Source of the DNA: an uncultured Gemmatimonadota bacterium | GTDB taxonomy: Bacteria; JAAXHH01 | DNA length: 64,000 bases | Direction: 5' to 3' | Assembly (NCBI GenBank): GCA_951812955.1 | Contig: OX638340.1 | Coordinates: 416,001 to 480,000 of the forward strand | Shown here: positions 1 to 64,000 of the stretch, in pieces | How positions within the stretch are numbered: the stretch's first letter is position 1 | How the letters are laid out: every line of letters begins with the position of its first letter | Notes under the pieces: model-generated | What the model saw: only the letters and a program-made list of their open reading frames with translations | Told to the model about the DNA's origin: nothing | Database searches by the model: none | Program-made: the position numbers and the translations under genes

Positions 1-923
<923 letters not shown>

Positions 924-946
<23 letters not shown>

Positions 947-1484
947 TCTTGCGTTCCTTCTCCCAGACGGGAAGCGGGGCTTCCGGCGACGGGGTATCCT
1001 TGCTCTGGGATTCACGGGCGAGCGCCACCCGGCCGGTCCGGGCGATTTCCCGCACGCCGAAGGGCCGCACCATGTTGATGATGGCGTCGATCTTGTCCTC
1101 GTTGCCCGTAGCCTCCAGCATGATCGTCTTCTGGTTTATATCGACGATCTTCGCCTTGAAGATGTCAGCGATCTGAACGAGTTCCTGCCGCGTGGACTGA
1201 CTGGCGTTTACCTTGATCAGGGCGAGTTCCCTGTTGATGAAATTCTCGCCGGTCAGATCTACGACCCGGATCACGTCCACCAGCCGGTTCAACTGCTTGA
1301 TGATCTGTTCGATGATCGCCTCGTCACCCTGGGTGACGATGGTCATGCGGGCCGTGCCGGGTTCCGCCGCTTCGCCGACGGCAATGCTGTCGATGTTGAA
1401 ACCCCGTCCGCTGAACAGCCCGGAAATACGGGCGAGGACCCCAAAACGGTTCTCGACCACCATGGATATGGTATGGCGTGCCAT
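924..1484 (-). CDS. ilvN: Acetolactate synthase small (regulatory) subunit
   Basis: 186-aa ORF. The N-terminal ACT domain (ISMVVENRFGVLARISGLFSGRGFNIDSIAVG) and C-terminal ALS_ss_C-like region are typical of IlvH/IlvN. It lies immediately downstream of ilvB. Confidence 0.9.
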
Positions 1485-1560
1485 GGTACAGTAGACTCCC
1501 TGCCGGTATATCCTCCCGGCCTTTTACCGCCGGTAAATTCTCCCGGCCAGTTTTCCTCGC

Positions 1561-3300
1561 CTATTCCTCTATCATCTCGTGGGACGCCGCCCCCGCGGGG
1601 ATCATGGGATACACGTTGTCTTCTTCGGCGATCACCAGATCGAGCATCACGGGACGGTCCTTGACCTTGCTGGCCTCGAGCCAGGCGCCTTCAACGTCTT
1701 CATCCTTGAAGACCCGAATTCCCACGGCGCCGTAGGCCTCCGCCAGCTTCACGAAATCCGGGTTGGACTCGCGCAGGTCAACCTCCGAGTAGCGCCGCGC
1801 ATAGAACATGTCCTGCCACTGCCGCACCATGCCGAGAAATCCGTTGTTCAGCAGCACGATCTTGATCGGCAGCCTGCAGGCCACGGCCGTGGCCATTTCC
1901 TGGATATTCATCTGTATGCTGCCGTCGCCGGAAAACACGATGACCTCGCGATCCGGGAAAGCGAACTGGGCGCCGATCGCGGCGGGCAGTCCGAATCCCA
2001 TCGTACCGAGTCCGCCGGAGGTGACCATCGATCGGGGATTCGAGAAGCCGTACCACTGGGCCGCCCACATCTGGTGCTGGCCGACGTCGGTGACCACGAA
2101 GGCTTCGCCCTTCGTAAGCTGGCCGATCCGCTCGATGGCATACTGTGCACACAGCGGCAGATGGTCCGTGCCCTTCTCGACCGTCTCCCGGTCAACGCCC
2201 TCCAGGCCTTCCTCGTGTACACCGATCGTGTTCGCGTAGGTCAGCGGGTGGTCGCGTTTCCATTCGTCGATCAGCTGGAGCCACTCTTCCGTATCTGCAC
2301 GTTCAACCAGGGGAACCAACTGCTGCAGCACGTTCTTCACGTCGCCCACGATGGGCAGGTCCACCCGCACGTTCTTGTTGAGAGACGACGGGTCGATGTC
2401 GATGTGGATTTTCTTTGAATTGGGAGAAAATTCTTCCAGATTGCCGGTCACCCGGTCGTCGAAACGCGCGCCGATGCAGACCAGCAGGTCGCACATCATG
2501 ACGGCGGTGTTCGCGTACCACGTGCCGTGCATGCCGAGCATCTTCAGCGAAAGCGGATCGTTTTCGGGGAATGCGCCGAGTCCCATCAGCGTAGTCGTCA
2601 CCGGGGCGTTGAGCTTGCGGGCCAGCGCACGGACTTCCTCCGACGCCTCGGAGATGATCGCTCCACCGCCAACGTAGATCACCGGTCTGCTGGCCGAGGT
2701 GAGCATCTCCGCTGCCTTGCGGATCTGCCTCGGATGTCCCTCGGTGCGGGGCTTGTACCCGCGTATATCCGGTCTTTCGGGGTATGCGAACTCGGCGGTC
2801 CCGACTTGCACGTCCTTCGGTACGTCGATCAGGACGGGGCCGGGCCTTCCCGTGGTCGCGATATGAAATGCCTCGGCGAATACCTGCGCGATGTCTTCAG
2901 TTTCCTTGATGAGGAAGTTATGCTTCGTGATCGGCCGGGTGATGCCCACGGTGTCCGATTCCTGGAAGGCATCGTTTCCGATCAGGTGCACCGGTACCTG
3001 GCCCGTGATCACGATCATCGGGATCGAATCCATGTACGCGGTCGCGATGCCGGTTACCGTATTGGTGGCGCCCGGACCCGAAGAGACGAGCACCACGCCG
3101 GGTTTGCCGGTGGCCCGCGCATATCCGTCGGCCATATGGGTCGCGCCCTGCTCGTGCCGGACGAGGATATGCTTGAGCTCGGTGGTGCGCTGAATTACGT
3201 CATAGGTCGGGATCACAACGCCGCCGGGATAACCGAAAACGACATCGACGCCTTCCTGCTTCAGACACTCTATGACTATTTCCGCACCCGACAATTCCAT
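1561..3300 (-). CDS. ilvB: Acetolactate synthase large (catalytic) subunit, ThDP-dependent
   Basis: The ORF track gives 1561..3333. The likely start is the internal ATG at 3300 ([13 protein letters not shown]...) with a GGAGA RBS. It has the ThDP/FAD-binding ALS signature (GYPGG...GPGATN...GDGS motif). Confidence 0.9.
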
Positions 3301-3404
3301 CGAACGTCTCCTTGTAAAACAGGCGTATTCCACCCCGGACGTGATCTACCGTTCACGAAACCGGCTGTGATTTCGTCGTGTAGATAACCCAACTTGTGCT
3401 TCGT

Positions 3405-3432
3405 AAAATATGCCGAAGACGCCTGTTGTCAA
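3405..3432 (-). promoter_or_regulatory. Candidate sigma70-type promoter for the ilvBNC operon
   Basis: On the minus strand: TTGACA, a 16-nt spacer, then TATTTT, about 100 nt upstream of the ilvB start. No leader peptide is evident. Confidence 0.35.
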
Positions 3433-3454
3433 GTTAAAACTCCAGATAAACCCC

Positions 3455-3483
3455 TTGACGAAACGTACCGTTTCCGTTATATG
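3455..3483 (+). promoter_or_regulatory. Candidate sigma70-type promoter for the TPR-protein gene
   Basis: TTGACG, a 17-nt spacer, then TATATG, about 130 nt upstream of ATG 3611. It shares a divergent region with the ilvB promoter. Confidence 0.35.
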
Positions 3484-3610
3484 TTCTAGGCTTTGCGCCA
3501 GCGGTCGGATCCGCTGTCCGTTCGGCGTTTAGCCAGCACGATACACAGCGGTTTAAGGCGGTTTCTAACCGGCGAATTACTCGACGAAACTTCGCAGGAG
3601 GTCCGGGTCG

Positions 3611-4282
3611 ATGGCAAGAACGAGACGGCGCATCAGCCGTCGTGAAATGAAGGAAGACCGATTCATTCTCTGGCTGTACGAGTTGAGCAGCGAGATCGAC
3701 AAGCACTGGAAAACGCTCACGGCGGCTGCCGTCGCTGTGGTCGTCTGCGTGGCCGGCTGGTATTACTGGACAAACAAGCAGACCGATGACATAGTCGAGG
3801 CGGGACGGATACTCGCGCCGGGGCAGACGGCGATGCAGAATAATCGCTATGAAGACGCCATTCCCATGTTCGAGCGGGTCGTGAACGAATTCGGCGGGAC
3901 CGCTCTTGCCCTCGAGGCCACGATCGAACTGGCCAACGCTTGTTTCCAAGCCGGCGACGTTGAGAAGGCACGCACCTACTATCAAAAATACCTCGACGAA
4001 TACGGCAGTCAGAACGCGTATTTCTGGATGGCCGCACGCTCCGGCCTGGCCGCCTGTGACGAAGAGGAAGAGAAGTACGAGGAAGCGGCCAACCAGTATC
4101 TCGCCCTGGTGGACGAAGATCCGGACAGCTATCTCGCCCCCGGTTTTCTCCTGGATGCCGCTCGATGTTTCAGCGCCGCTGAACAGAAGGACCAGGCAAG
4201 GGCCCTGTACGACCGTGTGGTTGATACCTACGAATCCACGCCTTACGCCCGGGAAGCCCGGATCGCGTTGACCGCGCTCTAA
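3611..4282 (+). CDS. Membrane-anchored tetratricopeptide-repeat protein (YfgM-like, uncharacterised)
   Basis: 223 aa. There is one N-terminal TM helix (TLTAAAVAVVVCVAGWYYW) followed by TPR-like helical repeats. A CAGGAGG RBS lies 8 nt upstream. Confidence 0.55.
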   Translation: MARTRRRISRREMKEDRFILWLYELSSEIDKHWKTLTAAAVAVVVCVAGWYYWTNKQTDDIVEAGRILAPGQTAMQNNRYEDAIPMFERVVNEFGGTALALEATIELANACFQAGDVEKARTYYQKYLDEYGSQNAYFWMAARSGLAACDEEEEKYEEAANQYLALVDEDPDSYLAPGFLLDAARCFSAAEQKDQARALYDRVVDTYESTPYAREARIALTAL

Positions 4283-4390
4283 TCGACCGCATTCCAGTTG
4301 ACTGCGTCCTAGTTGCCCGCGTTCCAGCGGAGATCGCGTGGTCCGAACGCACCCCTCGCGTTGACTGCGCGCTAACGGAGATCGCGTGAA
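4255..4390. repeat. Mosaic of short direct repeats copying the 3' end of the TPR gene. It extends into the RBS and GTG start of the next gene.
   Basis: Block cgcgttgacYgcgcKctaa occurs at 4264-4282 (the TPR gene stop) and at 4358-4376. Block cggagatcgcgtg occurs at 4328-4340 and at 4376-4388; the second copy provides the GGAG RBS and GTG start of the downstream aminotransferase. Block gcRttccag occurs twice. Confidence 0.45.
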
Positions 4391-5525
4391 GGTTACCAAC
4401 TTCGCCCCCGGCCCCACACCGGTTCCGGATCGAGTCGTCCGAAAGATGTCGGAACCGGTCCTCACCCACCGATCCAGTGAATTCAGCGGCCTGCTGAGAC
4501 AAGTCACGTCGGGACTGCAGCACGTTTTCCAGACAGAGAACGATGTGCTCGTACTTACGGCCTCCGGCAGCGGCGCCATGGAAGCCGCCGTCGTCAACCT
4601 GCTGTCGCCGGGAGACCGCGTACTGGCGATCAGCGGAGGCAAATTCGGTAGTAGATGGGTCGAACTGTGCGAGACCTTCGGCCTGGACGCCCTGACCTTA
4701 GACGTGGCGTGGGGAAAGGCCGCCGATCCGGATGAAATCGACCGGATCCTGGCTGAGCGGGGACCCTTCGAGGCCGTGCTGGCCACCCATAGCGAAACAT
4801 CGACCGGCGTGCTGCACGACATCGAGGCCCTGGGGAATGTCGTTCGCGGTCACGGCTGCTATTTTGTCGTGGACGCAATCAGTGGACTCGGGGCCAACGA
4901 GCTGAAGACGGACGAATGGCACGTCGACGTGGCCCTGACGGGATCGCAGAAAGCGCTCATGGTCCCGCCCGGCCTCGCCTTTATCAGCGTCAGCGAACGG
5001 GCATGGAAGGGTATAGAGAGAAACACTCTCCCGTCCTATTATCTCAATCTGAAACGGGCCAGAGATTCCTTCTCTAAGGGGCTCACGCCCTATACGCCCG
5101 CCGTTTCGCTGCTCATGGGACTGGCCGAGTCACTGAGGATGATGAAGGAACTCGGACTGGAAGATATCTACCGGATTCACGAAAGAAACGCCCTGGTGAC
5201 CCGTGCGGGCGTCGCTGCGCTCGGGCTGAGGGTTTTCGCCCAGCGCCCTTCCAACGTACTGACTTCCGTATCCATGCCGCCCGGCATCGACGGCTCCGAG
5301 CTGCTGAAGACGATCAAACAGGATTGCGGCGTGACTATCGCCAACGGAATGGAGCACTTCAGGGGCAAATACATCCGCATCGCCCACCTGGGCTACGACA
5401 TCGCCCCTTCGGACATGCTGGTTGCGCTATCGGCACTCGAGCACGGCCTGAGCCGCCACGGGTACGCGTTCGAATCCGGCGCGGGTATCGCCGCGGCACA
5501 GCGGGTGATCCTCGAGACGGGGTAA
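4386..5525 (+). CDS. Class V pyridoxal-phosphate aminotransferase (serine-pyruvate / alanine-glyoxylate aminotransferase family)
   Basis: 379 aa with a GTG start. The fold-type I AGT-like pattern (TGSQKALMVPPGLAF) has a Lys in the SQK motif. The length matches AGXT/SgaA proteins. Confidence 0.8.
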   Translation: MKVTNFAPGPTPVPDRVVRKMSEPVLTHRSSEFSGLLRQVTSGLQHVFQTENDVLVLTASGSGAMEAAVVNLLSPGDRVLAISGGKFGSRWVELCETFGLDALTLDVAWGKAADPDEIDRILAERGPFEAVLATHSETSTGVLHDIEALGNVVRGHGCYFVVDAISGLGANELKTDEWHVDVALTGSQKALMVPPGLAFISVSERAWKGIERNTLPSYYLNLKRARDSFSKGLTPYTPAVSLLMGLAESLRMMKELGLEDIYRIHERNALVTRAGVAALGLRVFAQRPSNVLTSVSMPPGIDGSELLKTIKQDCGVTIANGMEHFRGKYIRIAHLGYDIAPSDMLVALSALEHGLSRHGYAFESGAGIAAAQRVILETG

Positions 5526-5582
5526 GGGTCGGTCGGCCCACGGGCATCTCGGCCGCGCAGCGGGCAGCGGGTGATCCTCGAG
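5490..5582. repeat. Direct repeat duplicating the 3' end of the aminotransferase gene (about 27 bp, two copies 62 bp apart)
   Basis: gccgcggcacagcgggtgatcctcgag (5490-5516, coding) is repeated as gccgcgcagcgggcagcgggtgatcctcgag (5552-5582) after the stop. Confidence 0.5.
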
Positions 5583-5628
5583 CAGGCCGCATCGTAGGAA
5601 GCCAAGTTTCGCAATACCGCAATACCTT

Positions 5629-7155
5629 TTACTTTTTCAGTTCGCGGATCTCGATATTGCCGTCGCTCGTCTCCAGCCAGATCCGGGTGCCGCCGCCGTT
5701 AAGCGCATACGTAGCGCTGATCTCTCCTTCTTCCGCGTCTTCCTCGTAGCGCTCCGCTTCCAGATCGGATCGGATCTTGTATCGCAGTGAATTTCTGACG
5801 TTACTCCGGTTGGAATGGATCACCTTCTTCTTCACTTCGACAGATTTCCTCTGTTTACTTGATAACTCCTGCCGGGCTTCCTGTAATACCTGCTGGGCTT
5901 CCTGCAATTCCCGTTGCATCTCTCGCAGGAACCGTTGCGCCTCTTCGGCTGACATCTGTAACGCCTGGTTCGCGCTCTGCGTCAGCTTTTCAATGATCTC
6001 GTTCAACTTCTCCTCGTCGATCTCCGTATCCGACAGATCGAGGTCGATCGTTGGAATCTCGGGTAATTCGGGCAGGTCGGCAGTTGTGACTACACGTGCG
6101 CGAACGGTTTTGCCGGAGGGATCAACAAACACCCCGAATCCCTCGTCCACGTGGATCCGCGCTTCGATGGTCGCCTTCGCTCCCGGATCCACGTAGAGTA
6201 CAATGTCGCCGCCGGCCGAAATAAGCGAACTGCCCTCTGAACCCTCCGGCGTGATTTCGGCCAGGACGTCGCCGCCTGCGGTCCTCGCGTCGATCGTCCC
6301 CGTTACGTTCAACAGCTCCAATTCGCCACCGGCGGTTTTCGCCTGGACGGCACCCTTCGCGTTTTGCAATTCGATATCTCCGCCGGCTGTCGTGATACGG
6401 GCGTTCGCCGAAAGCTCGTCGATCTCTATATCGCCTCCGGACGTCCTGATACGGGCCTCGCCACCTACAAACTCAATGGTGATGTCTCCGCCGGAAGTCT
6501 GGGCTTCCAGCGAATTGCCGACGCGGCCGATCCGGATATCTCCGCCGGAAGTCTGGACATCCAGGTCGGACGATGCCTCTTCGACCCGGATATCACCCCC
6601 GGACGTCTGCAGATGAACGTCGCCACCAATAGTGCCAACGTGGATGTCGCCTCCCGATGTGGTCAACTCCACTTCACCGCCGATATCCCGAAGCGTTACG
6701 TCGCCGCCCGACGTATGACTCTTCACGTCGCCCTTCAGATCGCCGACGACCTCGATATCGCCACCACCGGTGCGCAGGTCCAGGTCGAACTCCTCGGGCA
6801 GATCGATCTTGAAACGCAGCCCCTGTCTTCTGTTGAATGACCGTCTGGGAAAACGCGGGTCGTAATCGACACGCAGTATGCCCCCGTCGTAGCGTATTCT
6901 GAGGTCACTTTCTATGTTTGGCGGGATGCCCTGGACGGTCACGACCGCTTCATCCTTCCTCCACGTGGAGATGGTGATGTCGCCCGCCCGGGTGTTCAGA
7001 TCGAGCCGCTCGCCCCTTTCCACCTGGAAGGTCTCAGACCGGCTGCTGCCGGCGGCCCTGTTCTGATCCTCCGTGAGTGCCAGGGCTTGTTGCGCCAGGG
7101 CTTGCTGCGAAAAAATCAAAATGCCGAATGTGCAGACCAGAAACCTCATAATCAC
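5629..7155 (-). CDS. Secreted DUF4097-family repeat protein (putative adhesin / beta-helix) with a C-terminal coiled-coil region
   Basis: 508 aa. It has a signal peptide, more than 12 reiterated TSGGDI(x) repeat units, then a charged helical tail. It is the third gene of the sigma/anti-sigma operon. Confidence 0.75.
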   Translation of the reverse strand: MIMRFLVCTFGILIFSQQALAQQALALTEDQNRAAGSSRSETFQVERGERLDLNTRAGDITISTWRKDEAVVTVQGIPPNIESDLRIRYDGGILRVDYDPRFPRRSFNRRQGLRFKIDLPEEFDLDLRTGGGDIEVVGDLKGDVKSHTSGGDVTLRDIGGEVELTTSGGDIHVGTIGGDVHLQTSGGDIRVEEASSDLDVQTSGGDIRIGRVGNSLEAQTSGGDITIEFVGGEARIRTSGGDIEIDELSANARITTAGGDIELQNAKGAVQAKTAGGELELLNVTGTIDARTAGGDVLAEITPEGSEGSSLISAGGDIVLYVDPGAKATIEARIHVDEGFGVFVDPSGKTVRARVVTTADLPELPEIPTIDLDLSDTEIDEEKLNEIIEKLTQSANQALQMSAEEAQRFLREMQRELQEAQQVLQEARQELSSKQRKSVEVKKKVIHSNRSNVRNSLRYKIRSDLEAERYEEDAEEGEISATYALNGGGTRIWLETSDGNIEIRELKK

Positions 7156-7179
7156 TACTCCTTTGTCGGCCGCGTTCCG

Positions 7180-8175
7180 TTAAGGTGCGGGCAGGTTGCT
7201 AAGCACGGTCCTCGCCCTGGTGCGGATATAGGCGTTTTCGTCGGAAACCATCCGGGCCCTTAGTACCCTTTCCAGGTCTTCGTCGATCGAGGTCGGCACC
7301 TGCTCCTGCAGCCGGTTGATCGCGTTGATTCTGAGGGCCGGATTCTCGTCGAAGACCAGTGTGTGGATCATGGCGTCTCTGATCCCCTCGTCAAAAGGAT
7401 ACCGGGAGAGGGCGTTGAACGCCTCGCCCCTGACCCCGGCATTCGAGTCCGTTTTCAAGGCGGTGACGAGGGCATCCTTGATCTCATGCTCCGAATGCAG
7501 GATTTCGGAATCGCTCACGGCGTTCACCGCCCGCAGCCGGACGCCGGGATTCTGTTCATTAAGTACGGCAAAGGTGAGTACACGTTGTATGCCGGGATCG
7601 TCGAGCGTTCCTCTGATCTGCACGGGCCGGACGGCTTCGAACTGGAATTCCAACATGCCATCGGGGGCGCCGGAATCCACGAACCGAACGTTTGAAATGG
7701 CCACGTCGTCATTGGTCAACAGGTCCGTCTGATCCATGCCCGGCGTCGCGAATCCAATGGAACGGTCTCCCTGGAAGGCCAGGTAGTAACCGGCAACCAG
7801 GCCGATGAACAACAGCAGTGCTCCCCCGAGGACGGAGCGGTAGGAAGGAAAGGTGTTTATCGTAACCCTTTGCAAGCCGTCTACTATGCGACCTGCCCAC
7901 CCGCTTGGGATGTGGAGACCCGGGCGGCCGAGTGTCACGTTGGACCAAAATCGGTTTCGAGCTTCATTCAGGTCTGCCGCACCAGGCCTGGCAGGGGCGG
8001 CTTCCCCCATGACCAGTCTGAATTCATCCAGACGGGCGCGGTACGCCCGGCATTGATCACATGATTCGAGATGGACGTCCAACCGCCGCTGATCTGCATC
8101 GGACAATTCACCGTATTGGGAGAGTTCCAGCCATTCTTCCCATTTCGTGTGAGACCGGCTCCTGTCTTCTTTCAT
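7180..8175 (-). CDS. Anti-sigma factor with an N-terminal zinc-finger (HxxxCxxC-type) and a C-terminal HEAT-repeat domain
   Basis: The ORF track gives 7180..8253. The likely start is ATG 8175 (MKEDRS...), overlapping the sigma stop as ATGA. Residues HLESCDQC resemble the zf-HC2 anti-sigma motif. There is a central TM segment (LLLFIGLVAGYYLAF) and HEAT-like repeats (ALRINAINRL, VRLRAVNAV). Confidence 0.65.
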   Translation of the reverse strand: MKEDRSRSHTKWEEWLELSQYGELSDADQRRLDVHLESCDQCRAYRARLDEFRLVMGEAAPARPGAADLNEARNRFWSNVTLGRPGLHIPSGWAGRIVDGLQRVTINTFPSYRSVLGGALLLFIGLVAGYYLAFQGDRSIGFATPGMDQTDLLTNDDVAISNVRFVDSGAPDGMLEFQFEAVRPVQIRGTLDDPGIQRVLTFAVLNEQNPGVRLRAVNAVSDSEILHSEHEIKDALVTALKTDSNAGVRGEAFNALSRYPFDEGIRDAMIHTLVFDENPALRINAINRLQEQVPTSIDEDLERVLRARMVSDENAYIRTRARTVLSNLPAP

Positions 8176-8831
8176 TTTCGTATGTCCTCGAGTTGACTGC
8201 GCAGTCTTCGGGTGGCATCGAAAAGGTATTTCTTTACCGTGCCTTCGGCACATTCCATGATTCCCGCTATCTCCCTCAGTTTGAATCCTTCGTGGTGGCG
8301 CAACACAAACACCGTTCGCAGACGGGGAGAAAGTGTACCGACGGCGGACCGGATCCGCGAAGCGATTTCGCTGTTGATGACTGCCGCGTCCGGCCGTTCG
8401 GGGGTAACGGGCGTAACACCGTAAGTGACCGTAGCCTGGTTTTCGTCGAACTTGTCTTCGATAGGGATGAACCGCCTGGTCCGGTTCCGCGACCGATGCG
8501 TGAGGCAGACATTGGTGACGATCCGGTACAGGTAGGTGGAAAACCGGCTGCGGAATTCGAAATCGGGCAGTGCCTTGAATACACGCATGAAGACTTCCTG
8601 GTATACATCCTTTGCGTCGTCCAGGTCGCCCACGAAGGACACGGCCATGGACAGCACTTTCTCGTCGTATCTGTATACGAGTTCTTCCAGGGCCCGCATG
8701 TCGCCTCCCCGGGCCTTGAGAATCAGCCTGCGCTCCTCCAGGTCCGTGCGATTTCCTGCCGAATCGTTATCCATGTGCTCTTCCCGATCATCCGGTGCGA
8801 TTCGGCCGTCGAGTTTACGGGCAGTTTCCAC
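8172..8831 (-). CDS. ECF-family RNA polymerase sigma-70 factor (sigma-24 type)
   Basis: The sigma-70 region 2 pattern (LEELVYRYDEKVLSMAVSFVGDLDDAKDVYQEVFMRVFKAL) and region 4 HTH (LSPRLRTVFVLRHHEGFKLREIAGIMECAEGTVKKYL) are present. The start may be GTG 8831 or ATG 8775. Confidence 0.85.
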   Translation of the reverse strand: METARKLDGRIAPDDREEHMDNDSAGNRTDLEERRLILKARGGDMRALEELVYRYDEKVLSMAVSFVGDLDDAKDVYQEVFMRVFKALPDFEFRSRFSTYLYRIVTNVCLTHRSRNRTRRFIPIEDKFDENQATVTYGVTPVTPERPDAAVINSEIASRIRSAVGTLSPRLRTVFVLRHHEGFKLREIAGIMECAEGTVKKYLFDATRRLRSQLEDIRK

Positions 8832-9508
8832 GTGGTTACCTGGTCACGTCGTGGTGCATGTGCGTGTAACTAAACTTCGAGAAACTTGCTGTCTCCGATC
8901 GGGCGCTTGGTGACCATGTGCGGGCACCTGATGATGACCTTTCTCGAGCCCTTGTGACTTTACGCTGGCGCGTGGCGCCTGGAATCCATATGCGGGATGC
9001 GGGCGCTTTATGTTCATGAGACCGTGTCTACATCGAATTGGTTGTGGACTAACGCGTTTTTTTAAAAGGAGACCGCGGGAGTATGCGGCGTATACACGAT
9101 CAACACGGTGCGCAATGCAGTCTTTAGGTGATTCAACGCACGGGAACGAGGAAAGTCGAGGGAATTACGGTTGAGGCATGTGGCGATGTGACGATACTGG
9201 CGTGTGGCGAGGTCTGTCCGGCGGACCGGATTCGAGTTCATGATCGTCAGTAAAGGCAGGAATGAGCTGGAAGGTGTTTGAAGGAGCGGGAAGGAGCTGG
9301 ACGAGCATATAACCAAAGGAATCAAAGACTTACGAATCCCAAGAAGGCAGGACGCCAGCGGCAGAGCAAGGATCTGCCGACTGGTCGGAATCGATCGACA
9401 TGATCGGAATCCGTTGTGTCAATAGCCGGAGGGTGGCCATTCAATCCGGTCGGTGGAACCGCACGAATTTTACGCAACCGGAAACAGGCCGCTCGATACG
9501 ACAGGCGT

Positions 9509-9703
9509 TCAGCCGTCCTTCGAGGTAGACGAACCTGACGTATTCTGATTCTCTTCGGCGGGCTCTTTCTTCTGTGCTTTCTTGAATTCGGTGATCCCCT
9601 GGCCCAATCCCTTGGCCAGTTCAGGGAGCTTCTTCGCGCCAAATAGGACCATGACGATTACAAGAATAATAATCAGTTCGGTCGTGCCGAAACTACCGAG
9701 CAT
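9509..9703 (-). CDS. tatA: Twin-arginine translocase subunit TatA/E
   Basis: 64 aa. An N-terminal TM helix followed by an amphipathic helix ([30 protein letters not shown]) is the TatA hallmark. A perfect GAGGAGG RBS is present. Confidence 0.85.
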
Positions 9704-9922
9704 TTAAATCACCTCCTCAGAACGCAGGATACCTTTATTGCCCTGGTTTGTCAAGCGGCAATAAAAGGACTTCCATTCTGCCGCTTAGCTGCCAACGACC
9801 CGGCGCAGTCGCATGGGCATGCCGTTTAGAATACTTGCATAGAAGCAATTTGCGTGTTTACTTATTCCCTGACCACAAATTTTGAAGTCGCTGCCGGTTG
9901 ATTTTATACGTTCAAGGAGGAC

Positions 9923-10165
9923 ATGGTGACTGTACGCATTGTATACTGCGCTGATTGAAGCTATGAACAAGACGCCGCCGGGTTGGCGGTGAAATTACTT
10001 GAGTATTACAAACACGATATCGAGCAGTTGCAGCTTGTGCCTTCCGGGGGCGGCAGGTTCGAAGTCACCGTGGATGATTCGCTGATCTTCTCCAAACTGG
10101 GAACCGACCGGTTTCCCGAATACGGGGAGGTCAAGGACGCCATCGAGGCATCGATCGCGGGTTGA
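9923..10165 (+). CDS. SelW/Rdx-family selenoprotein with in-frame TGA (Sec) at 9956-9958. The ORF track shows only the 3' part, 9983..10165.
   Basis: ATG 9923 with an AAGGAGG RBS reads MVTVRIVYCAD-U-SYEQDAAGLAVKLLEYY...GGGRFEVTVDDSLIFSKLGTDRFPEYGEV. The CxxU redox motif and the G-FEV-V-G-L-FSK-GRFP core match the Rdx/SelW family. The frame is continuous across the TGA. Confidence 0.7.
9973..9991 (+). other. Candidate bacterial SECIS hairpin 15 nt downstream of the Sec-UGA
   Basis: cGCCGCC-GGGUU-GGCGGUg forms a 7-bp stem with a G-rich 5-nt apical loop, placed as a bacterial SECIS should be relative to UGA. Confidence 0.45.
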
Positions 10166-10273
10166 ACCGCAATCGACCGCCGCGGCGTCTATTAAGGATC
10201 CATAATCCAGGTCCGGACGCTTTTCCCGGCCCGGGCGCTTTTCCAGTCTATTGGTCTGAGGACAGAGGTTAGT

Positions 10274-10615
10274 ATGAATATCTACGTTGCGCTGGAAGAC
10301 GAGATCGCCGTGCTTCGCATCGAGGGCAGATTGTGGGAAGAAGGAGACAGCGTTGAGCTGGATCGGATGATCGACGATACCCTTGACCGGGGATGCACGC
10401 GGTTCGTTGCCGATTTGACCGGCGTGCCCATCATGAACAGTTCCGGGTTGGGTTCGCTGATCGCGGCCATGAAGAAAATACGTTCCAGGTCCGGGGAGAT
10501 GGTGCTCACCGGCGTCAACGACCGCCTGGATCAACTGTTCCGGATCACCCGGCTGTACACGGTCTTCAAGAAGTATGACGATGTGGACGCCGCCGTGGAA
10601 AACATGCATGCCTGA
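10274..10615 (+). CDS. STAS-domain protein (SpoIIAA-like anti-sigma-factor antagonist)
   Basis: 113 aa. A conserved phosphorylatable Ser sits in the NSSGLGSL context. The STAS fold pattern matches RsbV/SpoIIAA. Confidence 0.8.
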   Translation: MNIYVALEDEIAVLRIEGRLWEEGDSVELDRMIDDTLDRGCTRFVADLTGVPIMNSSGLGSLIAAMKKIRSRSGEMVLTGVNDRLDQLFRITRLYTVFKKYDDVDAAVENMHA

Positions 10616-13112
10616 CTACCAGCCCCTGGACCTCACGCCGAGTTGCAACGCGCCCCGAAGCATTTACGATTCCATAACGGATCCTCCGCTCGGATCACAG
10701 GAATTCTATGGTCTTCCCTTTCAAATCGGCGACGGCGCCGGAGATTCCGACTGTTTCGTCGGCTTCGGTGACCAGATCGGCTGCTCGTCCTCTCCCGCAG
10801 CGATTCCCGTCGAAAGTTCCGCCGTCAACGTGATCTTCGCCCACGCGGTGATCCGTTCGGAAATCGAGGCCGGCGGTCCGATCGCCCTTCCCGTGGCCAC
10901 TTACCGGTTCATCTGGGACGACGGGCATGACGAGTCCGTTACGATCCGCGAGCGGTTCGAGATCGGCTACATGCCGCTGCCCTGGGGACAATACCCCTTC
11001 CTGTGCGTGCCCGATCAGAAGCCGGTTATTTACAACCGGTCCGGCGGCGATTGGAACGATGCCGGCCGCCGGCAGACCGAAGCCGAGCAGGGTTGGCCAC
11101 AGGGGTACTACCTCTGGGCATGGCGCAATCCCCGGCCCGACCAGGATATCCGTTCCATCGAAATCACGCCGCAGGGCCCACCTTTCGTCGTGGCCGCCAT
11201 CACGCTCGGCCATGTCGACGAAGATCCAATTTGCCGGTGGGCTGCCAGGGACGTCCAGGTCGAACTGAAAAACCCGAAGCGCGCGGAGAAACCCTTCGAC
11301 CTCGAAGTCGAAGTCGACCGCGGCTACGCCACATACGCCTATCCACTGCCCGGGCAGGTCGACCAGGCCTTCATGAACGACACCCACCGCGGATGGGGCC
11401 AGGCGGACAGCAACCGCTCCAGTCCCGCCCATGTTGGCGTGGCTGGCACGCCGTCGGCCACGGTGACCGTAAAACAGGACGGGAAGGCGGTCGGGTCGGC
11501 TAACTGGGGCGAGCTGGAAGCGAAAGAGGTAGTCGATACGCCCGCGGTTCGATTCGAGGTCATCGACACGGGACGAAACTGGGTACACACCACGGTCCTG
11601 GACGACGAGACCGGCCACCCCGTGCCCTGCCGTGTGCATTTTCGATCTGCCAAGGGTGTGCCGTACGCGCCCCACGGCCACCACGCCCACGTGAATTCGA
11701 ACCTGGATACCTGGCACGTGGACGTGGGCGGCGACGTCAGGCTGGGACAGATGTCCTATGCGTACATCGACGGCAGGTGCCAGGGCTGGCTGCCCCGGGG
11801 CGAGGTGCACGTGGACGTGGCCCGGGGATTCGAATATGAGCCGATTCGCGAGTGCGTCACCATCGATCCCGGGCAACGCGAGCTTACCCTCAGGCTGAAG
11901 CGGTGGACCGATCTGAACGCGGAACGGTATTTCAGCGGCGACACCCACGTGCATTTCCTCTCCACCCAGGGCGCTCACCTGGAGGCCCAGGGGGAAGACC
12001 TGAACGTGGTCAATCTCCTGCTGTCCCAATGGGGAGGCCTTTTCACGAACACGGAGGAGTTCACCGGATCGGCGAGCGCGTCGCCGGACGGAGATACGAT
12101 CGTTTACGCCTCGCAGGAAAACCGGCAGCACATCCTGGGCCACCTTTCGCTCCTCGGCCTCAAAGAACCGGTCATGCCCTGGTGTTCGGACGGACCCGGT
12201 GAAGCGGAACTGGGAGGCAACCTGGAAACGACCCTGTCGTACTGGGCCGACGCCTGCCATGCGCAGGGCGGGACGGTCGTGATTCCCCATATCCCCAATC
12301 CAAACTGCGAACCGGCGGTTCTCATCGCCACGGACCGCGCCGACGCCGTGGAGATGCTGGTGCACAGCGAGTACAATCACCTCGAATACTACCGGTACCT
12401 GAACTGCGGCTACCGTCTGCCGCTCACGGGCGGGACGGACAAGATGTCCAGCGACGTGCCCGTGGGGATCTACCGGACCTATGCCTACATCCCGCCGGAC
12501 GAGCCCTTTACCTACGACAACTGGTGCAAGGCGCTGCGCGGCGGCAACACCTTCCTGAGCGCGGGACCCATCATCCGGTTCACGGTGAACGGCCGGCCGA
12601 TCGGCGATACGGTAAATCTACCCGGCAACGGCGGGACGGTGGAGATCGAGGCGTCGGCGGATTCGACCCTGCCGATCCATACCCTGGAAATCGTGCAGCA
12701 GGGCAAGGTCGTCGCCGCTACGGAAGAGATGAAAGGCGTCCGCCGGTTATCGCTCAAGACCTCCCTGAAGATTGAAAGCCACACGTGGCTGGCGGCCCGG
12801 TGCGCCGGACCGAACTACTCCAGCGTACCGCACCACGACGGCTGGCGCCGCGGCATCATGGCCCATACGTCGCCGGTATACGTGGCCTGCGGCGGCCCCT
12901 ACTGGCTGTTCGACCTGGAAAACGCCCAGTACATGCTGAGCCTGATCGAAGGGGGCCTTTCCTACATCAAGCGTCGAAGTTGGCAACACAAGCCGGAAAC
13001 GACCACCCACCACCACGGCGGCGACGACCACGAAGCCTTTCTCGAAGCCCCATACCTGCAGGCGCGGGAAGCCATCCACCGCCGCATGCACGAACTGAAC
13101 ATCCCGCATTGA
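10608..13112 (+). CDS. Large uncharacterised cytoplasmic protein (about 835 aa). Its C-terminal half resembles a PHP / CehA-McbA-like metal-dependent hydrolase.
   Basis: The ORF track gives 10575..13112. The ATG at 10608 overlaps the STAS stop (ATGCCTGA). The GDTHVHF motif plus downstream His/Asp clusters (HHAHV, QHILGH, EYNH) are typical of PHP-superfamily metallohydrolases. The N-terminal 400 aa resemble nothing I recognise. Confidence 0.5.
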   Translation: MPDYQPLDLTPSCNAPRSIYDSITDPPLGSQEFYGLPFQIGDGAGDSDCFVGFGDQIGCSSSPAAIPVESSAVNVIFAHAVIRSEIEAGGPIALPVATYRFIWDDGHDESVTIRERFEIGYMPLPWGQYPFLCVPDQKPVIYNRSGGDWNDAGRRQTEAEQGWPQGYYLWAWRNPRPDQDIRSIEITPQGPPFVVAAITLGHVDEDPICRWAARDVQVELKNPKRAEKPFDLEVEVDRGYATYAYPLPGQVDQAFMNDTHRGWGQADSNRSSPAHVGVAGTPSATVTVKQDGKAVGSANWGELEAKEVVDTPAVRFEVIDTGRNWVHTTVLDDETGHPVPCRVHFRSAKGVPYAPHGHHAHVNSNLDTWHVDVGGDVRLGQMSYAYIDGRCQGWLPRGEVHVDVARGFEYEPIRECVTIDPGQRELTLRLKRWTDLNAERYFSGDTHVHFLSTQGAHLEAQGEDLNVVNLLLSQWGGLFTNTEEFTGSASASPDGDTIVYASQENRQHILGHLSLLGLKEPVMPWCSDGPGEAELGGNLETTLSYWADACHAQGGTVVIPHIPNPNCEPAVLIATDRADAVEMLVHSEYNHLEYYRYLNCGYRLPLTGGTDKMSSDVPVGIYRTYAYIPPDEPFTYDNWCKALRGGNTFLSAGPIIRFTVNGRPIGDTVNLPGNGGTVEIEASADSTLPIHTLEIVQQGKVVAATEEMKGVRRLSLKTSLKIESHTWLAARCAGPNYSSVPHHDGWRRGIMAHTSPVYVACGGPYWLFDLENAQYMLSLIEGGLSYIKRRSWQHKPETTTHHHGGDDHEAFLEAPYLQAREAIHRRMHELNIPH

Positions 13113-13161
13113 GCATCCGTGCGGGCATGTCGTCCCGTTAAACCGAACCGGAGAATGACAC

Positions 13162-14748
13162 ATGCAGGGACCCCGTGTCGACCGGGTCATATTCTGGGTC
13201 GCGCTGCCGCTGATCGCGGGCGTCTCGGTACCGCTGGTGCTGTTTCCCGTCGAGGGAGAAGCCCTCCTGAGCGCGGCTTTCGGCTGGCTGACACGGGTCC
13301 TGGGATGGGCCTATCTCTGGTTCACGATCGCCGCCTTCGCGATCCTGGTCTATTACGCCCTGGGCAAGTACGGTCATGTGCGTTTCGGGGGGCCCGACGC
13401 CAAACCCGAATTCTCCCTGGTCAGCTGGATCGCCATGATCTTCTGCGCCGGCATCGGCGCCAGCGTCCTGTACTGGGGCACCATCGAGTGGGTCTACTAT
13501 TACACGAACCCGCCCTTCGGCCTCGAACCGCGCTCCACCGAGGCCACCGAGTGGGCGGCGACCTACGGGCTGTTTCACTGGGGATTCACGGCATGGGCCA
13601 TTTACTGTATCCCGACGCTTCCCCTGGCCTACCTGTTCTGGAACCGCGGGCGGCCCATCCTGCGCATGTCCGCGGCCTGTGAAGGCGTCATCGGCGAACG
13701 CGCCACACGGGGCTTTCCGGGCAAGGTCATCGACATGTTCTTCATGTTCGGCCTGCTCGGCGGGGTTGGAACGTCCATCGGACTGAGCACGCCCATGATT
13801 TCGGCCGGCCTGTCGGAACTGCTGGGTGTGGAAAGAGGATTCTGGCTCGACGCGGCGGTGGTGATCACTTTGGGGGTGATCTTCGGCGTCAGCGTCTATA
13901 CGGGGCTGCAGCGCGGCATCCGTGTCCTGAGCGGGGTCAACCTCTGGCTCACCATCGGGGTGCTGACCTTCGTCTTCCTGTTCGGTCCCACGCTGTTCAT
14001 CATCGACACGTTCACCAACAGCATCGGCCTGCTGGTGCAGAACTTCATCAAGATGAGCTTTTACCTCGAACCCGTCGCCAAGGCGGAATCTATTATCTCG
14101 GCGGCGGCGGAAGGGAGATCGGGACTGTCTTCCGCGGATACGTTCTCTGAACAGTGGACCATCTTCTATTGGGCGTGGTGGATCGCCTTCGCGCCCTTCA
14201 TGGGTCTCTTCGTCGCCCGGATCTCCCGGGGCCGCACGATCCGCGAGTTGATCGGCGCTGAATTAGTAGGCGGATCTCTGGGCTGCTGGCTGTTCTTCGC
14301 GGTGCTCGGCAACACGAGCCTGTTTCTGCAGCTTGAAGGATCCCAGGACCTCACCGGCCTGGTTGCCCGCAACATGACCCCGGAGGCGATCATCACGACC
14401 GTGGTAGCCGTGGGGGACCGGGTGATCCCTTTCGCCGTGCCCCTCCTGATGGTTTTCGTAACCCTTGCGATCATCTTCGCCGCCACCACGCTGGACTCGG
14501 CGTCTTACATCCTGGCGTCAGTGGCTACGAAGGAACAGGCCGAGGTACGGGAACCCGCGCGCTGGCACCGCTGCTTCTGGGCCGTCGTACTCAGTTCCGT
14601 TGCCCTGTCATTGATGTTCGTTGGAGGTACGGAAAGCCTGCGGGCGGTCCAGTCGGCGTCCCTGATCGTCGCGCTTCCCCTCATCGCCGTGCTGGTCCTG
14701 ATGACGATGTCCTTCATCCGGTGGCTGAGGCAGGACCACGGATCGTGA
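13162..14748 (+). CDS. BCCT-family transporter (betaine/carnitine/choline type)
   Basis: 528 aa with 12 predicted TM helices and a BCCT signature region (WTIFYWAWWIAFAPFMGLFVARISRGRTIRE). A GGAGAA RBS is present. Confidence 0.85.
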   Translation: MQGPRVDRVIFWVALPLIAGVSVPLVLFPVEGEALLSAAFGWLTRVLGWAYLWFTIAAFAILVYYALGKYGHVRFGGPDAKPEFSLVSWIAMIFCAGIGASVLYWGTIEWVYYYTNPPFGLEPRSTEATEWAATYGLFHWGFTAWAIYCIPTLPLAYLFWNRGRPILRMSAACEGVIGERATRGFPGKVIDMFFMFGLLGGVGTSIGLSTPMISAGLSELLGVERGFWLDAAVVITLGVIFGVSVYTGLQRGIRVLSGVNLWLTIGVLTFVFLFGPTLFIIDTFTNSIGLLVQNFIKMSFYLEPVAKAESIISAAAEGRSGLSSADTFSEQWTIFYWAWWIAFAPFMGLFVARISRGRTIRELIGAELVGGSLGCWLFFAVLGNTSLFLQLEGSQDLTGLVARNMTPEAIITTVVAVGDRVIPFAVPLLMVFVTLAIIFAATTLDSASYILASVATKEQAEVREPARWHRCFWAVVLSSVALSLMFVGGTESLRAVQSASLIVALPLIAVLVLMTMSFIRWLRQDHGS

Positions 14749-14788
14749 AGTCTTCCCAATATGCCGCAAATGTCGCGGTAGCATAACA

Positions 14789-14829
14789 AAGCCCGGACTG
14801 CTCAGGAGAGCGATCCGGGCTTCGCTTTC
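14789..14829. terminator. Candidate bidirectional intrinsic terminator between convergent BCCT and TonB-receptor genes
   Basis: A 9-bp stem aagcccgga / tccgggctt has a 16-nt loop. It is followed by a cgctttc tract on the plus strand. Confidence 0.35.
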
Positions 14830-14890
14830 AGGACGGATCAACGCCTGCCTTCATTGATCCCCCGCTCAGTGTTCCTCCTCCGTTCGCCTC

Positions 14891-17860
14891 CTACTGAAAC
14901 TGGTACGTCAGCCCCAGCTTGAAACGCCTTCCTTTCGGATCGTGCGTCAGTGCGTCGAAGGCCAGTTCCTGGTTCACATAGGGCGGCGGCGCGTCGGTCA
15001 GGTTAAACATCGACAGGGTGGCGACCACACCCGCATTGGGTATCCGCCACTGAAAATTCATATCGAAGGTCAGGAACGAGTCGATCTGGGTCCAGTCTTC
15101 GCCCGCGGGCCCCGTATCGAACCACCAGTCCCCATTCTCGTATGAGGAGATGTAATGTCCCCTGGCGATGGCGCTGTAGTCGCTCCAGTGGTATCCGGCG
15201 GACGCGTTCAGTCGCAGGGGAGGCAATGGCGGCGCCAGGGGATTCGTCGCGTTGAGGAACCCCACGGCCTCATTCTCGCCGACCAGCTCCACGCCGTTGT
15301 GCATGAGAGGCTCTATGGTATAGTCCAGGGTGTAACTGCCATCCAGGTGAACGTCGATCGCGCCACTGCCCATTACCTGTCGCGCACCGATATGCCAGTC
15401 GATCCCCGAGGTCTTGAGGCCGGGCCAGTTGATATGGTTGATCCTGATCCGTTCCATGTCACCCGGAGCGCAACTCCCGTCGTTTCGATTGCCGGGACAG
15501 TAAATGCGGTCCTGCACCGCGGCTCGGGTTGACGGATCCACGTAGGCCGCCGCCAGGGCGGCATCGGGAATGACACCGATGGGATTGTTGAAGTCGAAAT
15601 TCCAGTAATCCACCGCTGCTTCGAAACCGGTGTCGTTTTCTACGATCACGCCGATGTTATAGGTAAACGCTTCTTCCGGTTCGAGGTCTTCCACGCCCCG
15701 GTTTTCAATGGCCTTCCAGGCGCCTGTCGGTCCGACGTAAGCCGTGTAGATGACTACGTCTGTATTCAGATCGTCCACTGAGGGTGTTCGGAAGGTAGTC
15801 TGAACCGTACCCCGCAGAGCCAGGTTATCGTTTAACTGCGCCCGCAGGGAGACTTTCGGGTCCAGGCTGTTTGCGAACCCGTAATCCTCGAAATGCAGCG
15901 CCGCCTGGGTATCCAGCCAATCGCTGTACTTAAGCGCCAGTTCGGCAAAAACTGCGTGGGTCGTCTGATTGGCTTCATATGGATGGATACCCGATGTGAA
16001 GGTAAAGGACCCAGTCTGAATATCACAGCTCGTATCCCCCGGTATGCGGCAGGGATTCCGGGAGAGGTCGCCGGGCGCATTGGGCACGGCGGAGACATCG
16101 ACGCGGCGCAACTGGTACCCCGCGGCGTAGCTGGCGACGTCTTCCTTCAGCACACCGCTCAACAGACCGTCCAGCACCAGCAGGCTGGCCTCGCTGGTTG
16201 TGGCGACTTTTTCGTTTATCCAACCGAGCAGCTCGGGACTGTGCGCGAGGTCGGCGCGGTAATTCGGATTGGCGCTGTCCGTATAGGGTGCGTCCGGTTG
16301 CGCGGAAAACTGGATGCCATTGCTGAAGGGATTGAAGTAGGAGCAGTTCCCGGATCCTGCGATGACGCCGCTGGGGATAGTTCCGAGGGCAAGGCCGGAA
16401 GGCGCGCTGGGAACCGGGACGACCCCGACGCCGCAGTTCGCCCCTCCGTATCCACGGAAAGCCAGGAACTTCCGGTACGCGTATTCCGCGGGTTGGCGCA
16501 CCGTGCCCTTCGTATCCGAATAAGATATACCGAGATCGTAGCTGATGTTGGACTCGCCTATCGGTCCGGTAAGCGATCCGGCCAGGCGGCGGGTAACGGA
16601 CTCCCTGCTCTGGACGCGTCCGGGGCCGGCATTTCCGACCAGGCGGCCGAAGAAGTACCAGGGCTGGTCGCCGGTAAGGTCCAGCACATCTCCGCTAGCG
16701 TTCGTATAGGTGGGGTTCTCCGCTACGAAGGCCACGCGGCCGGGATGATCGACAGGTACCTGCTGCACGCCGTCATAGAAGGCGATGGGAGGAAACGAAG
16801 GGGTCGTCTCCCACTCGGGTACCCGTGCGTCATGGTAGAGCGCTTCCACGTGATACGTCGTTTCGCCCAATGAACCGTTCAACTCGGCGAATCCCCGGGT
16901 GTGCTGGAGTTTTTCGATGATGCTGTCCCAGGGCTGATAGCGGAAGCGGCACGTACTGGCGCCCACCTGGTAACCGCCCAGGCCTTCACAACCCGGATCG
17001 ACGAATCGAGGTTCGCCGGAAAGTACGGCCTCGTCTGTTATATTCCCGTCCGGTATGATGAATGCGCCGGGGTTGCCGTACCAGGACCAGCCCCATCCGT
17101 AGTTCGGAAAGGGACGCAGCGCCCAGTCCCGCTCTTCGGCGCGCAAATTCTGGCGGCGCTTGTGTTCCAGGGATACCACCAGGTGGGAATCGCCGACTTT
17201 GCCGCCCCAGATGCCGCCCAGCATGGCGTCTCCGGCGGAGTCGAAATAGTCATAGGACACGTCCAGCTCGAAACCTTCGAAACCGCTTCGCGTGATGAAG
17301 TTGGCGACGCCCGCGATCGCATCCGATCCATATACGGCGCCCGCGCCTTCCTTCAGGATATCCAGCCGTTCGATGGAGATGGACGGGAAAGCGTTCACGT
17401 CGACAAACCGGCCCCCGACGAGCCGGCCCGCGACGTAGGTCTGCCTGCGGCCATTGAGCAGCACCAGGCTGCGCGAAGCGCCGAGGCCGCGGAGGTTGAT
17501 GTTCGCCACGGTTTCGGGGATGTCTCCCGACTGCGCGTTGTACCAGCTGTTGGCCTCGCCGATGACGCCGCTGCTCGCACTCAGGTTCTTGAACAGGTCG
17601 ACCATGGATGGCGCACCCTGTTCAGCCAACGACGATCGGTCGATGCGGGCGACTGCATAGGGGAGTTCGATCGGGGATTCCCGGACCGCGGTACCGGTCA
17701 CGACGATCGCCTCCGCCTCGATCACGGGCAGCAGGAAGAGGGAATCCAGCTCCGCTTCCTCCTGTTGGTCCGCGTACGTGTTGGAGTAAGGCGGCATTCC
17801 GGCCAGACAAAGCCAGCCGAAGGCAATCAATGCCAATGAACGCATATCCATGTTGTACAT
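14891..17860 (-). CDS. TonB-dependent outer-membrane receptor
   Basis: 989 aa. It has a signal peptide and a plug domain (NINLRGLGASRSLVLLNGRR). The C-terminal barrel ends with an aromatic residue (GLTYQFQ). Confidence 0.85.
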   Translation of the reverse strand: MYNMDMRSLALIAFGWLCLAGMPPYSNTYADQQEEAELDSLFLLPVIEAEAIVVTGTAVRESPIELPYAVARIDRSSLAEQGAPSMVDLFKNLSASSGVIGEANSWYNAQSGDIPETVANINLRGLGASRSLVLLNGRRQTYVAGRLVGGRFVDVNAFPSISIERLDILKEGAGAVYGSDAIAGVANFITRSGFEGFELDVSYDYFDSAGDAMLGGIWGGKVGDSHLVVSLEHKRRQNLRAEERDWALRPFPNYGWGWSWYGNPGAFIIPDGNITDEAVLSGEPRFVDPGCEGLGGYQVGASTCRFRYQPWDSIIEKLQHTRGFAELNGSLGETTYHVEALYHDARVPEWETTPSFPPIAFYDGVQQVPVDHPGRVAFVAENPTYTNASGDVLDLTGDQPWYFFGRLVGNAGPGRVQSRESVTRRLAGSLTGPIGESNISYDLGISYSDTKGTVRQPAEYAYRKFLAFRGYGGANCGVGVVPVPSAPSGLALGTIPSGVIAGSGNCSYFNPFSNGIQFSAQPDAPYTDSANPNYRADLAHSPELLGWINEKVATTSEASLLVLDGLLSGVLKEDVASYAAGYQLRRVDVSAVPNAPGDLSRNPCRIPGDTSCDIQTGSFTFTSGIHPYEANQTTHAVFAELALKYSDWLDTQAALHFEDYGFANSLDPKVSLRAQLNDNLALRGTVQTTFRTPSVDDLNTDVVIYTAYVGPTGAWKAIENRGVEDLEPEEAFTYNIGVIVENDTGFEAAVDYWNFDFNNPIGVIPDAALAAAYVDPSTRAAVQDRIYCPGNRNDGSCAPGDMERIRINHINWPGLKTSGIDWHIGARQVMGSGAIDVHLDGSYTLDYTIEPLMHNGVELVGENEAVGFLNATNPLAPPLPPLRLNASAGYHWSDYSAIARGHYISSYENGDWWFDTGPAGEDWTQIDSFLTFDMNFQWRIPNAGVVATLSMFNLTDAPPPYVNQELAFDALTHDPKGRRFKLGLTYQFQ

Positions 17861-17919
17861 GATAGTCCGCCAATCTGTGTAAGTTTTTTATGATTTCATG
17901 GTTTCGGAATTAGAAACAA

Positions 17920-17948
17920 TGTATACATAACAATCTCCATTATGTCAA
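17920..17948 (-). promoter_or_regulatory. Candidate sigma70 promoter in the AT-rich region upstream of the TonB-dependent receptor
   Basis: On the minus strand: TTGACA, a 17-nt spacer, then TATACA. The surrounding 150 bp is markedly AT-rich compared with the window. Confidence 0.35.
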
Positions 17949-18114
17949 GGGAATTAAGGACTTATACTTGCGTTACAAAAGCTCACAATACACTGTGCAA
18001 TAACTTGAAACTGTAAATGGCAAATCGTAATTCCCGGCGGCCTTACTGGACGATGCCCGCATTTCGCACCGCGTCTCGTCGCACCATTGCTGCACATGAT
18101 CCGGTGCCTGCACA

Positions 18115-19008
18115 TCATTGCCTGATCAGATTAAGGCACCAGAACAGCGGTGGCAAGGCGAACACATCGCTACGTCCTTCCACGTACCGCTTGTGCTGAT
18201 CGTCCGGAGAATCGTTACAGACGACTTCCCAGAACCCATGGACATTAAACTCAGATTCCACACGGTCCGGATCGAAGGACGTAATCATGGGTTCACCCAG
18301 TTTGCCCACATAGTTCTTCAAACTGATCGCAAGCGGGCGTTTTTCCTCAGGGATGCTGCCGTCTTCTGCCAGGTAATCGAAGACGATCTCGGAACCGGGG
18401 CAGGCAATGCCGGCCACGTGTTTCAGCGTGTCTTGAATCGCTTCCCGTGAAAGGTAATAGGTCACGCCCAGCCAGTTGAAGAAAGACTTCTTACCCGGGT
18501 CGAATCCATGGGCGGTCAACTTGTCTCCGAGATCGTCTTTTTCAAAGTCGAAAGGAATGTGCCGCACACAGTCTGGAAACGCCAGTCCGGCCGCGCGGGC
18601 CCGCTCCCTTTTGAGGGCGATCGTAGATGCGAGATCGATTTCATAGATGGTTACGCCGAGTCGTGGATGACGCAGCGCGAAGGTATCATAGCCTGAGCCG
18701 AGTATGACGTATTGTCTTACGCCCTTTTCGATCGACGCCAGCAGGCGATCTTCTGTAAATCGAGCCCGCGTGAGGGGTTGTGTGGTGATCGGCATGAGCC
18801 TGCGCAGCAGGACCTTTGATACAATCATGTCGCGCAGTCTTGAACCGAGGATCCGTTGCCACCGCTTGCTCAGAAAACGGAACGCGAAGGGATCGTTGAA
18901 AATGTAGGGTGGTTTGTGCCGGAGGAGATGCCGCGCACGGCTTACCGCCACGAGTTCGGCCGTTCGGCTGCCATGTATCTGAACCTGACCGGGGGGCTGT
19001 TCAGACAT
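18115..19008 (-). CDS. Class I SAM-dependent methyltransferase (leucine-carboxyl / TcmP-like O-methyltransferase family)
   Basis: 297 aa. A motif I-like VILGSGYDT and overall LCM-family architecture are present. Confidence 0.7.
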   Translation of the reverse strand: MSEQPPGQVQIHGSRTAELVAVSRARHLLRHKPPYIFNDPFAFRFLSKRWQRILGSRLRDMIVSKVLLRRLMPITTQPLTRARFTEDRLLASIEKGVRQYVILGSGYDTFALRHPRLGVTIYEIDLASTIALKRERARAAGLAFPDCVRHIPFDFEKDDLGDKLTAHGFDPGKKSFFNWLGVTYYLSREAIQDTLKHVAGIACPGSEIVFDYLAEDGSIPEEKRPLAISLKNYVGKLGEPMITSFDPDRVESEFNVHGFWEVVCNDSPDDQHKRYVEGRSDVFALPPLFWCLNLIRQ

Positions 19009-19040
19009 AGTTAGGTATTGGGTTACCTTGATTACCCGGT

Positions 19041-19382
19041 TCAGGTTCCGAAGGCTTCGATAGCGCCTTCCAACGTATCGTGGACGGCGAACACGGTGGT
19101 CAACTTCGTCATCTGGAGAAGGCTGCTGACGCTGCGTGTCACCCGCGCGAGCTTGAGGTCCCCGCCGACCTTTTGCATGCGGGTGTATGCGCGGATGAGG
19201 AGACCCAGGCCCGAACTGTCGATCCAGTGCACCTTGCTCAGATCGAAGATGATCTTCCTGGAGCCATTGTCGGCCAGTTTGTTGATACGCTCGCTCAGGG
19301 CGTCGGTGTCCCTTCCCTCGGCCATGCGGCCACTCAATTCCAGCACCGTGACGTCACCGTGCTTTAATTCTCTGACTTTCAC
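19041..19382 (-). CDS. STAS-domain protein (anti-sigma-factor antagonist), second copy
   Basis: 113 aa. It has the DSSGLGLL phospho-Ser motif. It lies 32 nt upstream of the methyltransferase on the same strand. Confidence 0.8.
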   Translation of the reverse strand: MKVRELKHGDVTVLELSGRMAEGRDTDALSERINKLADNGSRKIIFDLSKVHWIDSSGLGLLIRAYTRMQKVGGDLKLARVTRSVSSLLQMTKLTTVFAVHDTLEGAIEAFGT

Positions 19383-19721
19383 TGATTCCTGCCTCTCTCA
19401 AGCGGGACCGGGGCGGAAACCTGCTGATTTCCCCGCAATCATCCCGCGATTTGAACGCTATCCCAACGACGCTTCGGCCATTCCGGGAAGGACGTTCCGT
19501 TCGTTGACCGTCGACCGGTCATTCCATGGTGTCGTGTGTCGCAAAATCCCCGAACCCGTTTAAATCCGCACGCCCATCCGCACATGCACAGGGGCAGTTG
19601 CAGGCGAAATTAGAGGGATCAAGAATGATATACCTTGACTTGGCGGGGTACTGGCGCCGGAAGAACGTCCCGCAACTCCGGAATGGGTAATCAAACCGAG
19701 CGGCATAAACGAGAACTTCCA

Positions 19722-19760
19722 CCGGATGCCACCCCAAGGGGTGAATCCGGTCTTGTCTTG
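19722..19760 (+). promoter_or_regulatory. Terminator-like hairpin plus U-tract inside the 5' leader of the RibD-C gene (candidate attenuator / riboswitch expression platform)
   Basis: ccggatgccaccccaaggggtgaatccgg forms a bipartite stem of about 11 bp. It is followed by tcttgtcttg and lies about 95 nt upstream of the start codon. A further 80 nt of structured sequence precedes it. Confidence 0.4.
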
Positions 19761-19857
19761 ATGAAATGCGCGTTGAATAATATACTGTTCAAGTTCACCT
19801 GTCAAGTCGATTTTATGGGCTGATTCCTGATTCCTCACTCGATTGGACCGACTTGAA

Positions 19858-20553
19858 ATGAAACCGGACCGACGACCCCACATCCTGCTTAATTACGCCA
19901 TGAGCCTGGACGGCAAGATCTCCACGGAGCATCGCGATCCGGTTCTATTCACGAGCAAGATAGACCGCGGGCTAATGGACGAGATCAGGGCGGACGTCGA
20001 CGCCGTACTCATCGGCGCCGGTACGCTTCGCGCAGAGGAGCCACCGGTCAGGATACGGTCAGCCAGGCGGAGGGATGAGCGCGTGCGAACCGGTAAATCG
20101 CCCCATCCCGTCTCGGTGATTCTGTCCCGCACCATGCTGCTGCCCGTCGAAGGAAGGTATTGGAAAGACGACAAGGTTGAACGGATCATCGCGACCACGA
20201 ACCAGGCGCCGGATGAGCGGATATTACCCTTTAAAGCGAAGGCGGAGGTCATCCGGTCAGGCCGGTACGCCGTGGACCTTGGTGAATTATGCCGTCTGCT
20301 GTATGACCGCGGCATATCCCGGCTACTCGTGGAAGGCGGAGGTGAGGTCAATATGGCATTCTGGGAAGCCGGGCTGGTGGACGAGGTGTACCTGACCCTG
20401 TGTCCCGTGGTGATCGGTGGGCGGAACGCGCCGACAGCGGCAGACGGTACGGGTTTCACCGTAGACTGTATCCGTAAACTCAGACTGATCGAATCCAGAC
20501 GGGTCGGGCAGGAGTTGTTTCTGCGATACCGGATGGTGCGAACCAGGTCGTAG
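19858..20553 (+). CDS. RibD C-terminal-domain reductase (dihydrofolate-reductase-like family)
   Basis: The LNYAMSLDGKI start, the LVDEVYLTLCPVVIGG motif and the length match the RibD_C/DHFR fold. The start may be TTG 19843 or ATG 19858. Confidence 0.75.
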   Translation: MKPDRRPHILLNYAMSLDGKISTEHRDPVLFTSKIDRGLMDEIRADVDAVLIGAGTLRAEEPPVRIRSARRRDERVRTGKSPHPVSVILSRTMLLPVEGRYWKDDKVERIIATTNQAPDERILPFKAKAEVIRSGRYAVDLGELCRLLYDRGISRLLVEGGGEVNMAFWEAGLVDEVYLTLCPVVIGGRNAPTAADGTGFTVDCIRKLRLIESRRVGQELFLRYRMVRTRS

Positions 20554-20595
20554 TGGGCGGTGTACCTTCCCGTGCCGGTTTCCAGACCGATAAAA

Positions 20596-21063
20596 TCACC
20601 GCAGCGTATGCACCCTGATCAAGACGGATCCGTCCTGCACTTTCAGCGTGGACTCGGCCAGGAACAGAGGGACTTCGACAGGGCCGCCGTCTGCGGTCTC
20701 GGGTTCCAGCGTCACGTCCAGCCTCGCAGGTTTCAAGCCCTCCCACGTTCCCCAGTAGATGTCGATGAAGAGACCGATGCCAAGGGTGAGCAGGATGTCG
20801 GCGATGACAACAGAAGGCAATTTGACCTTCTGCAGGACGATCCACTTCGTTTCGTAACCCGGTTTGGAGATTTCTACCAGGTGGGATTCATTCCGCGGAA
20901 GTTCGATCGTAAACGGATTCGTGTCCCGGTCGATGCGATCCGGGATCTTGATTCGGGCATCTGCCGGCGTAACGTTGATTTCCACTTTCTGCGTGTCGCC
21001 CAGGAACACCCGTCCGCATCCCGTCAAGAATACCAGTAAAAAGCATAACATCAAACGCCGCAT
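20596..21063 (-). CDS. PEGA-domain lipoprotein
   Basis: The signal peptide has a lipobox LTGC. A PEGA-like segment (ISKPGYET) is present. A GGAGG RBS precedes the ATG at 21063. Confidence 0.6.
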   Translation of the reverse strand: MRRLMLCFLLVFLTGCGRVFLGDTQKVEINVTPADARIKIPDRIDRDTNPFTIELPRNESHLVEISKPGYETKWIVLQKVKLPSVVIADILLTLGIGLFIDIYWGTWEGLKPARLDVTLEPETADGGPVEVPLFLAESTLKVQDGSVLIRVHTLR

Positions 21064-21194
21064 CGATTTCCTCCGATTACTAAGTTTGGTAAAACATGCC
21101 ATTCATCCGTAGGGATGCGCACGTCCAGACCAGAACGAATGCGCACATCACGTCCAGTACGGATGCTTCATCATGATCGGAACGGTTACGCACA

Positions 21195-22160
21195 TCACGT
21201 CCAGTTCGTGTACGGCGGAAGCGGCCAGTCCGCTTCCCGGCCGATGGCTAAAGCTCGCATCCGTTCGTCGGCGGTAAGGGGCGGTACGCAGTCCGCTCCG
21301 GCATTTTCCTCGAGCTGCGCGCGATTCTTCGCACCGGGTATCACCGAGGTCACGCCCGGGGTATCCAGCACGAACCGGAGCGCGGCCTGCACCATGGTGC
21401 GTTTACCTCCCGCAACCAGAAAAGACAGTTCCGACAGTTTTCTCAGCGCGGAATGGATTCGGGGATTGTCGAAACGCTCGTGCCGGCGGTCCTGCGTATC
21501 GAGCCGGGACAATGAATCGAAGTACTTGCCGGTCAGCGCGCCTTGCGCAAGGGGCACGCGAATTAGCGTACCCAGGTTTTCCTCTGCCGCGAACCGCAAT
21601 CCCGCATTTCCCACCGGATTGACGATGCTGTAGCCGATCTGCGCCATCGCGAGGTCGCCCAGCGCCATCAGGGACCGCATGACTTCCGTCTCGTACGTCG
21701 AGATGCCGAAACACCGGATCTTGCCTTCTTCGACCAGCCGCGTTAACGCCTCCACGATCGCAGGCATGTCGGCCTCGTCCGGCTCTCCGTGCAACTGGTA
21801 GACGTCGATGTATTCGGTCTGAAGCCGTTCCAGGCTTCCCTCGCAATTCCGTGCGATGTAACGCTGTATCGACTCGTCCGGATCGTCCGTCCTGGGGGCC
21901 ACCTTGGTTGCGATTACGTAGCGTTCGCGTCTGCCCCGGAGTGCTCGGCCGATGATCCGCTCGCTATGGCCGGCTCCATACCCGTTGGCCGTGTCCAGCA
22001 GGTTGATTCCAAGCGATTCCGCGTGCTGTATGGTGGCGATGGACTCATCGTCGTCGATGCCCGACCAGTTCGCTCCGCCGGCCATGCCGGCCATGGGCCA
22101 GCAGCCCAGGCCGATACACGACACCTCGATTCCCGTCTTTCCCAGAACTCGGTACTCCAA
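21195..22160 (-). CDS. Aldo/keto reductase
   Basis: 321 aa. The AKR signature (LGCW...DTANGYG...GHSE) and C-terminal NADP-binding motifs are present. Confidence 0.85.
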   Translation of the reverse strand: MEYRVLGKTGIEVSCIGLGCWPMAGMAGGANWSGIDDDESIATIQHAESLGINLLDTANGYGAGHSERIIGRALRGRRERYVIATKVAPRTDDPDESIQRYIARNCEGSLERLQTEYIDVYQLHGEPDEADMPAIVEALTRLVEEGKIRCFGISTYETEVMRSLMALGDLAMAQIGYSIVNPVGNAGLRFAAEENLGTLIRVPLAQGALTGKYFDSLSRLDTQDRRHERFDNPRIHSALRKLSELSFLVAGGKRTMVQAALRFVLDTPGVTSVIPGAKNRAQLEENAGADCVPPLTADERMRALAIGREADWPLPPYTNWT

Positions 22161-22314
22161 TGATCTAACGTCCCTCCTGCAACCAGAGTTTCATTACTGG
22201 CCGAACAGCCGGGGCCGACGGACGAAATTTCAATGGTGGCCGAACAACCGCGGCCGCCAGACGAAGACACGCAGCCAGACAGAAACGCGCAGCCAACCGA
22301 TCAACCCCGGCTGA

Positions 22315-24654
22315 TCAACGCGGCATGATCGTAAGCCGATGCCCCGCAATGCCTTCCACCGCTTCTCGACTGAACGCCAGCGGAAGATATTCGTCCTCCG
22401 CCCAGGTTTCCAGCAGGCTGCCGTAGTATGGGCTTTCCGGCTGACCCGACTGACCCGGCGTGATGATGAAGACCGAGCGGTCCCAGTCGTCGGTGTCCAG
22501 GATATGGCGGAAGCTCACCGACGTGGCGGCGATGGTGCCGTAGCCACCGGACCGCTCCACGGCGGGCAATGAGAAGGCGTCCGTCACGAGATGGGTGAAT
22601 GGGCTTCTCTGCAGCCGACCGTACCGCCACTGGTCCCAGTTCTCCCCCAGTTCCCCTTTCAACCGGTCCACGGTCTTGCGCAGGCCTGCTTCGATGAGCG
22701 GCTGTCGTTCCTCAGTTGGAGTCTCCGGATCGAATGCGGCCGATTCGGCTTCGCCCCGCCAGCGGTACCACACTGCCGCGCCGGCGCTGTCCCGGTCCAG
22801 CACGCCATTCCAGCCTGCGACCAGTCCGCGGGCCCGTTCGACTTCGGCGTCGTCCGACACCCAGCCTCGGAACGACGGGATATCTGCCTCTGCGCGCAGC
22901 GAATAGGCGTCCAACTGGATACGCTTGTGGTCGTCGACGGTGTACTTGCGGTTGGATTGCAGCAGTTGCTTCATGCGTTCTATCCGGGAGTATTCGACGC
23001 CTCGCGAGGAGTGGAACATGACCGGCCGGCCCTCGTAGTCCGGCGGGTGGGAATCGTTGTTCGCGGACCCTACCCAGCCGCGCTGGGGGTTGTACTCCCG
23101 GGGCAAGTCTTCCCTAAACCCCTGCCACTCGTATCGCCCGTCACCCGGGACCGGCAGCCGGCCATTCCATCCGTCTCGGTCCGGCGTAAGGGCCGAGACC
23201 TGGAAGGCGATATTGCCCTCCACGTCGCCGAATACCAGGTTGTGGGTAGGCACCTTCCAGAACATGGCGCGTTCGAAAAAGTCCTCCGCGCTCTCCGCCT
23301 GGGCCATGCGGAAGCATCCCAGGTAGGGGGCCGTGCCCGGTTCGTGGGTGATGGAACGCACGGCGTAGGCCACGCCGTTGTCCGGGTCCTCGTAGAACAC
23401 CGGTCCGTGCCGGCTATACTTGAGCACGACCTCGCGGGGCTCTTCGCCCTTCACCGGGATCTCCTCCCGAATGACGCGGAGAGGTTCCCAGCCGTCCTGC
23501 CACCGCACCATGTCGGGCTGGTCCGGGTGCAGCGCTTCCACGTACACGTCGTTCACGTCGACCCCCGCGAAGGTGAATCCCCAGGCGACCCGGTCGTTGT
23601 GTCCGGCGTTCACGCCCACGAAGGGCGGCTCGCTCGCTCCGATCATGTTCCAGCCCGGGGCGTTCAGATGGGCATAGTATCTCAGCGACGGATTCTCGAG
23701 CCGGCGGTGGGGATCGTTGACGACCATGACCTGGCCCGTGATGGACAGGGCGCCGCTTACGGCCCAGTTGTTGCTGCCGATCTCGAGCAACTGCTCTTCC
23801 GTGGGCGCTTCGGCCTGGCGGTCCGCGGGTACAAGACCTGTATACGGCTCGACGAGTTCAAGCTGCGGAAGCCGTCCGGGCACCAGGGGATCACCCTCCC
23901 CTTTTCGCATCGCGGCCACGATATCCTCATGGACGAGGGTCACGTCCAGTCCTTCTGGCACCACGAGGTCATCCCACGGCAATGGCGCCGCCCGGCGATT
24001 GGCCTCCTCGACGCCGAGTTCCGCCACGGACCGGGCCAGCCGGATCTCGTCCCCGGCGTCGTTTCCCGCGCTTGGGAAGAAGAGTCCGGTCCAGCGCCGC
24101 ACCACGGTCTCTTTGGTCCACCGGCCGGGCTGAATGCCCGTCAGCTTGAACTCCACCGGCAGGTTGTCGGCATGCGCGTCTATAAACGCGTTGACGCCGT
24201 TTGCGTAGGCGGTGAAGATCCGCTCGCCCTCGGCGTGGTAGCTTGTCCATTCGCGCTCGTCAAAGGGGCCGCGGTACATCATGAGCCGCGTGCGGGCATC
24301 ATAGTCGAAGGCCTCGGGACCAAAGATCTCCGCGAGACGTCCCTCCCGCCACCGGCGCCACAGCTCCATCTGCCACAGGCGGTCCTGGGCCATCACGTAA
24401 CCCTGGGCGAAGAAGAGGTCGTCCGTGTTCTGCGCGTAGATGTGCGGAATGCCGTGCTGATCGCGGATCACTTCCACCGGCTCGTTCAGACCATCCAGCG
24501 CCAGTTCGCCCTCGATCTGGGAGAGGGATTCGCGGGCCAAGGACAGAAGCTGCTCGTCGGAATCAGCCATTTCGACCTCCTCGCCGCATCCCGTGATCAT
24601 CAGGGGAACAACGAAAAGCACCGCGCAAAAGTAGATGAAGTGAGAAATCGTCAT
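22315..24654 (-). CDS. Penicillin acylase family Ntn-hydrolase (penicillin amidase / AHL-acylase-like)
   Basis: 779 aa with a signal peptide. The beta-subunit N-terminal nucleophile motif GSNNWAVSG is characteristic of the PGA/PvdQ family. Confidence 0.85.
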   Translation of the reverse strand: MTISHFIYFCAVLFVVPLMITGCGEEVEMADSDEQLLSLARESLSQIEGELALDGLNEPVEVIRDQHGIPHIYAQNTDDLFFAQGYVMAQDRLWQMELWRRWREGRLAEIFGPEAFDYDARTRLMMYRGPFDEREWTSYHAEGERIFTAYANGVNAFIDAHADNLPVEFKLTGIQPGRWTKETVVRRWTGLFFPSAGNDAGDEIRLARSVAELGVEEANRRAAPLPWDDLVVPEGLDVTLVHEDIVAAMRKGEGDPLVPGRLPQLELVEPYTGLVPADRQAEAPTEEQLLEIGSNNWAVSGALSITGQVMVVNDPHRRLENPSLRYYAHLNAPGWNMIGASEPPFVGVNAGHNDRVAWGFTFAGVDVNDVYVEALHPDQPDMVRWQDGWEPLRVIREEIPVKGEEPREVVLKYSRHGPVFYEDPDNGVAYAVRSITHEPGTAPYLGCFRMAQAESAEDFFERAMFWKVPTHNLVFGDVEGNIAFQVSALTPDRDGWNGRLPVPGDGRYEWQGFREDLPREYNPQRGWVGSANNDSHPPDYEGRPVMFHSSRGVEYSRIERMKQLLQSNRKYTVDDHKRIQLDAYSLRAEADIPSFRGWVSDDAEVERARGLVAGWNGVLDRDSAGAAVWYRWRGEAESAAFDPETPTEERQPLIEAGLRKTVDRLKGELGENWDQWRYGRLQRSPFTHLVTDAFSLPAVERSGGYGTIAATSVSFRHILDTDDWDRSVFIITPGQSGQPESPYYGSLLETWAEDEYLPLAFSREAVEGIAGHRLTIMPR

Positions 24655-24811
24655 GAATGGCTCCTCCTGCTATCCACTTTCGGATTGCTCGTTTCAACAC
24701 ACTTGAATCAAGTCGTATCACCAGGCTGCTCACCGTCGGTGAAACGGCCGTTACGGTAGACAAACATCCTACCACGAGGACGCATGGTTGTCAAGCAACC
24801 CGGGGCCTTGA

Positions 24812-25768
24812 TCAATCGCGCAGCTCCGCCCGGATGCGGTCGGCCAGCCTCATCGTCTCCACAGCCTCCTCCAGCCCCGCCGCGGGCAGATCCACGGGCC
24901 GGTCCTCCTTGATGCAGTCGATGAGGAAGCGGGCCTGTTCGGCCGTTCCGGCGGATTCCACCGTGTCGAGCACTTCTTCTTTGCCGTCCCGCTGTACCAC
25001 TGCTCTCTTCACGCCTTCCAGGTAGGCCGAACAGTCCCTGCCGTGGATTTCATAGCGCTCCAGGCGGGCGTCCGTCGTGAAATTGGCTGTGAGCTGGGCC
25101 ACGCACCCATTTTCGAATCGTAAGAGCGCCGCGTAGACGTCGACATATCGAGAATGAGCCCTGCGGGCGACGGCATGGACTTCGGCGATGGGAGAACTGC
25201 CCGCCAGGGACCGGGTCAGGTCGATGGCGTGGATCGGCGTCTCGTAGATGAAGTTGTCCAGCAGATGGTCTGGGAAGGGCCGTTCACGCAGGCGCGTCAT
25301 GCTCTTGTGAAATTCCGCCACGATCTGGGTGACGGGTCCCCGCTCCTCGATCATGCCTCGGGCCTTGCAGATCAGGGAATGGAACCGGCGGTTCCAGCCG
25401 ACCAGCACCTTCGCTCCGGATGCGTTGGCGGCGTCGCGGAGCCCCTCGGCTTCCGCGCCCGACAGGCCGGGCGGCTTTTCAATGAGCGCGTGCACACCGG
25501 CCTGTATGACGGGCAGCGCGCATTGGCCGTTCAGGTGGGCCGGCGTCGCGACTACCGCCAGGTCCAGATCTTCCATCGACAGCATGTCCTCGATATCTTC
25601 GTATCGCCGCGGGACTGCGTTTTCCTCAGCCACCCGGTCGCGCAGTTCCTTCACCGGATCGCACACGGCCACGAACCGCAGGTCGTCGAAGGTCTTCATG
25701 GTCTCGAGATGACCGCGACCCCGCCCTCCGCATCCGATCAGGGCGGCTTTTAAGACTGTTTCCGGCAT
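24812..25768 (-). CDS. Gfo/Idh/MocA-family NAD(P)-dependent oxidoreductase
   Basis: An N-terminal Rossmann motif (KAALIGCGGRGRGH) and an EKP motif (LIEKPPGL) are present. The ATG at 25768 has a GGAG RBS. The track's TTG 25831 adds an atypical extension. Confidence 0.8.
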   Translation of the reverse strand: MPETVLKAALIGCGGRGRGHLETMKTFDDLRFVAVCDPVKELRDRVAEENAVPRRYEDIEDMLSMEDLDLAVVATPAHLNGQCALPVIQAGVHALIEKPPGLSGAEAEGLRDAANASGAKVLVGWNRRFHSLICKARGMIEERGPVTQIVAEFHKSMTRLRERPFPDHLLDNFIYETPIHAIDLTRSLAGSSPIAEVHAVARRAHSRYVDVYAALLRFENGCVAQLTANFTTDARLERYEIHGRDCSAYLEGVKRAVVQRDGKEEVLDTVESAGTAEQARFLIDCIKEDRPVDLPAAGLEEAVETMRLADRIRAELRD

Positions 25769-25847
25769 TTGGGTTGCTCCGGTTGCGGTGGTGAGCATCC
25801 TCTGCGAAGCGTATATTACTATAAGTTGCAATCACCACGGTATATTG

Positions 25848-25911
25848 CTTGACGCGTGCAATGCTAGACGCGTGCAATGATTGACGCATGCTTTGCTTGA
25901 CGCGTGCAATG
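25848..25911. promoter_or_regulatory. Four tandem 16-bp repeats (YTWGACGCRTGCWWTG), a candidate operator array in a divergent promoter
   Basis: cttgacgcgtgcaatg / ctagacgcgtgcaatg / attgacgcatgctttg / cttgacgcgtgcaatg are phased 16 bp apart. Each has a partial palindrome centred on ACGCGT. The array lies between the Gfo/Idh/MocA gene (minus) and the PhyH gene (plus). Confidence 0.5.
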
Positions 25912-25964
25912 TATCGCCATTTCTTCTGCAAGTAAACCCACCATTATCGAACGGTGATTCCTGC

Positions 25965-26702
25965 ATGCTGGATCTCGACTTTTTCAGGCAAAACGGATAC
26001 GTCAACCTCGGCCGGGTTTTCGTTGGCGAGGAATTGAACCGTTTTGTCGAACTGTACGACCAGGACCGGTCGAATCGGGGTTGCTTCTGGCATCCCATTT
26101 CCAATCACGGCCACCAGACCCTGAACTGCGAGCCCCTGATCTCCTCGCCGGAGATCGACGGACTGATCCGCCACCCCAAGTTAATCAAACCGATCGAGAC
26201 CATTTTCCAGGGCCCCAGCTGTCTCGGTGAAGTCTGCCTGCGCCACATGGTCCCGCGCGACGGCGAACCGGAGGAGATCTGGCACCGGGACCGGCCGCAT
26301 GCGAAGGACCGGCCCTACCGGTGCGGCTTCCTGCAGATGATGCTCTACCTGACCGACGTGCACGAGGGCACGCACTGCTTTTCAATCTCTCCCGAGCCCT
26401 GCGACGGTCCTGTGCTCGATACAAAAGAGCAGCTCGACCAGCGGGGCGCGGTCCATCTGCACGGACCGGCCGGTACCGTCATTCTCTTCAACCTTTCCGT
26501 GCTGCACGCCGCAACGGTTCGGATCACCCCGCACGAACGCAAGACCGTCCAGATCTACTACGGCCATCGCGATGGTCCTGTGCTGAGCGACTGTACTTTG
26601 ATTCCCACTAGTTTCTGGCGGGACCATCCCGACCCCGAGGTGCGGGGTTTCTACGGCCTGATGACCAGCCGTTCCAGGCAATATGCCGAGGCCTTTGGCT
26701 GA
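25965..26702 (+). CDS. Phytanoyl-CoA dioxygenase (PhyH) family Fe(II)/2-oxoglutarate oxygenase
   Basis: The WHRD...H facial-triad-like arrangement and PhyH-like length are present. The track's start at 25881 would overlap the repeat array, so ATG 25965 is preferred. Confidence 0.65.
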   Translation: MLDLDFFRQNGYVNLGRVFVGEELNRFVELYDQDRSNRGCFWHPISNHGHQTLNCEPLISSPEIDGLIRHPKLIKPIETIFQGPSCLGEVCLRHMVPRDGEPEEIWHRDRPHAKDRPYRCGFLQMMLYLTDVHEGTHCFSISPEPCDGPVLDTKEQLDQRGAVHLHGPAGTVILFNLSVLHAATVRITPHERKTVQIYYGHRDGPVLSDCTLIPTSFWRDHPDPEVRGFYGLMTSRSRQYAEAFG

Positions 26703-26777
26703 GTCATGGGTAGAATCAATGGCCAGGATGGGACCGTCTGTTGAGGTTGGTACAAACTGGCACAAATTGGAGAGCGA

Positions 26778-27833
26778 ATGTCGAATAAACGTCCTCAGGT
26801 ACTCATCGCATGCAGCGAACGCGTCCGAAATGGATACATGCCGCCAAAGGAACTGGCCCGTCTCGAGGAGTTTGCCGATTGGACATGGTTCCACTGCGAG
26901 GGCGGCGGGATCTACGATACCAGTTCGGATCCCGAGACCACGGTGCAACTGGCGAAGGAAATGGCCGGGGTGGACGCGCTCGTCGTCTGCCACGGCGCGC
27001 CGAGGGTTGGCGCCGAAGTCCTGGATGCCGCGCCGCGGCTCCGTTTTGTCGGCGAACTGGAAGGAGACCGTTTCGCCGCGCGGCTTGACCTGGAATCGAT
27101 GTGGTCCCGTGGCATCAGCACGATAGATACGACCAACGGCTCCACCTATCCGGTAGCGGAATGGGCCCTGGGGCTGACGCTGATCTCCATGCGCAATGCC
27201 GGGGCACTCTTTCGTAGGATCATCGAACGCAATACGCAGGATCGTGATCTCATTCAGCCCATGGCGGGCATCCTTACCGGCAAAAGAGTGGGATTGATCG
27301 GCGGCGGGCACATGGGACGGCGGCTGATGAAGCTGCTACGACCCTTCGATGTGGAATTGTGGGTCCATGATCCGTACCTGCCGCAGGAATTGCCCGAAGC
27401 GCTGGGATTCCTGCAGACCTCGCTGGACAATGTGCTTTCCAAGTGCAACGCGATCATCTGCGTGGCGCCCCTCACGCCGAAGACCCAGGGCATGATCGGG
27501 CAGCGCGAACTGGACCTCATCCCTTCTGGCTCGGTGTTCGTGAATGTTTCGCGGGGGCCGATCGTCGACTCGGCAGCCCTGATCGAGCGCCTCAAGCGCA
27601 ATGATATCGCCGCGGGGCTGGACGTTTTCGATCCGGAGCCCATCCCCGAAGACAGCGAAATCATCGGCCTGCCCAATGTTTTCCTGACACCCCACTTCTC
27701 CGGACGCACGGGTGAAGAATACCCCCACTTCTTCGGCTTCATGGTCGATGAACTGGAACGGTTCTTCTCCGGTCACGAGACCTGGTTCAACCTGACGCCG
27801 CGATCGAAAGCCAACCGCGAGGGACAATCGTGA
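26778..27833 (+). CDS. D-isomer-specific 2-hydroxyacid dehydrogenase family protein (NAD-binding)
   Basis: The GLIGGGHMGRR Rossmann motif is present. The catalytic region has the conserved R, E/D, H arrangement (VNVSRGPIVD...HFSG). Confidence 0.8.
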   Translation: MSNKRPQVLIACSERVRNGYMPPKELARLEEFADWTWFHCEGGGIYDTSSDPETTVQLAKEMAGVDALVVCHGAPRVGAEVLDAAPRLRFVGELEGDRFAARLDLESMWSRGISTIDTTNGSTYPVAEWALGLTLISMRNAGALFRRIIERNTQDRDLIQPMAGILTGKRVGLIGGGHMGRRLMKLLRPFDVELWVHDPYLPQELPEALGFLQTSLDNVLSKCNAIICVAPLTPKTQGMIGQRELDLIPSGSVFVNVSRGPIVDSAALIERLKRNDIAAGLDVFDPEPIPEDSEIIGLPNVFLTPHFSGRTGEEYPHFFGFMVDELERFFSGHETWFNLTPRSKANREGQS

Positions 27834-29269
27834 CACGACCCAATCTGCTCTACATTTTCACTGACCAGCAGCGTGCCGACACGCTGGCCTGCTACGGCAA
27901 TCACCAGATTGAAACCCCTGCGCTCAACAGACTGGCCGAGGACAGTTTCGTCTTCGAAAACGCCTACGTGAGCCAGCCCGTATGCAGTCCGGCCCGGGCA
28001 ACCATGCTTACCGGCCTCTGGCCCCACACGGCGGGCGTCCCGTCCTGCAACGTACCGCTGGCCTGCGACAAGCCGACCATCGCCGAGATGCTTCCGGCGG
28101 AATACGATACGGCCTTCATGGGGAAGTGGCACCTGGGAGACGAGATCTTCCCCCAGCACGGCTTTAAGACCTGGGTGGGTACGGAAGACCAATATCGAAG
28201 CGGATACTCGGAAACGGATCGGTTGGCCGAAGTCAGCGACTATCATCACTTCCTCGTGGATAAGGGGCACACGCCCGACATCGAGCTGCTGGGACAAAGG
28301 GTTTTTTCGAGACACTATGCGGCGTCCCTGCCCGAGGAATCCACCAAGGCATGGTACCTGGGCGAACGGGCGGCCGACTACATCAATAATCAGGGCGACG
28401 ACCCCTTCACCCTGTGCGTCAGCTACCTGGAACCCCATCCTCCGCACACCGGTCCGTTGAACGACTTCTACAACCCGGACAGCCTGCCGACCGGGCCGGC
28501 CTTCATGCGGCAGCCACCCTTCGACGCACCGCTTCTCGTCCGTTTGATGGCGGCCTTCTACATGCAGTCGGAGAACTACGGACTGGATCTGCGGACCGAG
28601 GCGGGCTGGCGGGCCTTGATGGCACGGTACTGGGGCAACGTTACCCTGGTGGACCGTTCGGTGGGGAGGATTTTGAAAGCCCTCGAAGAAAGCGGCAAGG
28701 CCGATGACACCATCGTCGTGTTCACTTCGGACCACGGAGAGTTGATGGGCGATCATGGCATCCTAGGCAAGACGCTCATGTACGAGGAGTCCATCAAGGT
28801 GCCGATGTTGCTGCGCGCGCCCATGCTGGATCACGAATCGCGACAAATCGGCGGCCGGTTCAGCCATATCGACCTCGTGCCCACCCTGATGGAGTTATTG
28901 GGCCTCGAGCGACCGGACAGGTTGCAAGGTCGAAGCCGCGTGCCCGTGCTGCAGGGGCACGAGAACCTGGATAATGATGATGTGTTCGTCGAGTGGAGCG
29001 GAGAGGACGGCCATGCGCGGGCCGGACTTGGGGAAGCCGAACCGAACCAGAGCATGGTGCATCAGAACCGGACGATCGTGACCGCGGAGGGATGGAAACT
29101 CAACCTGTACGGAAAAGGGCAGGGAGAGCTGTACGATTTGAACAACGATCCCTGTGAATTGGTGAACCTGTTTCATCGGGGTGAGCAGGCGGGACGGATC
29201 GGAGATCTGACGCAGCGGATTCGGGCGTGGCAGGAGGAGACTGGGGATGGGGTGGAGTTGGGGGTATAG
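27830..29269 (+). CDS. Sulfatase (formylglycine-dependent, arylsulfatase family)
   Basis: The CSPARATMLTG motif (C-x-P-x-R) is present, and the N-terminal LLYIFTDQQRAD is typical of sulfatases. The GTG start overlaps the upstream stop (GTGA). Confidence 0.85.
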   Translation: MTRPNLLYIFTDQQRADTLACYGNHQIETPALNRLAEDSFVFENAYVSQPVCSPARATMLTGLWPHTAGVPSCNVPLACDKPTIAEMLPAEYDTAFMGKWHLGDEIFPQHGFKTWVGTEDQYRSGYSETDRLAEVSDYHHFLVDKGHTPDIELLGQRVFSRHYAASLPEESTKAWYLGERAADYINNQGDDPFTLCVSYLEPHPPHTGPLNDFYNPDSLPTGPAFMRQPPFDAPLLVRLMAAFYMQSENYGLDLRTEAGWRALMARYWGNVTLVDRSVGRILKALEESGKADDTIVVFTSDHGELMGDHGILGKTLMYEESIKVPMLLRAPMLDHESRQIGGRFSHIDLVPTLMELLGLERPDRLQGRSRVPVLQGHENLDNDDVFVEWSGEDGHARAGLGEAEPNQSMVHQNRTIVTAEGWKLNLYGKGQGELYDLNNDPCELVNLFHRGEQAGRIGDLTQRIRAWQEETGDGVELGV

Positions 29270-29346
29270 CGATACTAGCGTCAATCTCATCTCAGTAAGC
29301 ACACTCACTGAAAGATGATCCGGAACGATACAAGGAAATCCAGAAC

Positions 29347-30153
29347 ATGGCCATGACCGACGAAGAACGCTTCCGATTCGACTTGACCGGATTTTTAGTG
29401 CGCCCGGCCATTCTCACGGCGGACGAAGTAAAAGAAATCCGAGAGCAGATCTACCTGATCAAGCACGATCCGGAGTCGCTCCCGCCCGAACATCGAGACG
29501 TCCCCGGTGGACCGTCGAGCATTCTAATCGATCATCCCGCTGTCATCGACGTCATCTCGGAGATCATCAGTCCCGATTTTCGGCTGGAGAACTGCAGTTG
29601 TGTCTGGCGCAATAAGGGGGAAGAACACGGGGAACTTCACGGCGGGGGTCCCAACCAGATCGATCCCATTTTTGGCTACCGCGTGCAGCGGGAACGCATC
29701 TATGCTGGTATGGTCCGGGTGATTTTCGAGTTTACGGATATAAAAATGGAGGACCAGAGCACGCACTTCGTGGTAGGCAGCCACAAGGCCAACTTCCCCA
29801 TGCATCCAGATCACAAGTCGTTGGAGCCTGGGAAACGGAGTGATTTCCTGATGACTTATGCCTGTCCCGCAGGCAGCGCTGTGTTCTTCACCGAGAACCT
29901 GTGTCACGCCGGCCCCAAGTGGAACCGGGACGAGCCCAGGGTTACCGTCCTCAACGCCTATTCCCACCTGGCCACCCACTGGCACCGGTTGAAAACTCCG
30001 CCAGAGGTCATTGCTGGGCTGCCTCGCGAGAAGCAGGTCTACTTCCGCGAAACGTGGATCGCCGATTTTCGATCGAATCCTGCCACGATCAATACAGCGG
30101 AACGCTTCCTGGGCAACGACGAACCGCCCATAGACTCGGATAACGAACCCTAG
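29347..30153 (+). CDS. Phytanoyl-CoA dioxygenase (PhyH) family protein, second copy
   Basis: 268 aa with a PhyH-like HxD...H arrangement (HGGGP...H). Confidence 0.7.
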   Translation: MAMTDEERFRFDLTGFLVRPAILTADEVKEIREQIYLIKHDPESLPPEHRDVPGGPSSILIDHPAVIDVISEIISPDFRLENCSCVWRNKGEEHGELHGGGPNQIDPIFGYRVQRERIYAGMVRVIFEFTDIKMEDQSTHFVVGSHKANFPMHPDHKSLEPGKRSDFLMTYACPAGSAVFFTENLCHAGPKWNRDEPRVTVLNAYSHLATHWHRLKTPPEVIAGLPREKQVYFRETWIADFRSNPATINTAERFLGNDEPPIDSDNEP

Positions 30154-30211
30154 AATCAATCCTTGAAAGTATGGGGCCGGTTGGGTTGGATGCCTGGTCC
30201 GCTACAGCACG

Positions 30212-31429
30212 CTAGGGCCTTACGATGCTGCCATCCGCCCTCCGGTCCTCCGCGGCATAGCGCGGCATAGCCGCATCCTCTGCGTCCAGCAACCTGGCCG
30301 CTGCGTCCTCGTCGATGTCCAGCCCCAATCCCGGATTGTCGTTCGCGTAGAGATGCCCGTCCGCCAGCACGCACGCCCCGGGGAACGCCGCGTATTCCGA
30401 TTCGCTGAAGGTGTTCTCTTCCTGGATCCCGAAGCTCCAGCTTGACATGTCGAGATGAACGGCCGCGGCCTGGTTGACCGGGTCGTTGTCTCCCCCTTCC
30501 TGCCAGGCCGTGTTGATGCCGAAGGATTCGCACAGGTTCGCGATCTTCCGGCACGGGGTGATGCCGCCCGCCTTGGAAACCCGTACCCGGACGTAATCGA
30601 TCAGGCGCTCGGTGATGAGGGGCGTCCATTCGTGGGGATTCACGAAGAGTTCGCCCATGGCCTGCGGCGTCGTGCATTGCTCCCGAATCAGGCGGTACCA
30701 CTGGACCTGCTCGGGGGACAGGACGTCCTCCAGAAAGAACAGGCGGTAGGGTTCGAGGCGCTTGGACAGGGCGACAGCGGACTGGGGCCGCAGGTGCTCG
30801 TGGACGTCATGGGTCAGTTTGGGGCCGAATCCGAGCTTCGAGCGCAGATACTCGAACATGTTCGGAATGGCCTCGATGTAGGCCTCGTCGTCGAAGACCT
30901 GGTCTGCGGGCCAGGCGTTGGCGGGGCGAGGTGCGTCTTCCGATGGAATGAACCCCCCGCCGCCGTAACCACCCAGCTGGCAGCGGACCACAGGAAACCC
31001 TTCATCAAGGTAGCCCTGTATGGCTTCCAGCAGGGTTTCGGGGGTACCACCGCCCGCGTGGGCGTAGCAGGGGACGGCGCTCCGGCAAGCGCCGCCCAGG
31101 AGCTGGTAGACGGGCATCCCCGCCTCCTTGCCCTTGATGTCCCACAGCGCCATGTCGATGCCGCTCAGAGCCGTGTTGGTGATGGCCCCGTTCCGCCAGT
31201 ACCCGCTCGTGTAGAAGGTCTGCCAGATGTCCTCGATGCGGCTGACGTCGCGGCCGATGAGTTTCGGGGCCAGCATGGACTCGATGGCCTCGATGACGGC
31301 GCCCTGGTGGTAGTGGTCGCTCGCCGATCCGATGCCGTGCAGTCCGGGCTGGTTCGTGGTGATCTTGACGATGCCCCAGGTTCCGTTCGATCGCGTCCGG
31401 ATACACTTCACCCCGGTGATGGTGGTCAC
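30212..31429 (-). CDS. Enolase-superfamily dehydratase, mandelate racemase subgroup (D-mannonate / D-galactonate dehydratase ManD-like)
   Basis: 405 aa. The N-terminal capping domain (ITGVKCIRTRSNGTWGIVKITTNQPGLHGIG) and the barrel-domain metal ligands are typical of the ManD family. Confidence 0.8.
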   Translation of the reverse strand: MTTITGVKCIRTRSNGTWGIVKITTNQPGLHGIGSASDHYHQGAVIEAIESMLAPKLIGRDVSRIEDIWQTFYTSGYWRNGAITNTALSGIDMALWDIKGKEAGMPVYQLLGGACRSAVPCYAHAGGGTPETLLEAIQGYLDEGFPVVRCQLGGYGGGGFIPSEDAPRPANAWPADQVFDDEAYIEAIPNMFEYLRSKLGFGPKLTHDVHEHLRPQSAVALSKRLEPYRLFFLEDVLSPEQVQWYRLIREQCTTPQAMGELFVNPHEWTPLITERLIDYVRVRVSKAGGITPCRKIANLCESFGINTAWQEGGDNDPVNQAAAVHLDMSSWSFGIQEENTFSESEYAAFPGACVLADGHLYANDNPGLGLDIDEDAAARLLDAEDAAMPRYAAEDRRADGSIVRP

Positions 31430-31522
31430 GTTCCGCTCCTTGGATTGCGGTGTAGTTGCAGTCGCACGGCTTGTGTTGAATCTGTGTTGGACCAGTGTTT
31501 CGGATGCTACGGGCTACGGTGT

Positions 31523-32293
31523 CTAATCGGCCGTTACCCGCTCGCCGTCCATGAGAAAGGGCTCCGCGTTGCTCCAGTTTCGTGTCCCGTCCTCTGTGAG
31601 GATCGGTTCCGCCGAGTACTGGGTCAGGTATACGCGACGCCAGCCGTCTGAGGTATTCGTACTGCTTCTGTGGAAGGAGACGCTGGAGAATACCAGGATA
31701 CTTCCGGCCGGCGCGACCACCGGTATGCCGGGATCATCGCCGTAATAGCCTATCTTGTCGTTGGATTCATCCAGGATGCTGTGTTCCTGCCGGTGCCGGG
31801 TCCCCGCACGGGAGAAGGGCAGGACATAGACCGTGCCGTTTTCCTCGTTCACGTCGTCCAGGGCGGCCCAGCAGCTCATGTAGGGCCGGTGGTCGAATCC
31901 CACGTAGCCCGAATCCTGGTGCCAGCCGAACTTCATGCCGACTTCGGGTCCCTTCACCACGAACTGCTCATGGAACAGGTAGGCGGTGGGTCCCAGGGTG
32001 CTCCGGCAGATTTCGGCCATGAGATCGCTGAAAATGTACGGACGCAGGCTGGGGTTCTCCCGGTGCCGATTGGAAACGAAGTACCTCTTGCCCTTGTGAT
32101 TGATTCCCCGTGTGGTCTCGTCTGCCTCGGCCATCTGGGCTTCCATTTCCTCGGTCAGCCGATCGCACTCGCCGCGTATGTACGCCAGCATCGCGTCGTC
32201 CATGGCCGACTCGAGGATGAAGTACCCTTCCTCTTGGTACTGCTCTTTCTGTTCTACCGTTATTTCGACAGGTTGCGCCTTGGTTTCCGTCAT
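31523..32293 (-). CDS. Phytanoyl-CoA dioxygenase (PhyH) family protein, third copy
   Basis: 256 aa. The WHQD...H motif is typical of PhyH-family Fe/2OG oxygenases. Confidence 0.7.
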   Translation of the reverse strand: MTETKAQPVEITVEQKEQYQEEGYFILESAMDDAMLAYIRGECDRLTEEMEAQMAEADETTRGINHKGKRYFVSNRHRENPSLRPYIFSDLMAEICRSTLGPTAYLFHEQFVVKGPEVGMKFGWHQDSGYVGFDHRPYMSCWAALDDVNEENGTVYVLPFSRAGTRHRQEHSILDESNDKIGYYGDDPGIPVVAPAGSILVFSSVSFHRSSTNTSDGWRRVYLTQYSAEPILTEDGTRNWSNAEPFLMDGERVTAD

Positions 32294-33051
32294 TATCCCC
32301 GTCCTATGTAGGGCATGGTCGTCGCCATGACTGTTATGAACTGTACGTTGGCGTCAAGGGACAAACCGGCCATGAAGACGATGGCGTCGGCCACGTTCTT
32401 CACGTGCATCCGCGCCTCGGCCACCAGGTCGCCGCTCGGCTGCAGGATGCCCTCTTTCATCCGCTCCGTCATTTCCGTGGCCGCGTTGCCGATGTCGATC
32501 TGGCCGCAGGCGATGTTGTATTTCCGGCCATCGAGGGAAGTCGAACGCGTCAAACCGGTTACGGCGTGTTTCGTAGCCGTGTACGGCGCCGAATTCGGCC
32601 GCGGCACCTGGGCGGAAACCGACCCGTTGTTGATGATCCGGCCGCCTTGCGGGTCCTGGTCCTTCATGATCTTGAAGGCTTCCCTGGTACAAAGGAAGGA
32701 ACCGGTCAGGTTGACGTCCACCACGGTCTGCCACTGTTCGGCCGTCAGTTCCTCTAGGAGTACCGCGGGCGCGCCGGTTCCCGCATTGTTGAACAGCAAG
32801 TCCAGCCGTCCGTAGGCCGCCTTTGTTTCGGCGAAGAGACGTTCGACCTGCGAAGCATCGCCCACGTCCGTTGGGACGACGACCAGTCGATCCGCGGCGT
32901 CGCCGGCTTCGGTCACGGTCGACTCCAAAGCTTCCCTTCTCCTTCCAGCAAGTACCACGCTGAAGCCCGCGTCAAGCAGGGCGAGGGAACAGGCCTTGCC
33001 TATCCCGGAACCCGCCCCGGTCACTACGGCGACTTTCTTACCTGCGCTCAT
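32293..33051 (-). CDS. Short-chain dehydrogenase/reductase (SDR)
   Basis: The TGAGSGIG cofactor motif and the YxxxK catalytic motif (YTATKHAV) are present. Confidence 0.85.
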
Positions 33052-33278
33052 GCTGTGCTCCTATCTCAGGTGTAGATACAATGTTTATACGTCCCTCAGT
33101 TAATTTTACATCCATTTGGTTCTCGGTTATTCGTCCATCAGTTTACCGGGTATATACGTCGATCATCGCTATGGTCATGCTGTTTGTCGATTCGTCTCTG
33201 CAACTAACAAATCCGGGATGGCTCCTGCAATCTTTTTTCACGAATACGGGTCCGCTGCGTCATGCTCGGCATCATACA

Positions 33279-34352
33279 TCACGAATACGGATCCGCTGCG
33301 TCGCGCAAGGCGTCTCCCAGGAAGTTGAAGGCTATGACGACGACCAGGACGGGGGCTGCGGGAAACAGCAGCCATGGATGGTTGAGCAGCACGGTCACCC
33401 GCTGCGCTTCCTCGAGCAGGACGCCCCAGCTGGTCATGGGAGGCCGGATGCCCAGTCCGAGAAAACTCAGGGCGGTTTCGCCCAGGATCATGCCGGGGAT
33501 GGCCAGTGTGGCCACGACGATGATGTGGCTGTAGCACCCGGGCATCAGGTGGCGCGAGATGATGTACCAGTGTCCCGCGCCAGCAGACCGCGCTGCCGTG
33601 GTGTAATCCTGTTCCCGGAAAACGAGGACCTTGCCCCGGACTTCGCGCGCCAGGCCGCCCCAGCTGATGATGGACAGGATGATGGTGATGCCCAGGTAGG
33701 TTTCGATACTCGTCCACCCGGCCGGTAGCGCAGCCCCGAGGGCCATCCAGAGCGGAATTGGCGGAAAAGACGCCAGGATTTCGACGACACGCTGCAGGGC
33801 GTGGTCTATCCAGCCACCGAAGTACCCTGACAGCGTGCCCAGGACGGAGCCCAGGATCAGGCTGAGGAAAACGCCGATGATTCCTACCGTGAGGGAGACC
33901 CGGGCGCCGTGGAAGATGCGCGAGAGCAGGTCGCGCCCCATGCGGTCCGTACCGAGCAGGTACATGGGACCCGCTGAATGGACCAGCCGGAAGTCTCCGC
34001 CCCCGTCACGCGACAGAAACCGGACCGGGAACCGTTGAGAACGGTCCGTCTCGTACTCCAGTTCCAGCGTTTCCGGGTTCTGCGTGGAAGTCAGTCCGTT
34101 GACGTAGAACCCGGCGGACCAGTCGAAATGCAAATCCTGGGGTGGAAGATATCGGACCTGGATCCGGATGTCGTTGTGGTCGTACGGGGAGAAAAAACCG
34201 GCGAATAACGCCACCAGGTAGAACAGTCCCAGGATCGCCCCCGCCGCGATCCCCATGCGGTTCTTCCGGAACCGACGCCAAATCAGCGTGCGGTAGCTCA
34301 GATAGCCCGCATCCCGGACCGTTTCTGCCTGATCGACCGTGGTCGTAGTCAT
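33279..34352 (-). CDS. Peptide/nickel ABC transporter permease (DppC/OppC type)
   Basis: It has the BPD_transp_1 core with an N-terminal OppC extension. Other dpp genes flank it. Confidence 0.85.
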   Translation of the reverse strand: MTTTTVDQAETVRDAGYLSYRTLIWRRFRKNRMGIAAGAILGLFYLVALFAGFFSPYDHNDIRIQVRYLPPQDLHFDWSAGFYVNGLTSTQNPETLELEYETDRSQRFPVRFLSRDGGGDFRLVHSAGPMYLLGTDRMGRDLLSRIFHGARVSLTVGIIGVFLSLILGSVLGTLSGYFGGWIDHALQRVVEILASFPPIPLWMALGAALPAGWTSIETYLGITIILSIISWGGLAREVRGKVLVFREQDYTTAARSAGAGHWYIISRHLMPGCYSHIIVVATLAIPGMILGETALSFLGLGIRPPMTSWGVLLEEAQRVTVLLNHPWLLFPAAPVLVVVIAFNFLGDALRDAADPYS

Positions 34353-34356
34353 GGGT

Positions 34357-34440
34357 TTGCTCCGCTTGCGCCGCTTACTCCGAGAACGCTTGCTCCGCTT
34401 GTTCCGCTTAGTCCGCTTGCTCCGCTTTGTCCGCGAACGC
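34357..34440. repeat. Array of about eight imperfect 9-bp tandem repeats (minus-strand unit CAAGCGGAG) in the dppB-dppC intergenic space
   Basis: The plus strand reads gctccgcttg cgccgcttac tccgagaacgcttg ctccgcttg ttccgctta gtccgcttg ctccgcttt gtccgcg. It contains in-frame stops, so it is untranslated. It sits inside an operon. Confidence 0.5.
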
Positions 34441-34466
34441 TGCCATTCATTAAAAGGCCAACTGCA

Positions 34467-35453
34467 CTAGTCATATCGTATCCTCGGATCCGCCCAGGCC
34501 AGCGCGATGTCGGCCAGGATATTGCCGATGATCAGAAGCAGGCTGAACATCATCAGCAGGGTACCCGCCAGGTAAATGTCCTCGGCGACCAGGGCCCGTA
34601 GCAGCAGCGGCCCCACGGTAGGCAATCCCAGGACGATCGCCACGATCGTGGCCCCGGAGAGGATGTTGGGCAGGCTCATGCCCAGGATCGTGATCAGCGG
34701 ATTGATGGCGATGCGCGCCGCGTGCTTTATGACGACGACGGATTCCTTAAGGCCCTTGGCGCGGGCTGTCTGCACGAAAGGCTGGCCCAGGACGTCCAGC
34801 AGGTTGCCGCGCATGATACGCATGAGCCCGGCCGTGCCGTTGATGCCCACCACGATGACCGGGATCCAGAGGTGCTTCAGGAAATCGACAAGCTTGTCCC
34901 ATGTCCATGGCGCTCCTTCGTACTCGCTCGAGAAAAGCCCGAACAAGGGTATCCTGTAGATCTCGAACACGAAGACCAGGAGGGCCAGGGCCAGCAGGAA
35001 ACCCGGCATGGACATGCCGATGAAGCTGATGAAGGACAGCACGTTGTCGGATAGACGGTACTGGTGGGTGGCCGAGTAGATACCGATGGGTATCGCCACG
35101 GCGTAGGTGAACATCAGGGCGCCCAGGGCGATGAGCACGGTAAAGGCAAGCCGGTCCCAGATCAGCTGGTTGACTTCCTGCTCGTATTCGAAGGACTCGC
35201 CGAAATCGCCCACGACGAACCCTGATATCCAGTCCACGTACTGCCGCCACATGGGCTGGTCCAGGCCGTAACGTTCGCGAAGTTCATCGATGCGCGCGAT
35301 GGAGCTGCTGTCACCGTACATTTCTTCCAGCTCCTGGATCTTGCGGTCCAGGAAATCACCCTCCGGCAACTGGATGATGACGAACCCTATCATCGATATG
35401 GCCAGGAGGGTCGGGATGGCGAGGAGACAGCGCTGTATGACGTAATGGATCAT
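34467..35453 (-). CDS. Peptide ABC transporter permease (DppB/OppB type)
   Basis: 328 aa. The typical N-terminal TM helix plus BPD_transp_1 domain are present. Confidence 0.85.
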   Translation of the reverse strand: MIHYVIQRCLLAIPTLLAISMIGFVIIQLPEGDFLDRKIQELEEMYGDSSSIARIDELRERYGLDQPMWRQYVDWISGFVVGDFGESFEYEQEVNQLIWDRLAFTVLIALGALMFTYAVAIPIGIYSATHQYRLSDNVLSFISFIGMSMPGFLLALALLVFVFEIYRIPLFGLFSSEYEGAPWTWDKLVDFLKHLWIPVIVVGINGTAGLMRIMRGNLLDVLGQPFVQTARAKGLKESVVVIKHAARIAINPLITILGMSLPNILSGATIVAIVLGLPTVGPLLLRALVAEDIYLAGTLLMMFSLLLIIGNILADIALAWADPRIRYD

Positions 35454-35518
35454 GGGTTAACCAGGGGACAGGCCGCGGTCCATGGACTGCCCGGCATGCG
35501 GTATGTGTGATCATCCCT

Positions 35519-37477
35519 TCAGTCGATGTAAAACTGCTCGGGGAAACTCGTCGCGGGACCCGCGATGGCCCACGGGCCGAGTATTCCGCTGTCGGGTACG
35601 TTATGGAAGTTGTTCTTCACGATGACGGGCTTGGGCGTACGAGCTACCGTGCCCAGATGAAAGGGTCCATGTTCGATGTGGATCCGCACGGCGTCCTGTA
35701 CCAGCCGATGACGGGCGTCCAGGTCCTTCTCCCGCTTGATCCGGTCGTAGATATCGAGCAGTGCGACCATGACGCCCGTGGGCGCCTCGCCCTTTTCGCC
35801 GCCCGTTTCGTACCACTTGCCCACCTTGGGATGCCAGTATTTCCCAGACGTTGGAAACACCCAGTCGGGGTAGGTGAACAGGTCCATTTCCGCCTCGCCG
35901 TGGAGATGGGCGGTGAACTCGCCGAGGTCGCGACGCAGTTTCAATTCGGCGCCGGGTGGCGTATAGACTAGGACGTCCAGTCCCAGTTCCCGCCAACCCT
36001 CGGCCACGATCAGGGCGACGTCATTCTCGTGGGCGATGTGCGCCGCCGCCGGCGCGTCCAGCACGAGGGTCAGCCGCTGGCCATCGGGACGAACCCGGTA
36101 CCCTTCGGCGTCACGGCGGGTAAGCCCCATCTCGTCGAGCAGCCTGTTCGCCATTTCCAAGTCGAATTCCGCGTCGGTAGCCTTCCACAGGTCGAAGAGC
36201 CGTGCGCCCTCCGTGTCCAGGAAATGCCAGCCTTCCTCGCTCACGGTGGCGCCCTGGGGCTCCACCAGGCCCTTGAAGGCGACGGCGTTGCATTTCTCGC
36301 GGTCGATGGCCGCGGCGAGGGCCTTCCGGAATCGCTGGTCTCGTATCAGGCCGCGGAGGACCGGGTCGTTGTCCGACCAGTTGAGGTTGATCGCGGGATC
36401 CGCGCCGGATGCACTCTCCCACAATTTGACCCGGTATCCGCCCTTTTCCCGGCTTTCCATGAAGAGCGAGAAGTCCCGCAGGTCGAGATCACGGAACTGG
36501 CAGTCCACTTCTCCGGCCAGCACCCGCAGGACCCGGATCTGAGACTCAGGGACCAGGGTCGTAACCACCCTGTCGATATAAGGCAACTGGCGCCCGTTGT
36601 CATCCACGACGTAGTAGTAGGGGTTGCGTTCCAGGATCACCCGGAATCCGCCCTTCTCGATGCGGGAGATCGTCCACGGCCACAGGGAAGGCTTTTCCGG
36701 GTTGCGCTGGGGCAGCCTGTGCTTCTCGTATAACACGAAGTCGTCCACCCCGGCGTTGTGGTCCGGATGGAACTGCTTCATGTAGTGTTCCGGCACGTTA
36801 TACTCTTCGCTCCACCAGAAGCCGGTCGCCAGCCACAGGGGCACGAGCCAGTTGGGCCCGGCGAATTTCATGACGATGGTGTAGTCGTCCGGTGTTTCCA
36901 CCTCCATGGGCTTGCCGTCCACGAGACACCACACGGGCGGCGGGTAACGGTGTCGGTCGTCGAGACACAGGTCGTACCACGCGCGGAAGGAAGCCGAAGT
37001 AAAGGGATGGCCATCGGACCACCGCACGCCCTCACGCAGTTTGAGGGTCAGCGCCGTGCCGTCCTCGTTAAACGCCCACGATTCCGCCAGGCCGGGCTCG
37101 AGGCCCGTGGTCATCCGGTTCCAACGGATCAGCGGGGCGTATCCGGCGATCATCTTCCAGGTGCCGAGGTCCGTATTGTTGTGCAATTGACGCCAGGTCC
37201 CGCCGTAGACTCCGGGACCATCGTACCCTTCGTAATCATTTTTGGCCACGAGCGGGTTGGCGGGGATCCGTTCGTGAAGGGGCGGCAGGTTGCCCTCAGC
37301 TACCCGGGCGGCCAGTTGTGGCGCTTCCAGCGACGAGCGGGCCGATGCGTCGGAAACCGGTACGTCCGATGCGGGTCCGCCGCCATTGCCGGTACAGGCC
37401 AGCAGTCCGGTCAGGGCAATAAGAGGCAGGTAATTCAGTATCTCTCTCGTTCTTCGTCTCATCCGTGACTCCAACAA
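35519..37477 (-). CDS. ABC transporter substrate-binding protein, family 5 (oligopeptide/dipeptide-binding)
   Basis: 652 aa with a signal peptide and lipobox-like LLACTG. It has SBP_bac_5 architecture. Confidence 0.85.
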   Translation of the reverse strand: MLESRMRRRTREILNYLPLIALTGLLACTGNGGGPASDVPVSDASARSSLEAPQLAARVAEGNLPPLHERIPANPLVAKNDYEGYDGPGVYGGTWRQLHNNTDLGTWKMIAGYAPLIRWNRMTTGLEPGLAESWAFNEDGTALTLKLREGVRWSDGHPFTSASFRAWYDLCLDDRHRYPPPVWCLVDGKPMEVETPDDYTIVMKFAGPNWLVPLWLATGFWWSEEYNVPEHYMKQFHPDHNAGVDDFVLYEKHRLPQRNPEKPSLWPWTISRIEKGGFRVILERNPYYYVVDDNGRQLPYIDRVVTTLVPESQIRVLRVLAGEVDCQFRDLDLRDFSLFMESREKGGYRVKLWESASGADPAINLNWSDNDPVLRGLIRDQRFRKALAAAIDREKCNAVAFKGLVEPQGATVSEEGWHFLDTEGARLFDLWKATDAEFDLEMANRLLDEMGLTRRDAEGYRVRPDGQRLTLVLDAPAAAHIAHENDVALIVAEGWRELGLDVLVYTPPGAELKLRRDLGEFTAHLHGEAEMDLFTYPDWVFPTSGKYWHPKVGKWYETGGEKGEAPTGVMVALLDIYDRIKREKDLDARHRLVQDAVRIHIEHGPFHLGTVARTPKPVIVKNNFHNVPDSGILGPWAIAGPATSFPEQFYID

Positions 37478-37493
37478 TCGAATTTTTGGCCGG

Positions 37494-38492
37494 TCAAACG
37501 CCCTGGAGAGACAGCGTGTCGCTGTAATGGCACGCCGCTTCGACGCCTCCGGGGTAGGTCTTCAGCGGGGGATCGGACTCCCGGCACAGGTCGGTTGCGT
37601 ATCGACACCTCGGATGGAAATAGCACCCTTTCGGCGGCGATGCGGGATCGGGCACGTCGCCGGGCAGGGCGATGCGCTTCCGTTTCTTCTGCACCGCGGG
37701 ATCGGCCACCGGCACGGCGGAGATCAGGGCCTCCGTGTATGGGTGGAGCGGGTTGTGGTAGACCTGTTCGGAGGGACCCGTTTCCACGATCCGGCCCAGG
37801 TACATGATCGCCACCCGGTCGCTGATGTGCTGCAGCACGCTCAGGTCGTGCGTGATGAAGATATAGGACAGGTCCAGGCGGTCCTTGAGCGAGACAAGCA
37901 GGTTCAGAATCTGTGACTGGACCGATACGTCCAGCGCCGATACGGGTTCGTCCGCTATGACCAGTTCCGGCCTCAGGGAAAGAGCCCGGGCGATGCCGAT
38001 GCGCTGGCGCTGGCCACCGCTGAAGGCGTGAGGATAGCGTCGCATGTCCGCTGCGTTCAGTCCCACGTCCGCCAGCAAGCCGGCTACTTGGTCTTCCAGC
38101 TCCGACCCCCGGGCCAGCCCGTTCACACGAAGGGGTTCCCCCACGATATCACCCACCGTCATCCGTGGATTGAGGGAGGAATTCGGATCCTGGAACACCA
38201 TCTGCATCCGGCGCCGGTAGGGCTTCATTCCACGCCGGTCAAGGGAGCTCAGATTCGCCTTCTCCGCACCGAAGTAAATATCGCCCTCCGTGGACGGGAT
38301 CGTCTTCAGCACGCAGCGTCCCAGGGTGGTCTTGCCGCAACCGCTTTCGCCCGCCAGTCCCAGGGTCTCCCCTGCGTCGCAGTGGAGATCCACGCCGTCC
38401 ACTGCCCGGACGTCGCCCCGCTTGCGGCGCCATAGCCCCTTGCGGACAGGGTAGTATTTCTTCAGGTTCCGCACCTCGAGAATGGTGGACAT
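37494..38492 (-). CDS. Peptide ABC transporter ATP-binding protein (DppF/OppF type)
   Basis: Walker A (GESGCGKTT), ABC signature ([15 protein letters not shown]) and Walker B are present, plus the C-terminal oligopeptide-transporter domain. The start is taken at MSTILEV (38492). The track's 38648 start adds an implausible Cys/Arg-rich extension. Confidence 0.8.
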
Positions 38493-38657
38493 GACGGGTG
38501 CTCCGTGGACATCTGCGTCTGGATGGATGAGGGCGCCGGTTGCTTCGAGGCCTGGTGGCGCTGCATGCTGGCGAACAAAACGGCAATCGCCGAAACACAG
38601 GTGGCCGGTCCTGCAAGCGGCCTGCCCACAAGCGGCCCGGGCCCGCAAACGGTCGGC

Positions 38658-39662
38658 CTATCGATCCAGAGCTACGCGTTCAACGTGCCAGCACCGTGCG
38701 CGGTGCCCTTCTGTAATTTCCTCTAACATTGGTTCCGTGGTGCACTGCTCCGTGGCGTACCGGCAACGAGGCGCGAATGCGCAGCCCTTCGGCAAGTTGA
38801 GCGGCGAGGGAACCGTACCCGGTATCGTAGACAGCATGGATGCCCTTTCTCGATTTATCCGCGGCGCCGAATCGAGCAGTCCCCTGGTATACGGATGGGC
38901 AGGATGGTAGAAGATCCTTTCGGGCGAGCCGGTTTCGACCACCTGCCCAGCGTACATGATCATGATTTCGTCGGCCATGTCGGCGATCACCCCCAGGTCG
39001 TGTGTGATCATCAGGATGGCCATATTATGGCTTTTCTGGAGTTCTCTCAGCAGGTCGAGGATCTGGGCCTGGATCGTCACGTCCAGCGCCGTGGTGGGCT
39101 CGTCGGCGATCAGCAGTTCGGGACCGCACGACAGGGCCATGGCGATCATGGCGCGCTGCCGCATGCCGCCGGACAATTCGTGGGGGTACTCATCCACCCG
39201 CTGCCGCGCACCGGGTATGCCGACCTCGGAAAGGGCCTGCACCGCGCGGGAACGGGCATGCTCCCGGTCCATGCCGTGGTGCAGGCGGAGGGCTTCGCCT
39301 ATCTGGTTCCCCACGGTGTATACCGGGTTGAGGGCGGTCATGGGTTCCTGGAAGATCATGGCGATTTTTCGGCCCCGGATTCTCCGCATTTCATCGCCAT
39401 TCTGCTCGAGATCGTGAATCCCGATGCCTGAACCGCCTTCCCGATCGTGAAGAACGATCTCTCCTTCCACGTAACCCGGTCTGGGAACCAGGCGCATCAG
39501 GGACAGCCCCATCATGCTCTTGCCGCAGCCGCTTTCACCGACCACACCGAGTGTTCTGCCTCGCCTGATCTGAAACGAAACGTCGCGCACGGCCCGGACG
39601 GGACCGTCGTCTGTGGGGATTATGGCGGACAGGTGCGATATATCGAGAAGGAGGTCGTGCAT
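38658..39662 (-). CDS. Peptide ABC transporter ATP-binding protein (DppD/OppD type)
   Basis: Walker A (GESGCGKS), signature LSGGMRQRAMIAMAL and Walker B are present. Confidence 0.85.
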   Translation of the reverse strand: MHDLLLDISHLSAIIPTDDGPVRAVRDVSFQIRRGRTLGVVGESGCGKSMMGLSLMRLVPRPGYVEGEIVLHDREGGSGIGIHDLEQNGDEMRRIRGRKIAMIFQEPMTALNPVYTVGNQIGEALRLHHGMDREHARSRAVQALSEVGIPGARQRVDEYPHELSGGMRQRAMIAMALSCGPELLIADEPTTALDVTIQAQILDLLRELQKSHNMAILMITHDLGVIADMADEIMIMYAGQVVETGSPERIFYHPAHPYTRGLLDSAPRINRERASMLSTIPGTVPSPLNLPKGCAFAPRCRYATEQCTTEPMLEEITEGHRARCWHVERVALDR

Positions 39663-39828
39663 ACAAGTTCATTGTAACGCCCTGTTCGAAGGGATGTCAA
39701 GGTGTACGGACGGTGGAGGCAGTGTAATTTTGAAGAAACCGGGGCGCTGGTTTGTAAGACTTAAAACTGTATTCTCTCATTCAACCCAAACGGATCTACC
39801 AGGTCTGGATTTATTCAAGGAGTCGAAT

Positions 39829-41079
39829 ATGCATGTGTCAGAAACAGCCCGGAATGCCTGGACACGTCGAGGATTCATGAAGGGCGCGCTCGCCGCCGGA
39901 ACGGCCGGTGTCGCACTGTCCATGTCAGACAGGATTGCGATGGCCACGCAGTTGATCACGGGCGGAAAGCCCACAATCGAAGCCATCCGGGGCGTAGGCG
40001 TCCAGCCTGGTCTCGTTCGCATGAGCCTGAATGAGAATCCGCTGGGACCGTCGCCGCGGGCCATCGAAGCCATGGCGAACCGGTTGTTCGGCGTCAACCG
40101 CTATGGTACGGACCTGAGCGATCTGATGCAGGCCCTGTCGACCTTCGACGGGGTGGAACTGCCCGAGCCGGACAATTCAAGGCGGCGCTCGTTTTTCCGT
40201 CCGCCTCCCGGCCCATTCATGCTGACCCCGGGATCCAGTCTTATCCTCGACCTGCTGTGCCTGGCCTATCTCAGCCGCGACGGCGGCGAAGTCATCGAAG
40301 CGGAGTATGGCTACGGGTCCGTTTCCCGATCCGCCAGTGGTTTCAATGATATGTTCGGCGTCGACGTCAACATCATCCGGGCGCCGATGACACAGGAATA
40401 CAAGCACGACCTGGACGGGATGGCTTCCCTGGCATCCGAAAAGACCTCTCTGGTGGTCATCACCAATCCGAACAATCCCACGGGCACGTTGCTGCAGCCC
40501 GATGAAATCGAAGCTTTCGTCAAAAAGGTCCCTTCTTCGGCCATCGTGGTCATCGACGAGGCCTATCTGCACTTCGCGGAGCAGGACCCGATTCCCTCGG
40601 CCATCCCGCTCGCCGTCAAGTACGACAACGTGGTCGTGGTGAGAACCTTCTCCAAGGCCTACGCGCTCGCCGCTGTGAGACTGGGTTACTGTGTTGCCTC
40701 GCAAAAGGTCCAGGACGAATTGCGGAAGTACTACCAGGAATCTCCGAATGCCCTGGCCAGCGTGGCCGGCGCCGCAGCTGTGCGCGATCTCGAGCATCTT
40801 CAGAAGTCCAGAGAAGCCGTATGGGACTTCAAAAAGCGCTGTTACGCAGCCTTCGACGAGATGGGGATCGAGTACCTGCCGTCCCAGGGTACCTTCGTGA
40901 TGGCCGACCTGAAGCGGTCGGCGATGCAGGTAGTCAGGGAAATGCGGACACGTAACGTCTGGATAAGTTCCCGACGCCAGCAGGAATTTAGAAACTGGAT
41001 CAGGGTTTCCGCCGGTACCGAAGCGGAAACCGAGGTATTCATCCAGACCCTCAAGGACGTGCTGGCCAAGTCCAGCTAA
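39829..41079 (+). CDS. PLP-dependent class I/II aminotransferase (histidinol-phosphate aminotransferase-like) carrying an N-terminal twin-arginine (Tat) signal peptide
   Basis: ATG 39829 has an AAGGAG RBS. The N-terminus TRRGFMKGALAAGTAGVALSMSDRIAMA is a textbook S/T-RRxFLK Tat motif plus h-region plus AxA site. The mature domain has the class-I aminotransferase pattern with the conserved Lys in TFSKAYALA. Confidence 0.75.
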   Translation: MHVSETARNAWTRRGFMKGALAAGTAGVALSMSDRIAMATQLITGGKPTIEAIRGVGVQPGLVRMSLNENPLGPSPRAIEAMANRLFGVNRYGTDLSDLMQALSTFDGVELPEPDNSRRRSFFRPPPGPFMLTPGSSLILDLLCLAYLSRDGGEVIEAEYGYGSVSRSASGFNDMFGVDVNIIRAPMTQEYKHDLDGMASLASEKTSLVVITNPNNPTGTLLQPDEIEAFVKKVPSSAIVVIDEAYLHFAEQDPIPSAIPLAVKYDNVVVVRTFSKAYALAAVRLGYCVASQKVQDELRKYYQESPNALASVAGAAAVRDLEHLQKSREAVWDFKKRCYAAFDEMGIEYLPSQGTFVMADLKRSAMQVVREMRTRNVWISSRRQQEFRNWIRVSAGTEAETEVFIQTLKDVLAKSS

Positions 41080-41116
41080 GGCCTTTTCGGAATAGGCCTT
41101 GTTTTATTTGATGAGA

Positions 41117-41155
41117 AAGCCCAGCGGTGTGGTCGCCGCTGGGCTTTAGTTTTCG
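41117..41155. terminator. Strong intrinsic terminator (bidirectional) between the Tat-aminotransferase and APH-like genes
   Basis: A perfect 12-bp stem aaagcccagcgg / ccgctgggcttt has a 7-nt loop. It is followed by agttttcg. Confidence 0.6.
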
Positions 41156-41180
41156 ATGTAAGTGCAAGCCGTTCGGAATG

Positions 41181-41953
41181 CTATTTCATAAGGTTCCTGG
41201 ACTCCACCCTCAACCAGTCTCTCTCGCGCTTGATGGTCTCCAGGTCACCTCTTCTGTAAAAGAAGCTCCACGGTTCGATTCCTCTCCTTCCAAACGTGGA
41301 TATCCTCTCTATCTCCGATTCCTGGAGATCAAGAAGCACCTGGATGATGCGACTTGGAAAGAAACCTCCGTAGGCTTCGCAAAGCACATTTAGTCTATCT
41401 CTCAATACAGGCGGTTCTTCGTAGCCGACCTTCCGCCAGGATTCGCTGCCGCGCGCAGGGGTACAAGATACCAGGCGATCTGTGCCAAATCTGTCACAGC
41501 CTCACCCGGTTCGGCGAAATCCCAGTCTATTACGCCCTGCAGCACGCCATCATGCCAAATTGTGTTCCAGGGGCCGAGATCGCCATGACGTATAATCAGA
41601 CCAGGCTGCCACTTCACATCCGGCGCACACCATTCGGTTTCTTCGGGAGGGACGTAATCTTTCACCGCGAGATGGTAGGATTTGAGAAACCCGGCCAACT
41701 GGCTCAGGCCGCTATCGGTCTTGAGTACTTCGGGCCAGGGTCTTAAGCCGGCTTTACCTTCGATGTAGGACAGTTCTTCGTACCCGTCTTTTAAGTCTGC
41801 AACACGTGGAACGCGTCCAAGACCGGCATCTTCAAGAAATCTGAGCAAGCCGTGCACCGCCGATGTCCATCGGTTCACCGGGCGTCGTACCAGACTCCCA
41901 ATGTGTTCGACGGTGTTCAAGGCACCGCGATTCATGTCGCGACCAGAAGTCAT
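41181..41953 (-). pseudogene. Aminoglycoside/homoserine-kinase-type phosphotransferase (APH family), split by a frameshift near 41402-41405
   Basis: ORF 41953..41402 (183 aa, APH N-lobe-like) and ORF 41405..41181 (74 aa, C-terminal continuation) overlap by 4 nt in different frames. The combined length of about 257 aa fits the family. This could be an authentic pseudogene or a sequencing indel. Confidence 0.45.
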
Positions 41954-41968
41954 ATACGACCCAAAGTA

Positions 41969-41996
41969 AAACGGGAGCGTGAGATACGACTCCCGC
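41969..41996 (-). terminator. Candidate intrinsic terminator downstream of ftsH
   Basis: On the minus strand: cgggagtcgtatctcacgctcccg followed by tttt. It lies about 45 nt after the ftsH stop. Confidence 0.45.
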
Positions 41997-42039
41997 CCCC
42001 GTTATCGCCGATCTTGTATTACCCGTTGTTTGCTTAGTC

Positions 42040-44286
42040 TCAACTCCCCTTCGACTCTACTGTTTTATCGATCTCGGGGGCCGTTCCTACCGGCTCCTCG
42101 TCCGATCCGTCCTCCGATGGGACTCCGTTACCATCCACTGAAGGCGCATCAGATGTCGATGCTTCAGTGTTCGACGCAGTGTTCGACGCTTCCGGCTTTT
42201 CCGTGCCAGGTTCCGGGGATTGCACTGATTCTGCAGCCTGCCCAGACTCCGAGGCCTTGGCAGACTCTTCGGTCTCGGCGGTCTGCCCAGACTCCGCGGC
42301 CTGCTCAGCCTCAGCGGCCTTCGCAGTCTCCGCGGCCTTCGCAGCCTCCTCAGCCTCGGCGGCAAGTCTTTCGCGCTCCTGTTCCATCGCCTCGAATTTG
42401 TCCTTCCCATATATGAGCTTTGCTACTTCATCCCTTATGAGCGTATCGTGCTCCAGCAGGGCCTTGGCCACGAGATGAAGCTGGGGTTCGTAGTCCCTGA
42501 GCAGTTTCTCCACCCGGTCTCCGGCTTCGGACACGAACCGCTGGATCTCCTGGTCGATCCGGTGGGCGGTTGTTTCGCTGTAGTTCGGCTGGTGGGCGAT
42601 ATCCCGGCCCAGGAAGACCTCGTGCTCCTTCTCGCCCAGGGCCGTGGCCCCAATTTCCTCGCTCATCCCCCAGTCGCATACCATGTGGCGGCTGATCCGG
42701 GTGACCTGTTCGATATCGCTTTGCGCGCCGGAGGTGACTTCCCCGAAGACGATCTGCTCGGCCGCGCGGCCTCCCAGTGCCGCGGCCATCGTGCCCAGGC
42801 AGTACGAGCGGGACTGCAGGTAGCGCTCCTCCGGCAGGGAAATAGTCACGCCCAAACCGCGGCCCTGCGGCAGGATCGTCACCTTGTGCAGTGGGTCGAT
42901 TTCTTCGATGAGTTCGAAGGCGAGGGCATGGCCGGCCTCGTGGTAGGCCACGACTTTCCGCTCCTTGTCGCTGATCACGAGATGCCGCTTCGCGCCCATC
43001 ATCATCTTCTCTTTCGCCTCTTCGAAATCCTCGTTCGTCACGGAGGTGTGGTCGTACCGCGCGGCAATCAGGGCGGCTTCGTTCACCATGTTAGCCAGGT
43101 CCGCCCCGACCATCCCAGGCACGCCCTTGGCCAGCACGTCGAGCTTGACCGAGTCGTCGAGCGGGATTTTGCGGCTCTTCACATGTATCTCAAGGATCTT
43201 TTCCCGACCCACCACATCGGGCCGGTCGACGACGATATGGCGGTCGAAGCGGCCGGGACGGAGCAGGGCGGGGTCGAGCACGTCCGGCCGGTTGGTTGCG
43301 CCGATCACGATGATGGAATCCGTCTTTTCGAAGCCGTCCAGCCCCACCAGCAACTGGTTCAGGGTTTGTTCCCGCTCGTCGTGCCCGCCGCCGAGGCCGG
43401 CGCCGCGGTGACGGCCGATGGCGTCGATTTCATCGATGAAGATGATACACGGGGCGTTCTGGCGGGCCTGGTCGAAGAGATCGCGCACGCGGGAGGCGCC
43501 GACCCCGACAAACATCTCGACGAAGTCTGATCCGCTCATGCTGAAGAAGGGCACGCCCGCCTCGCCTGCCACGGCCTTGGCCAGCAGGGTCTTGCCGGTA
43601 CCCGGGGGGCCCAGCAGCAGTGCGCCTTTCGGTATGCGGCCGCCCAGGGCGTGGAACTTGTCCGGATTCTTCAGAAATTCCACGATTTCCTGCAGGTCGC
43701 GCTTGGCTTCGAGCACCCCCGCCACGTCGGCGAAGGTGATGGAGGGCCGATCTTCGACGATCATCTTGGCCCGGCTCTTGCCAAAGGAGAACATGCCGCG
43801 CTGTCCCGACTGCATCTGTCGCAGAATGAAAATCCAGAACCCGATCAACAACAGCCAGGGCAGGGCGGCGATGAGGTAGCCGACCCAGTTGGTGGCCTCC
43901 GGCTCGGCCGTCACCATGACGTTCCTGGCCATGAGATCGGCTACGAGATCCGGATCGTCAAAGGGGATGTATACCTTGAAGTCACGCAGGCTCTGGTTCG
44001 TGCCCTCGATCATCGTCGATGAATCCTGACGGAGCCGGCCGGTTATCAATTTCTCGGTGATGGTGACCTGCTCGATATTGTCGGCTTCGAGAAACTGCTG
44101 GAACTGCGTGTAGGAAACCGTAATCGAGCTATCGCCCCGCTGGGGAAGGAACTGCGCGGCCATCAGGAAGAAAAGGAAGAGCACGAGCCAGATAAGGATT
44201 GAGCGGTTCTTCTTCGACTTGTCCGGCTGTGGCTGTCGTTCGTTTCGGGGCGGGGGCTGTTGCCGTTCGTTGTGCGGTTGGGACAT
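42040..44286 (-). CDS. ftsH: ATP-dependent zinc metalloprotease FtsH with a low-complexity C-terminal extension of about 110 aa rich in Ala/Glu
   Basis: Two N-terminal TM helices are present. The AAA+ module has Walker A GPPGTGKT, Walker B IIFIDEID and the SRH. The HEAGH zinc site is present. The tail [38 protein letters not shown] is encoded by tandemly repeated GC-rich DNA at about 42160-42370. Confidence 0.9.
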
Positions 44287-44323
44287 TCGTCTGGAAGACC
44301 TCGGTTCGTTCGACGGGTTGGAT

Positions 44324-44929
44324 TCAGAACCCGGAGCAGATCGGCGCGGCTACGATAAGGTGGCGAAGGTCCAGGCTACCCTCGAAAGGATTACGGGACC
44401 AGTTCCTGAACATGTTGCGAAGCTTGCTTCGCGCTTCCGACAGCCTCCGTTTGACGGTGCCCACGGGGACGTCCATTCTCATGCTGACCTCGTCACAGGA
44501 ATAGCCGGTAAAATAGTACATGGCCACCGTACGCCTGAGCGCTTGCGAAAGGGCATTCACCCCATGCTTCAACTTGCGGCTGTTCGCCCGTTTCAGGTGT
44601 TCGTCTCCCGGCCAGGCGTCCTGCCCGGGTTCGAGCTCCGGCCACTCCTCGCCCCGGTTCCTCAGGTCGCCCACGTGAGCGAGGCACCGATTGCGCGCAA
44701 TGACACGCAGCCACTGGGGAAATCGGTCGCGGTCGCGGAGGGACGACAGTCGCTGGTAGGCGGAGATCCAGACGTCTTGAACGATGTCCTGGGCATCCTG
44801 GCGGTTTCTCACCATGGAACCGACTACGCGCCGGATCTCACGGTCGTACCGCTTGACCAGCGTCTCGAAGTCGTCAGTGCAGCCGTTCAGCACGCTATCT
44901 ATGATGATTCCGTCCGCTGTATGCGCCAT
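44324..44929 (-). CDS. ECF-family sigma-70 factor
   Basis: Region 2 (RRVVGSMVRNRQDAQDIVQDVWISAYQRL) and region 4 HTH (TVAMYYFTGYSCDEVSMRMDVPVGTVKRRL) are present. It lies 38 nt upstream of ftsH on the same strand. No anti-sigma gene is adjacent. Confidence 0.8.
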   Translation of the reverse strand: MAHTADGIIIDSVLNGCTDDFETLVKRYDREIRRVVGSMVRNRQDAQDIVQDVWISAYQRLSSLRDRDRFPQWLRVIARNRCLAHVGDLRNRGEEWPELEPGQDAWPGDEHLKRANSRKLKHGVNALSQALRRTVAMYYFTGYSCDEVSMRMDVPVGTVKRRLSEARSKLRNMFRNWSRNPFEGSLDLRHLIVAAPICSGF

Positions 44930-45068
44930 GCCTTAAGCACCTGCCATTGGGGTTCATTCACTCCTGAAGCGCGGAAGCGAACGCTCCGCTTCACGCATTC
45001 TACTATATTCAGAGGACCGGGGGAGGAAAAAGGTTCGGTTTTTTTTCACACCCATCCGATCCGCCGGT

Positions 45069-45098
45069 AATATACCCTTAAATCGGGACTCCGTCAAG
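45069..45098 (-). promoter_or_regulatory. Candidate sigma70 promoter for the ECF sigma-ftsH unit
   Basis: On the minus strand: TTGACG, an 18-nt spacer, then TATATT. The -35 element overlaps the stop of the upstream AGCS gene. Confidence 0.3.
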
Positions 45099-46437
45099 CA
45101 GCCCCGGCGGCCCGTTCGTTGGCGGATACTACGCGAATCTCCCGGGTCAGACCGATCAATCCCACCAGGTTGGGAAACATCATGCAGGCGACCATGATGT
45201 CGCCCAGGTCCCAGATAACCCGTGCTTCGTAAACGGCCCCGAAAAATGCGGCCGCGCACCAGGCGATGCGGATGCCCCACACCACGCCCCGGGAATCCGT
45301 CACGAACCGGAGGCCCTGTTCGGCATAGTAGGACCACGTGACCATGGTGGTGAAACCGAACATGAGCGAGCAGAGCGCGACGATGACGCCGCCGAAGGGG
45401 ATCGAGGTGTTGAGCGCGGAAGCCACGAGCGCAGTACTGATTTCGCCGTTGTGCCACACGCCGGCGATGACTACGGTGACCGCGGTCATGGAGCAGACGA
45501 TTATCGTGTCGATGAAGACCCCGATCATGGAAATGTAGCCCTGCCGCATTGGTTTGGTCGTCCGGGCGGCGCTGTGGGCGATTCCCGCGCTGCCGAGCCC
45601 GGCCTCGCTGGATATGACGCCCCTGCGGATGCCGTACTGAACCGTACGTGCGATCGTGGCTCCTGCGAATCCTCCGATCGCCGCCACCGGGGTGAAGGCG
45701 CTCTCCACGATCAGCCACAGGGCCGCCGGCAGGGCTTCGATGTGTGTGAATACAACGTAACACACGCTGACGGCGTAAACGACCACCATGGTGGGTACGA
45801 GCCTTTCGGCGACGAGGCCAATACGCTTTATCCCGCCGATGATGACCACGGCCAGGATGACGGTCAGCAGGAGACCGGTGATCCACTTGGCCACGTCGAA
45901 CTGGGTGCTCATCACGAGGGCGATGGAATTCGCCTGGCCGATGTTGCCCCCACCCAGGCCACCCAACGTGGCGCAAAGGGCGAAGATGGCGCCAATGGTG
46001 GGCAGGTTCAGGCCCTCCTTCAGGTAGGACATGGGACCGCCGAGCATGAGGCCGTCCCGGGTCTTCCCCCGGTACCTCAGCGCCAGCACGGTCTCGGCAT
46101 ACTTCGTCGCCATGCCCAGGGGCGCCATGGCCGCCATCCAGAAGGCCGCGCCCGGGCCTCCGACTGCGATGGCCGTGGCCACGCCGGCGATGTTGCCGTT
46201 GCCGATGGTCGCCGCCATGGCGGTAGTCAGCGCCTGGAACGGCGATATGTCGCCTGAATCCTGCTCGCCCTTGTCCCGCCGCAGGGCGCCCCGCATGACC
46301 AGGCCGATGGCCGTGCCGAACTTCCGGAACTGGACTCCCCTGCTGGCCACGGTGAGCATGAGACCCAGGATGGCGAGCACACCGATCGTCCAGGGACCCC
46401 ACATGAAATCGGAAATCGCGCGCAGGACGGCATCCAT
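45094..46437 (-). CDS. Alanine/glycine:cation symporter (AGCS family)
   Basis: The start is taken at MDAVLRAISDFMWGPW (46437). The AGCS N-terminal consensus and 11 or more TM helices are present. Confidence 0.85.
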   Translation of the reverse strand: MDAVLRAISDFMWGPWTIGVLAILGLMLTVASRGVQFRKFGTAIGLVMRGALRRDKGEQDSGDISPFQALTTAMAATIGNGNIAGVATAIAVGGPGAAFWMAAMAPLGMATKYAETVLALRYRGKTRDGLMLGGPMSYLKEGLNLPTIGAIFALCATLGGLGGGNIGQANSIALVMSTQFDVAKWITGLLLTVILAVVIIGGIKRIGLVAERLVPTMVVVYAVSVCYVVFTHIEALPAALWLIVESAFTPVAAIGGFAGATIARTVQYGIRRGVISSEAGLGSAGIAHSAARTTKPMRQGYISMIGVFIDTIIVCSMTAVTVVIAGVWHNGEISTALVASALNTSIPFGGVIVALCSLMFGFTTMVTWSYYAEQGLRFVTDSRGVVWGIRIAWCAAAFFGAVYEARVIWDLGDIMVACMMFPNLVGLIGLTREIRVVSANERAAGAA

Positions 46438-46648
46438 GGCGTACCTCTTTCTCCGAAGTCGAGTTGACGTTGAATGTAAACGGCTTAAACCGGGAGACAG
46501 GTTCAATCTACTGAGCCGTGGCGGTGATACAAGGGAAAGTAGGGAAAGTAAGCAGCGGCCGGTCCCTTAAGTCCTGTTTTCATTGTCACCGCCATTGACG
46601 GCTTTTATTTTGGGAGTTCACATCTTTTCCGCTTCATCCGGAGTTCCC

Positions 46649-47791
46649 ATGGCTTACCGGACATATGGGGTGCTGCTGGTGAGTTTCAGCAGGCACAGCC
46701 ACCAGCGCAGCTTCGTTCCCGCCTTCGTGGATCATCCCCGAGTCCGGATCGTCGGGGTTGCGGACGATAAGGACATCGACCCATATCTCGAACCGCTGAA
46801 CCGGTCCTGGGCCGACCGGCTGGGCGTACCCTATCACCAGGGCATCGAAGCGGCCGTGCGGCGGTCCGAAGTGGACATCGTGAGCATCGGTCACGAGATA
46901 GAACGGCGCGCCGAGATCGCTATGATGGCCGCGGACGCGGGGAAGCACCTGTGGATCGACAAATTCATCGGCGCCGACATGGACGAGTGCAACGCCGTCG
47001 TCGACGCCGTGGATGGATCAGGTGTCTCAACCATCCTTCCCAGTTACGTTTACAACGATCTTGTCAACCAGTTCCGAAGGATGATTAGTACGGGTTTTCT
47101 CGGCGAGTTGACGGCGATGCACGTCGATATCCTCTTCGCGAAAGGGATTCCCCGGTCCATCTCGAAGGCCCGGTGGAAAACGGATTTCCTGCCGCCGGGG
47201 AGATGGAAGTTCCCGGACATCAAGCGGGAGATTCTGACCGTCGGCGCCTACGCCGTGGCTCTGGTACAGCAGTGTTTCGAACCCATCGCGGAAGTGTACG
47301 GCCAGGGCGGAGCCTATTTCTTTCCGGAGCACGCCGCCCATGGCGCGGACGACTTCGGAACGCTGACGCTCGTCGATCGATCGGGCCGGGTGGCCTCCAT
47401 ATCGGCAGGCCGCAGCGGTATCGCGTCTCACGGAGCGGGCGGACCGAACCAGGCCTACCTCTTCGGCACGAAAGGCACGGGTCGGATCGACGGGAAGCGT
47501 CCGGGTGTCGACACCCACTTGAGAAACCGCATCGTTCATGGTGATTTCAGCGTTGGCGACGACGATCCCATGCAGTGGCACAGCGGTCCGCCCACGCTCC
47601 TGGCCTCAACCGGCCCCGACTTCTCGACCGAAGCGCTGAAGGACCTGGTAAACGCGCTGGACACCGGTGGCAGTCCCCGCTACACCGTCCACGACGCGCG
47701 GGATCTCATGGAAGTCCTGCTGGCCGGATACGATTCCATAGTCCGGCATGGATCCGTGCAACTGCCGGTACGGGGCAAGGAGGCCTCGTGA
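46649..47791 (+). CDS. Gfo/Idh/MocA-family oxidoreductase
   Basis: ATG 46649 has a GGAG RBS. The Rossmann N-terminus (RIVGVADDKD...VDIVSIGHEIERRAE) and GFL(G)EL motif are present. Confidence 0.75.
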   Translation: MAYRTYGVLLVSFSRHSHQRSFVPAFVDHPRVRIVGVADDKDIDPYLEPLNRSWADRLGVPYHQGIEAAVRRSEVDIVSIGHEIERRAEIAMMAADAGKHLWIDKFIGADMDECNAVVDAVDGSGVSTILPSYVYNDLVNQFRRMISTGFLGELTAMHVDILFAKGIPRSISKARWKTDFLPPGRWKFPDIKREILTVGAYAVALVQQCFEPIAEVYGQGGAYFFPEHAAHGADDFGTLTLVDRSGRVASISAGRSGIASHGAGGPNQAYLFGTKGTGRIDGKRPGVDTHLRNRIVHGDFSVGDDDPMQWHSGPPTLLASTGPDFSTEALKDLVNALDTGGSPRYTVHDARDLMEVLLAGYDSIVRHGSVQLPVRGKEAS

Positions 47792-48663
47792 TTCCCATCG
47801 ACGGGCTGGTGATCGGCGGTAAGCAGGATTACGACCTGTTTCGGGAGGACACCGAAGGGCAGGCCGGCATGGCCTTCGCCGGGGTACCCGGAAGCATGCG
47901 CGACGGCGGGGGCGCTGGATCCGACGGAGAGACTACGGTTGCCTCTGCACCGGGTGTGTTCGAAGCATACCGGCCCCGCAGGGTCCTGTTCCTCTCCCCC
48001 TACCGGGGCATGGCCGCGGACGTTGAACGTCTAACGGCAAGCGGCGTCGAAGTGCGGACTGCCGGGCCGCTTCCCAGGTTTTCGCCTCGACGGATCCACC
48101 CGCCCATCGTCGATATGCAACATGCCGACCGAGGTTTCACGGCGATGCTGGAAATGAGCCGGGACGCCGATTTCGGAGAGCCGGTATATCTGAGGGTGAT
48201 TTCCTCCCCGGATGGCGGACGGTGGAGCAAGTGGTGGTGCGCTTTCCGGCAGTGCCGCATGGCCGGTGCCCTGCTTGGTGCTCGGCTGCGCAGGATATAC
48301 GTTGCATCCACGGGCAGCGCGGACCGGGGGCATGTGTCCATCACGCTGAAAACGGAACGTGATTCCACCGGTCATCTACTGGTCGCGTCACGTGGATCCG
48401 GACTGCGGGACGATGTGTTCTTTCTGGGTACCGGCGGCACACTCGCCGGAGATGCCCTGCTCAATCGACCGGGCGTGTACGACGGATCGAACTACAGGTT
48501 GCTACCGGACCCGGCCTTGAGACGCCTGGCCGATCTGTGGAATGCAGATGCGGTCGCCGAATTGAACGGCGCCGAATACCGGTTCTATTACGGCCTTCTT
48601 CGCGCGATCGGAAGGGCGTCCCGATCGGGGATTGGAATATGCCTGGATTACCCCGGTGTATGA
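47788..48663 (+). CDS. Hypothetical protein (Arg/Gly-rich, no recognisable domain), translationally coupled to the upstream oxidoreductase
   Basis: GTG 47788 overlaps the upstream stop (GTGA) and follows an AAGGAGG RBS. Third-position GC bias in this frame is consistent with coding. The track's 47575 start would overlap the upstream gene by 217 nt. Confidence 0.4.
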   Translation: MIPIDGLVIGGKQDYDLFREDTEGQAGMAFAGVPGSMRDGGGAGSDGETTVASAPGVFEAYRPRRVLFLSPYRGMAADVERLTASGVEVRTAGPLPRFSPRRIHPPIVDMQHADRGFTAMLEMSRDADFGEPVYLRVISSPDGGRWSKWWCAFRQCRMAGALLGARLRRIYVASTGSADRGHVSITLKTERDSTGHLLVASRGSGLRDDVFFLGTGGTLAGDALLNRPGVYDGSNYRLLPDPALRRLADLWNADAVAELNGAEYRFYYGLLRAIGRASRSGIGICLDYPGV

Positions 48664-48711
48664 TGTTTTTGACTTCTGACAGGTCGCACACTGTAAGGGA
48701 TTCGTGATACC

Positions 48712-49701
48712 ATGACCGTGATTGCTTCTACCGCGGCCAACGTGGATTCGGACGAGACCGTTCGCGCGCCCGTCGCCTTCCACCAACGCATGCTGAAAAA
48801 TCCCATGGTCTGCGCGGGTGGCGGCATGGTCCTTTTCCTGGTGGTCATGGCACTGGCCGCGCCGGTCCTAACCGGACTGGGTTTCCTCGAGGATCCCATG
48901 CGCCAACTCTCTGACGGGCTGGACGCCGACGGACTGCCCATCCCGCCAGGGGACCGGTTCCTGATCGGGACGGACCACCTGGGCCGGGATATGCTGGCCC
49001 GGTTGGTTCACGGCACCCGTATCTCCCTGTTCGTGGGTATCGTGGCCATGCTGATCGCAGTCTGCGTCGGAGTGACCGTGGGCATGCTCGCGGGGTACCA
49101 CGGCGGCTGGGTGAACACTGTGCTTATGCGCGGGACCGACGTGATGCTGACGATCCCGGGCCTGCTTCTGGCTATCGCCTTAGCGGGGCTGATGGACGGA
49201 CGGGTGATTCACCTGCATCCCGATGCGCTGGACTGGCACGGGCTGGACATTACGCTCAAACGCGGACTCGTCAGCGTGTTCCTCGTCATCGGCCTGATCA
49301 GTTGGACCTGGATCGCCCGGACCATAAGGGGACAGGTCCTGGTCCTGAAGACCCGGGAGTTCGTCGCTTCATCGCAGGCCATCGGCTGTTCGGACGTACG
49401 TATCATGTTCCGGCACCTGTTGCCGAACGTCATGCCCCTGGTCATTGTGCTCGGTTCCCTGGCTACGGCGAATACCGTCCTGCTCGATGCCGGGTTGAGC
49501 TACCTGGGCGTCGGCGTGCCGCCGCCCACACCGTCTTGGGGAACCATGATCGCGGAAGGGCAGCCCTACTTCATCGTTTCTCCGCACCTTACCATCGCAC
49601 CGGGTGTGTCCATTATCGTGGCCGTGGTGGGATTCAACCTGCTGGGACAGGGCCTGCAAGAGGTGCTGGATCCTTATGTGAAGGATGGACAGGGGAAGTG
49701 A
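48712..49701 (+). CDS. Peptide-type ABC transporter permease (DppC/OppC-like)
   Basis: 329 aa with the BPD_transp_1 domain (LFVGIVAMLIAVCVGVTVGMLAGYHGGWVNTVLMRGTDVMLTIPGLLLAIALAG). Confidence 0.8.
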   Translation: MTVIASTAANVDSDETVRAPVAFHQRMLKNPMVCAGGGMVLFLVVMALAAPVLTGLGFLEDPMRQLSDGLDADGLPIPPGDRFLIGTDHLGRDMLARLVHGTRISLFVGIVAMLIAVCVGVTVGMLAGYHGGWVNTVLMRGTDVMLTIPGLLLAIALAGLMDGRVIHLHPDALDWHGLDITLKRGLVSVFLVIGLISWTWIARTIRGQVLVLKTREFVASSQAIGCSDVRIMFRHLLPNVMPLVIVLGSLATANTVLLDAGLSYLGVGVPPPTPSWGTMIAEGQPYFIVSPHLTIAPGVSIIVAVVGFNLLGQGLQEVLDPYVKDGQGK

Positions 49702-49709
49702 ACGGGATC

Positions 49710-51389
49710 ATGGTTGCCTGCGGATCTTACCTGCGTAAGCGTATATACCGGTGGCGTATATACAATGTGTCTACAAACCCTCGATGCGGGATCCTGGTTC
49801 CCCTCTGGCTCGCGATCCTCTTCTTATCCGCGTCCTGTGGAGGAGACGGCCGGCTCGAGCGGCTGCATCCCGAGGAGAACGTGCTGCGGATCGCCGTACC
49901 GTCGGATCCACGATCGCTCGATCCGGCCATCGCCTACGACGTGGTGACCTGGCCGCTCGTGCGCACCCTGTTTCACGGTCTGGTCGACTATGACGACGAC
50001 CTGAATCTGGTACCCTGGCATGCGCGATCATGGACGATCTCCGAGGATGGACGGACGATCACTTTCAAACTGCGACAGGACATACGATTCTCGAACGGCC
50101 GGCCGATAACTTCCGAAGATTTCGCCTATTCCCTCCAACGGATTCTGAATCCAGCCGTCAAGTCCCCCGGACAGGGATTCTATCGGAATATAGCCGGTGC
50201 AAGAGCGTTTCAGGACGGTTCGGCGGACCGGGTCTCCGGCCTGCGCACCCCCGATCTGGAGACCCTCGAGATCGAGCTGGTCCAACCCGATCTGCCTTTT
50301 CTCTACTGTATCGCCATGCCCTTTGCCTATGCCGTTCCCCGCGAAGAAGTGGAGCGGCACGGGGACGAGTTCGGCCGGTATCCCGTGGGATCCGGCCCCT
50401 TCACGCTGGCGCGGTGGCAACGGGGCACGGGACTGAGGCTGGAGAAGAACCCGGGCTACTACCGGGCGGACGATATCCGGCTTGAAGCCATCGATCTGAT
50501 GGTCGGAGGGGATGAAACCCTGCATATGATGATGTTCGAGCGCGGCGAGCTGGATATCGCGAGTGTCACGTCAACGGGTATTCCTGACGCGGACTTTATC
50601 CGGGTTATGAACGATCCCGTGCTCAGCAAGCGCGTCGCCCACCAGCCGTTGAACGCCATTCAGTACCTTTCGATGAACACCGAACTGCCGCCTTTCGACA
50701 ACGTAAACGTGCGCAGGGCGGTAAACCACGCCATCGACCGCAAGCGTATCGTAGGCCTGATCAGCGACCGGGGGATTCCCGCCCGGGGCGTGCTGCCGCC
50801 CGGCATGCCGGGATTCAACGAAGCGCTCACAGGATATGACCACGACCCGGAAAAGGCCAGGACACTGCTCGAGGAGGCCGGATTTTCGGAAGGATTTACC
50901 ACCGAGCTCATGGTCACGGCCCAGAGCGGTATTGATTCCAAGATCGGACAGGCGGTGCAGCAGGACCTTGCAGAGGTCGGTATAACCGTGGAGATCAGGC
51001 CGGTGACCGGTCCAACGCGAATCGAAGCGACGGGCCGGCGCGGCGCGGTGCCCTTCGCCACCTTCGGCTGGTACCAGGACTATCCTGACCCGAGCAACTT
51101 CCTCGACGTGCTGCTGAATGGCAACCGGATCACAGAGGTACACAGCACCAACGTGGCGTTCTATGACAATGAGCGGGTCAATGCTTTACTGAACGAAGCG
51201 TCCTCCAGTACCGATCAGGGCCATCGACTGGCCCTGTACCAGGAAGCGGAACGGCTGATCGTGGATGACGCACCCTGGGTGTTTCTGTACTACCCGCAGA
51301 TGTACCTGCTTCGTCAGCCGTGGCTGAAGGGACTGAAGCTCAATCCGGTCTGGCCCATCCGCTACGAACTGATGTGGGTCGAACCATGA
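49710..51389 (+). CDS. ABC transporter substrate-binding protein, family 5 (peptide/nickel-binding), lipoprotein
   Basis: ATG 49710 is in-frame within the longer track ORF 49302..51389. The signal peptide has lipobox LSASCGG. The SBP_bac_5 pattern is present. Confidence 0.8.
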   Translation: MVACGSYLRKRIYRWRIYNVSTNPRCGILVPLWLAILFLSASCGGDGRLERLHPEENVLRIAVPSDPRSLDPAIAYDVVTWPLVRTLFHGLVDYDDDLNLVPWHARSWTISEDGRTITFKLRQDIRFSNGRPITSEDFAYSLQRILNPAVKSPGQGFYRNIAGARAFQDGSADRVSGLRTPDLETLEIELVQPDLPFLYCIAMPFAYAVPREEVERHGDEFGRYPVGSGPFTLARWQRGTGLRLEKNPGYYRADDIRLEAIDLMVGGDETLHMMMFERGELDIASVTSTGIPDADFIRVMNDPVLSKRVAHQPLNAIQYLSMNTELPPFDNVNVRRAVNHAIDRKRIVGLISDRGIPARGVLPPGMPGFNEALTGYDHDPEKARTLLEEAGFSEGFTTELMVTAQSGIDSKIGQAVQQDLAEVGITVEIRPVTGPTRIEATGRRGAVPFATFGWYQDYPDPSNFLDVLLNGNRITEVHSTNVAFYDNERVNALLNEASSSTDQGHRLALYQEAERLIVDDAPWVFLYYPQMYLLRQPWLKGLKLNPVWPIRYELMWVEP

Positions 51390-51420
51390 AAAACAAGACG
51401 GACCATCGCGGAAGACCAAC

Positions 51421-52341
51421 ATGCTGAATCGAATCCTGCGGCGCCTTGGCTGGGCAGTCGTGATACTGTGGGGAACGACGGTGATTACGTTTCTCATCGT
51501 CCACGCGGTTCCGGCCGATCCGGTCAGAGTATACGCGGGGGCGAACGCGGACGCGGAGACGATCGAGCGGATCCGATCGGAAATGGGTTTCGACGATCCC
51601 CTTGTCGTACAGTACGGACGCTACATCGGCAACCTGTTGCAGGGCGACCTCGGCACGTCCCTGGTGACGGGAGAACGGGTGCTTGACGCCATTCTGGTGC
51701 GGTTTCCCGTCACTTTCTCCCTGGCCCTGACAGCGGTTTTCCTTTGGATGCTGATGAGTGTGCCCCTGGGTGTCCTTACGGCGAAGTACAGGGGCCGAGC
51801 CATCGACCGGACCGTGCTCATCGTATCCCTGGTCGCCATATCCCTGCCCGTCTTCTGGCTGGCGCGCATGTTGCAATACTACCTGGCCTACCGGACCGGC
51901 TTGTTTCCCGTGGGCGGGCTGGCGGGCTGGACCCACATCATTCTGCCCGCGGTGACTCTTGCCCTGGTCATTACGGGTTACTACGCCCGATTGGTCCACA
52001 CGAACATGGTGGAGGTGCTGAACGCCGATTACGTGCGCGTGGCCCGTGCCAAGGGGATCCCCGAGTATGTCGTGTTGTTCAAGCATGGACTGCGGAACGC
52101 GGTAATCCCCGTCATCACCATCCTAGGCCTCGACATGGCTGCGCTCATGGGCGGCGTGGTGTTCACCGAGAACGTATTCGCCCTGCCCGGACTGGGCGTC
52201 CTGGCCCTGCAATCGGTCTTCAATCTCGACGTTCCCATGATCATGGGCGTCGTACTCTTCTCGGCCGCGATGGTAGTCTGTGCCAATATCGTGGTCGATT
52301 TCGTGTACATGTGGATCGATCCGAGAGTCGAAGGAACTTAG
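51421..52341 (+). CDS. Peptide-type ABC transporter permease (DppB/OppB-like)
   Basis: 306 aa with the typical N-terminus MLNRILRRLGWAVVILWGTTVITFLIVHAVPADP. Confidence 0.85.
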   Translation: MLNRILRRLGWAVVILWGTTVITFLIVHAVPADPVRVYAGANADAETIERIRSEMGFDDPLVVQYGRYIGNLLQGDLGTSLVTGERVLDAILVRFPVTFSLALTAVFLWMLMSVPLGVLTAKYRGRAIDRTVLIVSLVAISLPVFWLARMLQYYLAYRTGLFPVGGLAGWTHIILPAVTLALVITGYYARLVHTNMVEVLNADYVRVARAKGIPEYVVLFKHGLRNAVIPVITILGLDMAALMGGVVFTENVFALPGLGVLALQSVFNLDVPMIMGVVLFSAAMVVCANIVVDFVYMWIDPRVEGT

Positions 52342-52464
52342 CGATTTGCGGATCGGGGTCCTGCAAAGCGCTGCAGGTTGCTACGGCAACTGCCGCAACT
52401 GCTGCGACCCGCCGCACGCACGCGGACGCTAGCCGTAATCAGGAAATCAGCGCGGTGGCGCTGG

Positions 52465-53088
52465 TCAGGAAAGCAGGGCAGACGACAGCAGGTCCACCAC
52501 CAGTTCTTCCTCTTCGTACCCGTAGGCCAGCCAGAACTGGTTCTCGTCGTGATCAAGGATCATGGTGGGGAACTTGTCGGCGTGGAGGGACCGGCGCAAT
52601 TCGAAATCCTTGTGGAGCAATTCGTCGGTGTGGTTTGAAACGAGGTCCTCGCAGAAGCGGTCGACATCCAGTCCCGCTTCCCCGGCGAGTTGCGCGAGCG
52701 TCTCCGCGTTCGACGGATTCCGCGCTTCGAGGTAATAGGCCCGCTGAATGGCGTTAAACATCGCCTCCGTCCCTTCCGGCCGTTGCATCCCGGCGGCGAT
52801 GACCGCCCGGCAGGCAGGGTAGGTCGATCTTCGCGGCTCGCAGTCCTTCCAGAAATCCCAGTTGAATTCCGCACCCGTCCGTTCTGCGACCAGCCGCCAC
52901 TGGGACTGCACGTAGGACCGGGTTTCACCGGACATGGGTTCTTCAGCATCGCGGGCCAGGCCGCCCATGACGTAGCGAATGGGGATTTCGACCGGTAGCA
53001 CGCCGGAGACCGACTCCAGCACGGGGCTGAATCCCCAGCACCAGGAGCACATGGGATCGGCGATGTAGTAGAGCACGTCCCGTTGCAT
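52465..53088 (-). CDS. DsbA-like thioredoxin-fold protein (FrnE / 2-hydroxychromene-2-carboxylate-isomerase-like)
   Basis: The YYIADPMCSWCWGF N-terminus carries a CxxC motif. Confidence 0.75.
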   Translation of the reverse strand: MQRDVLYYIADPMCSWCWGFSPVLESVSGVLPVEIPIRYVMGGLARDAEEPMSGETRSYVQSQWRLVAERTGAEFNWDFWKDCEPRRSTYPACRAVIAAGMQRPEGTEAMFNAIQRAYYLEARNPSNAETLAQLAGEAGLDVDRFCEDLVSNHTDELLHKDFELRRSLHADKFPTMILDHDENQFWLAYGYEEEELVVDLLSSALLS

Positions 53089-53211
53089 GGCACGCCTTCC
53101 GCGAGTCGCCTGAAACCAACCAAAAAGACCTGTGCGAGTGTATTCCCGGAACGTATTATAATGAAGCCGAGATCACTTTTCCAAGAGTATATATCAGGAG
53201 GAGATGCACAT

Positions 53212-54300
53212 ATGTTCAACGGACTGGGCATGGACATGGGAAACCTGCCGCGGTTGTCGCGCGCCCGCACGCGATCCATCTCGCCGGAAAACACGGATGG
53301 CGGCAAGGGCCGGGGCGGCATGGCCACGGAGGGCACCGGAGCCCACAACGCGCGGCATCTCGGGCAGGGTTGGAAGGTTTCCCCATCCTTCGACATCGAA
53401 GCCGGCGAAACACTGACGATGGCCGATATAGAAGGATCCGGGGCCATACAGCATATCTGGCTGACACCCACCGGCCACTGGCGCTTCGCCATACTCCGCA
53501 TATTCTGGGACGACGAGGAACATCCTTCCGTGGAATGTCCCGTAGGTGATTTTTTCGCCTGCGGCTGGAGTGAATACGCGCACGTGTCGTCGTTAGCCGT
53601 GTGCGTGAACCCGGCCAGCTCTTTCAACTGCTACTGGGAAATGCCATTCCGCAAACGTTGCCGCATCACGCTGGAGAACATCGCCGACGAGAAGATGCGC
53701 GTGTACTACCAGATCGACTACACCCTGACCGAAGTGCCCGACGACATCGGCTACTTCCACGCAAACTTCAGGCGCGTGAACCCCCTTCCGTACAAAAAAG
53801 TATTCACCATTGTCGACGGTGTGAAGGGGCACGGCCATTACGTCGGCACCTACATGGCGTGGGGATCCAACAGCAACGGATGGTGGGGCGAGGGCGAGAT
53901 CAAGTTTTACATCGACGGGGACGACGAGTTTCCGACGATCTGCGGGACGGGCGTCGAGGACTACTTCTGCGGATCATACAACTTCGATATCGATGGCCGG
54001 TACGTGGAATACACCACCCCGTACGCGGGCATGCCCCAGGTCATCCGCCCGGACGGCCTGTATAAGTCCCAGCAGCGCTTCGGCATGTACCGGTGGCACG
54101 TGTCGGATCCCGTACGGTTCGAAGAAGATCTCAGGGTGACGATCCAGGCGCTGGGCTGGCGTCAGCTGCTCGGTTTTGCCGAAGGCGGCCCCTTTCAACC
54201 GCTCCAGGACGATATCGCTTCGGTGGCATTCTGGTACCAGACCCTGCCGAGTGAACCCTTCCCCGCGTTGCCGGACCGGGATCGACTGGAAGTCATCTGA
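53212..54300 (+). CDS. Hypothetical protein; possibly a DUF2961 / GH172-like beta-sandwich protein (uncertain)
   Basis: ATG 53212 has an AGGAGGAG RBS. It has an aromatic-rich, Gly-rich beta-sandwich-like composition and no signal peptide. The family assignment is from memory only. Confidence 0.4.
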   Translation: MFNGLGMDMGNLPRLSRARTRSISPENTDGGKGRGGMATEGTGAHNARHLGQGWKVSPSFDIEAGETLTMADIEGSGAIQHIWLTPTGHWRFAILRIFWDDEEHPSVECPVGDFFACGWSEYAHVSSLAVCVNPASSFNCYWEMPFRKRCRITLENIADEKMRVYYQIDYTLTEVPDDIGYFHANFRRVNPLPYKKVFTIVDGVKGHGHYVGTYMAWGSNSNGWWGEGEIKFYIDGDDEFPTICGTGVEDYFCGSYNFDIDGRYVEYTTPYAGMPQVIRPDGLYKSQQRFGMYRWHVSDPVRFEEDLRVTIQALGWRQLLGFAEGGPFQPLQDDIASVAFWYQTLPSEPFPALPDRDRLEVI

Positions 54301-54356
54301 GTGGGAGGAATGTTACACGCGGCGGTACGGCACGTGCACCGGTCCGCGGGAGCATA

Positions 54357-55610
54357 ATGGAACCGGAACAGCTTCAGTCGGTCCGCAGCCGGATCACGCA
54401 CACCCTGTTCGTTACCCAGGCCCTCTTCGGCGCTACTCAGGTCGCGGCCTTCACCGTGGTGCCCATCCTGGCGGCGCAGCTAGCCGACAGCGAGCGCATG
54501 ACGGGCGTGCCCATGACCATCGCTTTTCTCGCCCGCTCGATCAGCGCTTTCCCCTTCGGCTGGATCATGGACCGCCTGGGTCGCCGGGCCGGGCTTACGG
54601 CCGGGTACGTGTCGTCCCTGATCGCCGCGGCAACGAGTTTCCTCAGCGTGGCCGTCCATTCCTTCGCCGGGTTCTGCATCGCGTCCTTTTTCGCAGGCAT
54701 GGCGCGCAGTTCCAGCGAGCAGGCCCGGTTTGTCGGCGCCGAAATCTACCCCGAGTCCGAACGGGCGCGCATCATCGGCCGAATCGTTTCCGCCGGCACG
54801 ATCAGCGCCATCGCCGGCGCCATGATGGTGGCGCCAGCGGGGATCTGGATCGCCCAATACGGCTACCCGCCCATGTCCGGCCCCTTCGTCGTCGGCGTGG
54901 GCCTGAGCCTTGCCGCAGTCCTGCTTACCGTATTTCTCGTCCGCCCCGATCCGCTGGACATCGCCCGGCGGATCAGACCTTCAGCTGAATCGGATATCGA
55001 CGAGTCGACCGCACGTCCCGTGCGGGAAATCCTCCGTAACGTGCACGTCAGATACGGGATCACGGCCATGGCCATCGGCCAGTTCGTCATGACGCTGCTC
55101 ATGGTGATTACCCCGCTGCACATGAGTCACCACGACCATGGTACGTGGCTGATCTCCTGGGTCATCATGGCCCACGCTATCGGCATGTTCGGGGTTTCCG
55201 GCATAACCGGCCGCCTGATCATGCGGTGGGGGCAGCACAATGTGATCATATGGGGCATGATCATCCTCCTCGTCTCCTGCGTGATCGCACCTGTTTCACC
55301 ACGGTTCATTCCGCTCGCGATCGCCCTCTTCCTCCTGGGGCTGGGGTGGAACTTCTGTTTCATCGCTGGCTCGTCTCTGCTTTCCAATGCGCTCGCCCCC
55401 CTCGAACGTGGACGCGTCCAGGGCGTCAACGAGATGTTCATCGCGCTGGCAGCGAGCTCCGCCAGCCTGGTGACGGGGTTTCTATTCGAAATGGGCGGTA
55501 TGCTGCTGCTGGCCGCGATCGGGACGGCCTTTTCCGTCGTGCTGGGATGCTACAGCCTGCTCTACGCTCGGAAAACGGGTCGGGAAACGCAAGCGGAAGC
55601 AGCGGGTTGA
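54357..55610 (+). CDS. MFS transporter
   Basis: 417 aa with 12 TM helices. An MFS motif A-like GWIMDRLGRR lies between TM2 and TM3. Confidence 0.8.
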   Translation: MEPEQLQSVRSRITHTLFVTQALFGATQVAAFTVVPILAAQLADSERMTGVPMTIAFLARSISAFPFGWIMDRLGRRAGLTAGYVSSLIAAATSFLSVAVHSFAGFCIASFFAGMARSSSEQARFVGAEIYPESERARIIGRIVSAGTISAIAGAMMVAPAGIWIAQYGYPPMSGPFVVGVGLSLAAVLLTVFLVRPDPLDIARRIRPSAESDIDESTARPVREILRNVHVRYGITAMAIGQFVMTLLMVITPLHMSHHDHGTWLISWVIMAHAIGMFGVSGITGRLIMRWGQHNVIIWGMIILLVSCVIAPVSPRFIPLAIALFLLGLGWNFCFIAGSSLLSNALAPLERGRVQGVNEMFIALAASSASLVTGFLFEMGGMLLLAAIGTAFSVVLGCYSLLYARKTGRETQAEAAG

Positions 55611-55645
55611 GCGCGGTTTGATTACTTGTACATTTATTGTGTGGT

Positions 55646-56803
55646 TTACGGCCGAACCGGTTCGGGGATCTCGTCCACCGAGGCACATCCCAGGTTGGCC
55701 ATGTTGACTTCGAGATCGGCCTTGAGGATCTCGAAGGCATGATCGCCCCCCGTTTTACCGAATGCGCCCACGCCGTACATGAAGGCCCTTCCCAGCAGCA
55801 CGAAATCTGCGCCCAGCGACAGGGCCCGGATGATGTCCAGTCCGGTGCGCACCCCGCTGTCGAACAGGACACGGGCCCGTCCATTGACCTGGCGGACGAT
55901 GGGTGCAAGCGCGTCGATGGCGGCGAGCGTGCCGTCAAACTGCCGCGCGCCGTGGTTCGAGACCTGGATGCCGTCCACGCCGGTCTCTATCGCCCGTTCC
56001 GCGTCGTCGGGATGAAGGATGCCCTTCACGATCACCGGTCCGTCCCAGATATCGCGCGCCTCACGGATATAGTCCCAGTCCAGCGTACCGCCCAGTTCCT
56101 GGCCGACGTAACTCGCCACCTCGCCCATCTGCTTCGAATCGGCGTATTTTTCGATGGCCCTGAGCCTGGGCAGGCCGGCGAGCAGGGTCTGAATCGTCCA
56201 GGTGGGATGCATCAGCGCTTCGTAAACGAACCCGGCCGTGATCCGCGGCGGCGTCTCCAGGCCCGCCCGGCTGGTCCGTTCCCTGCGGCTGCCCACGGGC
56301 ACGTCCGCCGTGACCACGAGCGTATGGAAGCCGGCGTCCATGGCGCGCTTCAACAGATCGTCCCGTATTTCCCGCCGCCTGGGAGGATATAGTTGAAACC
56401 AGCCCATGTCACCTACCAGGGGGCCGACCGACTCGGGCGACTGCGTGGCTACCGTACTCAGGCAGTAGGGAAAGCGGTATTTCGCGGCTGTGGCGGCCAG
56501 GATAAACTCCGCCCTGGGCCACATGAGCCCAGTCAGTCCCACCGGCGAAACGCCAAAAGGCACGCTGTACGTCCGGCCGAACAGTTTCGTGGTCAGATCG
56601 GGCTTCAGTTCGCCCCGCATGAACACCGGCGCGAGCATGACTTCCGCCATGCGTTCCAGGTTCCTCGCCACCGCACGTTCGTCCCCTGTCCCGCAGTCCA
56701 GGTATTCCCACGCAATGTGCGGCAGTCTCTTGCGGGTCAGTCTGCGCAGGTCGCTCACTGCCGGATATCGCTGCAACCGTCGTTTGAATCGTTTTTCCGT
56801 CAT
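55646..56803 (-). CDS. FMN-dependent alpha-hydroxy-acid dehydrogenase / oxidase (LldD / glycolate-oxidase family)
   Basis: The start is taken at MTEKRFKRRLQRY (56803). FMN_dh motifs are present (SNHGARQ, DSGVRTGLDI). Confidence 0.85.
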   Translation of the reverse strand: MTEKRFKRRLQRYPAVSDLRRLTRKRLPHIAWEYLDCGTGDERAVARNLERMAEVMLAPVFMRGELKPDLTTKLFGRTYSVPFGVSPVGLTGLMWPRAEFILAATAAKYRFPYCLSTVATQSPESVGPLVGDMGWFQLYPPRRREIRDDLLKRAMDAGFHTLVVTADVPVGSRRERTSRAGLETPPRITAGFVYEALMHPTWTIQTLLAGLPRLRAIEKYADSKQMGEVASYVGQELGGTLDWDYIREARDIWDGPVIVKGILHPDDAERAIETGVDGIQVSNHGARQFDGTLAAIDALAPIVRQVNGRARVLFDSGVRTGLDIIRALSLGADFVLLGRAFMYGVGAFGKTGGDHAFEILKADLEVNMANLGCASVDEIPEPVRP

Positions 56804-56945
56804 GTTGTTCGTTCCGCTCGGGCGGTAAATGATGGTTGATTTCAGCCGTGGTACCGCGTAATTTGCTATGGGCCTCGCGCCGCGAGTCCGGCGGCGAGCG
56901 TACCCCAAGATATAGGTATGCACTCAAAAAAAGCAAGGCGATCAA

Positions 56946-59036
56946 ATGGAAAGCAATCCACTGCTGAACTGGAACGACCTGCCCTCCTTCGACCAGATCG
57001 AAATCGGTCATATCGAACCGGGCATCCATGCGGTGCTTGAACGATGCGAACGGTCCGTAGTCCGTCTCGAGGAAACAGCGCCGTGCACCTGGCACGCGCT
57101 CATGGACCCGCTCGAGAAAATAGAAGACGACCTGGGACGCACATGGGGCATCGTGTCCCACCTCCACGGGGTGAAGAACTCACCTGAACTGCGGGAGGTC
57201 TACGACCCCCTGCTTGCTGAAGTGGTCAAGTTCAGCAACCGGCTCGGCCAAAGCGGACCCCTGTACCAGGCGTTCTGCGCCTTGCGGGACAGTGACGAAG
57301 CAAAGCAATTCGAACCCGCGCAGGAGCGTATACTGGCGTCGGCTATCCACGAAGCCGAGTTGAACGGCGTGGGGCTCGACGACGCGGGACGCGAACGCTA
57401 CAACGAGATCAGCGAACGGCTCGCGGAACTGAGCACGAAGTTTTCGAACAATGTCCTCGACGCCACCAAGGCCTACAGAATCACGCTGACAGAATCTGAA
57501 GAAGTCGACGGGCTTCCGGCTACCCTGCTCGAACTGGCAGCGGACACGGCCCGGCAGGAGGGACACGAACAGGCCACTTCGTCGGACGGTCCGTGGGTGC
57601 TCACGCTGGACTATCCCAGTTTCATGCCGTTCATGCAGCACAGCAAGCGACGGGACCTGCGGGAGCAAATGTACCGCGCCTTCGTTTCCAAGGCGTCGGA
57701 CGGACAGTGGGACAACCGGGATGTAGCCAGGGAGATCGTCGCCCTGAGGAACGACAAGTGCAGACTGCTCGGGTTTAATACCTTCGCGGAGTTGAGTCTC
57801 AGTCGGAAAATGGCGCCTGATGCGGGATCTGTGCGGGGCCTGCTCAACGAACTGAGCTCGGCGAGCCGCGGCGCCGCCAAACACGACATGGAGGCGCTCA
57901 AGGCGCTGGCAGGCGTCGAGAAAGACGGCGAACTGAGGCACTGGGACGTCCCCTACTGGTCGGAACGGCTTCGCGAGACGCGCTACGACCTGAAGGACGA
58001 AGAACTCAGACCCTATTTTCCGTTGCCCCGCGTGTTGAACGGATTGTTCGAACTCACGGAGCGGCTGTTCGAGGTGCGCCTGGAGGAGACGACCGGCGAA
58101 GCACCGGTATGGCATGAAGACGTACAGTACTTCCGGGTATACGACGATCGGAACGAACCCGTGGCGGGGTTCTACCTGGACCCGTACAGCCGTCCCGCGG
58201 AGAAGCAGGGCGGCGCGTGGATGGATACGCTGGTGGGCAGAAGCGCGGTCATGGCTTCCTCCGGACAGGCTGCCCGGCTGCCCGTGGCCTATATGATCTG
58301 CAACCAGGGTAAGCCCGTCGGCGGCAAACCCTCCCTCATGACGTTCCGGGAAGTGGAAACCCTTTTTCACGAGTTCGGCCACGCCCTCCAGCACATGTTG
58401 ACGAACATCGATTACGGCATGGCGTCCGGTATTTCCAACGTGGAATGGGACGCGGTGGAGATCGCCAGTCAGTTCATGGAAAACTGGTGTTACGACCGGG
58501 CGACGTTGAAAGGCCTGGCACGCCATTACGAGACGGACGAACCGCTGCCGGATGAAATCATCGATCGCCTGCTTGGCGCCAGGACGTTCCGGGAGGGCAG
58601 CAATACCCTCAGGCAGGTGAACTTCGGCCTGCTCGACATGGAGCTGCACGAAGGTTTCGATCCGGAGGGATCGGAGACCATCCTAGACGTGCAGCGCCGG
58701 ATCGATGCGCAGACGCTGATCCTGCCGTCGCTGGCGGAGGATCGGTTCTTCTGTTCGTTCTCCCACATTTTCGCGGGAGGTTACGCGGCAGGATACTATA
58801 GTTACAAGTGGTCGGAAGTGCTCAGTGCGGACGCCTTCTCCGCGTTCCAGGAAGCGGGTCTGGATAACGACGGGGAGATGCGTCGCCTGGGCCGCAGGTT
58901 CCGCGATACCATCCTCGCCCTCGGCGGCAGCCGGCATCCCATGGACGTCTTCAGAGATTTCCGCGGGCGGGAACCTACCACGGAAGCGCTGCTTCGCCAG
59001 GGCGGCCTTCTGGAGGCGGGCGGTGAAAGTCGCTGA
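56946..59036 (+). CDS. prlC: M3-family zinc metallopeptidase (oligopeptidase A type)
   Basis: 696 aa with the HEFGHALQH zincin motif and downstream Glu. The length and architecture match OpdA/PrlC. Confidence 0.85.
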   Translation: MESNPLLNWNDLPSFDQIEIGHIEPGIHAVLERCERSVVRLEETAPCTWHALMDPLEKIEDDLGRTWGIVSHLHGVKNSPELREVYDPLLAEVVKFSNRLGQSGPLYQAFCALRDSDEAKQFEPAQERILASAIHEAELNGVGLDDAGRERYNEISERLAELSTKFSNNVLDATKAYRITLTESEEVDGLPATLLELAADTARQEGHEQATSSDGPWVLTLDYPSFMPFMQHSKRRDLREQMYRAFVSKASDGQWDNRDVAREIVALRNDKCRLLGFNTFAELSLSRKMAPDAGSVRGLLNELSSASRGAAKHDMEALKALAGVEKDGELRHWDVPYWSERLRETRYDLKDEELRPYFPLPRVLNGLFELTERLFEVRLEETTGEAPVWHEDVQYFRVYDDRNEPVAGFYLDPYSRPAEKQGGAWMDTLVGRSAVMASSGQAARLPVAYMICNQGKPVGGKPSLMTFREVETLFHEFGHALQHMLTNIDYGMASGISNVEWDAVEIASQFMENWCYDRATLKGLARHYETDEPLPDEIIDRLLGARTFREGSNTLRQVNFGLLDMELHEGFDPEGSETILDVQRRIDAQTLILPSLAEDRFFCSFSHIFAGGYAAGYYSYKWSEVLSADAFSAFQEAGLDNDGEMRRLGRRFRDTILALGGSRHPMDVFRDFRGREPTTEALLRQGGLLEAGGESR

Positions 59037-59081
59037 GCGGCAGATTCAGCGTCTTCCTGGCCTACACCGGCGGGTTGCTCC

Positions 59082-60161
59082 ATGAAAGACTCCGTTCGCA
59101 TCGGCATGATCGGCGCCGGGCACATTGCGCATTCCCATGCGGAGGCCTGGCGGAAGGAAGCCTCGCTGACCGCGGTCGCCAGCCGCCGTATCGAAAGCGC
59201 CCGATCTCTGGCGGACCGGTATGGCATTCCCCACGTGTGCCGGGATGTCGACGAGTTGCTCAATCGCAGCGACGTCGACGCCGTCGGCATTACCACGCCC
59301 CATCACCTGCATCATCCAATCGCCCTGGCGGCCCTGAATGCCGGTAAGTCCGTATTCTCCGAGAAACCTCTCGCGATGAACGGGTCACAGGCACGGGAGA
59401 TGTGGCTCGCAGCCCGTCGCTACGGGGCAAAAACCGGTATCCAGTCGGGCCTTCGACTCTTTTCCGCGCTCCGGCTCCTGTCCCGATTGTTGCGGGACGG
59501 AACAGCCGGGAGAGTCCATACATTCGACGCCCACTGGTCCTTCGACTGGGCAAGGCAGCCCGATTTTCCGCTCACCTGGCGGTTCCGTCGGGCCGAAGCG
59601 GGCACCGGGGCCCTGGGCGATCTCGGGGTATACATGATCGACGCGGCCCGGTGGCTCGTCGGCGAGATATCGCAGGTGAATGCGGAACTGGCCTTGTACG
59701 TGACGCACCGTCCATTGCTCACCGCGGAAGATCATTTCGGTGAACTGCGTAGGAAGCACCGGGAAGGGGAACTGGATATCCCGCGCGAGACCGGGCAGGT
59801 GGAAAACGATGACGTCTGCCAGTTAATGCTGCGGTTCGAGAACGGAGCCCGTGGGTCGATCCGAGCCAGCAGGCTGCACCAGGAACATACCCTGCGCGTG
59901 GATTGCGAGCGGACTTCCTATTTCTGGCAGATGGAGGGCGGCGGAGACCTGATGGAACGGGCTTCGGACGACAAATACATGCCCGTATGGGTTCCTGCAA
60001 CGTCCCACGATGACAGCATCGTCACGACTTTTCTGGACAATATCCGACAGGACCGGGACGAGGCGCCCACCTTCCGTGATGGCCTGGCGGCCCAGCTTGT
60101 GATTGACGCGGCGGTAGAGTCGAACGACACAGGCAGGTGGGTTGAAGTTGAGCGAATCTAG
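59082..60161 (+). CDS. Gfo/Idh/MocA-family oxidoreductase
   Basis: MKDSVRIGMIGAGHIAHSHAEAW plus the EKP motif (VFSEKPLAMN). Confidence 0.8.
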   Translation: MKDSVRIGMIGAGHIAHSHAEAWRKEASLTAVASRRIESARSLADRYGIPHVCRDVDELLNRSDVDAVGITTPHHLHHPIALAALNAGKSVFSEKPLAMNGSQAREMWLAARRYGAKTGIQSGLRLFSALRLLSRLLRDGTAGRVHTFDAHWSFDWARQPDFPLTWRFRRAEAGTGALGDLGVYMIDAARWLVGEISQVNAELALYVTHRPLLTAEDHFGELRRKHREGELDIPRETGQVENDDVCQLMLRFENGARGSIRASRLHQEHTLRVDCERTSYFWQMEGGGDLMERASDDKYMPVWVPATSHDDSIVTTFLDNIRQDRDEAPTFRDGLAAQLVIDAAVESNDTGRWVEVERI

Positions 60162-60206
60162 GGACCTGGGGATGCTCCCGAAGTACGAAAAGCCGGTGAG
60201 TCGCCA

Positions 60207-60974
60207 ATGAATCTCGATTTCCTGCTTGTATCCGCTACGAATATTGAACAGGAGTCGATCCGTGCATCGATGAAAGTCGACGGAACGGATCGGCCCCAGG
60301 GGCGACCGTGGCACCTAGGCTCGTTGTCCGGAAAGTCGGTGCTCCTGATCGAGGGCGGCGTGGGACAGGTCAATACGGCCTCGGCCCTGACCCTGGCGCT
60401 GACACGCCATGAACCCGCTGTCATCCTGCAATTCGGTGTGGGCGGCGCATACTTGCGGTCAGGTCTCCGCGTCGGCGACCTCGCCGTCGCCACAGAGGAA
60501 TGGTACGGTGACACCGGCATCGTGACACCGGAGGGCTGGATGGATATGGAGCAGATGGGGTTTCCCATGCTCGCCGGCCGTACGGCCGTCCACGGAAAGA
60601 CGCCAGAGGAGCCCCTGTACAACAGGATACCGCTCGACGCAGCGCGAACGGAGAACATCCGGCAATGCCTCGCATCCGGATTGGAAGCCGAATCAGCACA
60701 CCAGACCGTGGCCGGTTCCTTCGTCACCGTGCAGCAATGCAGCGGCGTCCAGTCGGTCGGCGATACGCTGGCCGCCCGTTATGACGGAATATGTGAGAAC
60801 ATGGAAGGCGCGGCGGCAGCTCATGTAGCCGTGGCGAACGGCATTCCCTTTGTGGAAATCCGCGGCATCAGCAACCGGGTGGTCGACCGAGACCTGTCCG
60901 GCTGGGATCTGCCCCTGGCAATCCGCCGCTGCCAGCAGGCGGTGAAACTGATCATGGAACAGGGAGTCCAATGA
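60207..60974 (+). CDS. mqnB: Futalosine hydrolase (MTA/SAH-nucleosidase fold, PNP_UDP_1 family)
   Basis: 255 aa. The nucleosidase pattern (LLVSATNIE...GVGQVNTA...CENMEGAAAAH...EIRGISN) is present. It sits immediately upstream of mqnD. Confidence 0.65.
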   Translation: MNLDFLLVSATNIEQESIRASMKVDGTDRPQGRPWHLGSLSGKSVLLIEGGVGQVNTASALTLALTRHEPAVILQFGVGGAYLRSGLRVGDLAVATEEWYGDTGIVTPEGWMDMEQMGFPMLAGRTAVHGKTPEEPLYNRIPLDAARTENIRQCLASGLEAESAHQTVAGSFVTVQQCSGVQSVGDTLAARYDGICENMEGAAAAHVAVANGIPFVEIRGISNRVVDRDLSGWDLPLAIRRCQQAVKLIMEQGVQ

Positions 60975-61048
60975 CTGGGCGCGCGCTTAGCGGCTCTTTT
61001 CCAGGATATGTACTGCGTCTTCGATCCCGCATGTAAACAGGTAGCATC

Positions 61049-61876
61049 ATGACACCCCTTTCACTCGGGTACTCTCCCTGTCCGAACGATACGTTCATCT
61101 TCTGTGCCTTGACCCAGGGCAGGATTCCCGATGCGCCTCCTTGCCGTGAGGTATTGGAAGATATCGAGTCCCTGAATACCCTCGCTCTTGAGCGGAAACT
61201 GGACCTGACGAAAATTTCCTTTCACGCCCTGGCCCACCTCAGGGACCATTACGTCCTGCTCCGGTCCGGTGGGGCGCTGGGCCGGGGATGCGGCCCCCTG
61301 GTGGTTTCGAGAGAACCGTTGTCGCCGGAACGGTTGAAGGGAAAGAAAATCGCGCTGCCCGGACGCCTGACCACGGCGGCACTGCTAATGAGGCTTTTCG
61401 ATCCTGCCCTGGATCGACTGGTCTACCTTCCATTCGACGAGATCATGCCGGCCTGCGAACGCGGTGACGTCGACGCCGGGGTGATCATCCACGAAAGCCG
61501 GTTTACTTTCGCAGCATACGGCCTCTCGCAAGTGATCGACCTCGGAGCCTGGTGGGAGGAAGAGACCGGTCACCCGATACCCCTGGGAGGGATTCTCGCG
61601 CGGAGGGACCTGGGACGTTCGATGCACGAACGGCTCGACCGGTCGATACGATCGAGCATCGAATTCGCCTATGCCCATCCCTGTGAAGTCAGGCCCTATA
61701 TCAGGCGCTACGCCCAGGAAATGGATGAAACGGTCATGCAGCAACACATCGATCTCTACGTGAATGAGTACTCCCTGCAGTATGGAGAGGACGGGGAAGC
61801 TGCTATTCACGACCTGTACGCACGCGCCGAGGAAGCCGGTATCGTGCCTGCGTCGGGTCATTCACTGTACGAGTGA
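61049..61876 (+). CDS. mqnD: 1,4-dihydroxy-6-naphthoate synthase (futalosine-pathway menaquinone biosynthesis)
   Basis: The N-terminus LSLGYSPCPNDTFIF is the MqnD (VitK2_biosynth) hallmark. The protein is 275 aa. Confidence 0.8.
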   Translation: MTPLSLGYSPCPNDTFIFCALTQGRIPDAPPCREVLEDIESLNTLALERKLDLTKISFHALAHLRDHYVLLRSGGALGRGCGPLVVSREPLSPERLKGKKIALPGRLTTAALLMRLFDPALDRLVYLPFDEIMPACERGDVDAGVIIHESRFTFAAYGLSQVIDLGAWWEEETGHPIPLGGILARRDLGRSMHERLDRSIRSSIEFAYAHPCEVRPYIRRYAQEMDETVMQQHIDLYVNEYSLQYGEDGEAAIHDLYARAEEAGIVPASGHSLYE

Positions 61877-61953
61877 CGGCGCTTGCGCCAAGGGAAACCC
61901 GAGACGGTAATCCAGGTCTTGCGGGTGATCCGATATTATCGAAAGGAAGCAAC

Positions 61954-62766
61954 ATGCGAATACTGATCATGACGGACATGGAAGGGGTCAGCGGCATCGT
62001 GGCCTGGGACCAGGTAAACGGCGGCAAGCCCATGTACGAGGAGGGCAGGCGGCTGTATACAGAGGAGATCAACGCCGCCGTTCGGGGCGCACGGGCTGCG
62101 GGGGCAACGGAGATCGTGGTGGTCGACTGTCACGGCGCCGGGGGAGACTGGACCTTCAATTCGCTGGTGCCCGAGTTACTCGATCCCGGATGTGAATGGG
62201 TCGCGAAGCATCCCTGGTCGCGTTACACGGAGATGTTTGAAACGGGATGCGACGCCGCGCTTTTCGTCGGCATGCACGCCCGGGCGAACACCCCCGACGG
62301 CGTGATGTGTCACACGATCTCCACCACGGGCTGGCGCAGTTTGCATTTCAATGACGACGAGGTGGGTGAAGTCGGTATCAACGCCGCCCTGTGCGGTCAC
62401 TACGGGGTTCCCGTGCTGCTGGTCACCGGCGACGAGGCCGTTTGCCGGGAATCCCGGGAACTCCTGGGCGAGAATCTGCCGGTCGTGGCCGTGAAACGGG
62501 GTCTTTCAAGGTACTCGGCCAGGCAGATTCCCCCGGTGCGGGCTCGACAGATGATCGAGGACGGAACGCGGCAGGCGCTTCAGGACATGCCGAATATCAA
62601 TCCATACGTCCCAACGGCGCCCACGAAGATCACCATCGAATTGGACACCGTGGACAACGCATCACATCACAGGGGCAGGCAAGGAGTGTCGTTTCCCGAC
62701 CCCCTGACCGTCGTCAGCGAGGGCCGGGACTGGATGGAAGCCTGGAATCAGATCTGGGGCTGGTAG
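61954..62766 (+). CDS. M55-family D-aminopeptidase (DppA-like)
   Basis: ATG 61954 has an AAGGAAG RBS. MRILIMTDMEGVSGI is the canonical M55 N-terminus. Confidence 0.75.
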   Translation: MRILIMTDMEGVSGIVAWDQVNGGKPMYEEGRRLYTEEINAAVRGARAAGATEIVVVDCHGAGGDWTFNSLVPELLDPGCEWVAKHPWSRYTEMFETGCDAALFVGMHARANTPDGVMCHTISTTGWRSLHFNDDEVGEVGINAALCGHYGVPVLLVTGDEAVCRESRELLGENLPVVAVKRGLSRYSARQIPPVRARQMIEDGTRQALQDMPNINPYVPTAPTKITIELDTVDNASHHRGRQGVSFPDPLTVVSEGRDWMEAWNQIWGW

Positions 62767-62768
62767 TT

Positions 62769-62789
62769 GCTGGCCAGCCAGGTTTTTTC
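62769..62789. terminator. Weak candidate terminator between convergent M55 peptidase and sugar-phosphate isomerase genes
   Basis: A short palindrome ctggccagccagg is followed by tttttt. Confidence 0.3.
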
Positions 62790-62834
62790 AAACTGATCTT
62801 CGAAAACGCCCGTTAGCGCGACTATCCGAGATGC

Positions 62835-63653
62835 CTACAGCTGTTCCATCAGGTTACGGACGAACCGCAGGTCCGAACGGGCGAGATCGACGACCGTGTC
62901 CACGGGTTCTCCCCCATATTCACTATGCATGGTGACGGGCCCGTCGAATCCCTGGGCCTTCAGCGTGGCAAGGGTCGTTTTCCAGTCTCCGAATCCCGTA
63001 CCAAGACGGACCACGTCGACCTCCCACCGCCTCTCGCCGTCCCGGATCCGCTGCACACGTGCGAGGTCCTTGAAGGACATGACGGAAAGGTATTCCCTGA
63101 CGATGTTGAGCGCCATGTCGATCGGCTCCCCGCAGATGGACAGGTGTCCCACGTCCGCGAATACGCCGACGTGTGCGGGATCGAATCCCTGTACCACGTG
63201 CATGACTGCGGACGAATTCAGGCCCATGGAGTGCCCCGAATGGTTGTGTACGACCGTCTTTACACCCGTTTTCTCCGATAGGCGTTGAAATCCGTCCAGT
63301 TCCTTCCGCGCACGGTCCAGTTCCGTCCAGTAATCCGACCCCGGCGACCAGTGCCAGTACCCCAGCTTGATGTGCTTTACTCCGTTCTCGCCGCAGGCCT
63401 GGTAGTATTTCTCCGCGTAATCCAGCGTGGCCGTGGTGAAATCCCCCGGCGCGGTCACCAGTGGAATGGAAAGTCCAGCGTCTGAAAGCACCCGCGCGGC
63501 TTTCGGAAGGGCCCGGTCTATGTTGCCGGGATTCACCGGATAGCCGTCGCGCACGCACAGATCGGCGCCGGAAACGCCCACGCTCTGGACTTTCTCCGCT
63601 ATTTCCGATATAGTCAGGCCCTCGAGATGCTTTGTGAACATGATGAACTGCAT
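62835..63653 (-). CDS. Sugar phosphate isomerase/epimerase (xylose-isomerase-like TIM-barrel)
   Basis: 272 aa with an AP_endonuc_2-type TIM barrel pattern (VHNHSGHSMG...FADVGHL). Confidence 0.8.
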   Translation of the reverse strand: MQFIMFTKHLEGLTISEIAEKVQSVGVSGADLCVRDGYPVNPGNIDRALPKAARVLSDAGLSIPLVTAPGDFTTATLDYAEKYYQACGENGVKHIKLGYWHWSPGSDYWTELDRARKELDGFQRLSEKTGVKTVVHNHSGHSMGLNSSAVMHVVQGFDPAHVGVFADVGHLSICGEPIDMALNIVREYLSVMSFKDLARVQRIRDGERRWEVDVVRLGTGFGDWKTTLATLKAQGFDGPVTMHSEYGGEPVDTVVDLARSDLRFVRNLMEQL

Positions 63654-63784
63654 TAGTTAATTCCTCCATGAGTTTAGATGCGGGCAAAGTGAGGGACCCC
63701 CGGAAGGTGTCACGCCGCATGGATGAATCGGTACTCGAATGAAAGACGCTGATCGACTCCAATGTTCATTAACCTGCCGTGTAC

Positions 63785-64000
63785 TCAATACGATTCCCAT
63801 CGATGGGGTTGGTCCGGGAACCAGGCCAGGTCGACCCCCATGGCGACAAGTTGCCAGAACAGATAAGCGAGCAGGACGCCAATAAACATCCGTCGGACCT
63901 TCTGGTAAAGTGCCGGACCTCCAATGCGGAATACGATGGTCTGGACCAGCCACGCCAGGAAAATCGGCAAAAACGCGCTTCGCACCGGGGCGGACATGAC
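63785..64000 (-). CDS. Small hydrophobic membrane protein, partial (N-terminus may extend past the window end)
   Basis: 70+ aa with two predicted TM helices. No family is recognised. Confidence 0.3.
   Translation of the reverse strand, partial: VMSAPVRSAFLPIFLAWLVQTIVFRIGGPALYQKVRRMFIGVLLAYLFWQLVAMGVDLAWFPDQPHRWESY

Follow-up and report, generated by a model that had tools for sequence, protein, structure and literature searches.

Our analysis of a 64,000-nucleotide stretch of DNA from an uncultured Gemmatimonadota bacterium (the window, with a G+C content of 60.6%) leads us to conclude, with high confidence, that positions 9926-10165 of the forward strand are a translated gene for a SelW-like selenoprotein, in which an in-frame TGA is predicted to encode the selenocysteine (Sec) of a CxxU redox motif (Table 1). 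A mechanical listing of the ORFs reports only a 60-aa piece of this gene, starting at TTG 9983. The preliminary description of this DNA had pointed to that piece (9983-10165), to the in-frame TGA and to an ATG at 9923, and direct reading confirms all three: from ATG 9923 the frame runs through MVTVRIVYCAD, the TGA at 9956-9958 and SYEQDAAGLAVKLLEYYKHDIEQLQLVPSGGGRFEVTVDDSLIFSKLGTDRFPEYGEVKDAIEASIAG to a stop TGA at 10163-10165. With the first TGA read as Sec, the sequence of the redox centre is predicted to be ...IVYCAD-U-SYEQDAAGLAVK...; with the same codon read as Cys, the product from the ATG has 80 aa.

Table 1. Features of the gene and its surroundings, in positions of the window.
Feature	Position	Strand	Remarks
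DUF4097 'toastrack' protein with FapA-like beta-solenoid	5629-7155	-	
zf-HC2 anti-sigma factor, C-terminal HEAT repeats	7180-8253	-	
ECF sigma factor	8172-8831	-	
Shine-Dalgarno AAGGAGG	9914-9920	+	direct reading; only conserved part of the 5' flank
SelW-like/Rdx selenoprotein CDS (predicted)	9926-10165	+	conserved GTG start, 79 codons and stop; in-frame ATG one codon 5' at 9923
TGC (Cys) of the CxxU redox motif	9947-9949	+	same codon in all 21 orthologues; counterpart of the first Cys of the CxxC in alignments to solved Rdx proteins
In-frame TGA, predicted selenocysteine codon (U of CxxU)	9956-9958	+	conserved TGA/Cys column
SECIS-like hairpin, 7-bp stem and loop GGGUU	9973-9991	+	arms 9973-9979 and 9985-9991
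TTG used as start by stop-codon-based ORF calling	9983-9985	+	inside the hairpin loop; CTG in 7/21 orthologues
True stop TGA	10163-10165	+	TGA in 19/21 orthologues, TAG or TAA in the other two

A single reading frame across the TGA

With the TGA translated as Cys, the product matches the Pfam family Rdx (PF10262) from end to end (profile positions 1-73 of 74), scoring 74.4 bits against a cut-off of 22.6 (E=8.2e-21), and it matches TIGR02174 (CXXU_selWTH) with 64.1 bits against a cut-off of 34.2. The assignment to the Rdx/SelW family made in the preliminary description is thus upheld. The 60-aa ORF covers profile positions 20-73 of PF10262 only (E=9.7e-13), and the residues upstream of its TTG contribute ∼26 bits to the match of the whole protein. 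Among NCBIfam models the top match was NF041051 (SelTWH_Campy), almost full-length, with 79.2 bits (E=2e-22); as this score lies under the equivalog cut-off of 88, we regard the protein as a member of the broader subfamily and not of the SelTWH_Campy equivalog. The solved structures of Cys-form Rdx proteins (2fa8, 2obk, 3dex, 2p0g, 2oka and 2ojl) align over residues 4-75, 2fa8 with E=7e-10, and their CxxC falls on the CxxU described here. Homology to these structures (2fa8) suggests a thioredoxin-like fold.

A search of the protein database returned 23 relatives, comprising 20 short calls of 45-60 aa and three proteins of apparently full length with W at the CxxU column. A scan of genomes, taking one genome per species, gave 49 loci. 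In 47 of them an in-frame TGA occupies this column and is flanked in both directions by recognisable protein sequence, and in two the residue is Cys (CADC and CSKC). The loci with TGA are from MAGs labelled Gemmatimonadota/Latescibacterota, Chloroflexota, Actinomycetota, Dormibacterota and others; the 20 close orthologues, which are 80-98% identical, are labelled Gemmatimonadota or Latescibacterota. By tblastn against plasmids and chromids we obtained two further TGA forms, one in Thermomicrobium roseum and one in Cytobacillus spongiae, as well as ten CxxC forms, the latter from Proteobacteria and Actinomycetota, bringing the totals at the column to 49 TGA forms and 12 Cys forms (TGC or TGT). 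An alignment to Cys-containing homologues, which the preliminary description had proposed as a check, therefore confirms the U/C column, and the TGA does stand at the second position of the CxxU motif, where it aligns with the CxxC of the solved Rdx proteins and of the 12 Cys homologues.

The pattern of substitution establishes that the sequences on the two sides of the TGA are parts of one coding frame. Across 21 distinct close orthologues, the numbers of variable sites at first, second and third codon positions are 2, 2 and 8 of 9 upstream of the TGA and 24, 14 and 55 of 68 downstream of it, with synonymous changes exceeding non-synonymous changes on both sides, while the flanks are variable at 48 of 50 sites (5') and 60 of 60 sites (3'). 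Because the variation is biased towards third positions on both sides, we conclude that both halves are under coding constraint in a single frame. A real start downstream of the TGA, with no conservation across it, had been named in advance as an observation that would count against a selenoprotein; the upstream part proves instead to be conserved as coding sequence, its 2/2/8 standing against 48 of 50 in the flank.

The start of the gene needs some correction. The preliminary description had placed it at ATG 9923, with AAGGAGG in front at a spacing of 3 nt. Both the Shine-Dalgarno sequence and the in-frame ATG are present, but the spacer is 2 nt, and it is the following codon, GTG 9926, that is conserved. 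The codon at the position of the ATG is ACG, CTG, AGG or ATC in nine of 20 orthologues, whereas that at GTG 9926 is GTG in all of 21 except for one TTG. Upstream of the conserved GTG the orthologues have AAGGAGGA(C/A), at a spacing of 5 nt, and the region from -9 to -1 is variable at three of nine sites compared with 48 of 50 further upstream (21 orthologues). Since GTG or TTG is kept in all 21 orthologues while the ATG is replaced in nine of 20, we consider GTG 9926, with its 5-nt spacer, to be the likely start codon. Either codon could serve in this genome, with a difference of one residue in the product.

The hairpin downstream of the TGA

A SECIS-like hairpin with a 7-bp GC stem had been described downstream of the TGA. 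Its seven pairs, its loop GGGUU and its coordinates are as described, but the stem is made of six G-C pairs and one G·U. It begins at the 15th nt after the TGA. When the isolated hairpin is folded, its energy is -13.2 kcal/mol (z=-2.9), with one of 200 shuffles as stable; in a 60-nt context the corresponding values are z=-1.69 and 10 of 200 shuffles, and given this weaker signal we take the fold of the single sequence to be suggestive only.

In every TGA form the arms of the stem are found at +18 to +24 and +30 to +36 from the U of the UGA. The 38 distinct TGA sequences align without gaps, and 89.8% of the cells of this alignment form standard pairs in the register of the stem. All of 500 column shuffles fall below this value, and displacing the 3' arm by 1-3 nt lowers it to 20-69%. 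Compensatory changes are seen at two pairs, 23-31 (C-G, U-G and U-A) and 22-32 (G-C and A-U); the outermost pair of the stem takes all four Watson-Crick types, yet is often open. Changes on both sides occur in only three of the seven pairs and much of the stem is invariant. We judge the covariation to be real but modest, with the core of the stem appearing largely invariant.

Suppression of change at synonymous sites is the stronger argument for a constraint at the level of the RNA. In the 21 close orthologues the four-fold degenerate codons within the stem are fixed (Ala18 GCC, Ala19 GCC, Gly20 GGG and Ala22 GCG), while comparable codons elsewhere in the gene show a codon entropy of 1.3-1.9 bits (Mann-Whitney p=0.003 versus the stem). 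Leu21 varies at its first base alone, and this base is an unpaired position of the loop. The preliminary description had treated a lack of conservation of the hairpin in orthologous loci as grounds for doubt; in those loci we find that the hairpin keeps its register, that some of its pairs covary and that synonymous change is suppressed.

The loops of the TGA forms (GGUCU, GGGUU, GGGCU, AGUUU, AGGUU, AGUCU and CGUGC) all have a G within their first two nt. A stable hairpin lying directly 3' of the UGA, with a small apical loop that contains G, is the definition of a bacterial SECIS that we adopted from PMC1088965, and the hairpin described here has each of these properties. Its register is the same in all TGA forms and none of the shuffles is as paired, so that the earlier claim of a SECIS-like hairpin at the expected place holds.

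Comparison with the Cys forms is less simple. In-register pairs number on average 6.2 of 7 in TGA forms and 3.2 of 7 in Cys forms (p=4e-7), a contrast that is not phylogenetically independent, as the Cys forms make up a separate clade. For generic local foldability the difference between the two is not significant (mean z of -1.21 for TGA forms and -0.79 for Cys forms, p=0.11). We therefore rejected the use of Cys forms as a simple control without a hairpin: several of them fold locally, and only register and loop discriminate. Local hairpins of this kind, in a different register, are found at +11 to +46 from the second Cys codon of several Cys forms from Proteobacteria and Actinomycetota; one example is CUGCGCGCC...GGCGCAG, encoding L-R-A...A-Q, and a low-GC Cys form from Pseudoalteromonas has a 9-bp hairpin in the same region. 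No match to Rfam was found in the window at the gathering score, and a permissive Rfam scan of 9850-10250 returned only a chance match to an miRNA (E=0.79).

Proposed decoding of the TGA and alternative readings

In bacteria that use selenocysteine, SelD makes selenophosphate, SelA converts Ser-tRNA(Sec), and SelB bound to the SECIS loop performs the delivery. By analogy with this established pathway, translation of the gene would begin at GTG 9926 (or ATG 9923) behind AAGGAGG, and at UGA 9956-9958 the hairpin in the mRNA would recruit SelB carrying Sec-tRNA(Sec), so that Sec would be inserted at codon 12 rather than translation terminating there. Elongation would then run on to the ordinary stop TGA at 10163-10165. 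Given that TGA terminates the gene at this place in 19 of 21 orthologues, the same codon both ends the gene and, on our reading, is recoded 69 codons upstream. The product would be a small thiol/selenol oxidoreductase of 79 residues, probably cycling through a Cys9-Sec12 selenenylsulfide. The precise function of SelW-like proteins is unclear, and a redox role is suggested by the CxxU motif (PMC1088965).

No tRNA-Sec was found by ARAGORN in the 64-kb window or the 49 loci, and tblastn against the window and ∼860 kb of related loci found no homologue of selA, selB or selD; the queries were approximate E. coli SelA, SelB and SelD sequences and the actual SelD and SelA of C. spongiae. The only signal, a weak match to the SelB G domain in Dormibacterota loci, was rejected, being TypA/BipA (TIGR01394, 815 bits in one locus) and not SelB. 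In five Dormibacterota loci, a gene for a translational GTPase precedes the SelW-like gene at a distance of ∼0.6-2.6 kb. Since selA, selB, selD and tRNA-Sec are absent from the window and the ∼860 kb searched, it is by inference that we attribute Sec decoding to this organism and place selA, selB, selC and selD elsewhere in its genome. A screen of the window for further TGA read-through ORFs with a redox motif and a hairpin gave no convincing second selenoprotein.

Precedent for such decoding comes from two sources. In the cultured C. spongiae (NZ_CP089998.1, locus 7755-11166), a TGA-form SelW-like gene lies between selD and selA. The selD gene, on the minus strand, itself has an in-frame TGA (...SSKAG-TGA-GCK...); the SelW-like gene, at 9001-9207 of the locus, is unannotated, and an Hsp20 gene separates it from selA. 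The replicon is from a sponge isolate. Among bins of Aplysina aerophoba symbionts, SelA and SelB co-occur in most (Slaby et al. 2017, PMC5649159), and both sponge-associated Gemmatimonadetes bins have one copy each of SelA, SelB and SelD (PMC5649159, Table S4). These two bins have a G+C content above that of the window and belong to a different lineage; they are a precedent at the level of phylum and habitat only. Our search for literature on Gemmatimonadota and selenocysteine found nothing specific.

The alternative that survives best, although we consider it improbable, is that the UGA is read through with insertion of a residue other than Sec (Cys or Trp, by a near-cognate or suppressor tRNA) and that the hairpin is a general stimulator of read-through. 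The search for Sec machinery found none in the window and the related loci, as this alternative would have it, and the identity of the inserted residue is here a prediction from sequence. However, the column is the Sec position of an established selenoprotein family (PMC1088965, PMC2398784, PMC1794560), and both the position of the hairpin and its small loop containing G are those expected of a bacterial SECIS. Furthermore, the TGA form of C. spongiae lies between selD and selA, and SelA, SelB and SelD are found together in sponge-associated Gemmatimonadetes bins (PMC5649159), making us sceptical that anything other than Sec is inserted.

Less probable again is that the real product is the 60-aa ORF from TTG 9983 and that the in-frame sequence upstream of it is non-coding. 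This is the product reported by ORF callers and public records, where most homologues have 55-60 aa and that of T. roseum is a 60-aa entry. Yet the TTG lies in the loop of the hairpin and is CTG in seven of 21 orthologues, and hence is not a conserved start, and no Shine-Dalgarno sequence precedes it. The ten codons upstream vary in the 2/2/8 pattern, unlike the true non-coding flanks with their 48 of 50, and the 60-aa product would be without positions 1-19 of the Rdx profile, redox motif included. The comparative data disfavour this reading.

The two remaining alternatives are barely credible. Genome-wide reassignment of TGA to a sense codon (translation table 4 or 25) would agree with the W recorded at the CxxU column ('CADW') in three database proteins, P0001-P0003. 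However, the DNA at that position is TGA, and the W arises because these proteins were called with a code in which TGA is Trp; in P0001 the true TGA stop is also read through (GSE-TGA-PSITN), and P0001 and P0003 are on short ENA metagenome contigs. In the window, TGA is the commonest stop, ending 21 of the 41 ORFs of at least 200 aa, which excludes a reassigned code, and the SelW-like gene itself ends in TGA in nearly all orthologues. Our conclusion is that gene calling with TGA as Trp is an artefact, and one that masks selenoproteins as Trp-containing proteins. Finally, a pseudogene, in which the Cys codon of a decaying Rdx gene has mutated to TGA, would require one base change from TGC or TGT, but is refuted by the comparative data, given that 47 of 49 loci, from several phyla, have the TGA, that purifying selection acts on both its sides, and that synteny and a Shine-Dalgarno sequence are kept in 20 orthologous loci.

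Genomic setting and relation to known SelW-like proteins

The SelW-like gene is divergent from tatA and is followed on the plus strand by genes for a STAS-domain protein, an 845-aa protein without a Pfam match and a BCCT transporter. This gene order is kept in 20 of 20 close orthologous loci, and in the closest relative, the 3.9-Mb MAG chromosome OY762445.1, the neighbouring proteins are 93-100% identical. No terminator-like site was found on the plus strand between the SelW-like and STAS genes, which makes it possible that the two are co-transcribed. The 845-aa ORF (10575-13112, plus strand) occurs at the same position with 84-98% identity in most of the 20 loci, and, with the start as listed, its first 41 nt overlap the STAS gene. 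On the minus strand, 5629-8831 is an apparent ECF/anti-sigma/DUF4097 operon, which lies upstream of tatA in most orthologous loci, and a 462-aa ORF (3434-4822) has no Pfam match. A 204-aa antisense ORF (9995-10609, minus strand), which overlaps the SelW-like and STAS genes and is without support, is very likely a spurious product of G+C-rich sequence; in a naive longest-ORF gene map it supplants the real genes.

We put forward tentatively, and regard as rather doubtful, a joint proposal that the SelW-like clade has one family-wide SECIS and that the neighbourhood of selW ties it to a stress or partner-switching response. The SECIS, if real, would occupy the register +18 to +36 from the UGA, have a G-rich loop of 3-5 nt and no Rfam model, and occur in at least six phylum-level groups (Gemmatimonadota/Latescibacterota, Chloroflexota, Thermomicrobiota, Actinomycetota, Dormibacterota and Bacillota). 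For its part, the fixed neighbourhood, with tatA on one side and selW, STAS, the 845-aa gene and BCCT on the other, might link the gene to such a response in those members of the lineage that are associated with sponges. If the proposal is true, protein and RNA would be an ancient co-inherited module that could be curated and used for the systematic repair of shortened annotations.

The practical value of the gene lies in annotation. It had been expected that stop-codon-based callers would miss it, and this is what we observe, with only the 60-aa ORF called here and most database homologues having 45-60 aa; gene callers shorten the SelW-like gene, almost certainly because the in-frame TGA encodes selenocysteine. 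In the reference genome of the cultured T. roseum (NC_011961.1, 408173-408409), the 60-aa 'Rdx family protein' of RefSeq (WP_012642931.1) leaves out the first 54 nt of the homologous region; translated in frame, the DNA upstream gives IEYCTS-TGA-GYRGRA, and a hairpin comes next. Orthologues are likewise cut short or left out in at least 20 MAG records, and the same failure accounts for this T. roseum entry and the unannotated C. spongiae gene. The gene also marks an uncultured lineage as a probable user of selenocysteine, which agrees with SelA and SelB having been reported as enriched among sponge symbionts.

The fdhF-type SECIS of E. coli, which is bound by SelB and is familiar from the literature of the Böck laboratory, is a hairpin within the CDS just 3' of the UGA and at a fixed distance from it, with a short apical loop that contains G, usually as GU. 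The hairpin at 9973-9991 differs from it in sequence, has no evident bulged U and no match in Rfam, and is a putative target of SelB. The Cys-form Rdx proteins with solved structures, among them Agrobacterium Atu0228 (2fa8), are homologous over the residues aligned above but have Cys and not Sec, in a motif of the YCTQCNW type, are ∼20-25 residues longer, and are encoded by mRNAs without the in-register hairpin (mean of 3.2 of 7 pairs).

The closest comparison is with the bacterial SelW-like selenoproteins described by Zhang, Gladyshev and co-workers from the Sargasso Sea, from the GOS data and from genome surveys (PMC1088965, PMC2398784, PMC1794560). SelW-like proteins are the most abundant prokaryotic selenoprotein family both in the Sargasso Sea, with 48 Sec and 7 Cys forms (PMC1088965), and in GOS, with 427 Sec and 56 Cys forms (PMC2398784); marine samples are richer in them than non-marine ones (PMC1088965, PMC2398784), and Sec is regarded as the family's original form (PMC1794560). 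The family has thus been known in marine bacteria since 2005, and the gene described here is a further member of it together with an annotation gap, revealing no new mechanism and no new family. Like those proteins (PF10262, formerly PF05169; TIGR02174), it has the full-length domain, a CxxU motif with Sec predicted as the second redox residue, more Sec than Cys forms among its relatives, a hairpin directly 3' of the UGA and within the CDS with G in a small loop, and a marine or host-associated setting; nothing essential differs. The particulars of this orthologue group are the motif C-A-D-U, the loop GGGUU or GGGCU, and its occurrence in MAGs of uncultured Gemmatimonadota and Latescibacterota, several of them from sponges according to their isolate names, in which the protein is publicly annotated only as one of 55-60 aa.

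Follow-up and report, generated by a model that had tools for sequence, protein, structure and literature searches.

Our analysis of a 64,000-nucleotide stretch of DNA (the window) indicated that the centre of the locus is an ordinary-looking enzyme gene whose neighbours are a product of lineage history and do not form a dedicated system, a reading to which we give a probability of about 0.68. Judged from its sequence, the enzyme is a member of a widespread, named family of metal-dependent hydrolases that is functionally unstudied. A preliminary description had read this gene, the STAS gene before it and the BCCT transporter gene after it as a three-gene module. All its sequence statements on the three genes hold except the length of the large protein, which has 834 aa and not 835 aa, the additional codon being the stop. 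The features of the locus are as follows.

9924-10165, + strand: SelW-like (Rdx family) selenoprotein gene, 80 codons (Pfam PF10262, E 8.2e-21)
10274-10615, + strand: STAS protein, SpoIIAA/RsbV-like, single domain, 113 aa (Pfam STAS, E 1.9e-14)
10608-13112 (stop included), + strand: CehA/McbA-type PHP-fold metallohydrolase, 834 aa, predicted cytoplasmic (NF038032, AlphaFold model)
13162-14748, + strand: BCCT-family transporter, 528 aa (Pfam BCCT, PF02028, E 1.3e-150, 502.6 bits)
14891-17860, - strand: TonB-dependent receptor (Pfam Plug and TonB_dep_Rec_b-barrel)
18115-19008, - strand: LCM-type methyltransferase (Pfam LCM)
19041-19382, - strand: second STAS protein (STAS2) with the canonical IDSSGLG motif, convergent with the hydrolase gene (Pfam STAS, E 2.4e-17)

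The hydrolase belongs to a widespread family

NCBIfam model NF038032 (CehA/McbA family metallohydrolase domain) matched residues 440-759 of the hydrolase with 153.7 bits (cutoff 80), spanning profile positions 1-314 of 315 and including the motif SGDTHVHF (residues 443-450). This match bears out the CehA/McbA-type metal site proposed earlier for the C-terminal half. The preliminary description had also considered that the protein might prove to belong to a well-characterised family; the family is indeed named (NF038032) and widespread, but functionally unstudied. Pfam returned only a spurious sub-threshold PD40 repeat for the hydrolase, the Pfam PHP model failed to match any of the 28 family members scanned, with E values as high as 5 allowed, and PDB sequence and profile searches with the hydrolase gave no match. 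The PHP relationship is visible solely through NF038032 and the structure. The N-terminus, as read from the sequence, has no hydrophobic stretch and no signal-peptide-like start.

We collected 2333 homologues, which share a fixed architecture of about 830 aa. A search with a diverse alignment gave the same subfamily, after which the query was one distant member by itself. The N-terminal half was matched by 865 clusters (50% identity); all near-full-length matches (810-900 aa) carry this half at their N-terminus, and the shorter ones, a few of them 500-770 aa long, have the look of fragments. Relatives are encoded in at least 528 genome species and at least 302 metagenome stretches, and family members from Poribacteria, Chloroflexota, Gemmatimonadota, Latescibacterota and Armatimonadota retain about 60-65% identity.

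Domain architecture and predicted metal site

The preliminary description had proposed that AlphaFold be used to define the domains. The model built from 64 diverse sequences (pLDDT 91.3) showed two N-terminal beta domains, a beta-sandwich and a PHP fold with an insert, the predicted fold of the catalytic domain being a PHP barrel. It superseded an earlier model from 28 close homologues (pLDDT 70.8, below 50 in the catalytic half), for which a fold search found no PHP match. The domains, all on the + strand, are as follows.

10608-11567: N-terminal region, residues 1-320, mostly beta, with two beta-rich domains (about 1-210 and 214-320)
11574-11903: beta-sandwich domain, residues 323-432, preceding the catalytic domain and common to McbA
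11925-13109: PHP-fold catalytic domain, residues 440-653 and 735-834, split by an insert
12570-12806: beta-sandwich insert in the catalytic domain, residues 655-733

The N-terminal half had no Pfam, NCBIfam or PDB sequence match. The earlier view of this part as unrecognised thus held for about 320 residues, which fall in no family described in these three collections. Within the N-terminal region, H79 and R116 are invariant and R114, E118 and N174 near-invariant, and the domain at residues 323-432 carries the conserved loop PHGHHAHVNSN...GGD (residues 355-376). The candidate metal ligands are H447, H449, E504, H508/H512, H561, E582, D611 and H753; all of these, together with D445, E463 and E568, are invariant in the 64 sequences. 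The invariant His, Asp and Glu residues fall at strand ends in the model, and their assignment to individual metal sites is tentative. These results show the family membership, the fold, the conserved set of candidate ligands and the fixed architecture of the hydrolase.

Comparison with known enzymes

The McbA/CehA carbaryl hydrolases of Pseudomonas sp. XWY-1 and C5pp, Rhizobium sp. AC100 and Sphingobium carry the same NF038032 domain. Pairwise BLASTP aligned residues 333-763 of the hydrolase with McbA of Pseudomonas sp. XWY-1 at 25% identity (E 1e-20; 5e-14 by tblastn against plasmids), covering the pre-catalytic beta-sandwich, the PHP-like metal domain and the beta-sandwich insert. The shared motifs are SGD-H-x-H, QE...H..GH, PH/AH, G(T/S)D and HTSP-Y-V. 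H447/H449 align with the H-x-H of McbA and H561 with its H504, and around H508/H512 the BLAST alignment is out of register by 1-2 residues. The passage on McbA in PMC8292978, citing Zhu et al. 2018, reports histidines in its predicted PHP-like domain as essential, H504 among them. In the CehA/McbA literature we found nothing useful beyond these histidine data.

Unlike McbA, the window protein has about 320 additional N-terminal residues, which do not align to the N-terminal 276 of McbA, and shows no signal-peptide-like N-terminus; McbA is reportedly periplasmic. The window protein is chromosomal and kept at about 60-65% identity across phyla, whereas McbA/CehA are plasmid- or transposon-borne. 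With only 25% identity, carbaryl hydrolase activity should not be transferred to the window protein, and, because carbaryl is a synthetic compound, the activity of McbA tells little of the natural substrate.

Solved PHP-family phosphoesterases (3e38, TM0559 2anu, PsfC 7rty, EndoQ 5zb8 and RNase AM 9etk) matched the model at 13-16% identity. The two best structural matches among them are themselves without an assigned function, and none has the 430-residue N-terminal extension of the window protein. One part of the N-terminal region resembles AziU2 of the aziridine-forming enzyme AziU3/U2 in structure, with no detectable sequence relationship; our literature search showed that the AziU2 fold is common to CtaG and CcbD. 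The window hydrolase lacks a biosynthetic-cluster context, and we treat this likeness as a lead and not as membership.

STAS genes and the overlap with the hydrolase gene

The upstream STAS protein scored 60.4 bits against NCBIfam TIGR00377 (anti-sigma-factor antagonist; cutoff 53.45). Like SpoIIAA/RsbV, it is a single domain, here of 113 aa, and the serine of its MNSSGLG motif aligns with the phosphorylated serine of the D-S-S/T-G-L motif (SpoIIAA Ser58, RsbV Ser56). The earlier STAS call with its NSSGLG serine is sound, and the serine is conserved: N-S-S/T-G-L is kept in 15/15 aligned orthologues and the next Gly in 14/15. Unlike SpoIIAA/RsbV, all orthologues have a clade-specific Asn instead of Asp before the serine, and the window STAS has no adjacent gene for an RsbW/SpoIIAB-type kinase or PP2C phosphatase. 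As described before, neither enzyme was found among the approximately 30 window genes scanned, and the flanks of related loci held neither of them. The nearby sigma factor is of ECF type with a zf-HC2 anti-sigma; anti-sigmas of that type are not known to be STAS targets. STAS2 lies directly downstream of the hydrolase gene in sister lineages. Its identity is 66-83% in sister lineages (at least 95% in close relatives) against 36-58% for the upstream STAS in the same sister lineages, so STAS2 is the better conserved of the two there.

At the junction ATGCCTGA, the STAS stop TGA (10613-10615) overlaps the hydrolase ATG at 10608 by 8 nt, as noted before. The hydrolase frame could also begin at an ATG at 10575; homologues of 831-834 aa start with MxDYQPLDL, which supports the start at 10608. 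The overlapping start occurred only in the window and in three loci near-identical to it (L001, on chromosome OY762445.1, L002 and L094). In the other relatives checked, a spacer of 25-150 nt, in most cases 25-45 nt, separates STAS from the hydrolase gene, and most have GAGG upstream of the hydrolase start. The overlap that had been read as translational coupling is thus confined to the window and these three loci. It is a derived feature and looks like the outcome of a deletion of about 33 nt.

The SelW-like gene, read in the same direction as STAS, ends 108 nt ahead of it; the preliminary description had overlooked it. It combines an Rdx domain, a CxxU motif formed by an in-frame UGA and a hairpin, all taken from the sequence. 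The in-frame TGA (9957-9959) lies within a C-A-D-U motif; with TGA read as Cys, the PF10262 match covers the whole profile. The gene has a strong RBS (AAGGAGG), and a 7-bp hairpin follows shortly past the TGA (z only -1.65, so its stability is not exceptional). C-A/S-D-TGA and the flanking coding sequence are kept in all 25 related loci with a SelW-like gene, at 59-99% identity.

Rfam models gave no match in 8000-20000 at E up to 1. A scan for promoters and terminators was uninformative overall, with no terminator-like site in 13112-13162. An antisense open reading frame (9995-10609, - strand, 204 aa) is not accepted as a gene, since its GC3 of 0.59 falls short of the 0.75-0.83 seen in real genes and since the conserved genes rdx and STAS lie across it.

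The BCCT transporter occupies a variable slot

The earlier assignment of the downstream gene to the BCCT family stands, with PF02028 and the BCCT subfamily model TIGR00842 (449.9, cutoff 407.55) above cutoff. It starts 49 nt after the hydrolase stop with its own RBS, as stated before (GGAG about 8 nt ahead of the ATG). The full-length BCCT domain resembles CaiT, BetP and BetT, and the protein stayed under every equivalog cutoff (CaiT 421.6 vs 541, betaine 371 vs 650, BetT 267 vs 695), so its substrate is not assignable; the best sub-threshold model was that of the carnitine/gamma-butyrobetaine antiporter. Since the 49-nt gap has no terminator-like site, the BCCT gene is probably co-transcribed with the hydrolase gene in the window.

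The window belongs to a clade of marine bacteria labelled Gemmatimonadota or Latescibacterota, which, from genome names that suggest hosts such as Aplysina and Ircinia, we take to be sponge-associated as well. The clade shares the order tatA (- strand), SelW-like gene, STAS, hydrolase, a variable slot and the oppositely oriented STAS2. The wider backbone common to the clade has ilvBNC upstream and ECF sigma and anti-sigma, tatA, rdx and RibD_C genes nearby, and is collinear over its whole 15-20 kb. In the window, the slot between the hydrolase gene and STAS2 holds the BCCT gene followed by the TonB receptor and methyltransferase genes (14891-19008, - strand). A BCCT gene lies next to the hydrolase gene in only 13 loci (L001-L010, L012, L015 and L094), all with at least 85% hydrolase identity. 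All three slot genes are absent from the sister lineages (L011, L013, L014, L095-L099, L158 and L161); the slot is empty in L014/L085, L095-L099, L158 and L161 and holds an Amidohydro_3 gene in L013 and L086/87. This distribution points to the BCCT gene as a recent, lineage-specific insertion.

Gene neighbours across lineages

Gene order was compared in 170 related loci, the genomes being sampled as the best 80 of at least 528 species, and STAS was searched for by tblastn and HMM. The three-gene order, whose conservation the preliminary description had proposed to check, was not conserved across lineages. STAS lies upstream wherever the flank is on the contig and hydrolase identity is at least 69% (23 loci), and among the 170 loci it was found only in L001-L015, L094-L100, L158 and L161. 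Neither STAS nor BCCT was beside the hydrolase gene in about 145 loci at 66% identity or less, among them loci of Poribacteria, Chloroflexota, Latescibacterota and Armatimonadota and others from soil and marine metagenomes. The proposed STAS-hydrolase-BCCT module therefore did not hold up, with STAS limited to one clade and BCCT to the 13 closest loci.

Outside the clade and Poribacteria, no neighbour family recurred more than five times in 89 loci, and part of this recurrence comes from one contig present in several copies (the Chthonomonadaceae set) or from contigs that are nearly identical. In Poribacteria, a Gfo/Idh/MocA oxidoreductase gene lies directly upstream of the hydrolase gene in two different wider contexts, with a Zn-ADH gene downstream; the oxidoreductase neighbour indicates that local operon partners exist, and a catabolic role with uptake may still apply. 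A paralogous subfamily has PhyH, DAO/GCV_T, AP_endonuc_2 and HSP20/DnaJ/ClpB neighbours, with no consistent partner. It lacks an adjacent STAS gene in the five places examined (L088, L089, L090, L174-176 and L177-179), and in L088 the only STAS match is weak and about 4 kb downstream.

Interpretation

In our reading the enzyme is a cytoplasmic hydrolase of about 830 aa in which the C-terminal 400 residues form a PHP fold with a predicted multi-histidine metal site of CehA/McbA type, and the N-terminal 430 residues form the beta-sandwich domains that always accompany it. The chemistry is what we infer throughout: a bi- or trinuclear centre, held by the candidate ligands H447/H449, E504, H508/H512, H561, E582, D611 and H753, would activate water for attack on an ester-type bond of a substrate in the cytoplasm, be it a phosphoester, a carboxyl ester or a carbamate, with the N-terminal domains shaping substrate access. 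As most relatives have spacers of only 25-45 nt, the upstream STAS gene probably shares a transcript with the hydrolase gene. The conserved serine of the STAS protein suggests a conventional phosphorylatable switch of the anti-sigma-antagonist type, whose kinase and phosphatase would be encoded elsewhere. A block of BCCT, TonB-receptor and methyltransferase genes would have entered the variable slot in the subclade of the window, and a deletion of about 33 nt would later have joined the end of the STAS gene to a new start codon for the hydrolase. Hundreds of species carry the hydrolase without STAS or BCCT, so the enzyme needs neither.

The persistence of the STAS-hydrolase adjacency, with short spacers and STAS at only 36-58% identity, outlasts what random adjacency would give and is compatible with a functional link. 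STAS, perhaps with the SelW-like redox protein, might bind or be sequestered by the hydrolase, with phosphorylation or redox state switching its activity, so that the output of the partner switch would be an enzyme instead of a sigma factor. The order rdx, STAS, hydrolase, kept with mostly short spacers in clade loci that have all three, would fit such a regulator, as would the phosphorylatable serine with its clade-specific Asn and the lack of an RsbW-type anti-sigma gene among the window genes scanned. However, outside the clade every lineage among the 170 loci has the hydrolase but no STAS beside it, the paralogous subfamily lacks an adjacent STAS in the five places examined, the adjacency may simply be inherited with the collinear 15-20 kb backbone, and STAS proteins are frequently orphan genes. 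We consider such a regulator unlikely.

Rather improbable, too, is the earlier idea of a transporter-enzyme pair once restricted to the lineage of the window, in which BCCT would import a quaternary-ammonium ester (acyl-carnitine, a choline ester or a related host-derived compound) for cleavage in the cytoplasm. The terminator-free 49-nt gap and the retention of BCCT in 13/13 subclade loci agree with it. Other transporters also adjoin some distant homologues (MFS in Bradyrhizobium, Opp-type ABC in Caldilineae, ABC in Mesorhizobium), and a gene resembling dimethylglycine or sarcosine dehydrogenase follows one paralogue. Yet sister lineages keep the same hydrolase (69-77% identity) without BCCT, which indicates that the enzyme had its substrate before the transporter came. 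The block that brought BCCT also contained oppositely oriented TonB-receptor and methyltransferase genes, and the equivalog models assign BCCT no specificity. Transporters are not enriched beside family members (16 of 247 adjacent against 22 of 536 distant genes, p = 0.16). Adjacency in one lineage is the sole tie to a betaine/choline-type substrate. The boldest form of the regulator idea, in which STAS, possibly with the SelW-like selenoprotein, forms a dedicated post-translational switch of the hydrolase, a partner-switching or redox module with an enzyme as output, is a long shot. So, separately, is the idea that the family of about 830 aa, with its AziU2-like N-terminal domain, may catalyse a reaction new to PHP enzymes.

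Significance

As this locus illustrates, a tidy overlap of two genes can be a recent deletion and not an ancient coupling. If real, the STAS link would be a further case of a STAS protein acting on an enzyme; the evidence is that the two genes adjoin in a single lineage. It is the enzyme family, more than the proposed module, that has practical value. The family occurs in at least 528 species and is without a Pfam model, a solved structure or an assayed member, and its only characterised relatives are recently recruited pesticide hydrolases. Once its natural substrate is defined, thousands of genes from marine, sponge-associated and soil bacteria could be annotated, and the origin of the carbaryl hydrolases would come to light as well.

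Gene content around the hydrolase

Both the listed ORFs and the raw sequence bore out the order STAS gene, large ORF and BCCT transporter gene given in the preliminary description, and both motifs named there, GDTHVHF and NSSGLG, were found; the large protein (hereafter the hydrolase) has 834 aa rather than 835 aa. The genes considered here were as follows.

Genes read in the window
5629-7155 (-), DUF4097 'toastrack' protein, in series with the ECF sigma and anti-sigma genes
7180-8253 (-), zf-HC2/HEAT anti-sigma protein
8172-8831 (-), ECF sigma factor
9509-9703 (-), tatA (TatA/E), 64 aa; PF02416, E 3.3e-20; lower-GC stretch between the ECF sigma and STAS genes
9924-10165 (+), rdx, Rdx/SelW-like selenoprotein; PF10262, E 8.2e-21 with TGA read as Cys
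10274-10615 (+), upstream STAS, 113 aa; STAS/anti-sigma antagonist by Pfam and NCBIfam
10608-13112 (+), hydrolase, 834 codons, ATG at 10608
13162-14748 (+), BCCT transporter, 528 aa, by Pfam and NCBIfam
19041-19382 (-), second STAS
24812-25831, Gfo/Idh/MocA oxidoreductase, by Pfam
25881-26702, PhyH dioxygenase, by Pfam
27830-29269, sulfatase, by N-terminal sequence only

The TGA of the STAS gene overlaps the ATG at 10608. A second ATG at 10575 is also in the open frame, and the start at 10608 is favoured because all 831-834-aa homologues begin with MxDYQPLDL. The BCCT ORF lies 49 nt beyond the hydrolase end and is preceded by GGAG. The 1.4 kb upstream of STAS, seemingly empty, contained two overlooked small genes, tatA and rdx; an annotated tatA gene also lies upstream of STAS in the related loci L085-L087. 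The rdx gene was missed since ORF lists split it at an in-frame TGA (9957-9959) within a C-A-D-U motif. It has a strong RBS, a 7-bp hairpin 14 nt past the TGA, and 108 nt between it and STAS. Both this TGA and the codons that flank it were conserved in 25 of 25 related loci with the gene (59-99% identity), which argues for a genuine selenocysteine codon. An antisense ORF over rdx and STAS (9995-10609 (-), 204 aa) was rejected as spurious because its GC3 is low (0.59) and it covers parts of these conserved genes. In the ORF list, sigma and anti-sigma share about 80 nt, and the true anti-sigma start is therefore probably further downstream. The oxidoreductase, PhyH and sulfatase genes belong to a cluster at 24812-32293, in which further genes look PhyH-like from their N-terminal sequences alone; sponge symbionts typically carry gene sets of this kind.

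The hydrolase family

Residues 440-759 matched the NCBIfam CehA/McbA metallohydrolase domain model with 153.7 bits (cutoff 80), and no Pfam domain was found in the protein. The initial search yielded 2333 homologues. The top 120 were full-length (810-874 aa, 62-90% identity) and came from Poribacteria, Chloroflexota/Caldilineae, Latescibacterota, Zixibacteria and Chthonomonadaceae; those with a name were called either 'hypothetical protein' or 'CehA/McbA family metallohydrolase'. When residues 1-435 served as the only query, exhaustive HMMER searching returned 865 clusters at 50% identity. The near-full-length matches all had 810-900 aa with this region at the N-terminus, so the architecture of about 830 aa appears fixed; shorter matches, including a few of 500-770 aa, were fragment-like.

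PDB sequence and profile searches revealed no sequence-level relative with a solved structure. A structure model based on 28 close homologues, which resolved the catalytic half poorly, was set aside; a second, from an alignment of 64 sequences at 35-85% identity, reached a pLDDT of 91.3 and a pTM of 0.88, and its best Foldseek match was 2anu_A (E 1.5e-4, probability 1.00). Invariant in this alignment were D445, H447, H449, E463, E504, N505, R506, H508, H512, H561, E568, D579, E582, D611, K612, R623 and H753 and, toward the N-terminus, H79, R116, R342, D372 and D376. In a tblastn search against plasmids the hydrolase matched mcbA, the carbaryl hydrolase gene. Pairwise alignment with McbA spans residues 333-763 at 25% identity, aligns H561 with McbA H504, and shows common H-x-H, E...H..H, G-T/S-D and H-T-S-P motifs. 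Histidines of McbA's predicted PHP-like domain are reported to be essential (PMC8292978).

The PHP/CehA-McbA-type metal site proposed earlier proved correct, as did the lack of recognised relatives for the N-terminal half. The family is named but uncharacterised, and what lacks a description is only its subfamily of about 830 aa, together with the first 320 residues.

Gene order in related loci

Synteny was assessed in the best 80 genome loci, drawn from at least 528 stretches that matched when each species was represented by one genome, in 80 metagenome loci of 302 matching stretches and in a dozen further contexts, using tblastn and a STAS HMM made from the window's two STAS proteins. The upstream STAS directly adjoined the hydrolase in every locus with at least 69% hydrolase identity (the clade) in which that flank was present (L001-L015, L094-L097, L099, L100, L158 and L161), and was detected in 0 of about 145 loci with at most 66% identity. 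The second STAS lies convergently downstream in this clade. It follows the hydrolase directly in L011, L014/L085, L095, L096, L098, L099, L158 and L161; the slot between them holds an Amidohydro_3 gene in L013 and L086/87, and BCCT, TonB-dependent receptor and LCM methyltransferase genes in the window's subclade (at least 85% identity; L001-L010, L012, L015 and L094). Members of the clade also share surrounding genes, namely ilvBNC, ECF sigma and anti-sigma, tatA and RibD_C, each seen in some of the relatives examined, so the STAS-hydrolase adjacency is embedded in general collinearity. Since rdx is conserved upstream in relatives, the conserved clade-specific unit is rdx-STAS-hydrolase and not the STAS-hydrolase-BCCT module first proposed.

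The translational coupling proposed for STAS and hydrolase is real but recent. In L003, L004 and L006-L010, STAS ends ...NMLA*; a 26-nt stretch with GAGG, or in L010 GAAG, separates it from ATGCCGGAC, which reads ATGACGGAC in L008. The junction, within 10575-10620 of the window, is AACATGCATGCCTGAC in the window and its near-identical loci L001 and L002, and by coordinates L094 has the same 8-nt overlap. We infer from these sequences a deletion of about 33 nt between CCTGAC and CCGGAC, accompanied by a change of CTC to CAT; the deletion would have removed the ancestral spacer with its GAGG, and the change would have created a new ATG while keeping the N-terminus MPDYQ.

In Poribacteria (L016-L080), the hydrolase gene stands between a Gfo/Idh/MocA oxidoreductase gene upstream and a Zn-dependent dehydrogenase gene downstream. 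This order recurs in two distinct broader settings, and genes for an ABC ATPase and a PhyH dioxygenase often lie upstream as well; the arrangement may represent a true operon and point to the substrate. An Opp-type ABC transporter precedes the gene in Caldilineae, an MFS transporter gene precedes it by 24 nt in Bradyrhizobium sp. 4 plasmid p4_1 (L091), and an ABC system and a serine hydrolase lie near it in Mesorhizobium. The homologues on p4_1 and on Mesorhizobium sp. AR10 plasmid pMspAR10a (L092) are full-length, 29-30% identical and from cultured strains, convenient for genetics. A paralogous subfamily (about 39% identity) adjoins PhyH, a dimethylglycine-dehydrogenase-like gene, or AP_endonuc_2 with HSP20/DnaJ/ClpB; it lies upstream of HSP20 in L174-L179 and L089, and of HSP20-DnaJ-ClpB in L174-L176. 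Together with the window's STAS and ECF genes, the HSP20 context hints at a possible stress-related regulon. By clustering, no neighbour family recurred more than five times in 89 loci outside the clade and Poribacteria, and the repeats were partly same-contig copies or near-identical contigs.

Interpretation of the locus

We consider it probable (about 0.68) that the hydrolase acts autonomously in the cytoplasm as a metal-dependent enzyme of PHP fold, with STAS and the selenoprotein as lineage-specific upstream neighbours, probably co-transcribed, and BCCT as a later insertion. On the basis of its fold, its ligand set and McbA, we infer that metal-activated water would attack an ester-type bond.

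Both STAS proteins carry a serine that corresponds in position to the phosphorylated residue of SpoIIAA and RsbV, within N-S-S/T-G-L in all upstream orthologues and the canonical D-S-S-G-L-G in the second STAS. As noted earlier, neither an RsbW-type kinase nor a PP2C phosphatase was found among the window genes scanned. In sister lineages (hydrolase 69-77% identical) the upstream STAS is 36-58% identical versus 66-83% for the second, and thus diverges faster.

Control of the hydrolase by the upstream STAS, as a dedicated regulator, would accord with their adjacency, which is confined to one clade, and we regard it as unlikely. An uptake-and-cleavage unit of BCCT and hydrolase, adjacent in the window's subclade, seems slightly more doubtful still: this synteny was largely absent elsewhere, and genes with at least five predicted membrane helices were not significantly enriched beside the hydrolase (16/247 vs 22/536, Fisher p = 0.16). 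Of those 16, 9 were the BCCT of the window clade itself. The original observation and domain calls stand and the interpretation is supported in part, since the gene order is largely not conserved for BCCT and, for STAS, is conserved in a single clade. The value of the locus lies mainly in the size and conservation of the enzyme family, and in the small chance that a STAS protein regulates an enzyme here.

Follow-up and report, generated by a model that had tools for sequence, protein, structure and literature searches.

Organisation of the locus

What do three Fe(II)/2-oxoglutarate (Fe/2OG) oxygenases of the PhyH family do beside a sulfatase, a sugar-acid dehydratase, several dehydrogenases and a complete ABC importer, and do these genes act together at all? 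The question is raised by a block of genes in a 64,000 nt stretch of DNA (in the following, the window) from an uncultured sponge-associated bacterium. The conserved pairing of Fe/2OG oxygenase and sugar-acid dehydratase found in it belongs to no described pathway. A sequence-only reading had seen here one accessory-looking catabolic block, and Pfam scans recovered all of the genes that it had listed, each in its place (14/14). The block consists of two modules and is not a single operon. The left module spans 24812-29269:

24812..25768, minus strand: Gfo/Idh/MocA NAD(P) oxidoreductase (Pfam GFO_IDH_MocA and C-terminal domains), divergent from PhyH1
25846..25925, no strand: 4 tandem copies of the 16-bp unit TGCTTGACGCGTGCAA in the divergent intergenic region between Gfo and PhyH1 (repeat search)
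25965..26702 (ORF from 25881), plus strand: PhyH1, Fe(II)/2-oxoglutarate oxygenase with the canonical HxD...H triad (Pfam PhyH)
26778..27833, plus strand: D-isomer-specific 2-hydroxyacid dehydrogenase, 2-HADH (Pfam 2-Hacid_dh_C)
27830..29269, plus strand: cytoplasmic Cys-type (formylglycine) S1 sulfatase (Pfam Sulfatase and SGSH_C)

The right module, 29347-39662, comprises a Dpp-type ABC importer, an SDR, PhyH3, a ManD-like dehydratase and PhyH2:

29347..30153, plus strand: PhyH2, HygX-like Fe(II)/2-oxoglutarate oxygenase (Pfam PhyH), convergent with the ManD-like gene
30212..31429, minus strand: ManD-subgroup-like enolase-superfamily dehydratase (Pfam MR_MLE_N and MR_MLE_C), last gene of the minus-strand operon
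31523..32293, minus strand: PhyH3, homologue of FJS/PHYHD1-type Fe(II)/2-oxoglutarate O-demethylases (Pfam PhyH)
32293..33051, minus strand: classical SDR oxidoreductase (Pfam adh_short)
33279..34352, minus strand: ABC permease, OppC/DppC type (Pfam OppC_N and BPD_transp_1)
34467..35453, minus strand: ABC permease, OppB/DppB type (Pfam BPD_transp_1_N and BPD_transp_1)
35519..37477, minus strand: family-5 solute-binding lipoprotein, 652 aa (Pfam SBP_bac_5; lipobox LLAC)
37494..38492, minus strand: ABC ATPase, OppF/DppF type (Pfam ABC_tran and oligo_HPY)
38658..39662, minus strand: ABC ATPase, OppD/DppD type (Pfam ABC_tran and oligo_HPY), first gene of the minus-strand operon
39671..39700, minus strand: promoter-like site, TTGACA-18-TACAAT, 11/12 matches (consensus scan)

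With the exception of the convergent PhyH2 gene the right module forms a minus-strand operon from 39662 down to 30212. The layout is operon-like at two further points, with an overlap of 1 nt between SDR stop and PhyH3 start and of 4 nt between 2-HADH stop and sulfatase start. Two ORFs extend beyond the likely start of the gene, that of Gfo to 25831 (likely start 25768, after a 318-aa gene call in L001) and that of the OppF/DppF-type ATPase to 38648 (likely start 38492, after a 332-aa gene call in L001). The total of promoter-like sites in the region does not exceed chance, so that only the position of the site at 39671..39700, just upstream of the first ATPase gene, is suggestive. GC content is flat along the block (0.59-0.63); composition therefore gives no sign of an accessory origin and lends the earlier label no support. 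The block holds neither a regulator gene nor a gene for a formylglycine-generating enzyme. Also missing from it are a glycoside hydrolase, a lactonase, uxaC, uxuB, a KDG kinase and an aldolase; these absences count against the route proposed below.

Conservation of the two modules

The order of the right module is kept in 19 of 19 close relatives, and four distant MAGs (L031, L032, L049 and L052) share its core (importer-PhyH3-ManD/PhyH2) with 62-83% identity. There it is joined by extra sugar-type genes, namely a xylose-isomerase-like TIM barrel, two more MR_MLE genes, an RraA-like aldolase and a Gfo orthologue, which in L049 is 56% identical and adjoins PhyH2. The SDR is kept in the close clade and in L031. 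Linkage between left and right module is confined to the close clade: sulfatase, 2-HADH, PhyH1 and Gfo accompany the right module only where the sulfatase is at least 80% identical; orthologues of it that are 73% and 66% identical adjoin GH109-like, Gfo, MR_MLE, GH2 and PhyH genes instead. Synteny across relatives, which had been suggested as the test of a common function, thus upheld co-conservation for the right module in four distant lineages, and for sulfatase, 2-HADH, PhyH1 and Gfo in close relatives only. The left module is a clade-specific addition.

These data bear on the possibility that we are looking at a mosaic of independently acting genes, with the importer-to-ManD operon as the one true unit among them. 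The lineages concerned are rich in PhyH, MR_MLE, Gfo and sulfatase genes; in Poribacteria PhyH domains are hugely expanded, to more than 1.9% of the genes, and one genome (L003) has a tandem PhyH array. Homologues of PhyH1 and PhyH2 have very variable neighbours, and outside the close clade these two genes and the sulfatase each stand in differing company. Defence islands occur at the module junctions in relatives, defence genes are tolerated between the modules, and a shared regulator is absent. Furthermore, when the close clade, the four distant MAGs and Poribacteria are set aside, a PhyH gene lies within 10 kb in only 3 of 38 ManD-like loci, which counts against a pathway. A mosaic is nevertheless made less likely by the persistence of the PhyH2-ManD-PhyH3-importer order in the four distant MAGs and by the stop/start codon overlaps between adjacent genes. 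Searching the 64 kb window by phmmer with diverse PhyH seeds gave no PhyH gene among its 48 ORFs beyond these three, which lie inside 6 consecutive ORFs (random-placement probability about 0.025); this clustering is suggestive only and is outweighed by the synteny data. The same family combinations are also found beside the sulfatase orthologues and, as an independent recurrence, in cultured sphingomonads. In a Novosphingobium a PhyH3-like gene occurs with uxaC, a mannitol-dehydrogenase-family gene, ManD, GH31 and an alpha-glucosidase, and in a Sphingobium another shares its operon with genes for a sulfatase and an MFS transporter, and a Gfo gene is adjacent. Taking both sides together, we regard the mosaic as unlikely, if still worth serious consideration. 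Among the ManD-like orthologues, those of Poribacteria are located near two Gfo and three PhyH genes, and some in MAGs labelled Gemmatimonadetes or Latescibacterota stand behind a TRAP (carboxylate-type) transporter.

The importer and its probable ligand

The transporter had been described as peptide-type. This is correct as a family label (Opp/Dpp) and probably wrong as to the substrate. Over its full length the binding protein matches 5IPW (E 2e-81) and SPH1118 (E 6e-65) in the PDB, followed by binders of alpha-galactosides and chitin oligosaccharides. SPH1118 from Sphingomonas sp. A1, the nearest characterised protein, has oligogalacturonides/pectin as ligands, not peptides (PMC9314435). 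Both are large (about 69-72 kDa) family-5 binding proteins annotated as oligopeptide-binding; SPH1118 differs in having a further role in chemotaxis, and no cognate transporter has been defined for it (PMC9314435). Judged by this resemblance, the binding protein of the window is probably saccharide-binding.

An Opp/Dpp-family importer could also bring in a hydroxylated or sulfated peptide-like compound, so that the substrate would be an amino acid or peptide in modified form or an acyl-amino acid. PhyH1 would then be an amino-acid hydroxylase, and two genes at the flanks of the block, both syntenic in close relatives, would take part:

22315-24654: penicillin-amidase-family acylase
39613-41079: HisC-like aminotransferase

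The best fold matches of PhyH1, proline and leucine hydroxylases and EctD, would suit such a role and count against the sugar reading, but they are only 18-20% identical. Both flanking genes are missing from the distant conserved loci and the acylase has a promoter-like site of its own (consensus scan). Since, moreover, the ManD subgroup acts on acid sugars and SPH1118 binds no peptides, we consider an amino-acid or peptide substrate improbable.

Three unrelated oxygenases

The PhyH proteins had been called paralogues with probably distinct substrates. Recent paralogy is contradicted by the absence of pairwise BLASTP similarity (E > 0.3). They belong to three unrelated subfamilies, and for that reason different specificities are indeed to be expected. 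In PhyH1, H107-R108-D109, H181 and R192 are invariant in 49 homologues. Its AF2 model has a pLDDT of 96 and resembles small-molecule hydroxylases, those named above, in fold; at the sequence level no match was found in PDB or NCBIfam.

In PhyH2 the acidic ligand is relocated (H98-x-G100 ... E183-x3-H187), with motif residues invariant in 45 homologues. Its best match in the PDB is HygX, both by sequence and by fold (TM 0.55-0.6), an enzyme that acts on sugar carbons (PDB 4XC9/4XCA; PMC13374393). The rare H-x-G...E-x3-H metal-binding arrangement is shared with HygX and the orthosomycin orthoester synthases (PMC13374393). PhyH2 is, however, only 22-24% identical to HygX, has Arg in place of its Lys137, and is set in a catabolic, importer-linked context without glycosyltransferases or antibiotic genes. 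At E<=1e-30 it has only 51 representatives among 1.84 billion clusters; homologues of 69-96% identity come from MAGs labelled Chloroflexi, Latescibacteria, Poribacteria and Zixibacteria.

PhyH3, with WHQDSGY as HxD motif, is 56% identical over its full length to a Poribacteria enzyme (E 2e-105) and 44% to FJS, with which it shares the HxD...H motif region (PMC12709175). [quoted passage not shown] One could thus imagine that PhyH3 demethylates imported 2'-O-methyl nucleosides for salvage, and the fact that the sole demonstrated activity in this subfamily is on nucleosides, not free sugars, counts against a sugar substrate. The genomic context of PhyH3 differs from that of FJS/PHYHD1 demethylases in pointing to sugars or sugar acids. 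Neither the block nor its conserved relatives have a nucleoside transporter or a nucleoside hydrolase, phosphorylase or deaminase. What is conserved beside PhyH3 is an acid-sugar dehydratase and a binding protein of saccharide type, and the Novosphingobium PhyH3-like gene belongs to a glucuronate cluster. Turnover by FJS is slow as well (kcat 0.04-0.11 per s, Km 0.5-0.9 mM; PMC12709175); this is consistent with a side activity, and it also counts against the sugar reading. Nucleoside salvage therefore appears to have little probability. Nothing was found that points to an N-methylated substrate, which had also been suggested, and O-methyl groups are the better-supported target.

Sulfatase, dehydrogenases and dehydratase

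The formylglycine sulfatase was rightly recognised, as the motif C-S-P-A-R (CSPAR) and the Pfam Sulfatase domain confirm. It has no signal peptide, and the solved structures closest to it are those of carbohydrate sulfatases and phosphonate-monoester hydrolases. It stays below the NCBIfam cut-offs for arylsulfatase and choline-sulfatase (for the latter 196 bits against 433). This score bears on the idea that the block breaks down an osmolyte, for instance choline-O-sulfate or a derivative of ectoine. That idea draws on the sulfatase, on the membership of EctD in the PhyH family and on a transporter gene in the window:

13162-14748: BCCT gene, 10 kb from the block, with a TonB-dependent receptor gene and five to six unrelated genes in between

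Of the three PhyH proteins only PhyH3 scores at all with the EctD model, at 36 bits where the cut-off is 336. With betaine or choline dehydrogenase genes absent as well and the BCCT gene so far from adjacent, an osmolyte is disfavoured and must be rated very improbable.

The Gfo protein remains below all NCBIfam equivalog cut-offs, its best partial matches being sugar or inositol dehydrogenases. PGDH, 2-ketogluconate reductase and glyoxylate reductase are the nearest solved relatives of 2-HADH, of which a 65% orthologue lies directly upstream of the ManD-like orthologue in a Caldilineaceae MAG (L077). The SDR is closest to the uncharacterised structural-genomics SDRs 4DYV and 4DRY.

The designation ManD-type applies to the dehydratase in so far as it is subgroup-like (best PDB matches 4IHC, 3TW9 and 3T6C, about E-120, all ManD-subgroup proteins); it falls short of the NCBIfam ManD cut-off (365 against 550 bits). 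Homologues of 70-98% identity occur across phyla, with D207, H209, E233, E259, R148 and Y154 invariant. In the acid-sugar pathway of the ManD subgroup, glucuronate is converted via D-mannonate to KDG; the L-gulonate and L-idonate routes use low-efficiency ManD/GlcD, as reportedly described by Wichelecki et al. in 2014. Such pathways resemble our locus in that a ManD-type dehydratase is clustered with an importer of its own and with NAD(P) dehydrogenases; TRAP-linked orthologues exist. They differ in that UxaC and UxuB are absent from the block and that its dehydratase has two Fe/2OG oxygenases as conserved partners, enzymes that are part of no described ManD pathway.

A putative route for decorated sugars

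A catabolic unit with importer, as originally proposed, is supported, and the SPH1118-like binding protein and the proximity of PhyH3 to sugar-ring O-demethylases make a modified sugar or sugar acid the most plausible class of substrate. We tentatively propose, giving it somewhat less than an even chance, that the two adjacent and separately transcribed modules jointly serve the uptake and cytoplasmic processing of a decorated carbohydrate. Most likely this would be a sugar, uronate or aldonate carrying O-methyl and/or sulfate groups, or else a short oligosaccharide built from such units. The identity of the substrate, the order of the steps and every catalytic assignment we infer from gene content, gene order, conservation and family assignments. 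The lipoprotein, probably of the SPH1118-like saccharide branch of family 5, would pass the substrate to the Dpp-type importer. PhyH3 would hydroxylate an O-methyl group, the methyl leaving as formaldehyde, and PhyH2 may oxidise a second, oxygen-adjacent C-H bond of the sugar, e.g. in another ether or acetal. With the SDR as a presumed redox step, the ManD-like enzyme could convert the resulting aldonate to a 2-keto-3-deoxy acid, which would enter central metabolism via genes elsewhere. From the left module, the sulfatase would take off a sulfate ester, and 2-HADH and the Gfo/Idh/MocA enzyme may convert the acid sugar between its hydroxy and keto forms.

Parts of this scheme have parallels. 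For SAR202, Lim et al. (2023, PMC10444878) proposed paired enolase-superfamily enzymes and dehydrogenases as parallel non-phosphorylative sugar/sugar-acid pathways, and named O-methylation and sulfation as relevant sources of carbohydrate diversity. Both cases concern uncultured marine heterotrophs in which enolase-superfamily dehydratases go together with NAD(P) dehydrogenases, whereas the window, from another bacterial lineage, adds decoration-removing enzymes (sulfatase, PhyH) and a specific importer. The logic proposed here, oxidative removal of a methyl ether as formaldehyde before normal catabolism, is that of the P450 demethylation of 6-O-methyl-D-galactose in porphyran use (PMC6292453, PMC10033563); there a P450 with redox partners acts in place of the predicted Fe/2OG dioxygenase, and the genes form a Bacteroidota PUL instead of a cytoplasmic ABC-linked cluster.

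The 16-bp motif repeated between Gfo and PhyH1 is common only to the window and a 96%-identical relative (L100). It is possibly an operator array.

Gene content and transcription units

Six-frame ORFs and Pfam/NCBIfam scans confirmed the gene list of the sequence-only reading for the block (24812–39662), coordinates included.

Table. Genes of the block, each supported by an ORF and by Pfam/NCBIfam scans.
24812–25831 (likely start 25768), minus strand: Gfo/Idh/MocA
25965–26702, plus strand: PhyH1
26778–27833, plus strand: 2-HADH (HADH)
27830–29269, plus strand: sulfatase
29347–30153, plus strand: PhyH2
30212–31429, minus strand: ManD-like dehydratase
31523–32293, minus strand: PhyH3
32293–33051, minus strand: SDR
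33279–34352, minus strand: OppC-like permease
34467–35453, minus strand: OppB-like permease
35519–37477, minus strand: family-5 binding protein
37494–38492, minus strand: ATPase
38658–39662, minus strand: ATPase

From strand and spacing we define three putative transcription units. The minus-strand unit runs from the two ATPase genes through the binding protein and the two permease genes and, after a gap of 228 bp, continues with SDR, PhyH3 and the ManD-like gene, the SDR stop overlapping the PhyH3 start by 1 nt. PhyH1, HADH, sulfatase and PhyH2 form the plus-strand unit, in which the stop of HADH and the start of the sulfatase gene share 4 nt. The divergent Gfo gene is the third. Directly upstream of the first ATPase gene lies a -35/-10 consensus match of 11/12, a kind of site that is not commoner here than in shuffled sequence (4 vs 4.8). 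Terminator-like sites are modestly enriched (21 vs 12 in shuffled sequence) and, save one after the aminotransferase gene, none is found at an informative boundary.

The divergent intergenic region between Gfo and PhyH1 holds, at 25846–25925, four tandem copies of the 16-bp unit TGCTTGACGCGTGCAA. This array alone stands out in the repeat search, the other families resembling chance matches or shared coding motifs. Among all fetched loci its motif is present only in L100, a 96%-identical relative, and it may represent an operator array. An Rfam scan of the whole window gave 0 matches and hence no known riboswitch; the GC and skew profile shows no compositional island, GC being flat over the block. 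No regulator, glycoside hydrolase or formylglycine-generating enzyme was found in the block or among the Pfam-scanned ORFs of the window. Likewise, a phmmer search with diverse PhyH seeds revealed no further PhyH genes among the window's 48 ORFs. The chance of three genes falling in so short a span under random placement is about 2.5%.

The three PhyH oxygenases

The PhyH-family Fe(II)/2-oxoglutarate oxygenases had been read as three paralogues with distinct substrates. They are indeed three different enzymes, and the description as a paralogous trio has to be given up, as BLASTP shows no pairwise similarity. Aligned over its full length, PhyH3 shows 56% identity in 249 aa (E 2e-105) with the "PHYH family protein (Poribacteria)", the activity of which was shown via complementation (PMC12709175). 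[quoted passage not shown] (NAR 2025, PMC12709175). The motifs WHQDSGY, FHRSS and RRVYL, checked in the sequence, align with the HxD...H iron triad and the 2-oxoglutarate-binding Arg of the FJS family. Similarity and motifs together place PhyH3 in the FJS/PHYHD1-type O-demethylase subfamily of PF05721, and O-demethylation is its predicted activity. FJS itself converts 2'-O-methyl-nucleosides to nucleosides and formaldehyde in a 2-oxoglutarate-dependent manner (kcat 0.04–0.11 per s, Km 0.5–0.9 mM) and is inactive on 3'-O-methyl nucleosides and on nucleotides (PMC12709175). Since this is the sole proven activity within the subfamily, the block might serve the salvage of 2'-O-methyl-nucleosides; nucleoside genes are absent, however, and we regard such a role as quite improbable.

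HygX oxidises sugar carbons adjoining oxygen. It is the best PDB match of PhyH2 by sequence as well as by fold, where it is the top Foldseek match (TM 0.55–0.62, identity 22–24%, with a model pLDDT of only 78). In place of HxD/E...H, PhyH2 carries the motif H-x-G...E-x3-H (LHGGG ... TENLCH), with H98, G100, E183 and H187 invariant in 45 homologues; the same metal motif has been described for HygX (PMC13374393). The HxG motif had also suggested a halogenase. This was ruled out: the acidic ligand is invariant and has the shifted position (E-x3-H) known from HygX. Unlike the HygX-type oxygenases, PhyH2 does not occur in an orthosomycin/aminoglycoside cluster: its surroundings hold no biosynthetic genes, and wherever its context was inspected the neighbours were importers and catabolic enzymes. 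The PhyH2 family is small and tightly conserved, with 69–96% identity among the best 120 matches and only 51 representatives at E<=1e-30 among 1.84 billion 50% clusters. The MAG labels of its homologues are Chloroflexi, Latescibacteria, Poribacteria and Zixibacteria.

For PhyH1, the HxD...H triad is canonical and the model is confident (pLDDT 96). Fold comparison of the protein gives a generic set of matches (proline and leucine hydroxylases, SnoN and EctD, at 18–20% identity), no match was obtained among PDB sequences, and the neighbours of its homologues are variable and often sugar-related.

A further accumulation of PhyH genes was seen in L003, a 6.6-Mb metagenomic chromosome, where five of them stand in near-tandem at 7293–12530 with one nucleotidyltransferase gene interposed. 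Three of these encode proteins of 268 aa like PhyH2, and a sixth PhyH gene follows a few kb off (20246–20807). This run is a local family expansion.

Dehydratase and sulfatase

Acid-sugar clusters around ManD-type dehydratases are known, as are sulfatases in sugar utilisation. The ManD-like protein of the block has both the N- and C-terminal MR_MLE Pfam domains but stays below the NCBIfam cut-offs for ManD and for the galactonate-dehydratase family (365 bits against 550 for the ManD equivalog NF043051, and 356 against 430 for the subfamily model PRK15072). The residues D207, H209, E233, E259, R148 and Y154, which we take from ManD structures to be metal ligands, the His general acid and the Tyr/Arg base, are invariant in 37 sequences. 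Its nearest solved relatives are the ManD-subgroup enzymes 4IHC, 3TW9 and 3T6C (about E-120). Across 80 loci the protein is 70–98% identical, from which it follows that the enzyme probably has a single conserved substrate.

The sulfatase (PF00884, E 5e-53) shows the Cys-type formylglycine motif VCSPARATMLTG, fitting type I (S1) with C/S-x-P-x-R. The domain begins at residue 4, and the enzyme is therefore predicted to be cytoplasmic. In a sulfatase-anchored scan of metagenome contigs, linkage to HADH, PhyH1 and Gfo appeared only at 80% identity or more (L100 and a second relative, L101). A 73% orthologue adjoins GH109-like, Gfo and MR_MLE genes, and a 66% orthologue adjoins GH2 and a PhyH-domain protein.

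An osmolyte, such as choline-O-sulfate or an ectoine derivative, had been offered as a possible substrate. The family cut-offs are not reached: the sulfatase scores 196 bits with the choline-O-sulfatase model BetC (TIGR03417, cut-off 433), and with the EctD model (TIGR02408, cut-off 336) PhyH3 reaches 35.6 bits while PhyH1 and PhyH2 give no match. As the adjacency test failed too, we consider osmolyte catabolism extremely unlikely. Rhizopine/opine catabolism was dropped, there being no specific match.

The importer

With a family-5 binding protein, two permeases and two ATPases carrying the oligo_HPY domain, the importer fits the Opp/Dpp type, for which the sequence-only reading had called it peptide-type. 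The binding protein (652 aa, with a lipobox) is far below the cut-offs of the DppA and OppA models. Its full-length PDB matches are T. maritima "OppA" 5IPW (E 2e-81) and SPH1118 (E 6e-65), an oligogalacturonide-binding protein of Sphingomonas, followed by an alpha-galactoside binder and a chitin-oligosaccharide binder and, more weakly, a mannoside binder. SPH1118 is annotated as oligopeptide-binding, yet it binds unsaturated trigalacturonate and pectin and hardly peptide mixtures (PMC9314435). Judged by these relatives, the importer of the block probably does not serve peptides. A modified amino acid or peptide as substrate would agree with the transporter family, with the fold neighbours of PhyH1 and with the acylase and aminotransferase that flank the block; the distant loci, however, lack these two flanking genes, and we give this reading little credence.

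Conservation across relatives

With the ManD-like gene as anchor, 80 species-representative loci were collected with flanks of 10 kb, and all block proteins were mapped onto them. A close clade of 19 MAGs, in which the ManD-like protein is 91–98% identical, is labelled "Gemmatimonadetes", "Candidatus Latescibacterota" or plain "bacterium" and includes several complete chromosomes of 3.7–3.9 Mb. Bin names such as APA_bin and IRC1_bin suggest sponge metagenomes, and the lineage of the window is uncultured and probably sponge-associated.

Throughout these 19 loci the right module (importer, SDR, PhyH3, ManD-like and PhyH2; 29347–39662) and the flanking HisC-like aminotransferase are present and collinear wherever the fetched stretch extends far enough, the exceptions being L013, a short contig, and L022 and L023, in which an insert of about 5 kb separates SDR from the permease genes. 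The left module (Gfo, PhyH1, HADH and sulfatase; 24812–29269) lies within 10 kb in 11 loci, and the distance from PhyH2 to the sulfatase gene ranges within the clade from 78 bp (window) to more than 8 kb. Two loci without a left module within 10 kb were inspected (L012 and L015); in both, reverse transcriptase and type I restriction-modification genes fill the space past PhyH2. In another relative, L001, a methylase/ATPase insert separates Gfo from PhyH1. Defence-type genes (N6/N4 methylase, AAA ATPase, reverse transcriptase, type I restriction-modification) thus sit exactly at the module junctions, namely between Gfo and PhyH1 (L001, 2212–6453) and directly past PhyH2, where the window has its sulfatase (L012, 13368–21175; L015, 12356–21180). 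The junctions resemble hot spots of repeated insertion, a pattern that speaks against a single operon.

In four distant MAGs (L031, L032, L049, L052), whose titles read uncultured bacterium, Latescibacterota, Gemmatimonadota and Zixibacteria, the order importer-(SDR)-PhyH3-[one variable gene]-ManD/PhyH2 is retained at 62–83% identity. Additions here are a xylose-isomerase-like TIM barrel, two more MR_MLE proteins, a 56% Gfo orthologue, a fourth PhyH and an RraA-like aldolase; sulfatase and HADH are found in none of the four. Co-conservation as assumed in the sequence-only reading was therefore borne out for the right module, a conserved unit, and not for the left one, a neighbour that is specific to the close clade and whose genes come from similar kinds of families.

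Farther away the contexts change. Among 19 poribacterial loci, 16 have PhyH genes within 10 kb of the ManD-like orthologue; in the annotated one (L036) its neighbourhood includes two Gfo genes, a BNR protein and three PhyH genes that belong to other subfamilies. In a group of MAGs with the labels Gemmatimonadetes/Latescibacterota, a TRAP transporter immediately precedes the ManD-like gene, and these contexts suggest that the conserved substrate is a carboxylate. In a Caldilineaceae MAG that position is taken by a 65% HADH orthologue, and PhyH genes are rarely near in the remaining loci (3/38). Such variable contexts, together with the PhyH expansion known from Poribacteria (PMC3909097), would also be expected if the block were a mosaic of unrelated genes drawn from expanded families. 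The conserved right module and the recurrences in sphingomonads described below speak against this, and we hold a mosaic to be rather unlikely.

Two details of these loci may be added. In L080 (6261–9981), and similarly in L033 and L065, one component of the TRAP transporter that directly precedes the ManD-like gene is of the TAtT (TPR-protein) kind. In several relatives the ManD-like gene and PhyH2 are separated by an ORF of 213 aa that matches no Pfam family (L001, 10970–11611; L012, 11225–11866); in the window the gap is only 59 bp.

Recurrence in cultured sphingomonads

A tblastn search with PhyH3 against plasmids found two sphingomonad megaplasmids. On plasmid NZ_CP039697.1 of Novosphingobium sp. 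EMRT-2 (107800–126546), the gene for a 45% PhyH3 homologue is accompanied by an aldo/keto reductase, an LLM oxidoreductase, a mannitol-dehydrogenase-family protein, uxaC, a GntR regulator, a ManD named so by PGAP, an MFS transporter, GH31, an alpha-glucosidase and a TonB-dependent receptor. The hexuronate set of uxaC, mannitol-dehydrogenase-family gene and ManD looks complete. This differs from the block, where the canonical pathway (UxaC-UxuB-UxuA/ManD) lacks its isomerase and reductase genes; neither a glucuronate isomerase nor a fructuronate reductase gene, both of which the Novosphingobium cluster has, was found in the block or among the Pfam-scanned ORFs of the window. On pKN1 of Sphingobium yanoikuyae, a 41.5% homologue is part of an AKR-LLM-PhyH-MFS-sulfatase-TBDR arrangement, with a Gfo/Idh/MocA gene transcribed divergently from it. 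The partner ManD (39%) and sulfatase (30%) of the sphingomonads are family relatives, not orthologues, of the window's proteins. The recurring association of an FJS-type PhyH with ManD/hexuronate genes, and with sulfatase and Gfo, supports a carbohydrate role. A more specific lead from these clusters would be the demethylation of O-methyl uronates or sugars, and the Novosphingobium strain is a culturable system in which demethylation of an O-methyl uronate could be tested.

A possible route for decorated sugars

The evidence for the locus is entirely comparative. We propose that the lipoprotein would capture a decorated sugar, uronate, aldonate or short oligomer for import. Within the cytoplasm, PhyH3 would take off an O-methyl group as formaldehyde, PhyH2 would oxidise a second position adjoining oxygen and the sulfatase, where present, would cleave a sulfate ester. 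Redox steps by Gfo, SDR and HADH would then give an aldonate, to be turned into a 2-keto-3-deoxy acid by the ManD-like enzyme. We infer every single step, and as a general model we rate import and catabolism of a decorated sugar at somewhat under an even chance. The mechanism is consistent with the framework proposed for SAR202, in which non-phosphorylative sugar and sugar-acid pathways run in parallel and O-methylation and sulfation are named as sources of carbohydrate diversity (PMC10444878).

A wider version of this proposal is that PhyH-family Fe(II)/2-oxoglutarate oxygenases are a general bacterial toolkit for stripping carbohydrate ethers, PhyH3 demethylating an O-methyl sugar or uronate and PhyH2 oxidatively cleaving a second ether or acetal. 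This we consider speculative and rather unlikely. The sole carbohydrate O-demethylase system described relies on a cytochrome P450 (PMC6292453, PMC10033563). If the toolkit existed, it would constitute a route for methylated-sugar catabolism parallel to the P450 system of algal-polysaccharide degraders and would explain the massive PhyH expansion in Poribacteria and other sponge symbionts.

Unusually many PhyH, sulfatase and enolase-superfamily genes occur in sponge symbionts and elsewhere among uncultured marine bacteria (for example Latescibacterota and Chloroflexota), and the role of PhyH in them is a long-standing puzzle; Kamke et al. (2014) described the poribacterial expansion but gave no function for it (PMC3909097). 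The locus offers a compact, conserved and testable context for it, tying a close homologue of a proven sugar-ring O-demethylase and a rare metal site of the HygX type to an acid-sugar dehydratase and a saccharide-type importer. We did not find a conserved coupling of FJS-type and HygX-type Fe/2OG oxygenases with a ManD-like dehydratase and a saccharide-type Dpp importer described in the literature, and a literature search on PhyH, sulfatase and sponge gave nothing relevant. Should the oxygenases strip methyl or ether groups, they would represent a new enzymatic entry point to methylated carbohydrates, which are poorly degradable marine organic matter, and a likely native role for the bacterial relatives of human PHYHD1. 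Should they not, the block would be an ordinary sugar-acid cluster with neighbours of no assigned function.

Flanking genes and other regions of the window

The HisC-like class I/II aminotransferase gene (39613–41079, likely start 39829), divergent from the ABC operon, encodes a Tat-like leader RRGFMKGALAAG. Its synteny extends to all close relatives; the distant conserved loci lack the gene. A MocR-type regulator at this place was ruled out, given the HisC-like sequence, the leader and the later true start. On the other side, a penicillin-amidase-family (Ntn hydrolase) gene at 22315–24654 adjoins Gfo and is syntenic with it in the close clade; it has an N-terminal lipoprotein-like signal and a promoter-like site of its own. 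Two long ORFs, at 10575–13112 (845 aa) and 3434–4822 (462 aa), gave zero Pfam matches. A second sugar-flavoured region at 46583–55610 comprises Gfo/Idh/MocA, an OppC-like permease, a second family-5 binding protein, DUF2961 and an MFS transporter, and a third Gfo gene lies at 59082–60161. At 60207–61876 a PNP_UDP_1 phosphorylase-superfamily gene adjoins a VitK2_biosynth gene, a pair apparently belonging to the futalosine route to menaquinone and unrelated to the block.

Follow-up and report, generated by a model that had tools for sequence, protein, structure and literature searches.

The question raised by this locus is whether a short array of direct repeats, located between two divergently transcribed genes, is a multi-site operator, as proposed in a preliminary description, or a structure of another kind. 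The two genes, both assigned by Pfam, encode a Gfo/Idh/MocA oxidoreductase (24812-25768, minus strand, with its ATG at 25768 and not at 25769) and a PhyH protein (25965-26702, plus strand). All positions are those of the window, i.e., the whole 64-kb stretch of DNA that was analyzed. Since positions 25769-25964 are exactly the region between the two genes, the repeats do lie in a divergent promoter region, as had been stated.

The array consists of four 16-bp units arranged head-to-tail at 25848-25911 and read on the plus strand. The distal unit 1 (25848-25863, cttgacgcgtgcaatg) is identical to unit 4 (25896-25911, cttgacgcgtgcaatg) at 16 of 16 positions, and between them lie unit 2 (25864-25879, ctagacgcgtgcaatg), also distal, and unit 3 (25880-25895, attgacgcatgctttg). 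A TTGAC motif had been attributed to every unit; it is present in units 1, 3 and 4, while unit 2 reads TAGAC. Likewise, ACGCGT is found in units 1, 2 and 4, and unit 3 carries an ancestral-looking ACGCAT and a TTTG junction, the latter as found upstream of the single copy of the orthologs. The four phased 16-bp repeats themselves are confirmed by the sequence, by a repeat search that gave start-to-start spacings of 16, 16 and 16, and by Tandem Repeats Finder (TRF), which reported positions 25846-25911 with a period of 16, 4.1 copies, 80% matches and a score of 97. In 40 dinucleotide-preserving shuffles of the window, the TRF score reached a maximum of 79 (median, approximately 48); therefore, the array is not a product of chance. 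Nor is it an assembly artefact, because a homologous array is present in three independent assemblies (L001, L002 and L081). A period of 16 bp corresponds to 1.5 helical turns, which places adjacent units on opposite faces of the helix.

To place the array in its evolutionary context, we used an ortholog scan with one genome per species, which returned 80 loci. The close relatives are L001-L019, L024 and L026, with protein identities of 83-98%, and in 20 of these 21 loci the Gfo/Idh/MocA gene (hereafter Gfo) adjoins PhyH as its divergent partner. The records of the closest relatives, which are metagenome-assembled genomes (MAGs), are labeled Latescibacterota, Gemmatimonadota/Gemmatimonadetes or simply 'bacterium', and several of the isolate names look to us like those of sponge-microbiome bins. 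In 18 orthologous Gfo-PhyH intergenic regions, the motif occurs at one constant place, at the left end of a conserved 42-bp block, and 14 of these 18 regions hold a single copy in this register, which is the ancestral state. Unit 4 is the only copy of the window in the conserved register, and unit 1 has no counterpart in these 14 regions.

The conserved core block (25896-25937, CTTGACGCGTGCAATGTATCGCCATTTCTTCTGCAAGTAAAC) has the consensus CTTGACG-nnn-GCAATGTATGGTCATTTCTT-y-TGCA-w-GTAAAC across orthologs, and its right end lies approximately 25-30 nt ahead of the PhyH ATG. Its mean pairwise identity is 92.6%, as compared with 69.0% at the third codon positions of PhyH in the same genomes, while the intergenic DNA outside the block cannot be aligned among orthologs. 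The block of the window is identical to those of L001 and L002 at 42 and 41 of 42 positions, respectively, and to those of more distant orthologs at 35-39 of 42. In L026, only 99 bp separate the two start codons, and nearly all of this sequence is the block; therefore, both promoters must lie within it, and the block can be read as a compact bidirectional promoter. The three bases that follow TTGACG vary across 19 orthologs (CGT, CAT, CTT, CTG, CTA, ATG and GTT). The partial palindrome centered on ACGCGT, described earlier as part of each site, loses its symmetry wherever CAT, CTT, CTG, CTA, ATG or GTT takes that place, and because these bases vary freely, we consider the palindrome to be an accident of the lineage of the window.

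The promoter signals of the window provide a reference for reading this block. The pattern TTGACA-N16-18-TAnnnT has an 11-fold higher density in intergenic DNA than within genes, and examples are located upstream of an ABC operon, a penicillin-amidase gene and an acetolactate-synthase-like gene; near-consensus intergenic matches, all on the minus strand, are found at 39700-39671, 24794-24766, 19805-19777, 9754-9726 and 3432-3405. Based on this enrichment, the organism appears to read canonical sigma-70 signals, which adds evidence that the lineage uses TTGACA/TAnnnT promoters. On the minus strand of the block, TTTACT (25931-25936), whose alignment columns are invariant, is a candidate -35 element of the Gfo promoter, and TACATT (25908-25913), at 17 nt from it and overlapping the GCAAT of unit 4, is a candidate -10 element. 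This pair, TTTACT (or TTTACA)-N17-TACATT, matches the consensus at 8-9 of 12 positions, and it was the top sigma-70-like pair in an unbiased scan of the Gfo-PhyH region that covered the window and five orthologs with the standard (type-A) block, all of which gave the same top pair. From these hexamers, the Gfo transcript is predicted to start inside unit 4, so units 3 to 1 would lie in its 5′ UTR.

On the plus strand, TTGACG (25897-25902), a match to the house -35 hexamer TTGACA at 5 of 6 positions, is a candidate -35 element for the PhyH operon. TTGAC is present in 20 of the 22 aligned sequences, and in the variant block of L024 the exact register of TTGACG is occupied by TTGACA-N16-TATTAT (11 of 12 positions), which makes TTGACG the likely PhyH -35 element. 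The suggestion that the TTGAC hexamer of each unit could serve as a -35 element is therefore upheld, as a consensus-like candidate in the L024 register, for the proximal unit only. TTTCTT (25920-25925), 17 nt after TTGACG on the same strand, is a poor -10 candidate, without A at its second position. A rival plus-strand promoter, GTGATT-N18-TATGGT (7-8 of 12 positions), is found in the orthologs only; within the 22-sequence alignment, TATGGT has become TATCGC in the window, L001 and L002 alone. In the orthologs, TATGGT and TACATT overlap by two bases on opposite strands, and at 7 bp from each -10 element to the start, the divergent starts are predicted approximately 23 bp apart, around AATGTATGGT. 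A stricter promoter scan of the intergenic region found no promoter. Promoters of the sigma-54 and ECF types, sought by eye, were rejected, the required bases not being conserved across orthologs. An alternative PhyH start at the upstream TTG at 25881 was also discarded, given that the 16- and 32-nt indels of the relatives would break the frame, while the ATG at 25965 is conserved. Between the block and this ATG, in the presumed PhyH 5′ UTR, an imperfect hairpin (CCACCATTATCGAACGGTGA, 25938-25957, plus strand) overlaps the GGTGA just before the ATG and is kept in the closer orthologs only.

Comparison of the array-bearing genomes indicated how the repeat has changed over a short time. The 16-bp array is confined to the window and the three loci closest to it, L001, L002 and L081, whose proteins are 94-98% identical; the window has four units, while the other three have six, with degenerate internal ones. 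Aligned to these three loci, the window shows a clean gap at unit 3 of exactly two units (32 nt). Among the array-bearing genomes, the two distal units differ at 3-8 positions per 32 nt and the Gfo-side intergenic DNA at 8-16 positions per 79 nt, whereas the proximal unit, the rest of the block and the 5′ UTR together differ at 0-1 positions per 69 nt; for L001 and L002, the differences are 8 of 32 in the distal units and 1 of 69 in the proximal part. The distal units thus change no more slowly than intergenic DNA that is free of constraint. The junctions are also informative: the TTTG at the end of unit 3 recalls the ancestral flank (GGTGATTTG followed across the junction by CTTGACGC), while units 1 and 2 end in AATG, which would suggest several duplication events in differing registers, some of them involving two units at once.

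Additional duplications were observed elsewhere. An independent 21-bp tandem duplication is present in the corresponding neighborhood of L011. In the window, the strongest tandem repeat (820-945; 44 bp, 2.9 copies, 92% matches, TRF score 224) and a weaker one (21113-21204; 24 bp, 3.9 copies, 65% matches) are also intergenic, and on the basis of these three arrays tandem duplication would be a common type of mutation in this genome. The final codons (…ITADLA) of the minus-strand ORF 924-1484, an ORF that by eye resembles the small subunit of acetolactate synthase, recur as their reverse complement in each 44-bp unit of the first array; the 3′ end of this gene, together with the spacer to the next minus-strand gene, has therefore been tandemly duplicated. 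The second array occupies a promoter-type position, between an aldo/keto reductase gene, with its 3′ end at 21195, and a lipoprotein-like ORF on the minus strand that starts at 21102. In the orthologous Gfo-PhyH regions, extra TTGACGC-like boxes occur 17 times in the same orientation, whereas the opposite strand has 2 and shuffles give 2.6; they are found in 10 of 18 orthologs, at 16, 21 or approximately 29 bp, and in 8 of 18 there is none. These extra boxes are duplication products.

These data bear directly on the operator reading, for which binding of the IclR/GntR/LacI-like kind had been suggested and according to which a predicted factor would recognize TTGACG-N3-GCAAT or TTGACGC and bind the four direct repeats cooperatively, either activating or repressing the divergent genes. 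Conservation of the block extends past the four promoter hexamers (e.g., GC at columns 11-12 and TGCA at columns 32-35), which hints at a further bound factor. Likewise, the PhyH side combines a good -35 with a poor -10 element, a combination common among activator-dependent promoters; unit 1 matches unit 4 at every position, and same-orientation boxes recur in more than half of the orthologs. A dyad within the block, CWTGCA-N18-TGCAWG, points in the same direction, with 85% of its cells paired as compared with 13-48% when it is slid along the alignment; nevertheless, its covariation is not significant, being reached by 94 of 500 shuffles. Against the operator, the palindrome is not conserved, and the absence of extra boxes in 8 of 18 orthologs indicates that one box suffices. 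The spacings of 16, 21 and 29 bp are mutually inconsistent, and 16 bp amounts to one and a half helical turns. Additionally, the drift of the distal units equals or exceeds that of the intergenic background, and the copy number differs between near-identical genomes. The four sites on which a multi-site operator would depend are therefore not conserved, 14 of 18 orthologs having one copy and the array clade four or six, and we regard this reading as unlikely. In correcting the operator call, the orthologs reveal selection on one site, not four, and an accidental palindrome.

A search for a regulon and for a regulator gave the same picture. In the 64-kb window, allowing three mismatches, the repeat 15-mer (TTGACGNNNGCAAT) gave two extra matches (46980 and 56339), which were rejected: each falls within an ORF, and the total does not exceed what shuffles lead one to expect. 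A profile of the 42-bp block, run over 734 kb (the 64-kb window plus 670 kb of loci; 81 loci), recovered the orthologous sites and one duplicate in L017 only, and when metagenomes were scanned with a degenerate 27-base pattern of the block, one contig only was hit, an ortholog resembling L002. The motif is therefore conserved in the orthologous regions, as one site, and within the window, the loci and the metagenome scan it was found at no site beyond them. Exact-protein look-ups of PhyH and Gfo in a contig collection gave no match. A domain scan of 20 large ORFs located between 14891 and 41079 detected no DNA-binding regulator domain, which agrees with the earlier remark that no regulator gene is adjacent. 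A candidate MocR-type regulator (39613-41079) was rejected, as it matches the aminotransferase domain only and its long N-terminus overlaps the neighboring gene. The only regulator-type genes that we noticed in the window are a minus-strand ORF encoding an anti-sigma-like protein with zf-HC2 and HEAT repeats (7180-8253), which the upstream ORF 8172-8831 overlaps, and a small minus-strand ORF (19041-19382) that by eye is STAS-like, i.e., similar to anti-sigma antagonists.

Direct-repeat operators of the AraC/XylS and OmpR/PhoB types, as well as plasmid iterons, are phased at approximately 10-11 or 21-22 bp, are conserved from one orthologous promoter to another, and are accompanied by the cognate regulator or Rep gene. 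The array of the window resembles them in having direct repeats beside or over a -35 hexamer, but it differs in its 16-bp period, in extra copies that are not conserved, and in the lack of any such gene nearby. Plasmid iterons were dismissed given that no initiator gene or origin lies beside the repeats and that the neighbors are catabolic, in a chromosome-like context; iterons, CRISPR and mobile-element repeats in general were likewise set aside, with no other copies and no matching neighbors.

A different function for the extra units would be that of new tandem promoters. In this reading, each TTGACG, 18 nt upstream of the TGCAAT of the next unit, would create additional PhyH promoters that compensate for the lost ancestral TATGGT -10 element. 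The arrangement TTGACG-N18-TGCAAT does occur from unit 1 to unit 2 and from unit 3 to unit 4, and within the 22-sequence alignment the change from TATGGT to TATCGC is restricted to the window, L001 and L002, all of which bear the array. Nevertheless, TGCAAT has G in place of the near-universal A of the -10 element, all five other house promoters having TA at positions 1-2, so the extra units form no complete house-style promoters. With a promoter scan that finds nothing in the region, and with internal units that are degenerate in L001 and L002, such promoters appear highly improbable.

Least probable of all, and hardly to be expected, is an element acting at the RNA level: transcribed within the 5′ UTR of Gfo or as a small RNA, the repeats would exert their effect via RNA structure or via a protein that binds them. 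Provided that the minus-strand promoter is real, the Gfo leader would indeed include units 3 to 1. However, Rfam yielded no match to 25400-26300 at E ≤ 1, and the predicted folds are no better than those of shuffled sequences, both for the putative Gfo leader RNA (z = -0.42) and for the array as DNA (z = -1.67), for which reason a structured RNA or a cruciform was dropped. The orthologs moreover do without the extra units, and their leader length ranges from approximately 35 to approximately 165 nt.

The reading that we favor, and consider probable, is that of a promoter-proximal variable tandem repeat whose source is one of the two ends of a compact bidirectional promoter, and whose extra units are at most modulators. 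Duplication of 16 bp at the Gfo-proximal edge of the 42-bp core promoter, by slipped-strand pairing or unequal exchange, would have produced a young array whose conserved functional element is the PhyH-proximal unit (25896-25911) alone. On the plus strand, this unit would provide TTGACG as the likely -35 element of the PhyH operon; on the minus strand, it would contribute part of the TACATT -10 element and the start region of TTTACT-N17-TACATT, firing towards Gfo/Idh/MocA. Units 1-3 would be lineage-specific extras, individually unconstrained, which leave the PhyH promoter with orphan boxes that resemble a -35 element, near -51, -67 and -83, and give the Gfo promoter a 5′ UTR longer by approximately 48 nt. 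They are most probably either neutral or a coarse tuning knob acting through spacing, decoy boxes or UTR length. Both the hexamers actually used and the effect of the units on expression are what we infer from the DNA sequence.

A counterpoint to neutrality is that the identity of units 1 and 4, together with the enrichment of extra boxes, could reflect selection for the boxes. The TTGACGC box has been amplified as 16-bp units in the window clade, as a 21-bp duplication in L011 and as an older copy at approximately 29 bp in several lineages. If this lineage-independent amplification were due to selection, a predicted factor, or the sigma subunit itself, would dock on the boxes, and the number of units would act as an evolvable dial that balances transcription one way against the other at a shared bidirectional promoter whose directions are mutually exclusive, a proposal that we judge to be quite unlikely.

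The bidirectional promoter with a variable repeat at its edge, as favored here, can be compared with two known kinds of system. [quoted passage not shown] The array of the window shares with these a head-to-tail arrangement in a promoter region, beyond chance (97 vs. 79), and whole-unit copy differences between close relatives (4 vs. 6 units, 32 nt); its units lie between promoter and start codon on the Gfo side and upstream of the -35 element on the PhyH side. By analogy, the array would be a further example of a known feature, i.e., variable tandem repeats in promoter regions. It differs from the hmw1A/hmw2A repeats (7 bp, 13-24 copies) in unit length and number, which are 16 bp and 4-6 copies in the window clade, and in that its unit itself forms part of the core promoter. 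Furthermore, those repeats belong to a pathogen and serve in rapid, reversible switching, whereas the window comes from an uncultured symbiont whose repeat is described here at the sequence level.

The second comparison is with the pseudo-symmetrical bidirectional sigma-70 promoters described by Warman, Grainger and colleagues, in which 18 bp is the most frequent distance between the divergent starts and distances of 10 and 23 bp are common as well (PMC12825309). Similarly, one very short block would serve two divergent genes here, and in the orthologs the -10 elements TACATT and TATGGT overlap, with a predicted distance of 23 bp between starts. Unlike these promoters, the window has a degenerate plus-strand TATGGT (TATCGC), and reading TTGACG as the -35 element leads to a face-to-face, overlapping arrangement. 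If the extra units do tune the balance of the divergent genes, the locus would be an instance from nature of a promoter that evolves as one of its core elements is tandemly duplicated.

Downstream of the block lies a plus-strand row of genes (25965-30153) whose products, according to Pfam, are in order PhyH, 2-hydroxyacid dehydrogenase, sulfatase and another PhyH protein, and in L081 a row of ORFs with matching lengths and order (approximately 245, 351 and 489 aa) follows the block. Beyond 30153 lie convergent ManD-like, PhyH, SDR and peptide-type ABC transporter genes. In four loci with upstream insertions (L005, L012, L017 and L024), the block has remained with PhyH, and since it stays attached to PhyH when the upstream neighbor changes, it plausibly heads the PhyH operon. 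The earlier statement that the array heads a catabolic block is therefore plausible for the PhyH/2-hydroxyacid dehydrogenase/sulfatase/PhyH operon, with regard to the proximal unit only. The useful product of the analysis is a precisely bounded 42-bp regulatory block of a PhyH/sulfatase catabolic operon, which belongs to a lineage that MAGs alone have made known.

The insertions themselves are of several kinds. In L005, Gfo is replaced by a large ORF (5-2458) that by eye we take to be type I restriction-modification-like, a methylase/specificity fusion; the breakpoint falls inside the block (3945-3978), where TTGACG was lost and columns 14-42 were kept, and a separate TTGACA-N16-TTACTT is found approximately 55 nt further upstream. 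In two lineages, a small ORF has entered the space that separates Gfo from the promoter block (L024, 2884-3240; L012, approximately 3500-3860, minus strand), and its translation (…GVYVIW…YVGQG…) is presumably GIY-YIG-like. In L017, the ORF between Gfo and PhyH (2365-3600) presumably encodes, judging by its translation, an IS256-like transposase, and copies of a variant (type B) block flank the insertion at 1582-1625 and 3936-3979, one beside each gene.

Other short sequences were observed near the block. In L003, L004, L006 and L008, a palindrome GCGAT-N-ATCGC (e.g., GCGATCATCGC and GCGATAATCGC) is located approximately 25-45 nt upstream of the block, between the upstream GACGC box and a conserved GGTGA; it is absent in the window clade, L015, L016, L018, L019 and L026. 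L010 has short intergenic tandem repeats of its own at approximately 3830-3880, with about three gcaacaatcgct-like copies unrelated to the 16-bp unit. Finally, the 18-, 36- and 9-bp repeats at 42274-42357 of the window lie within an FtsH-like gene (42040-44286) and therefore constitute a coding repeat.
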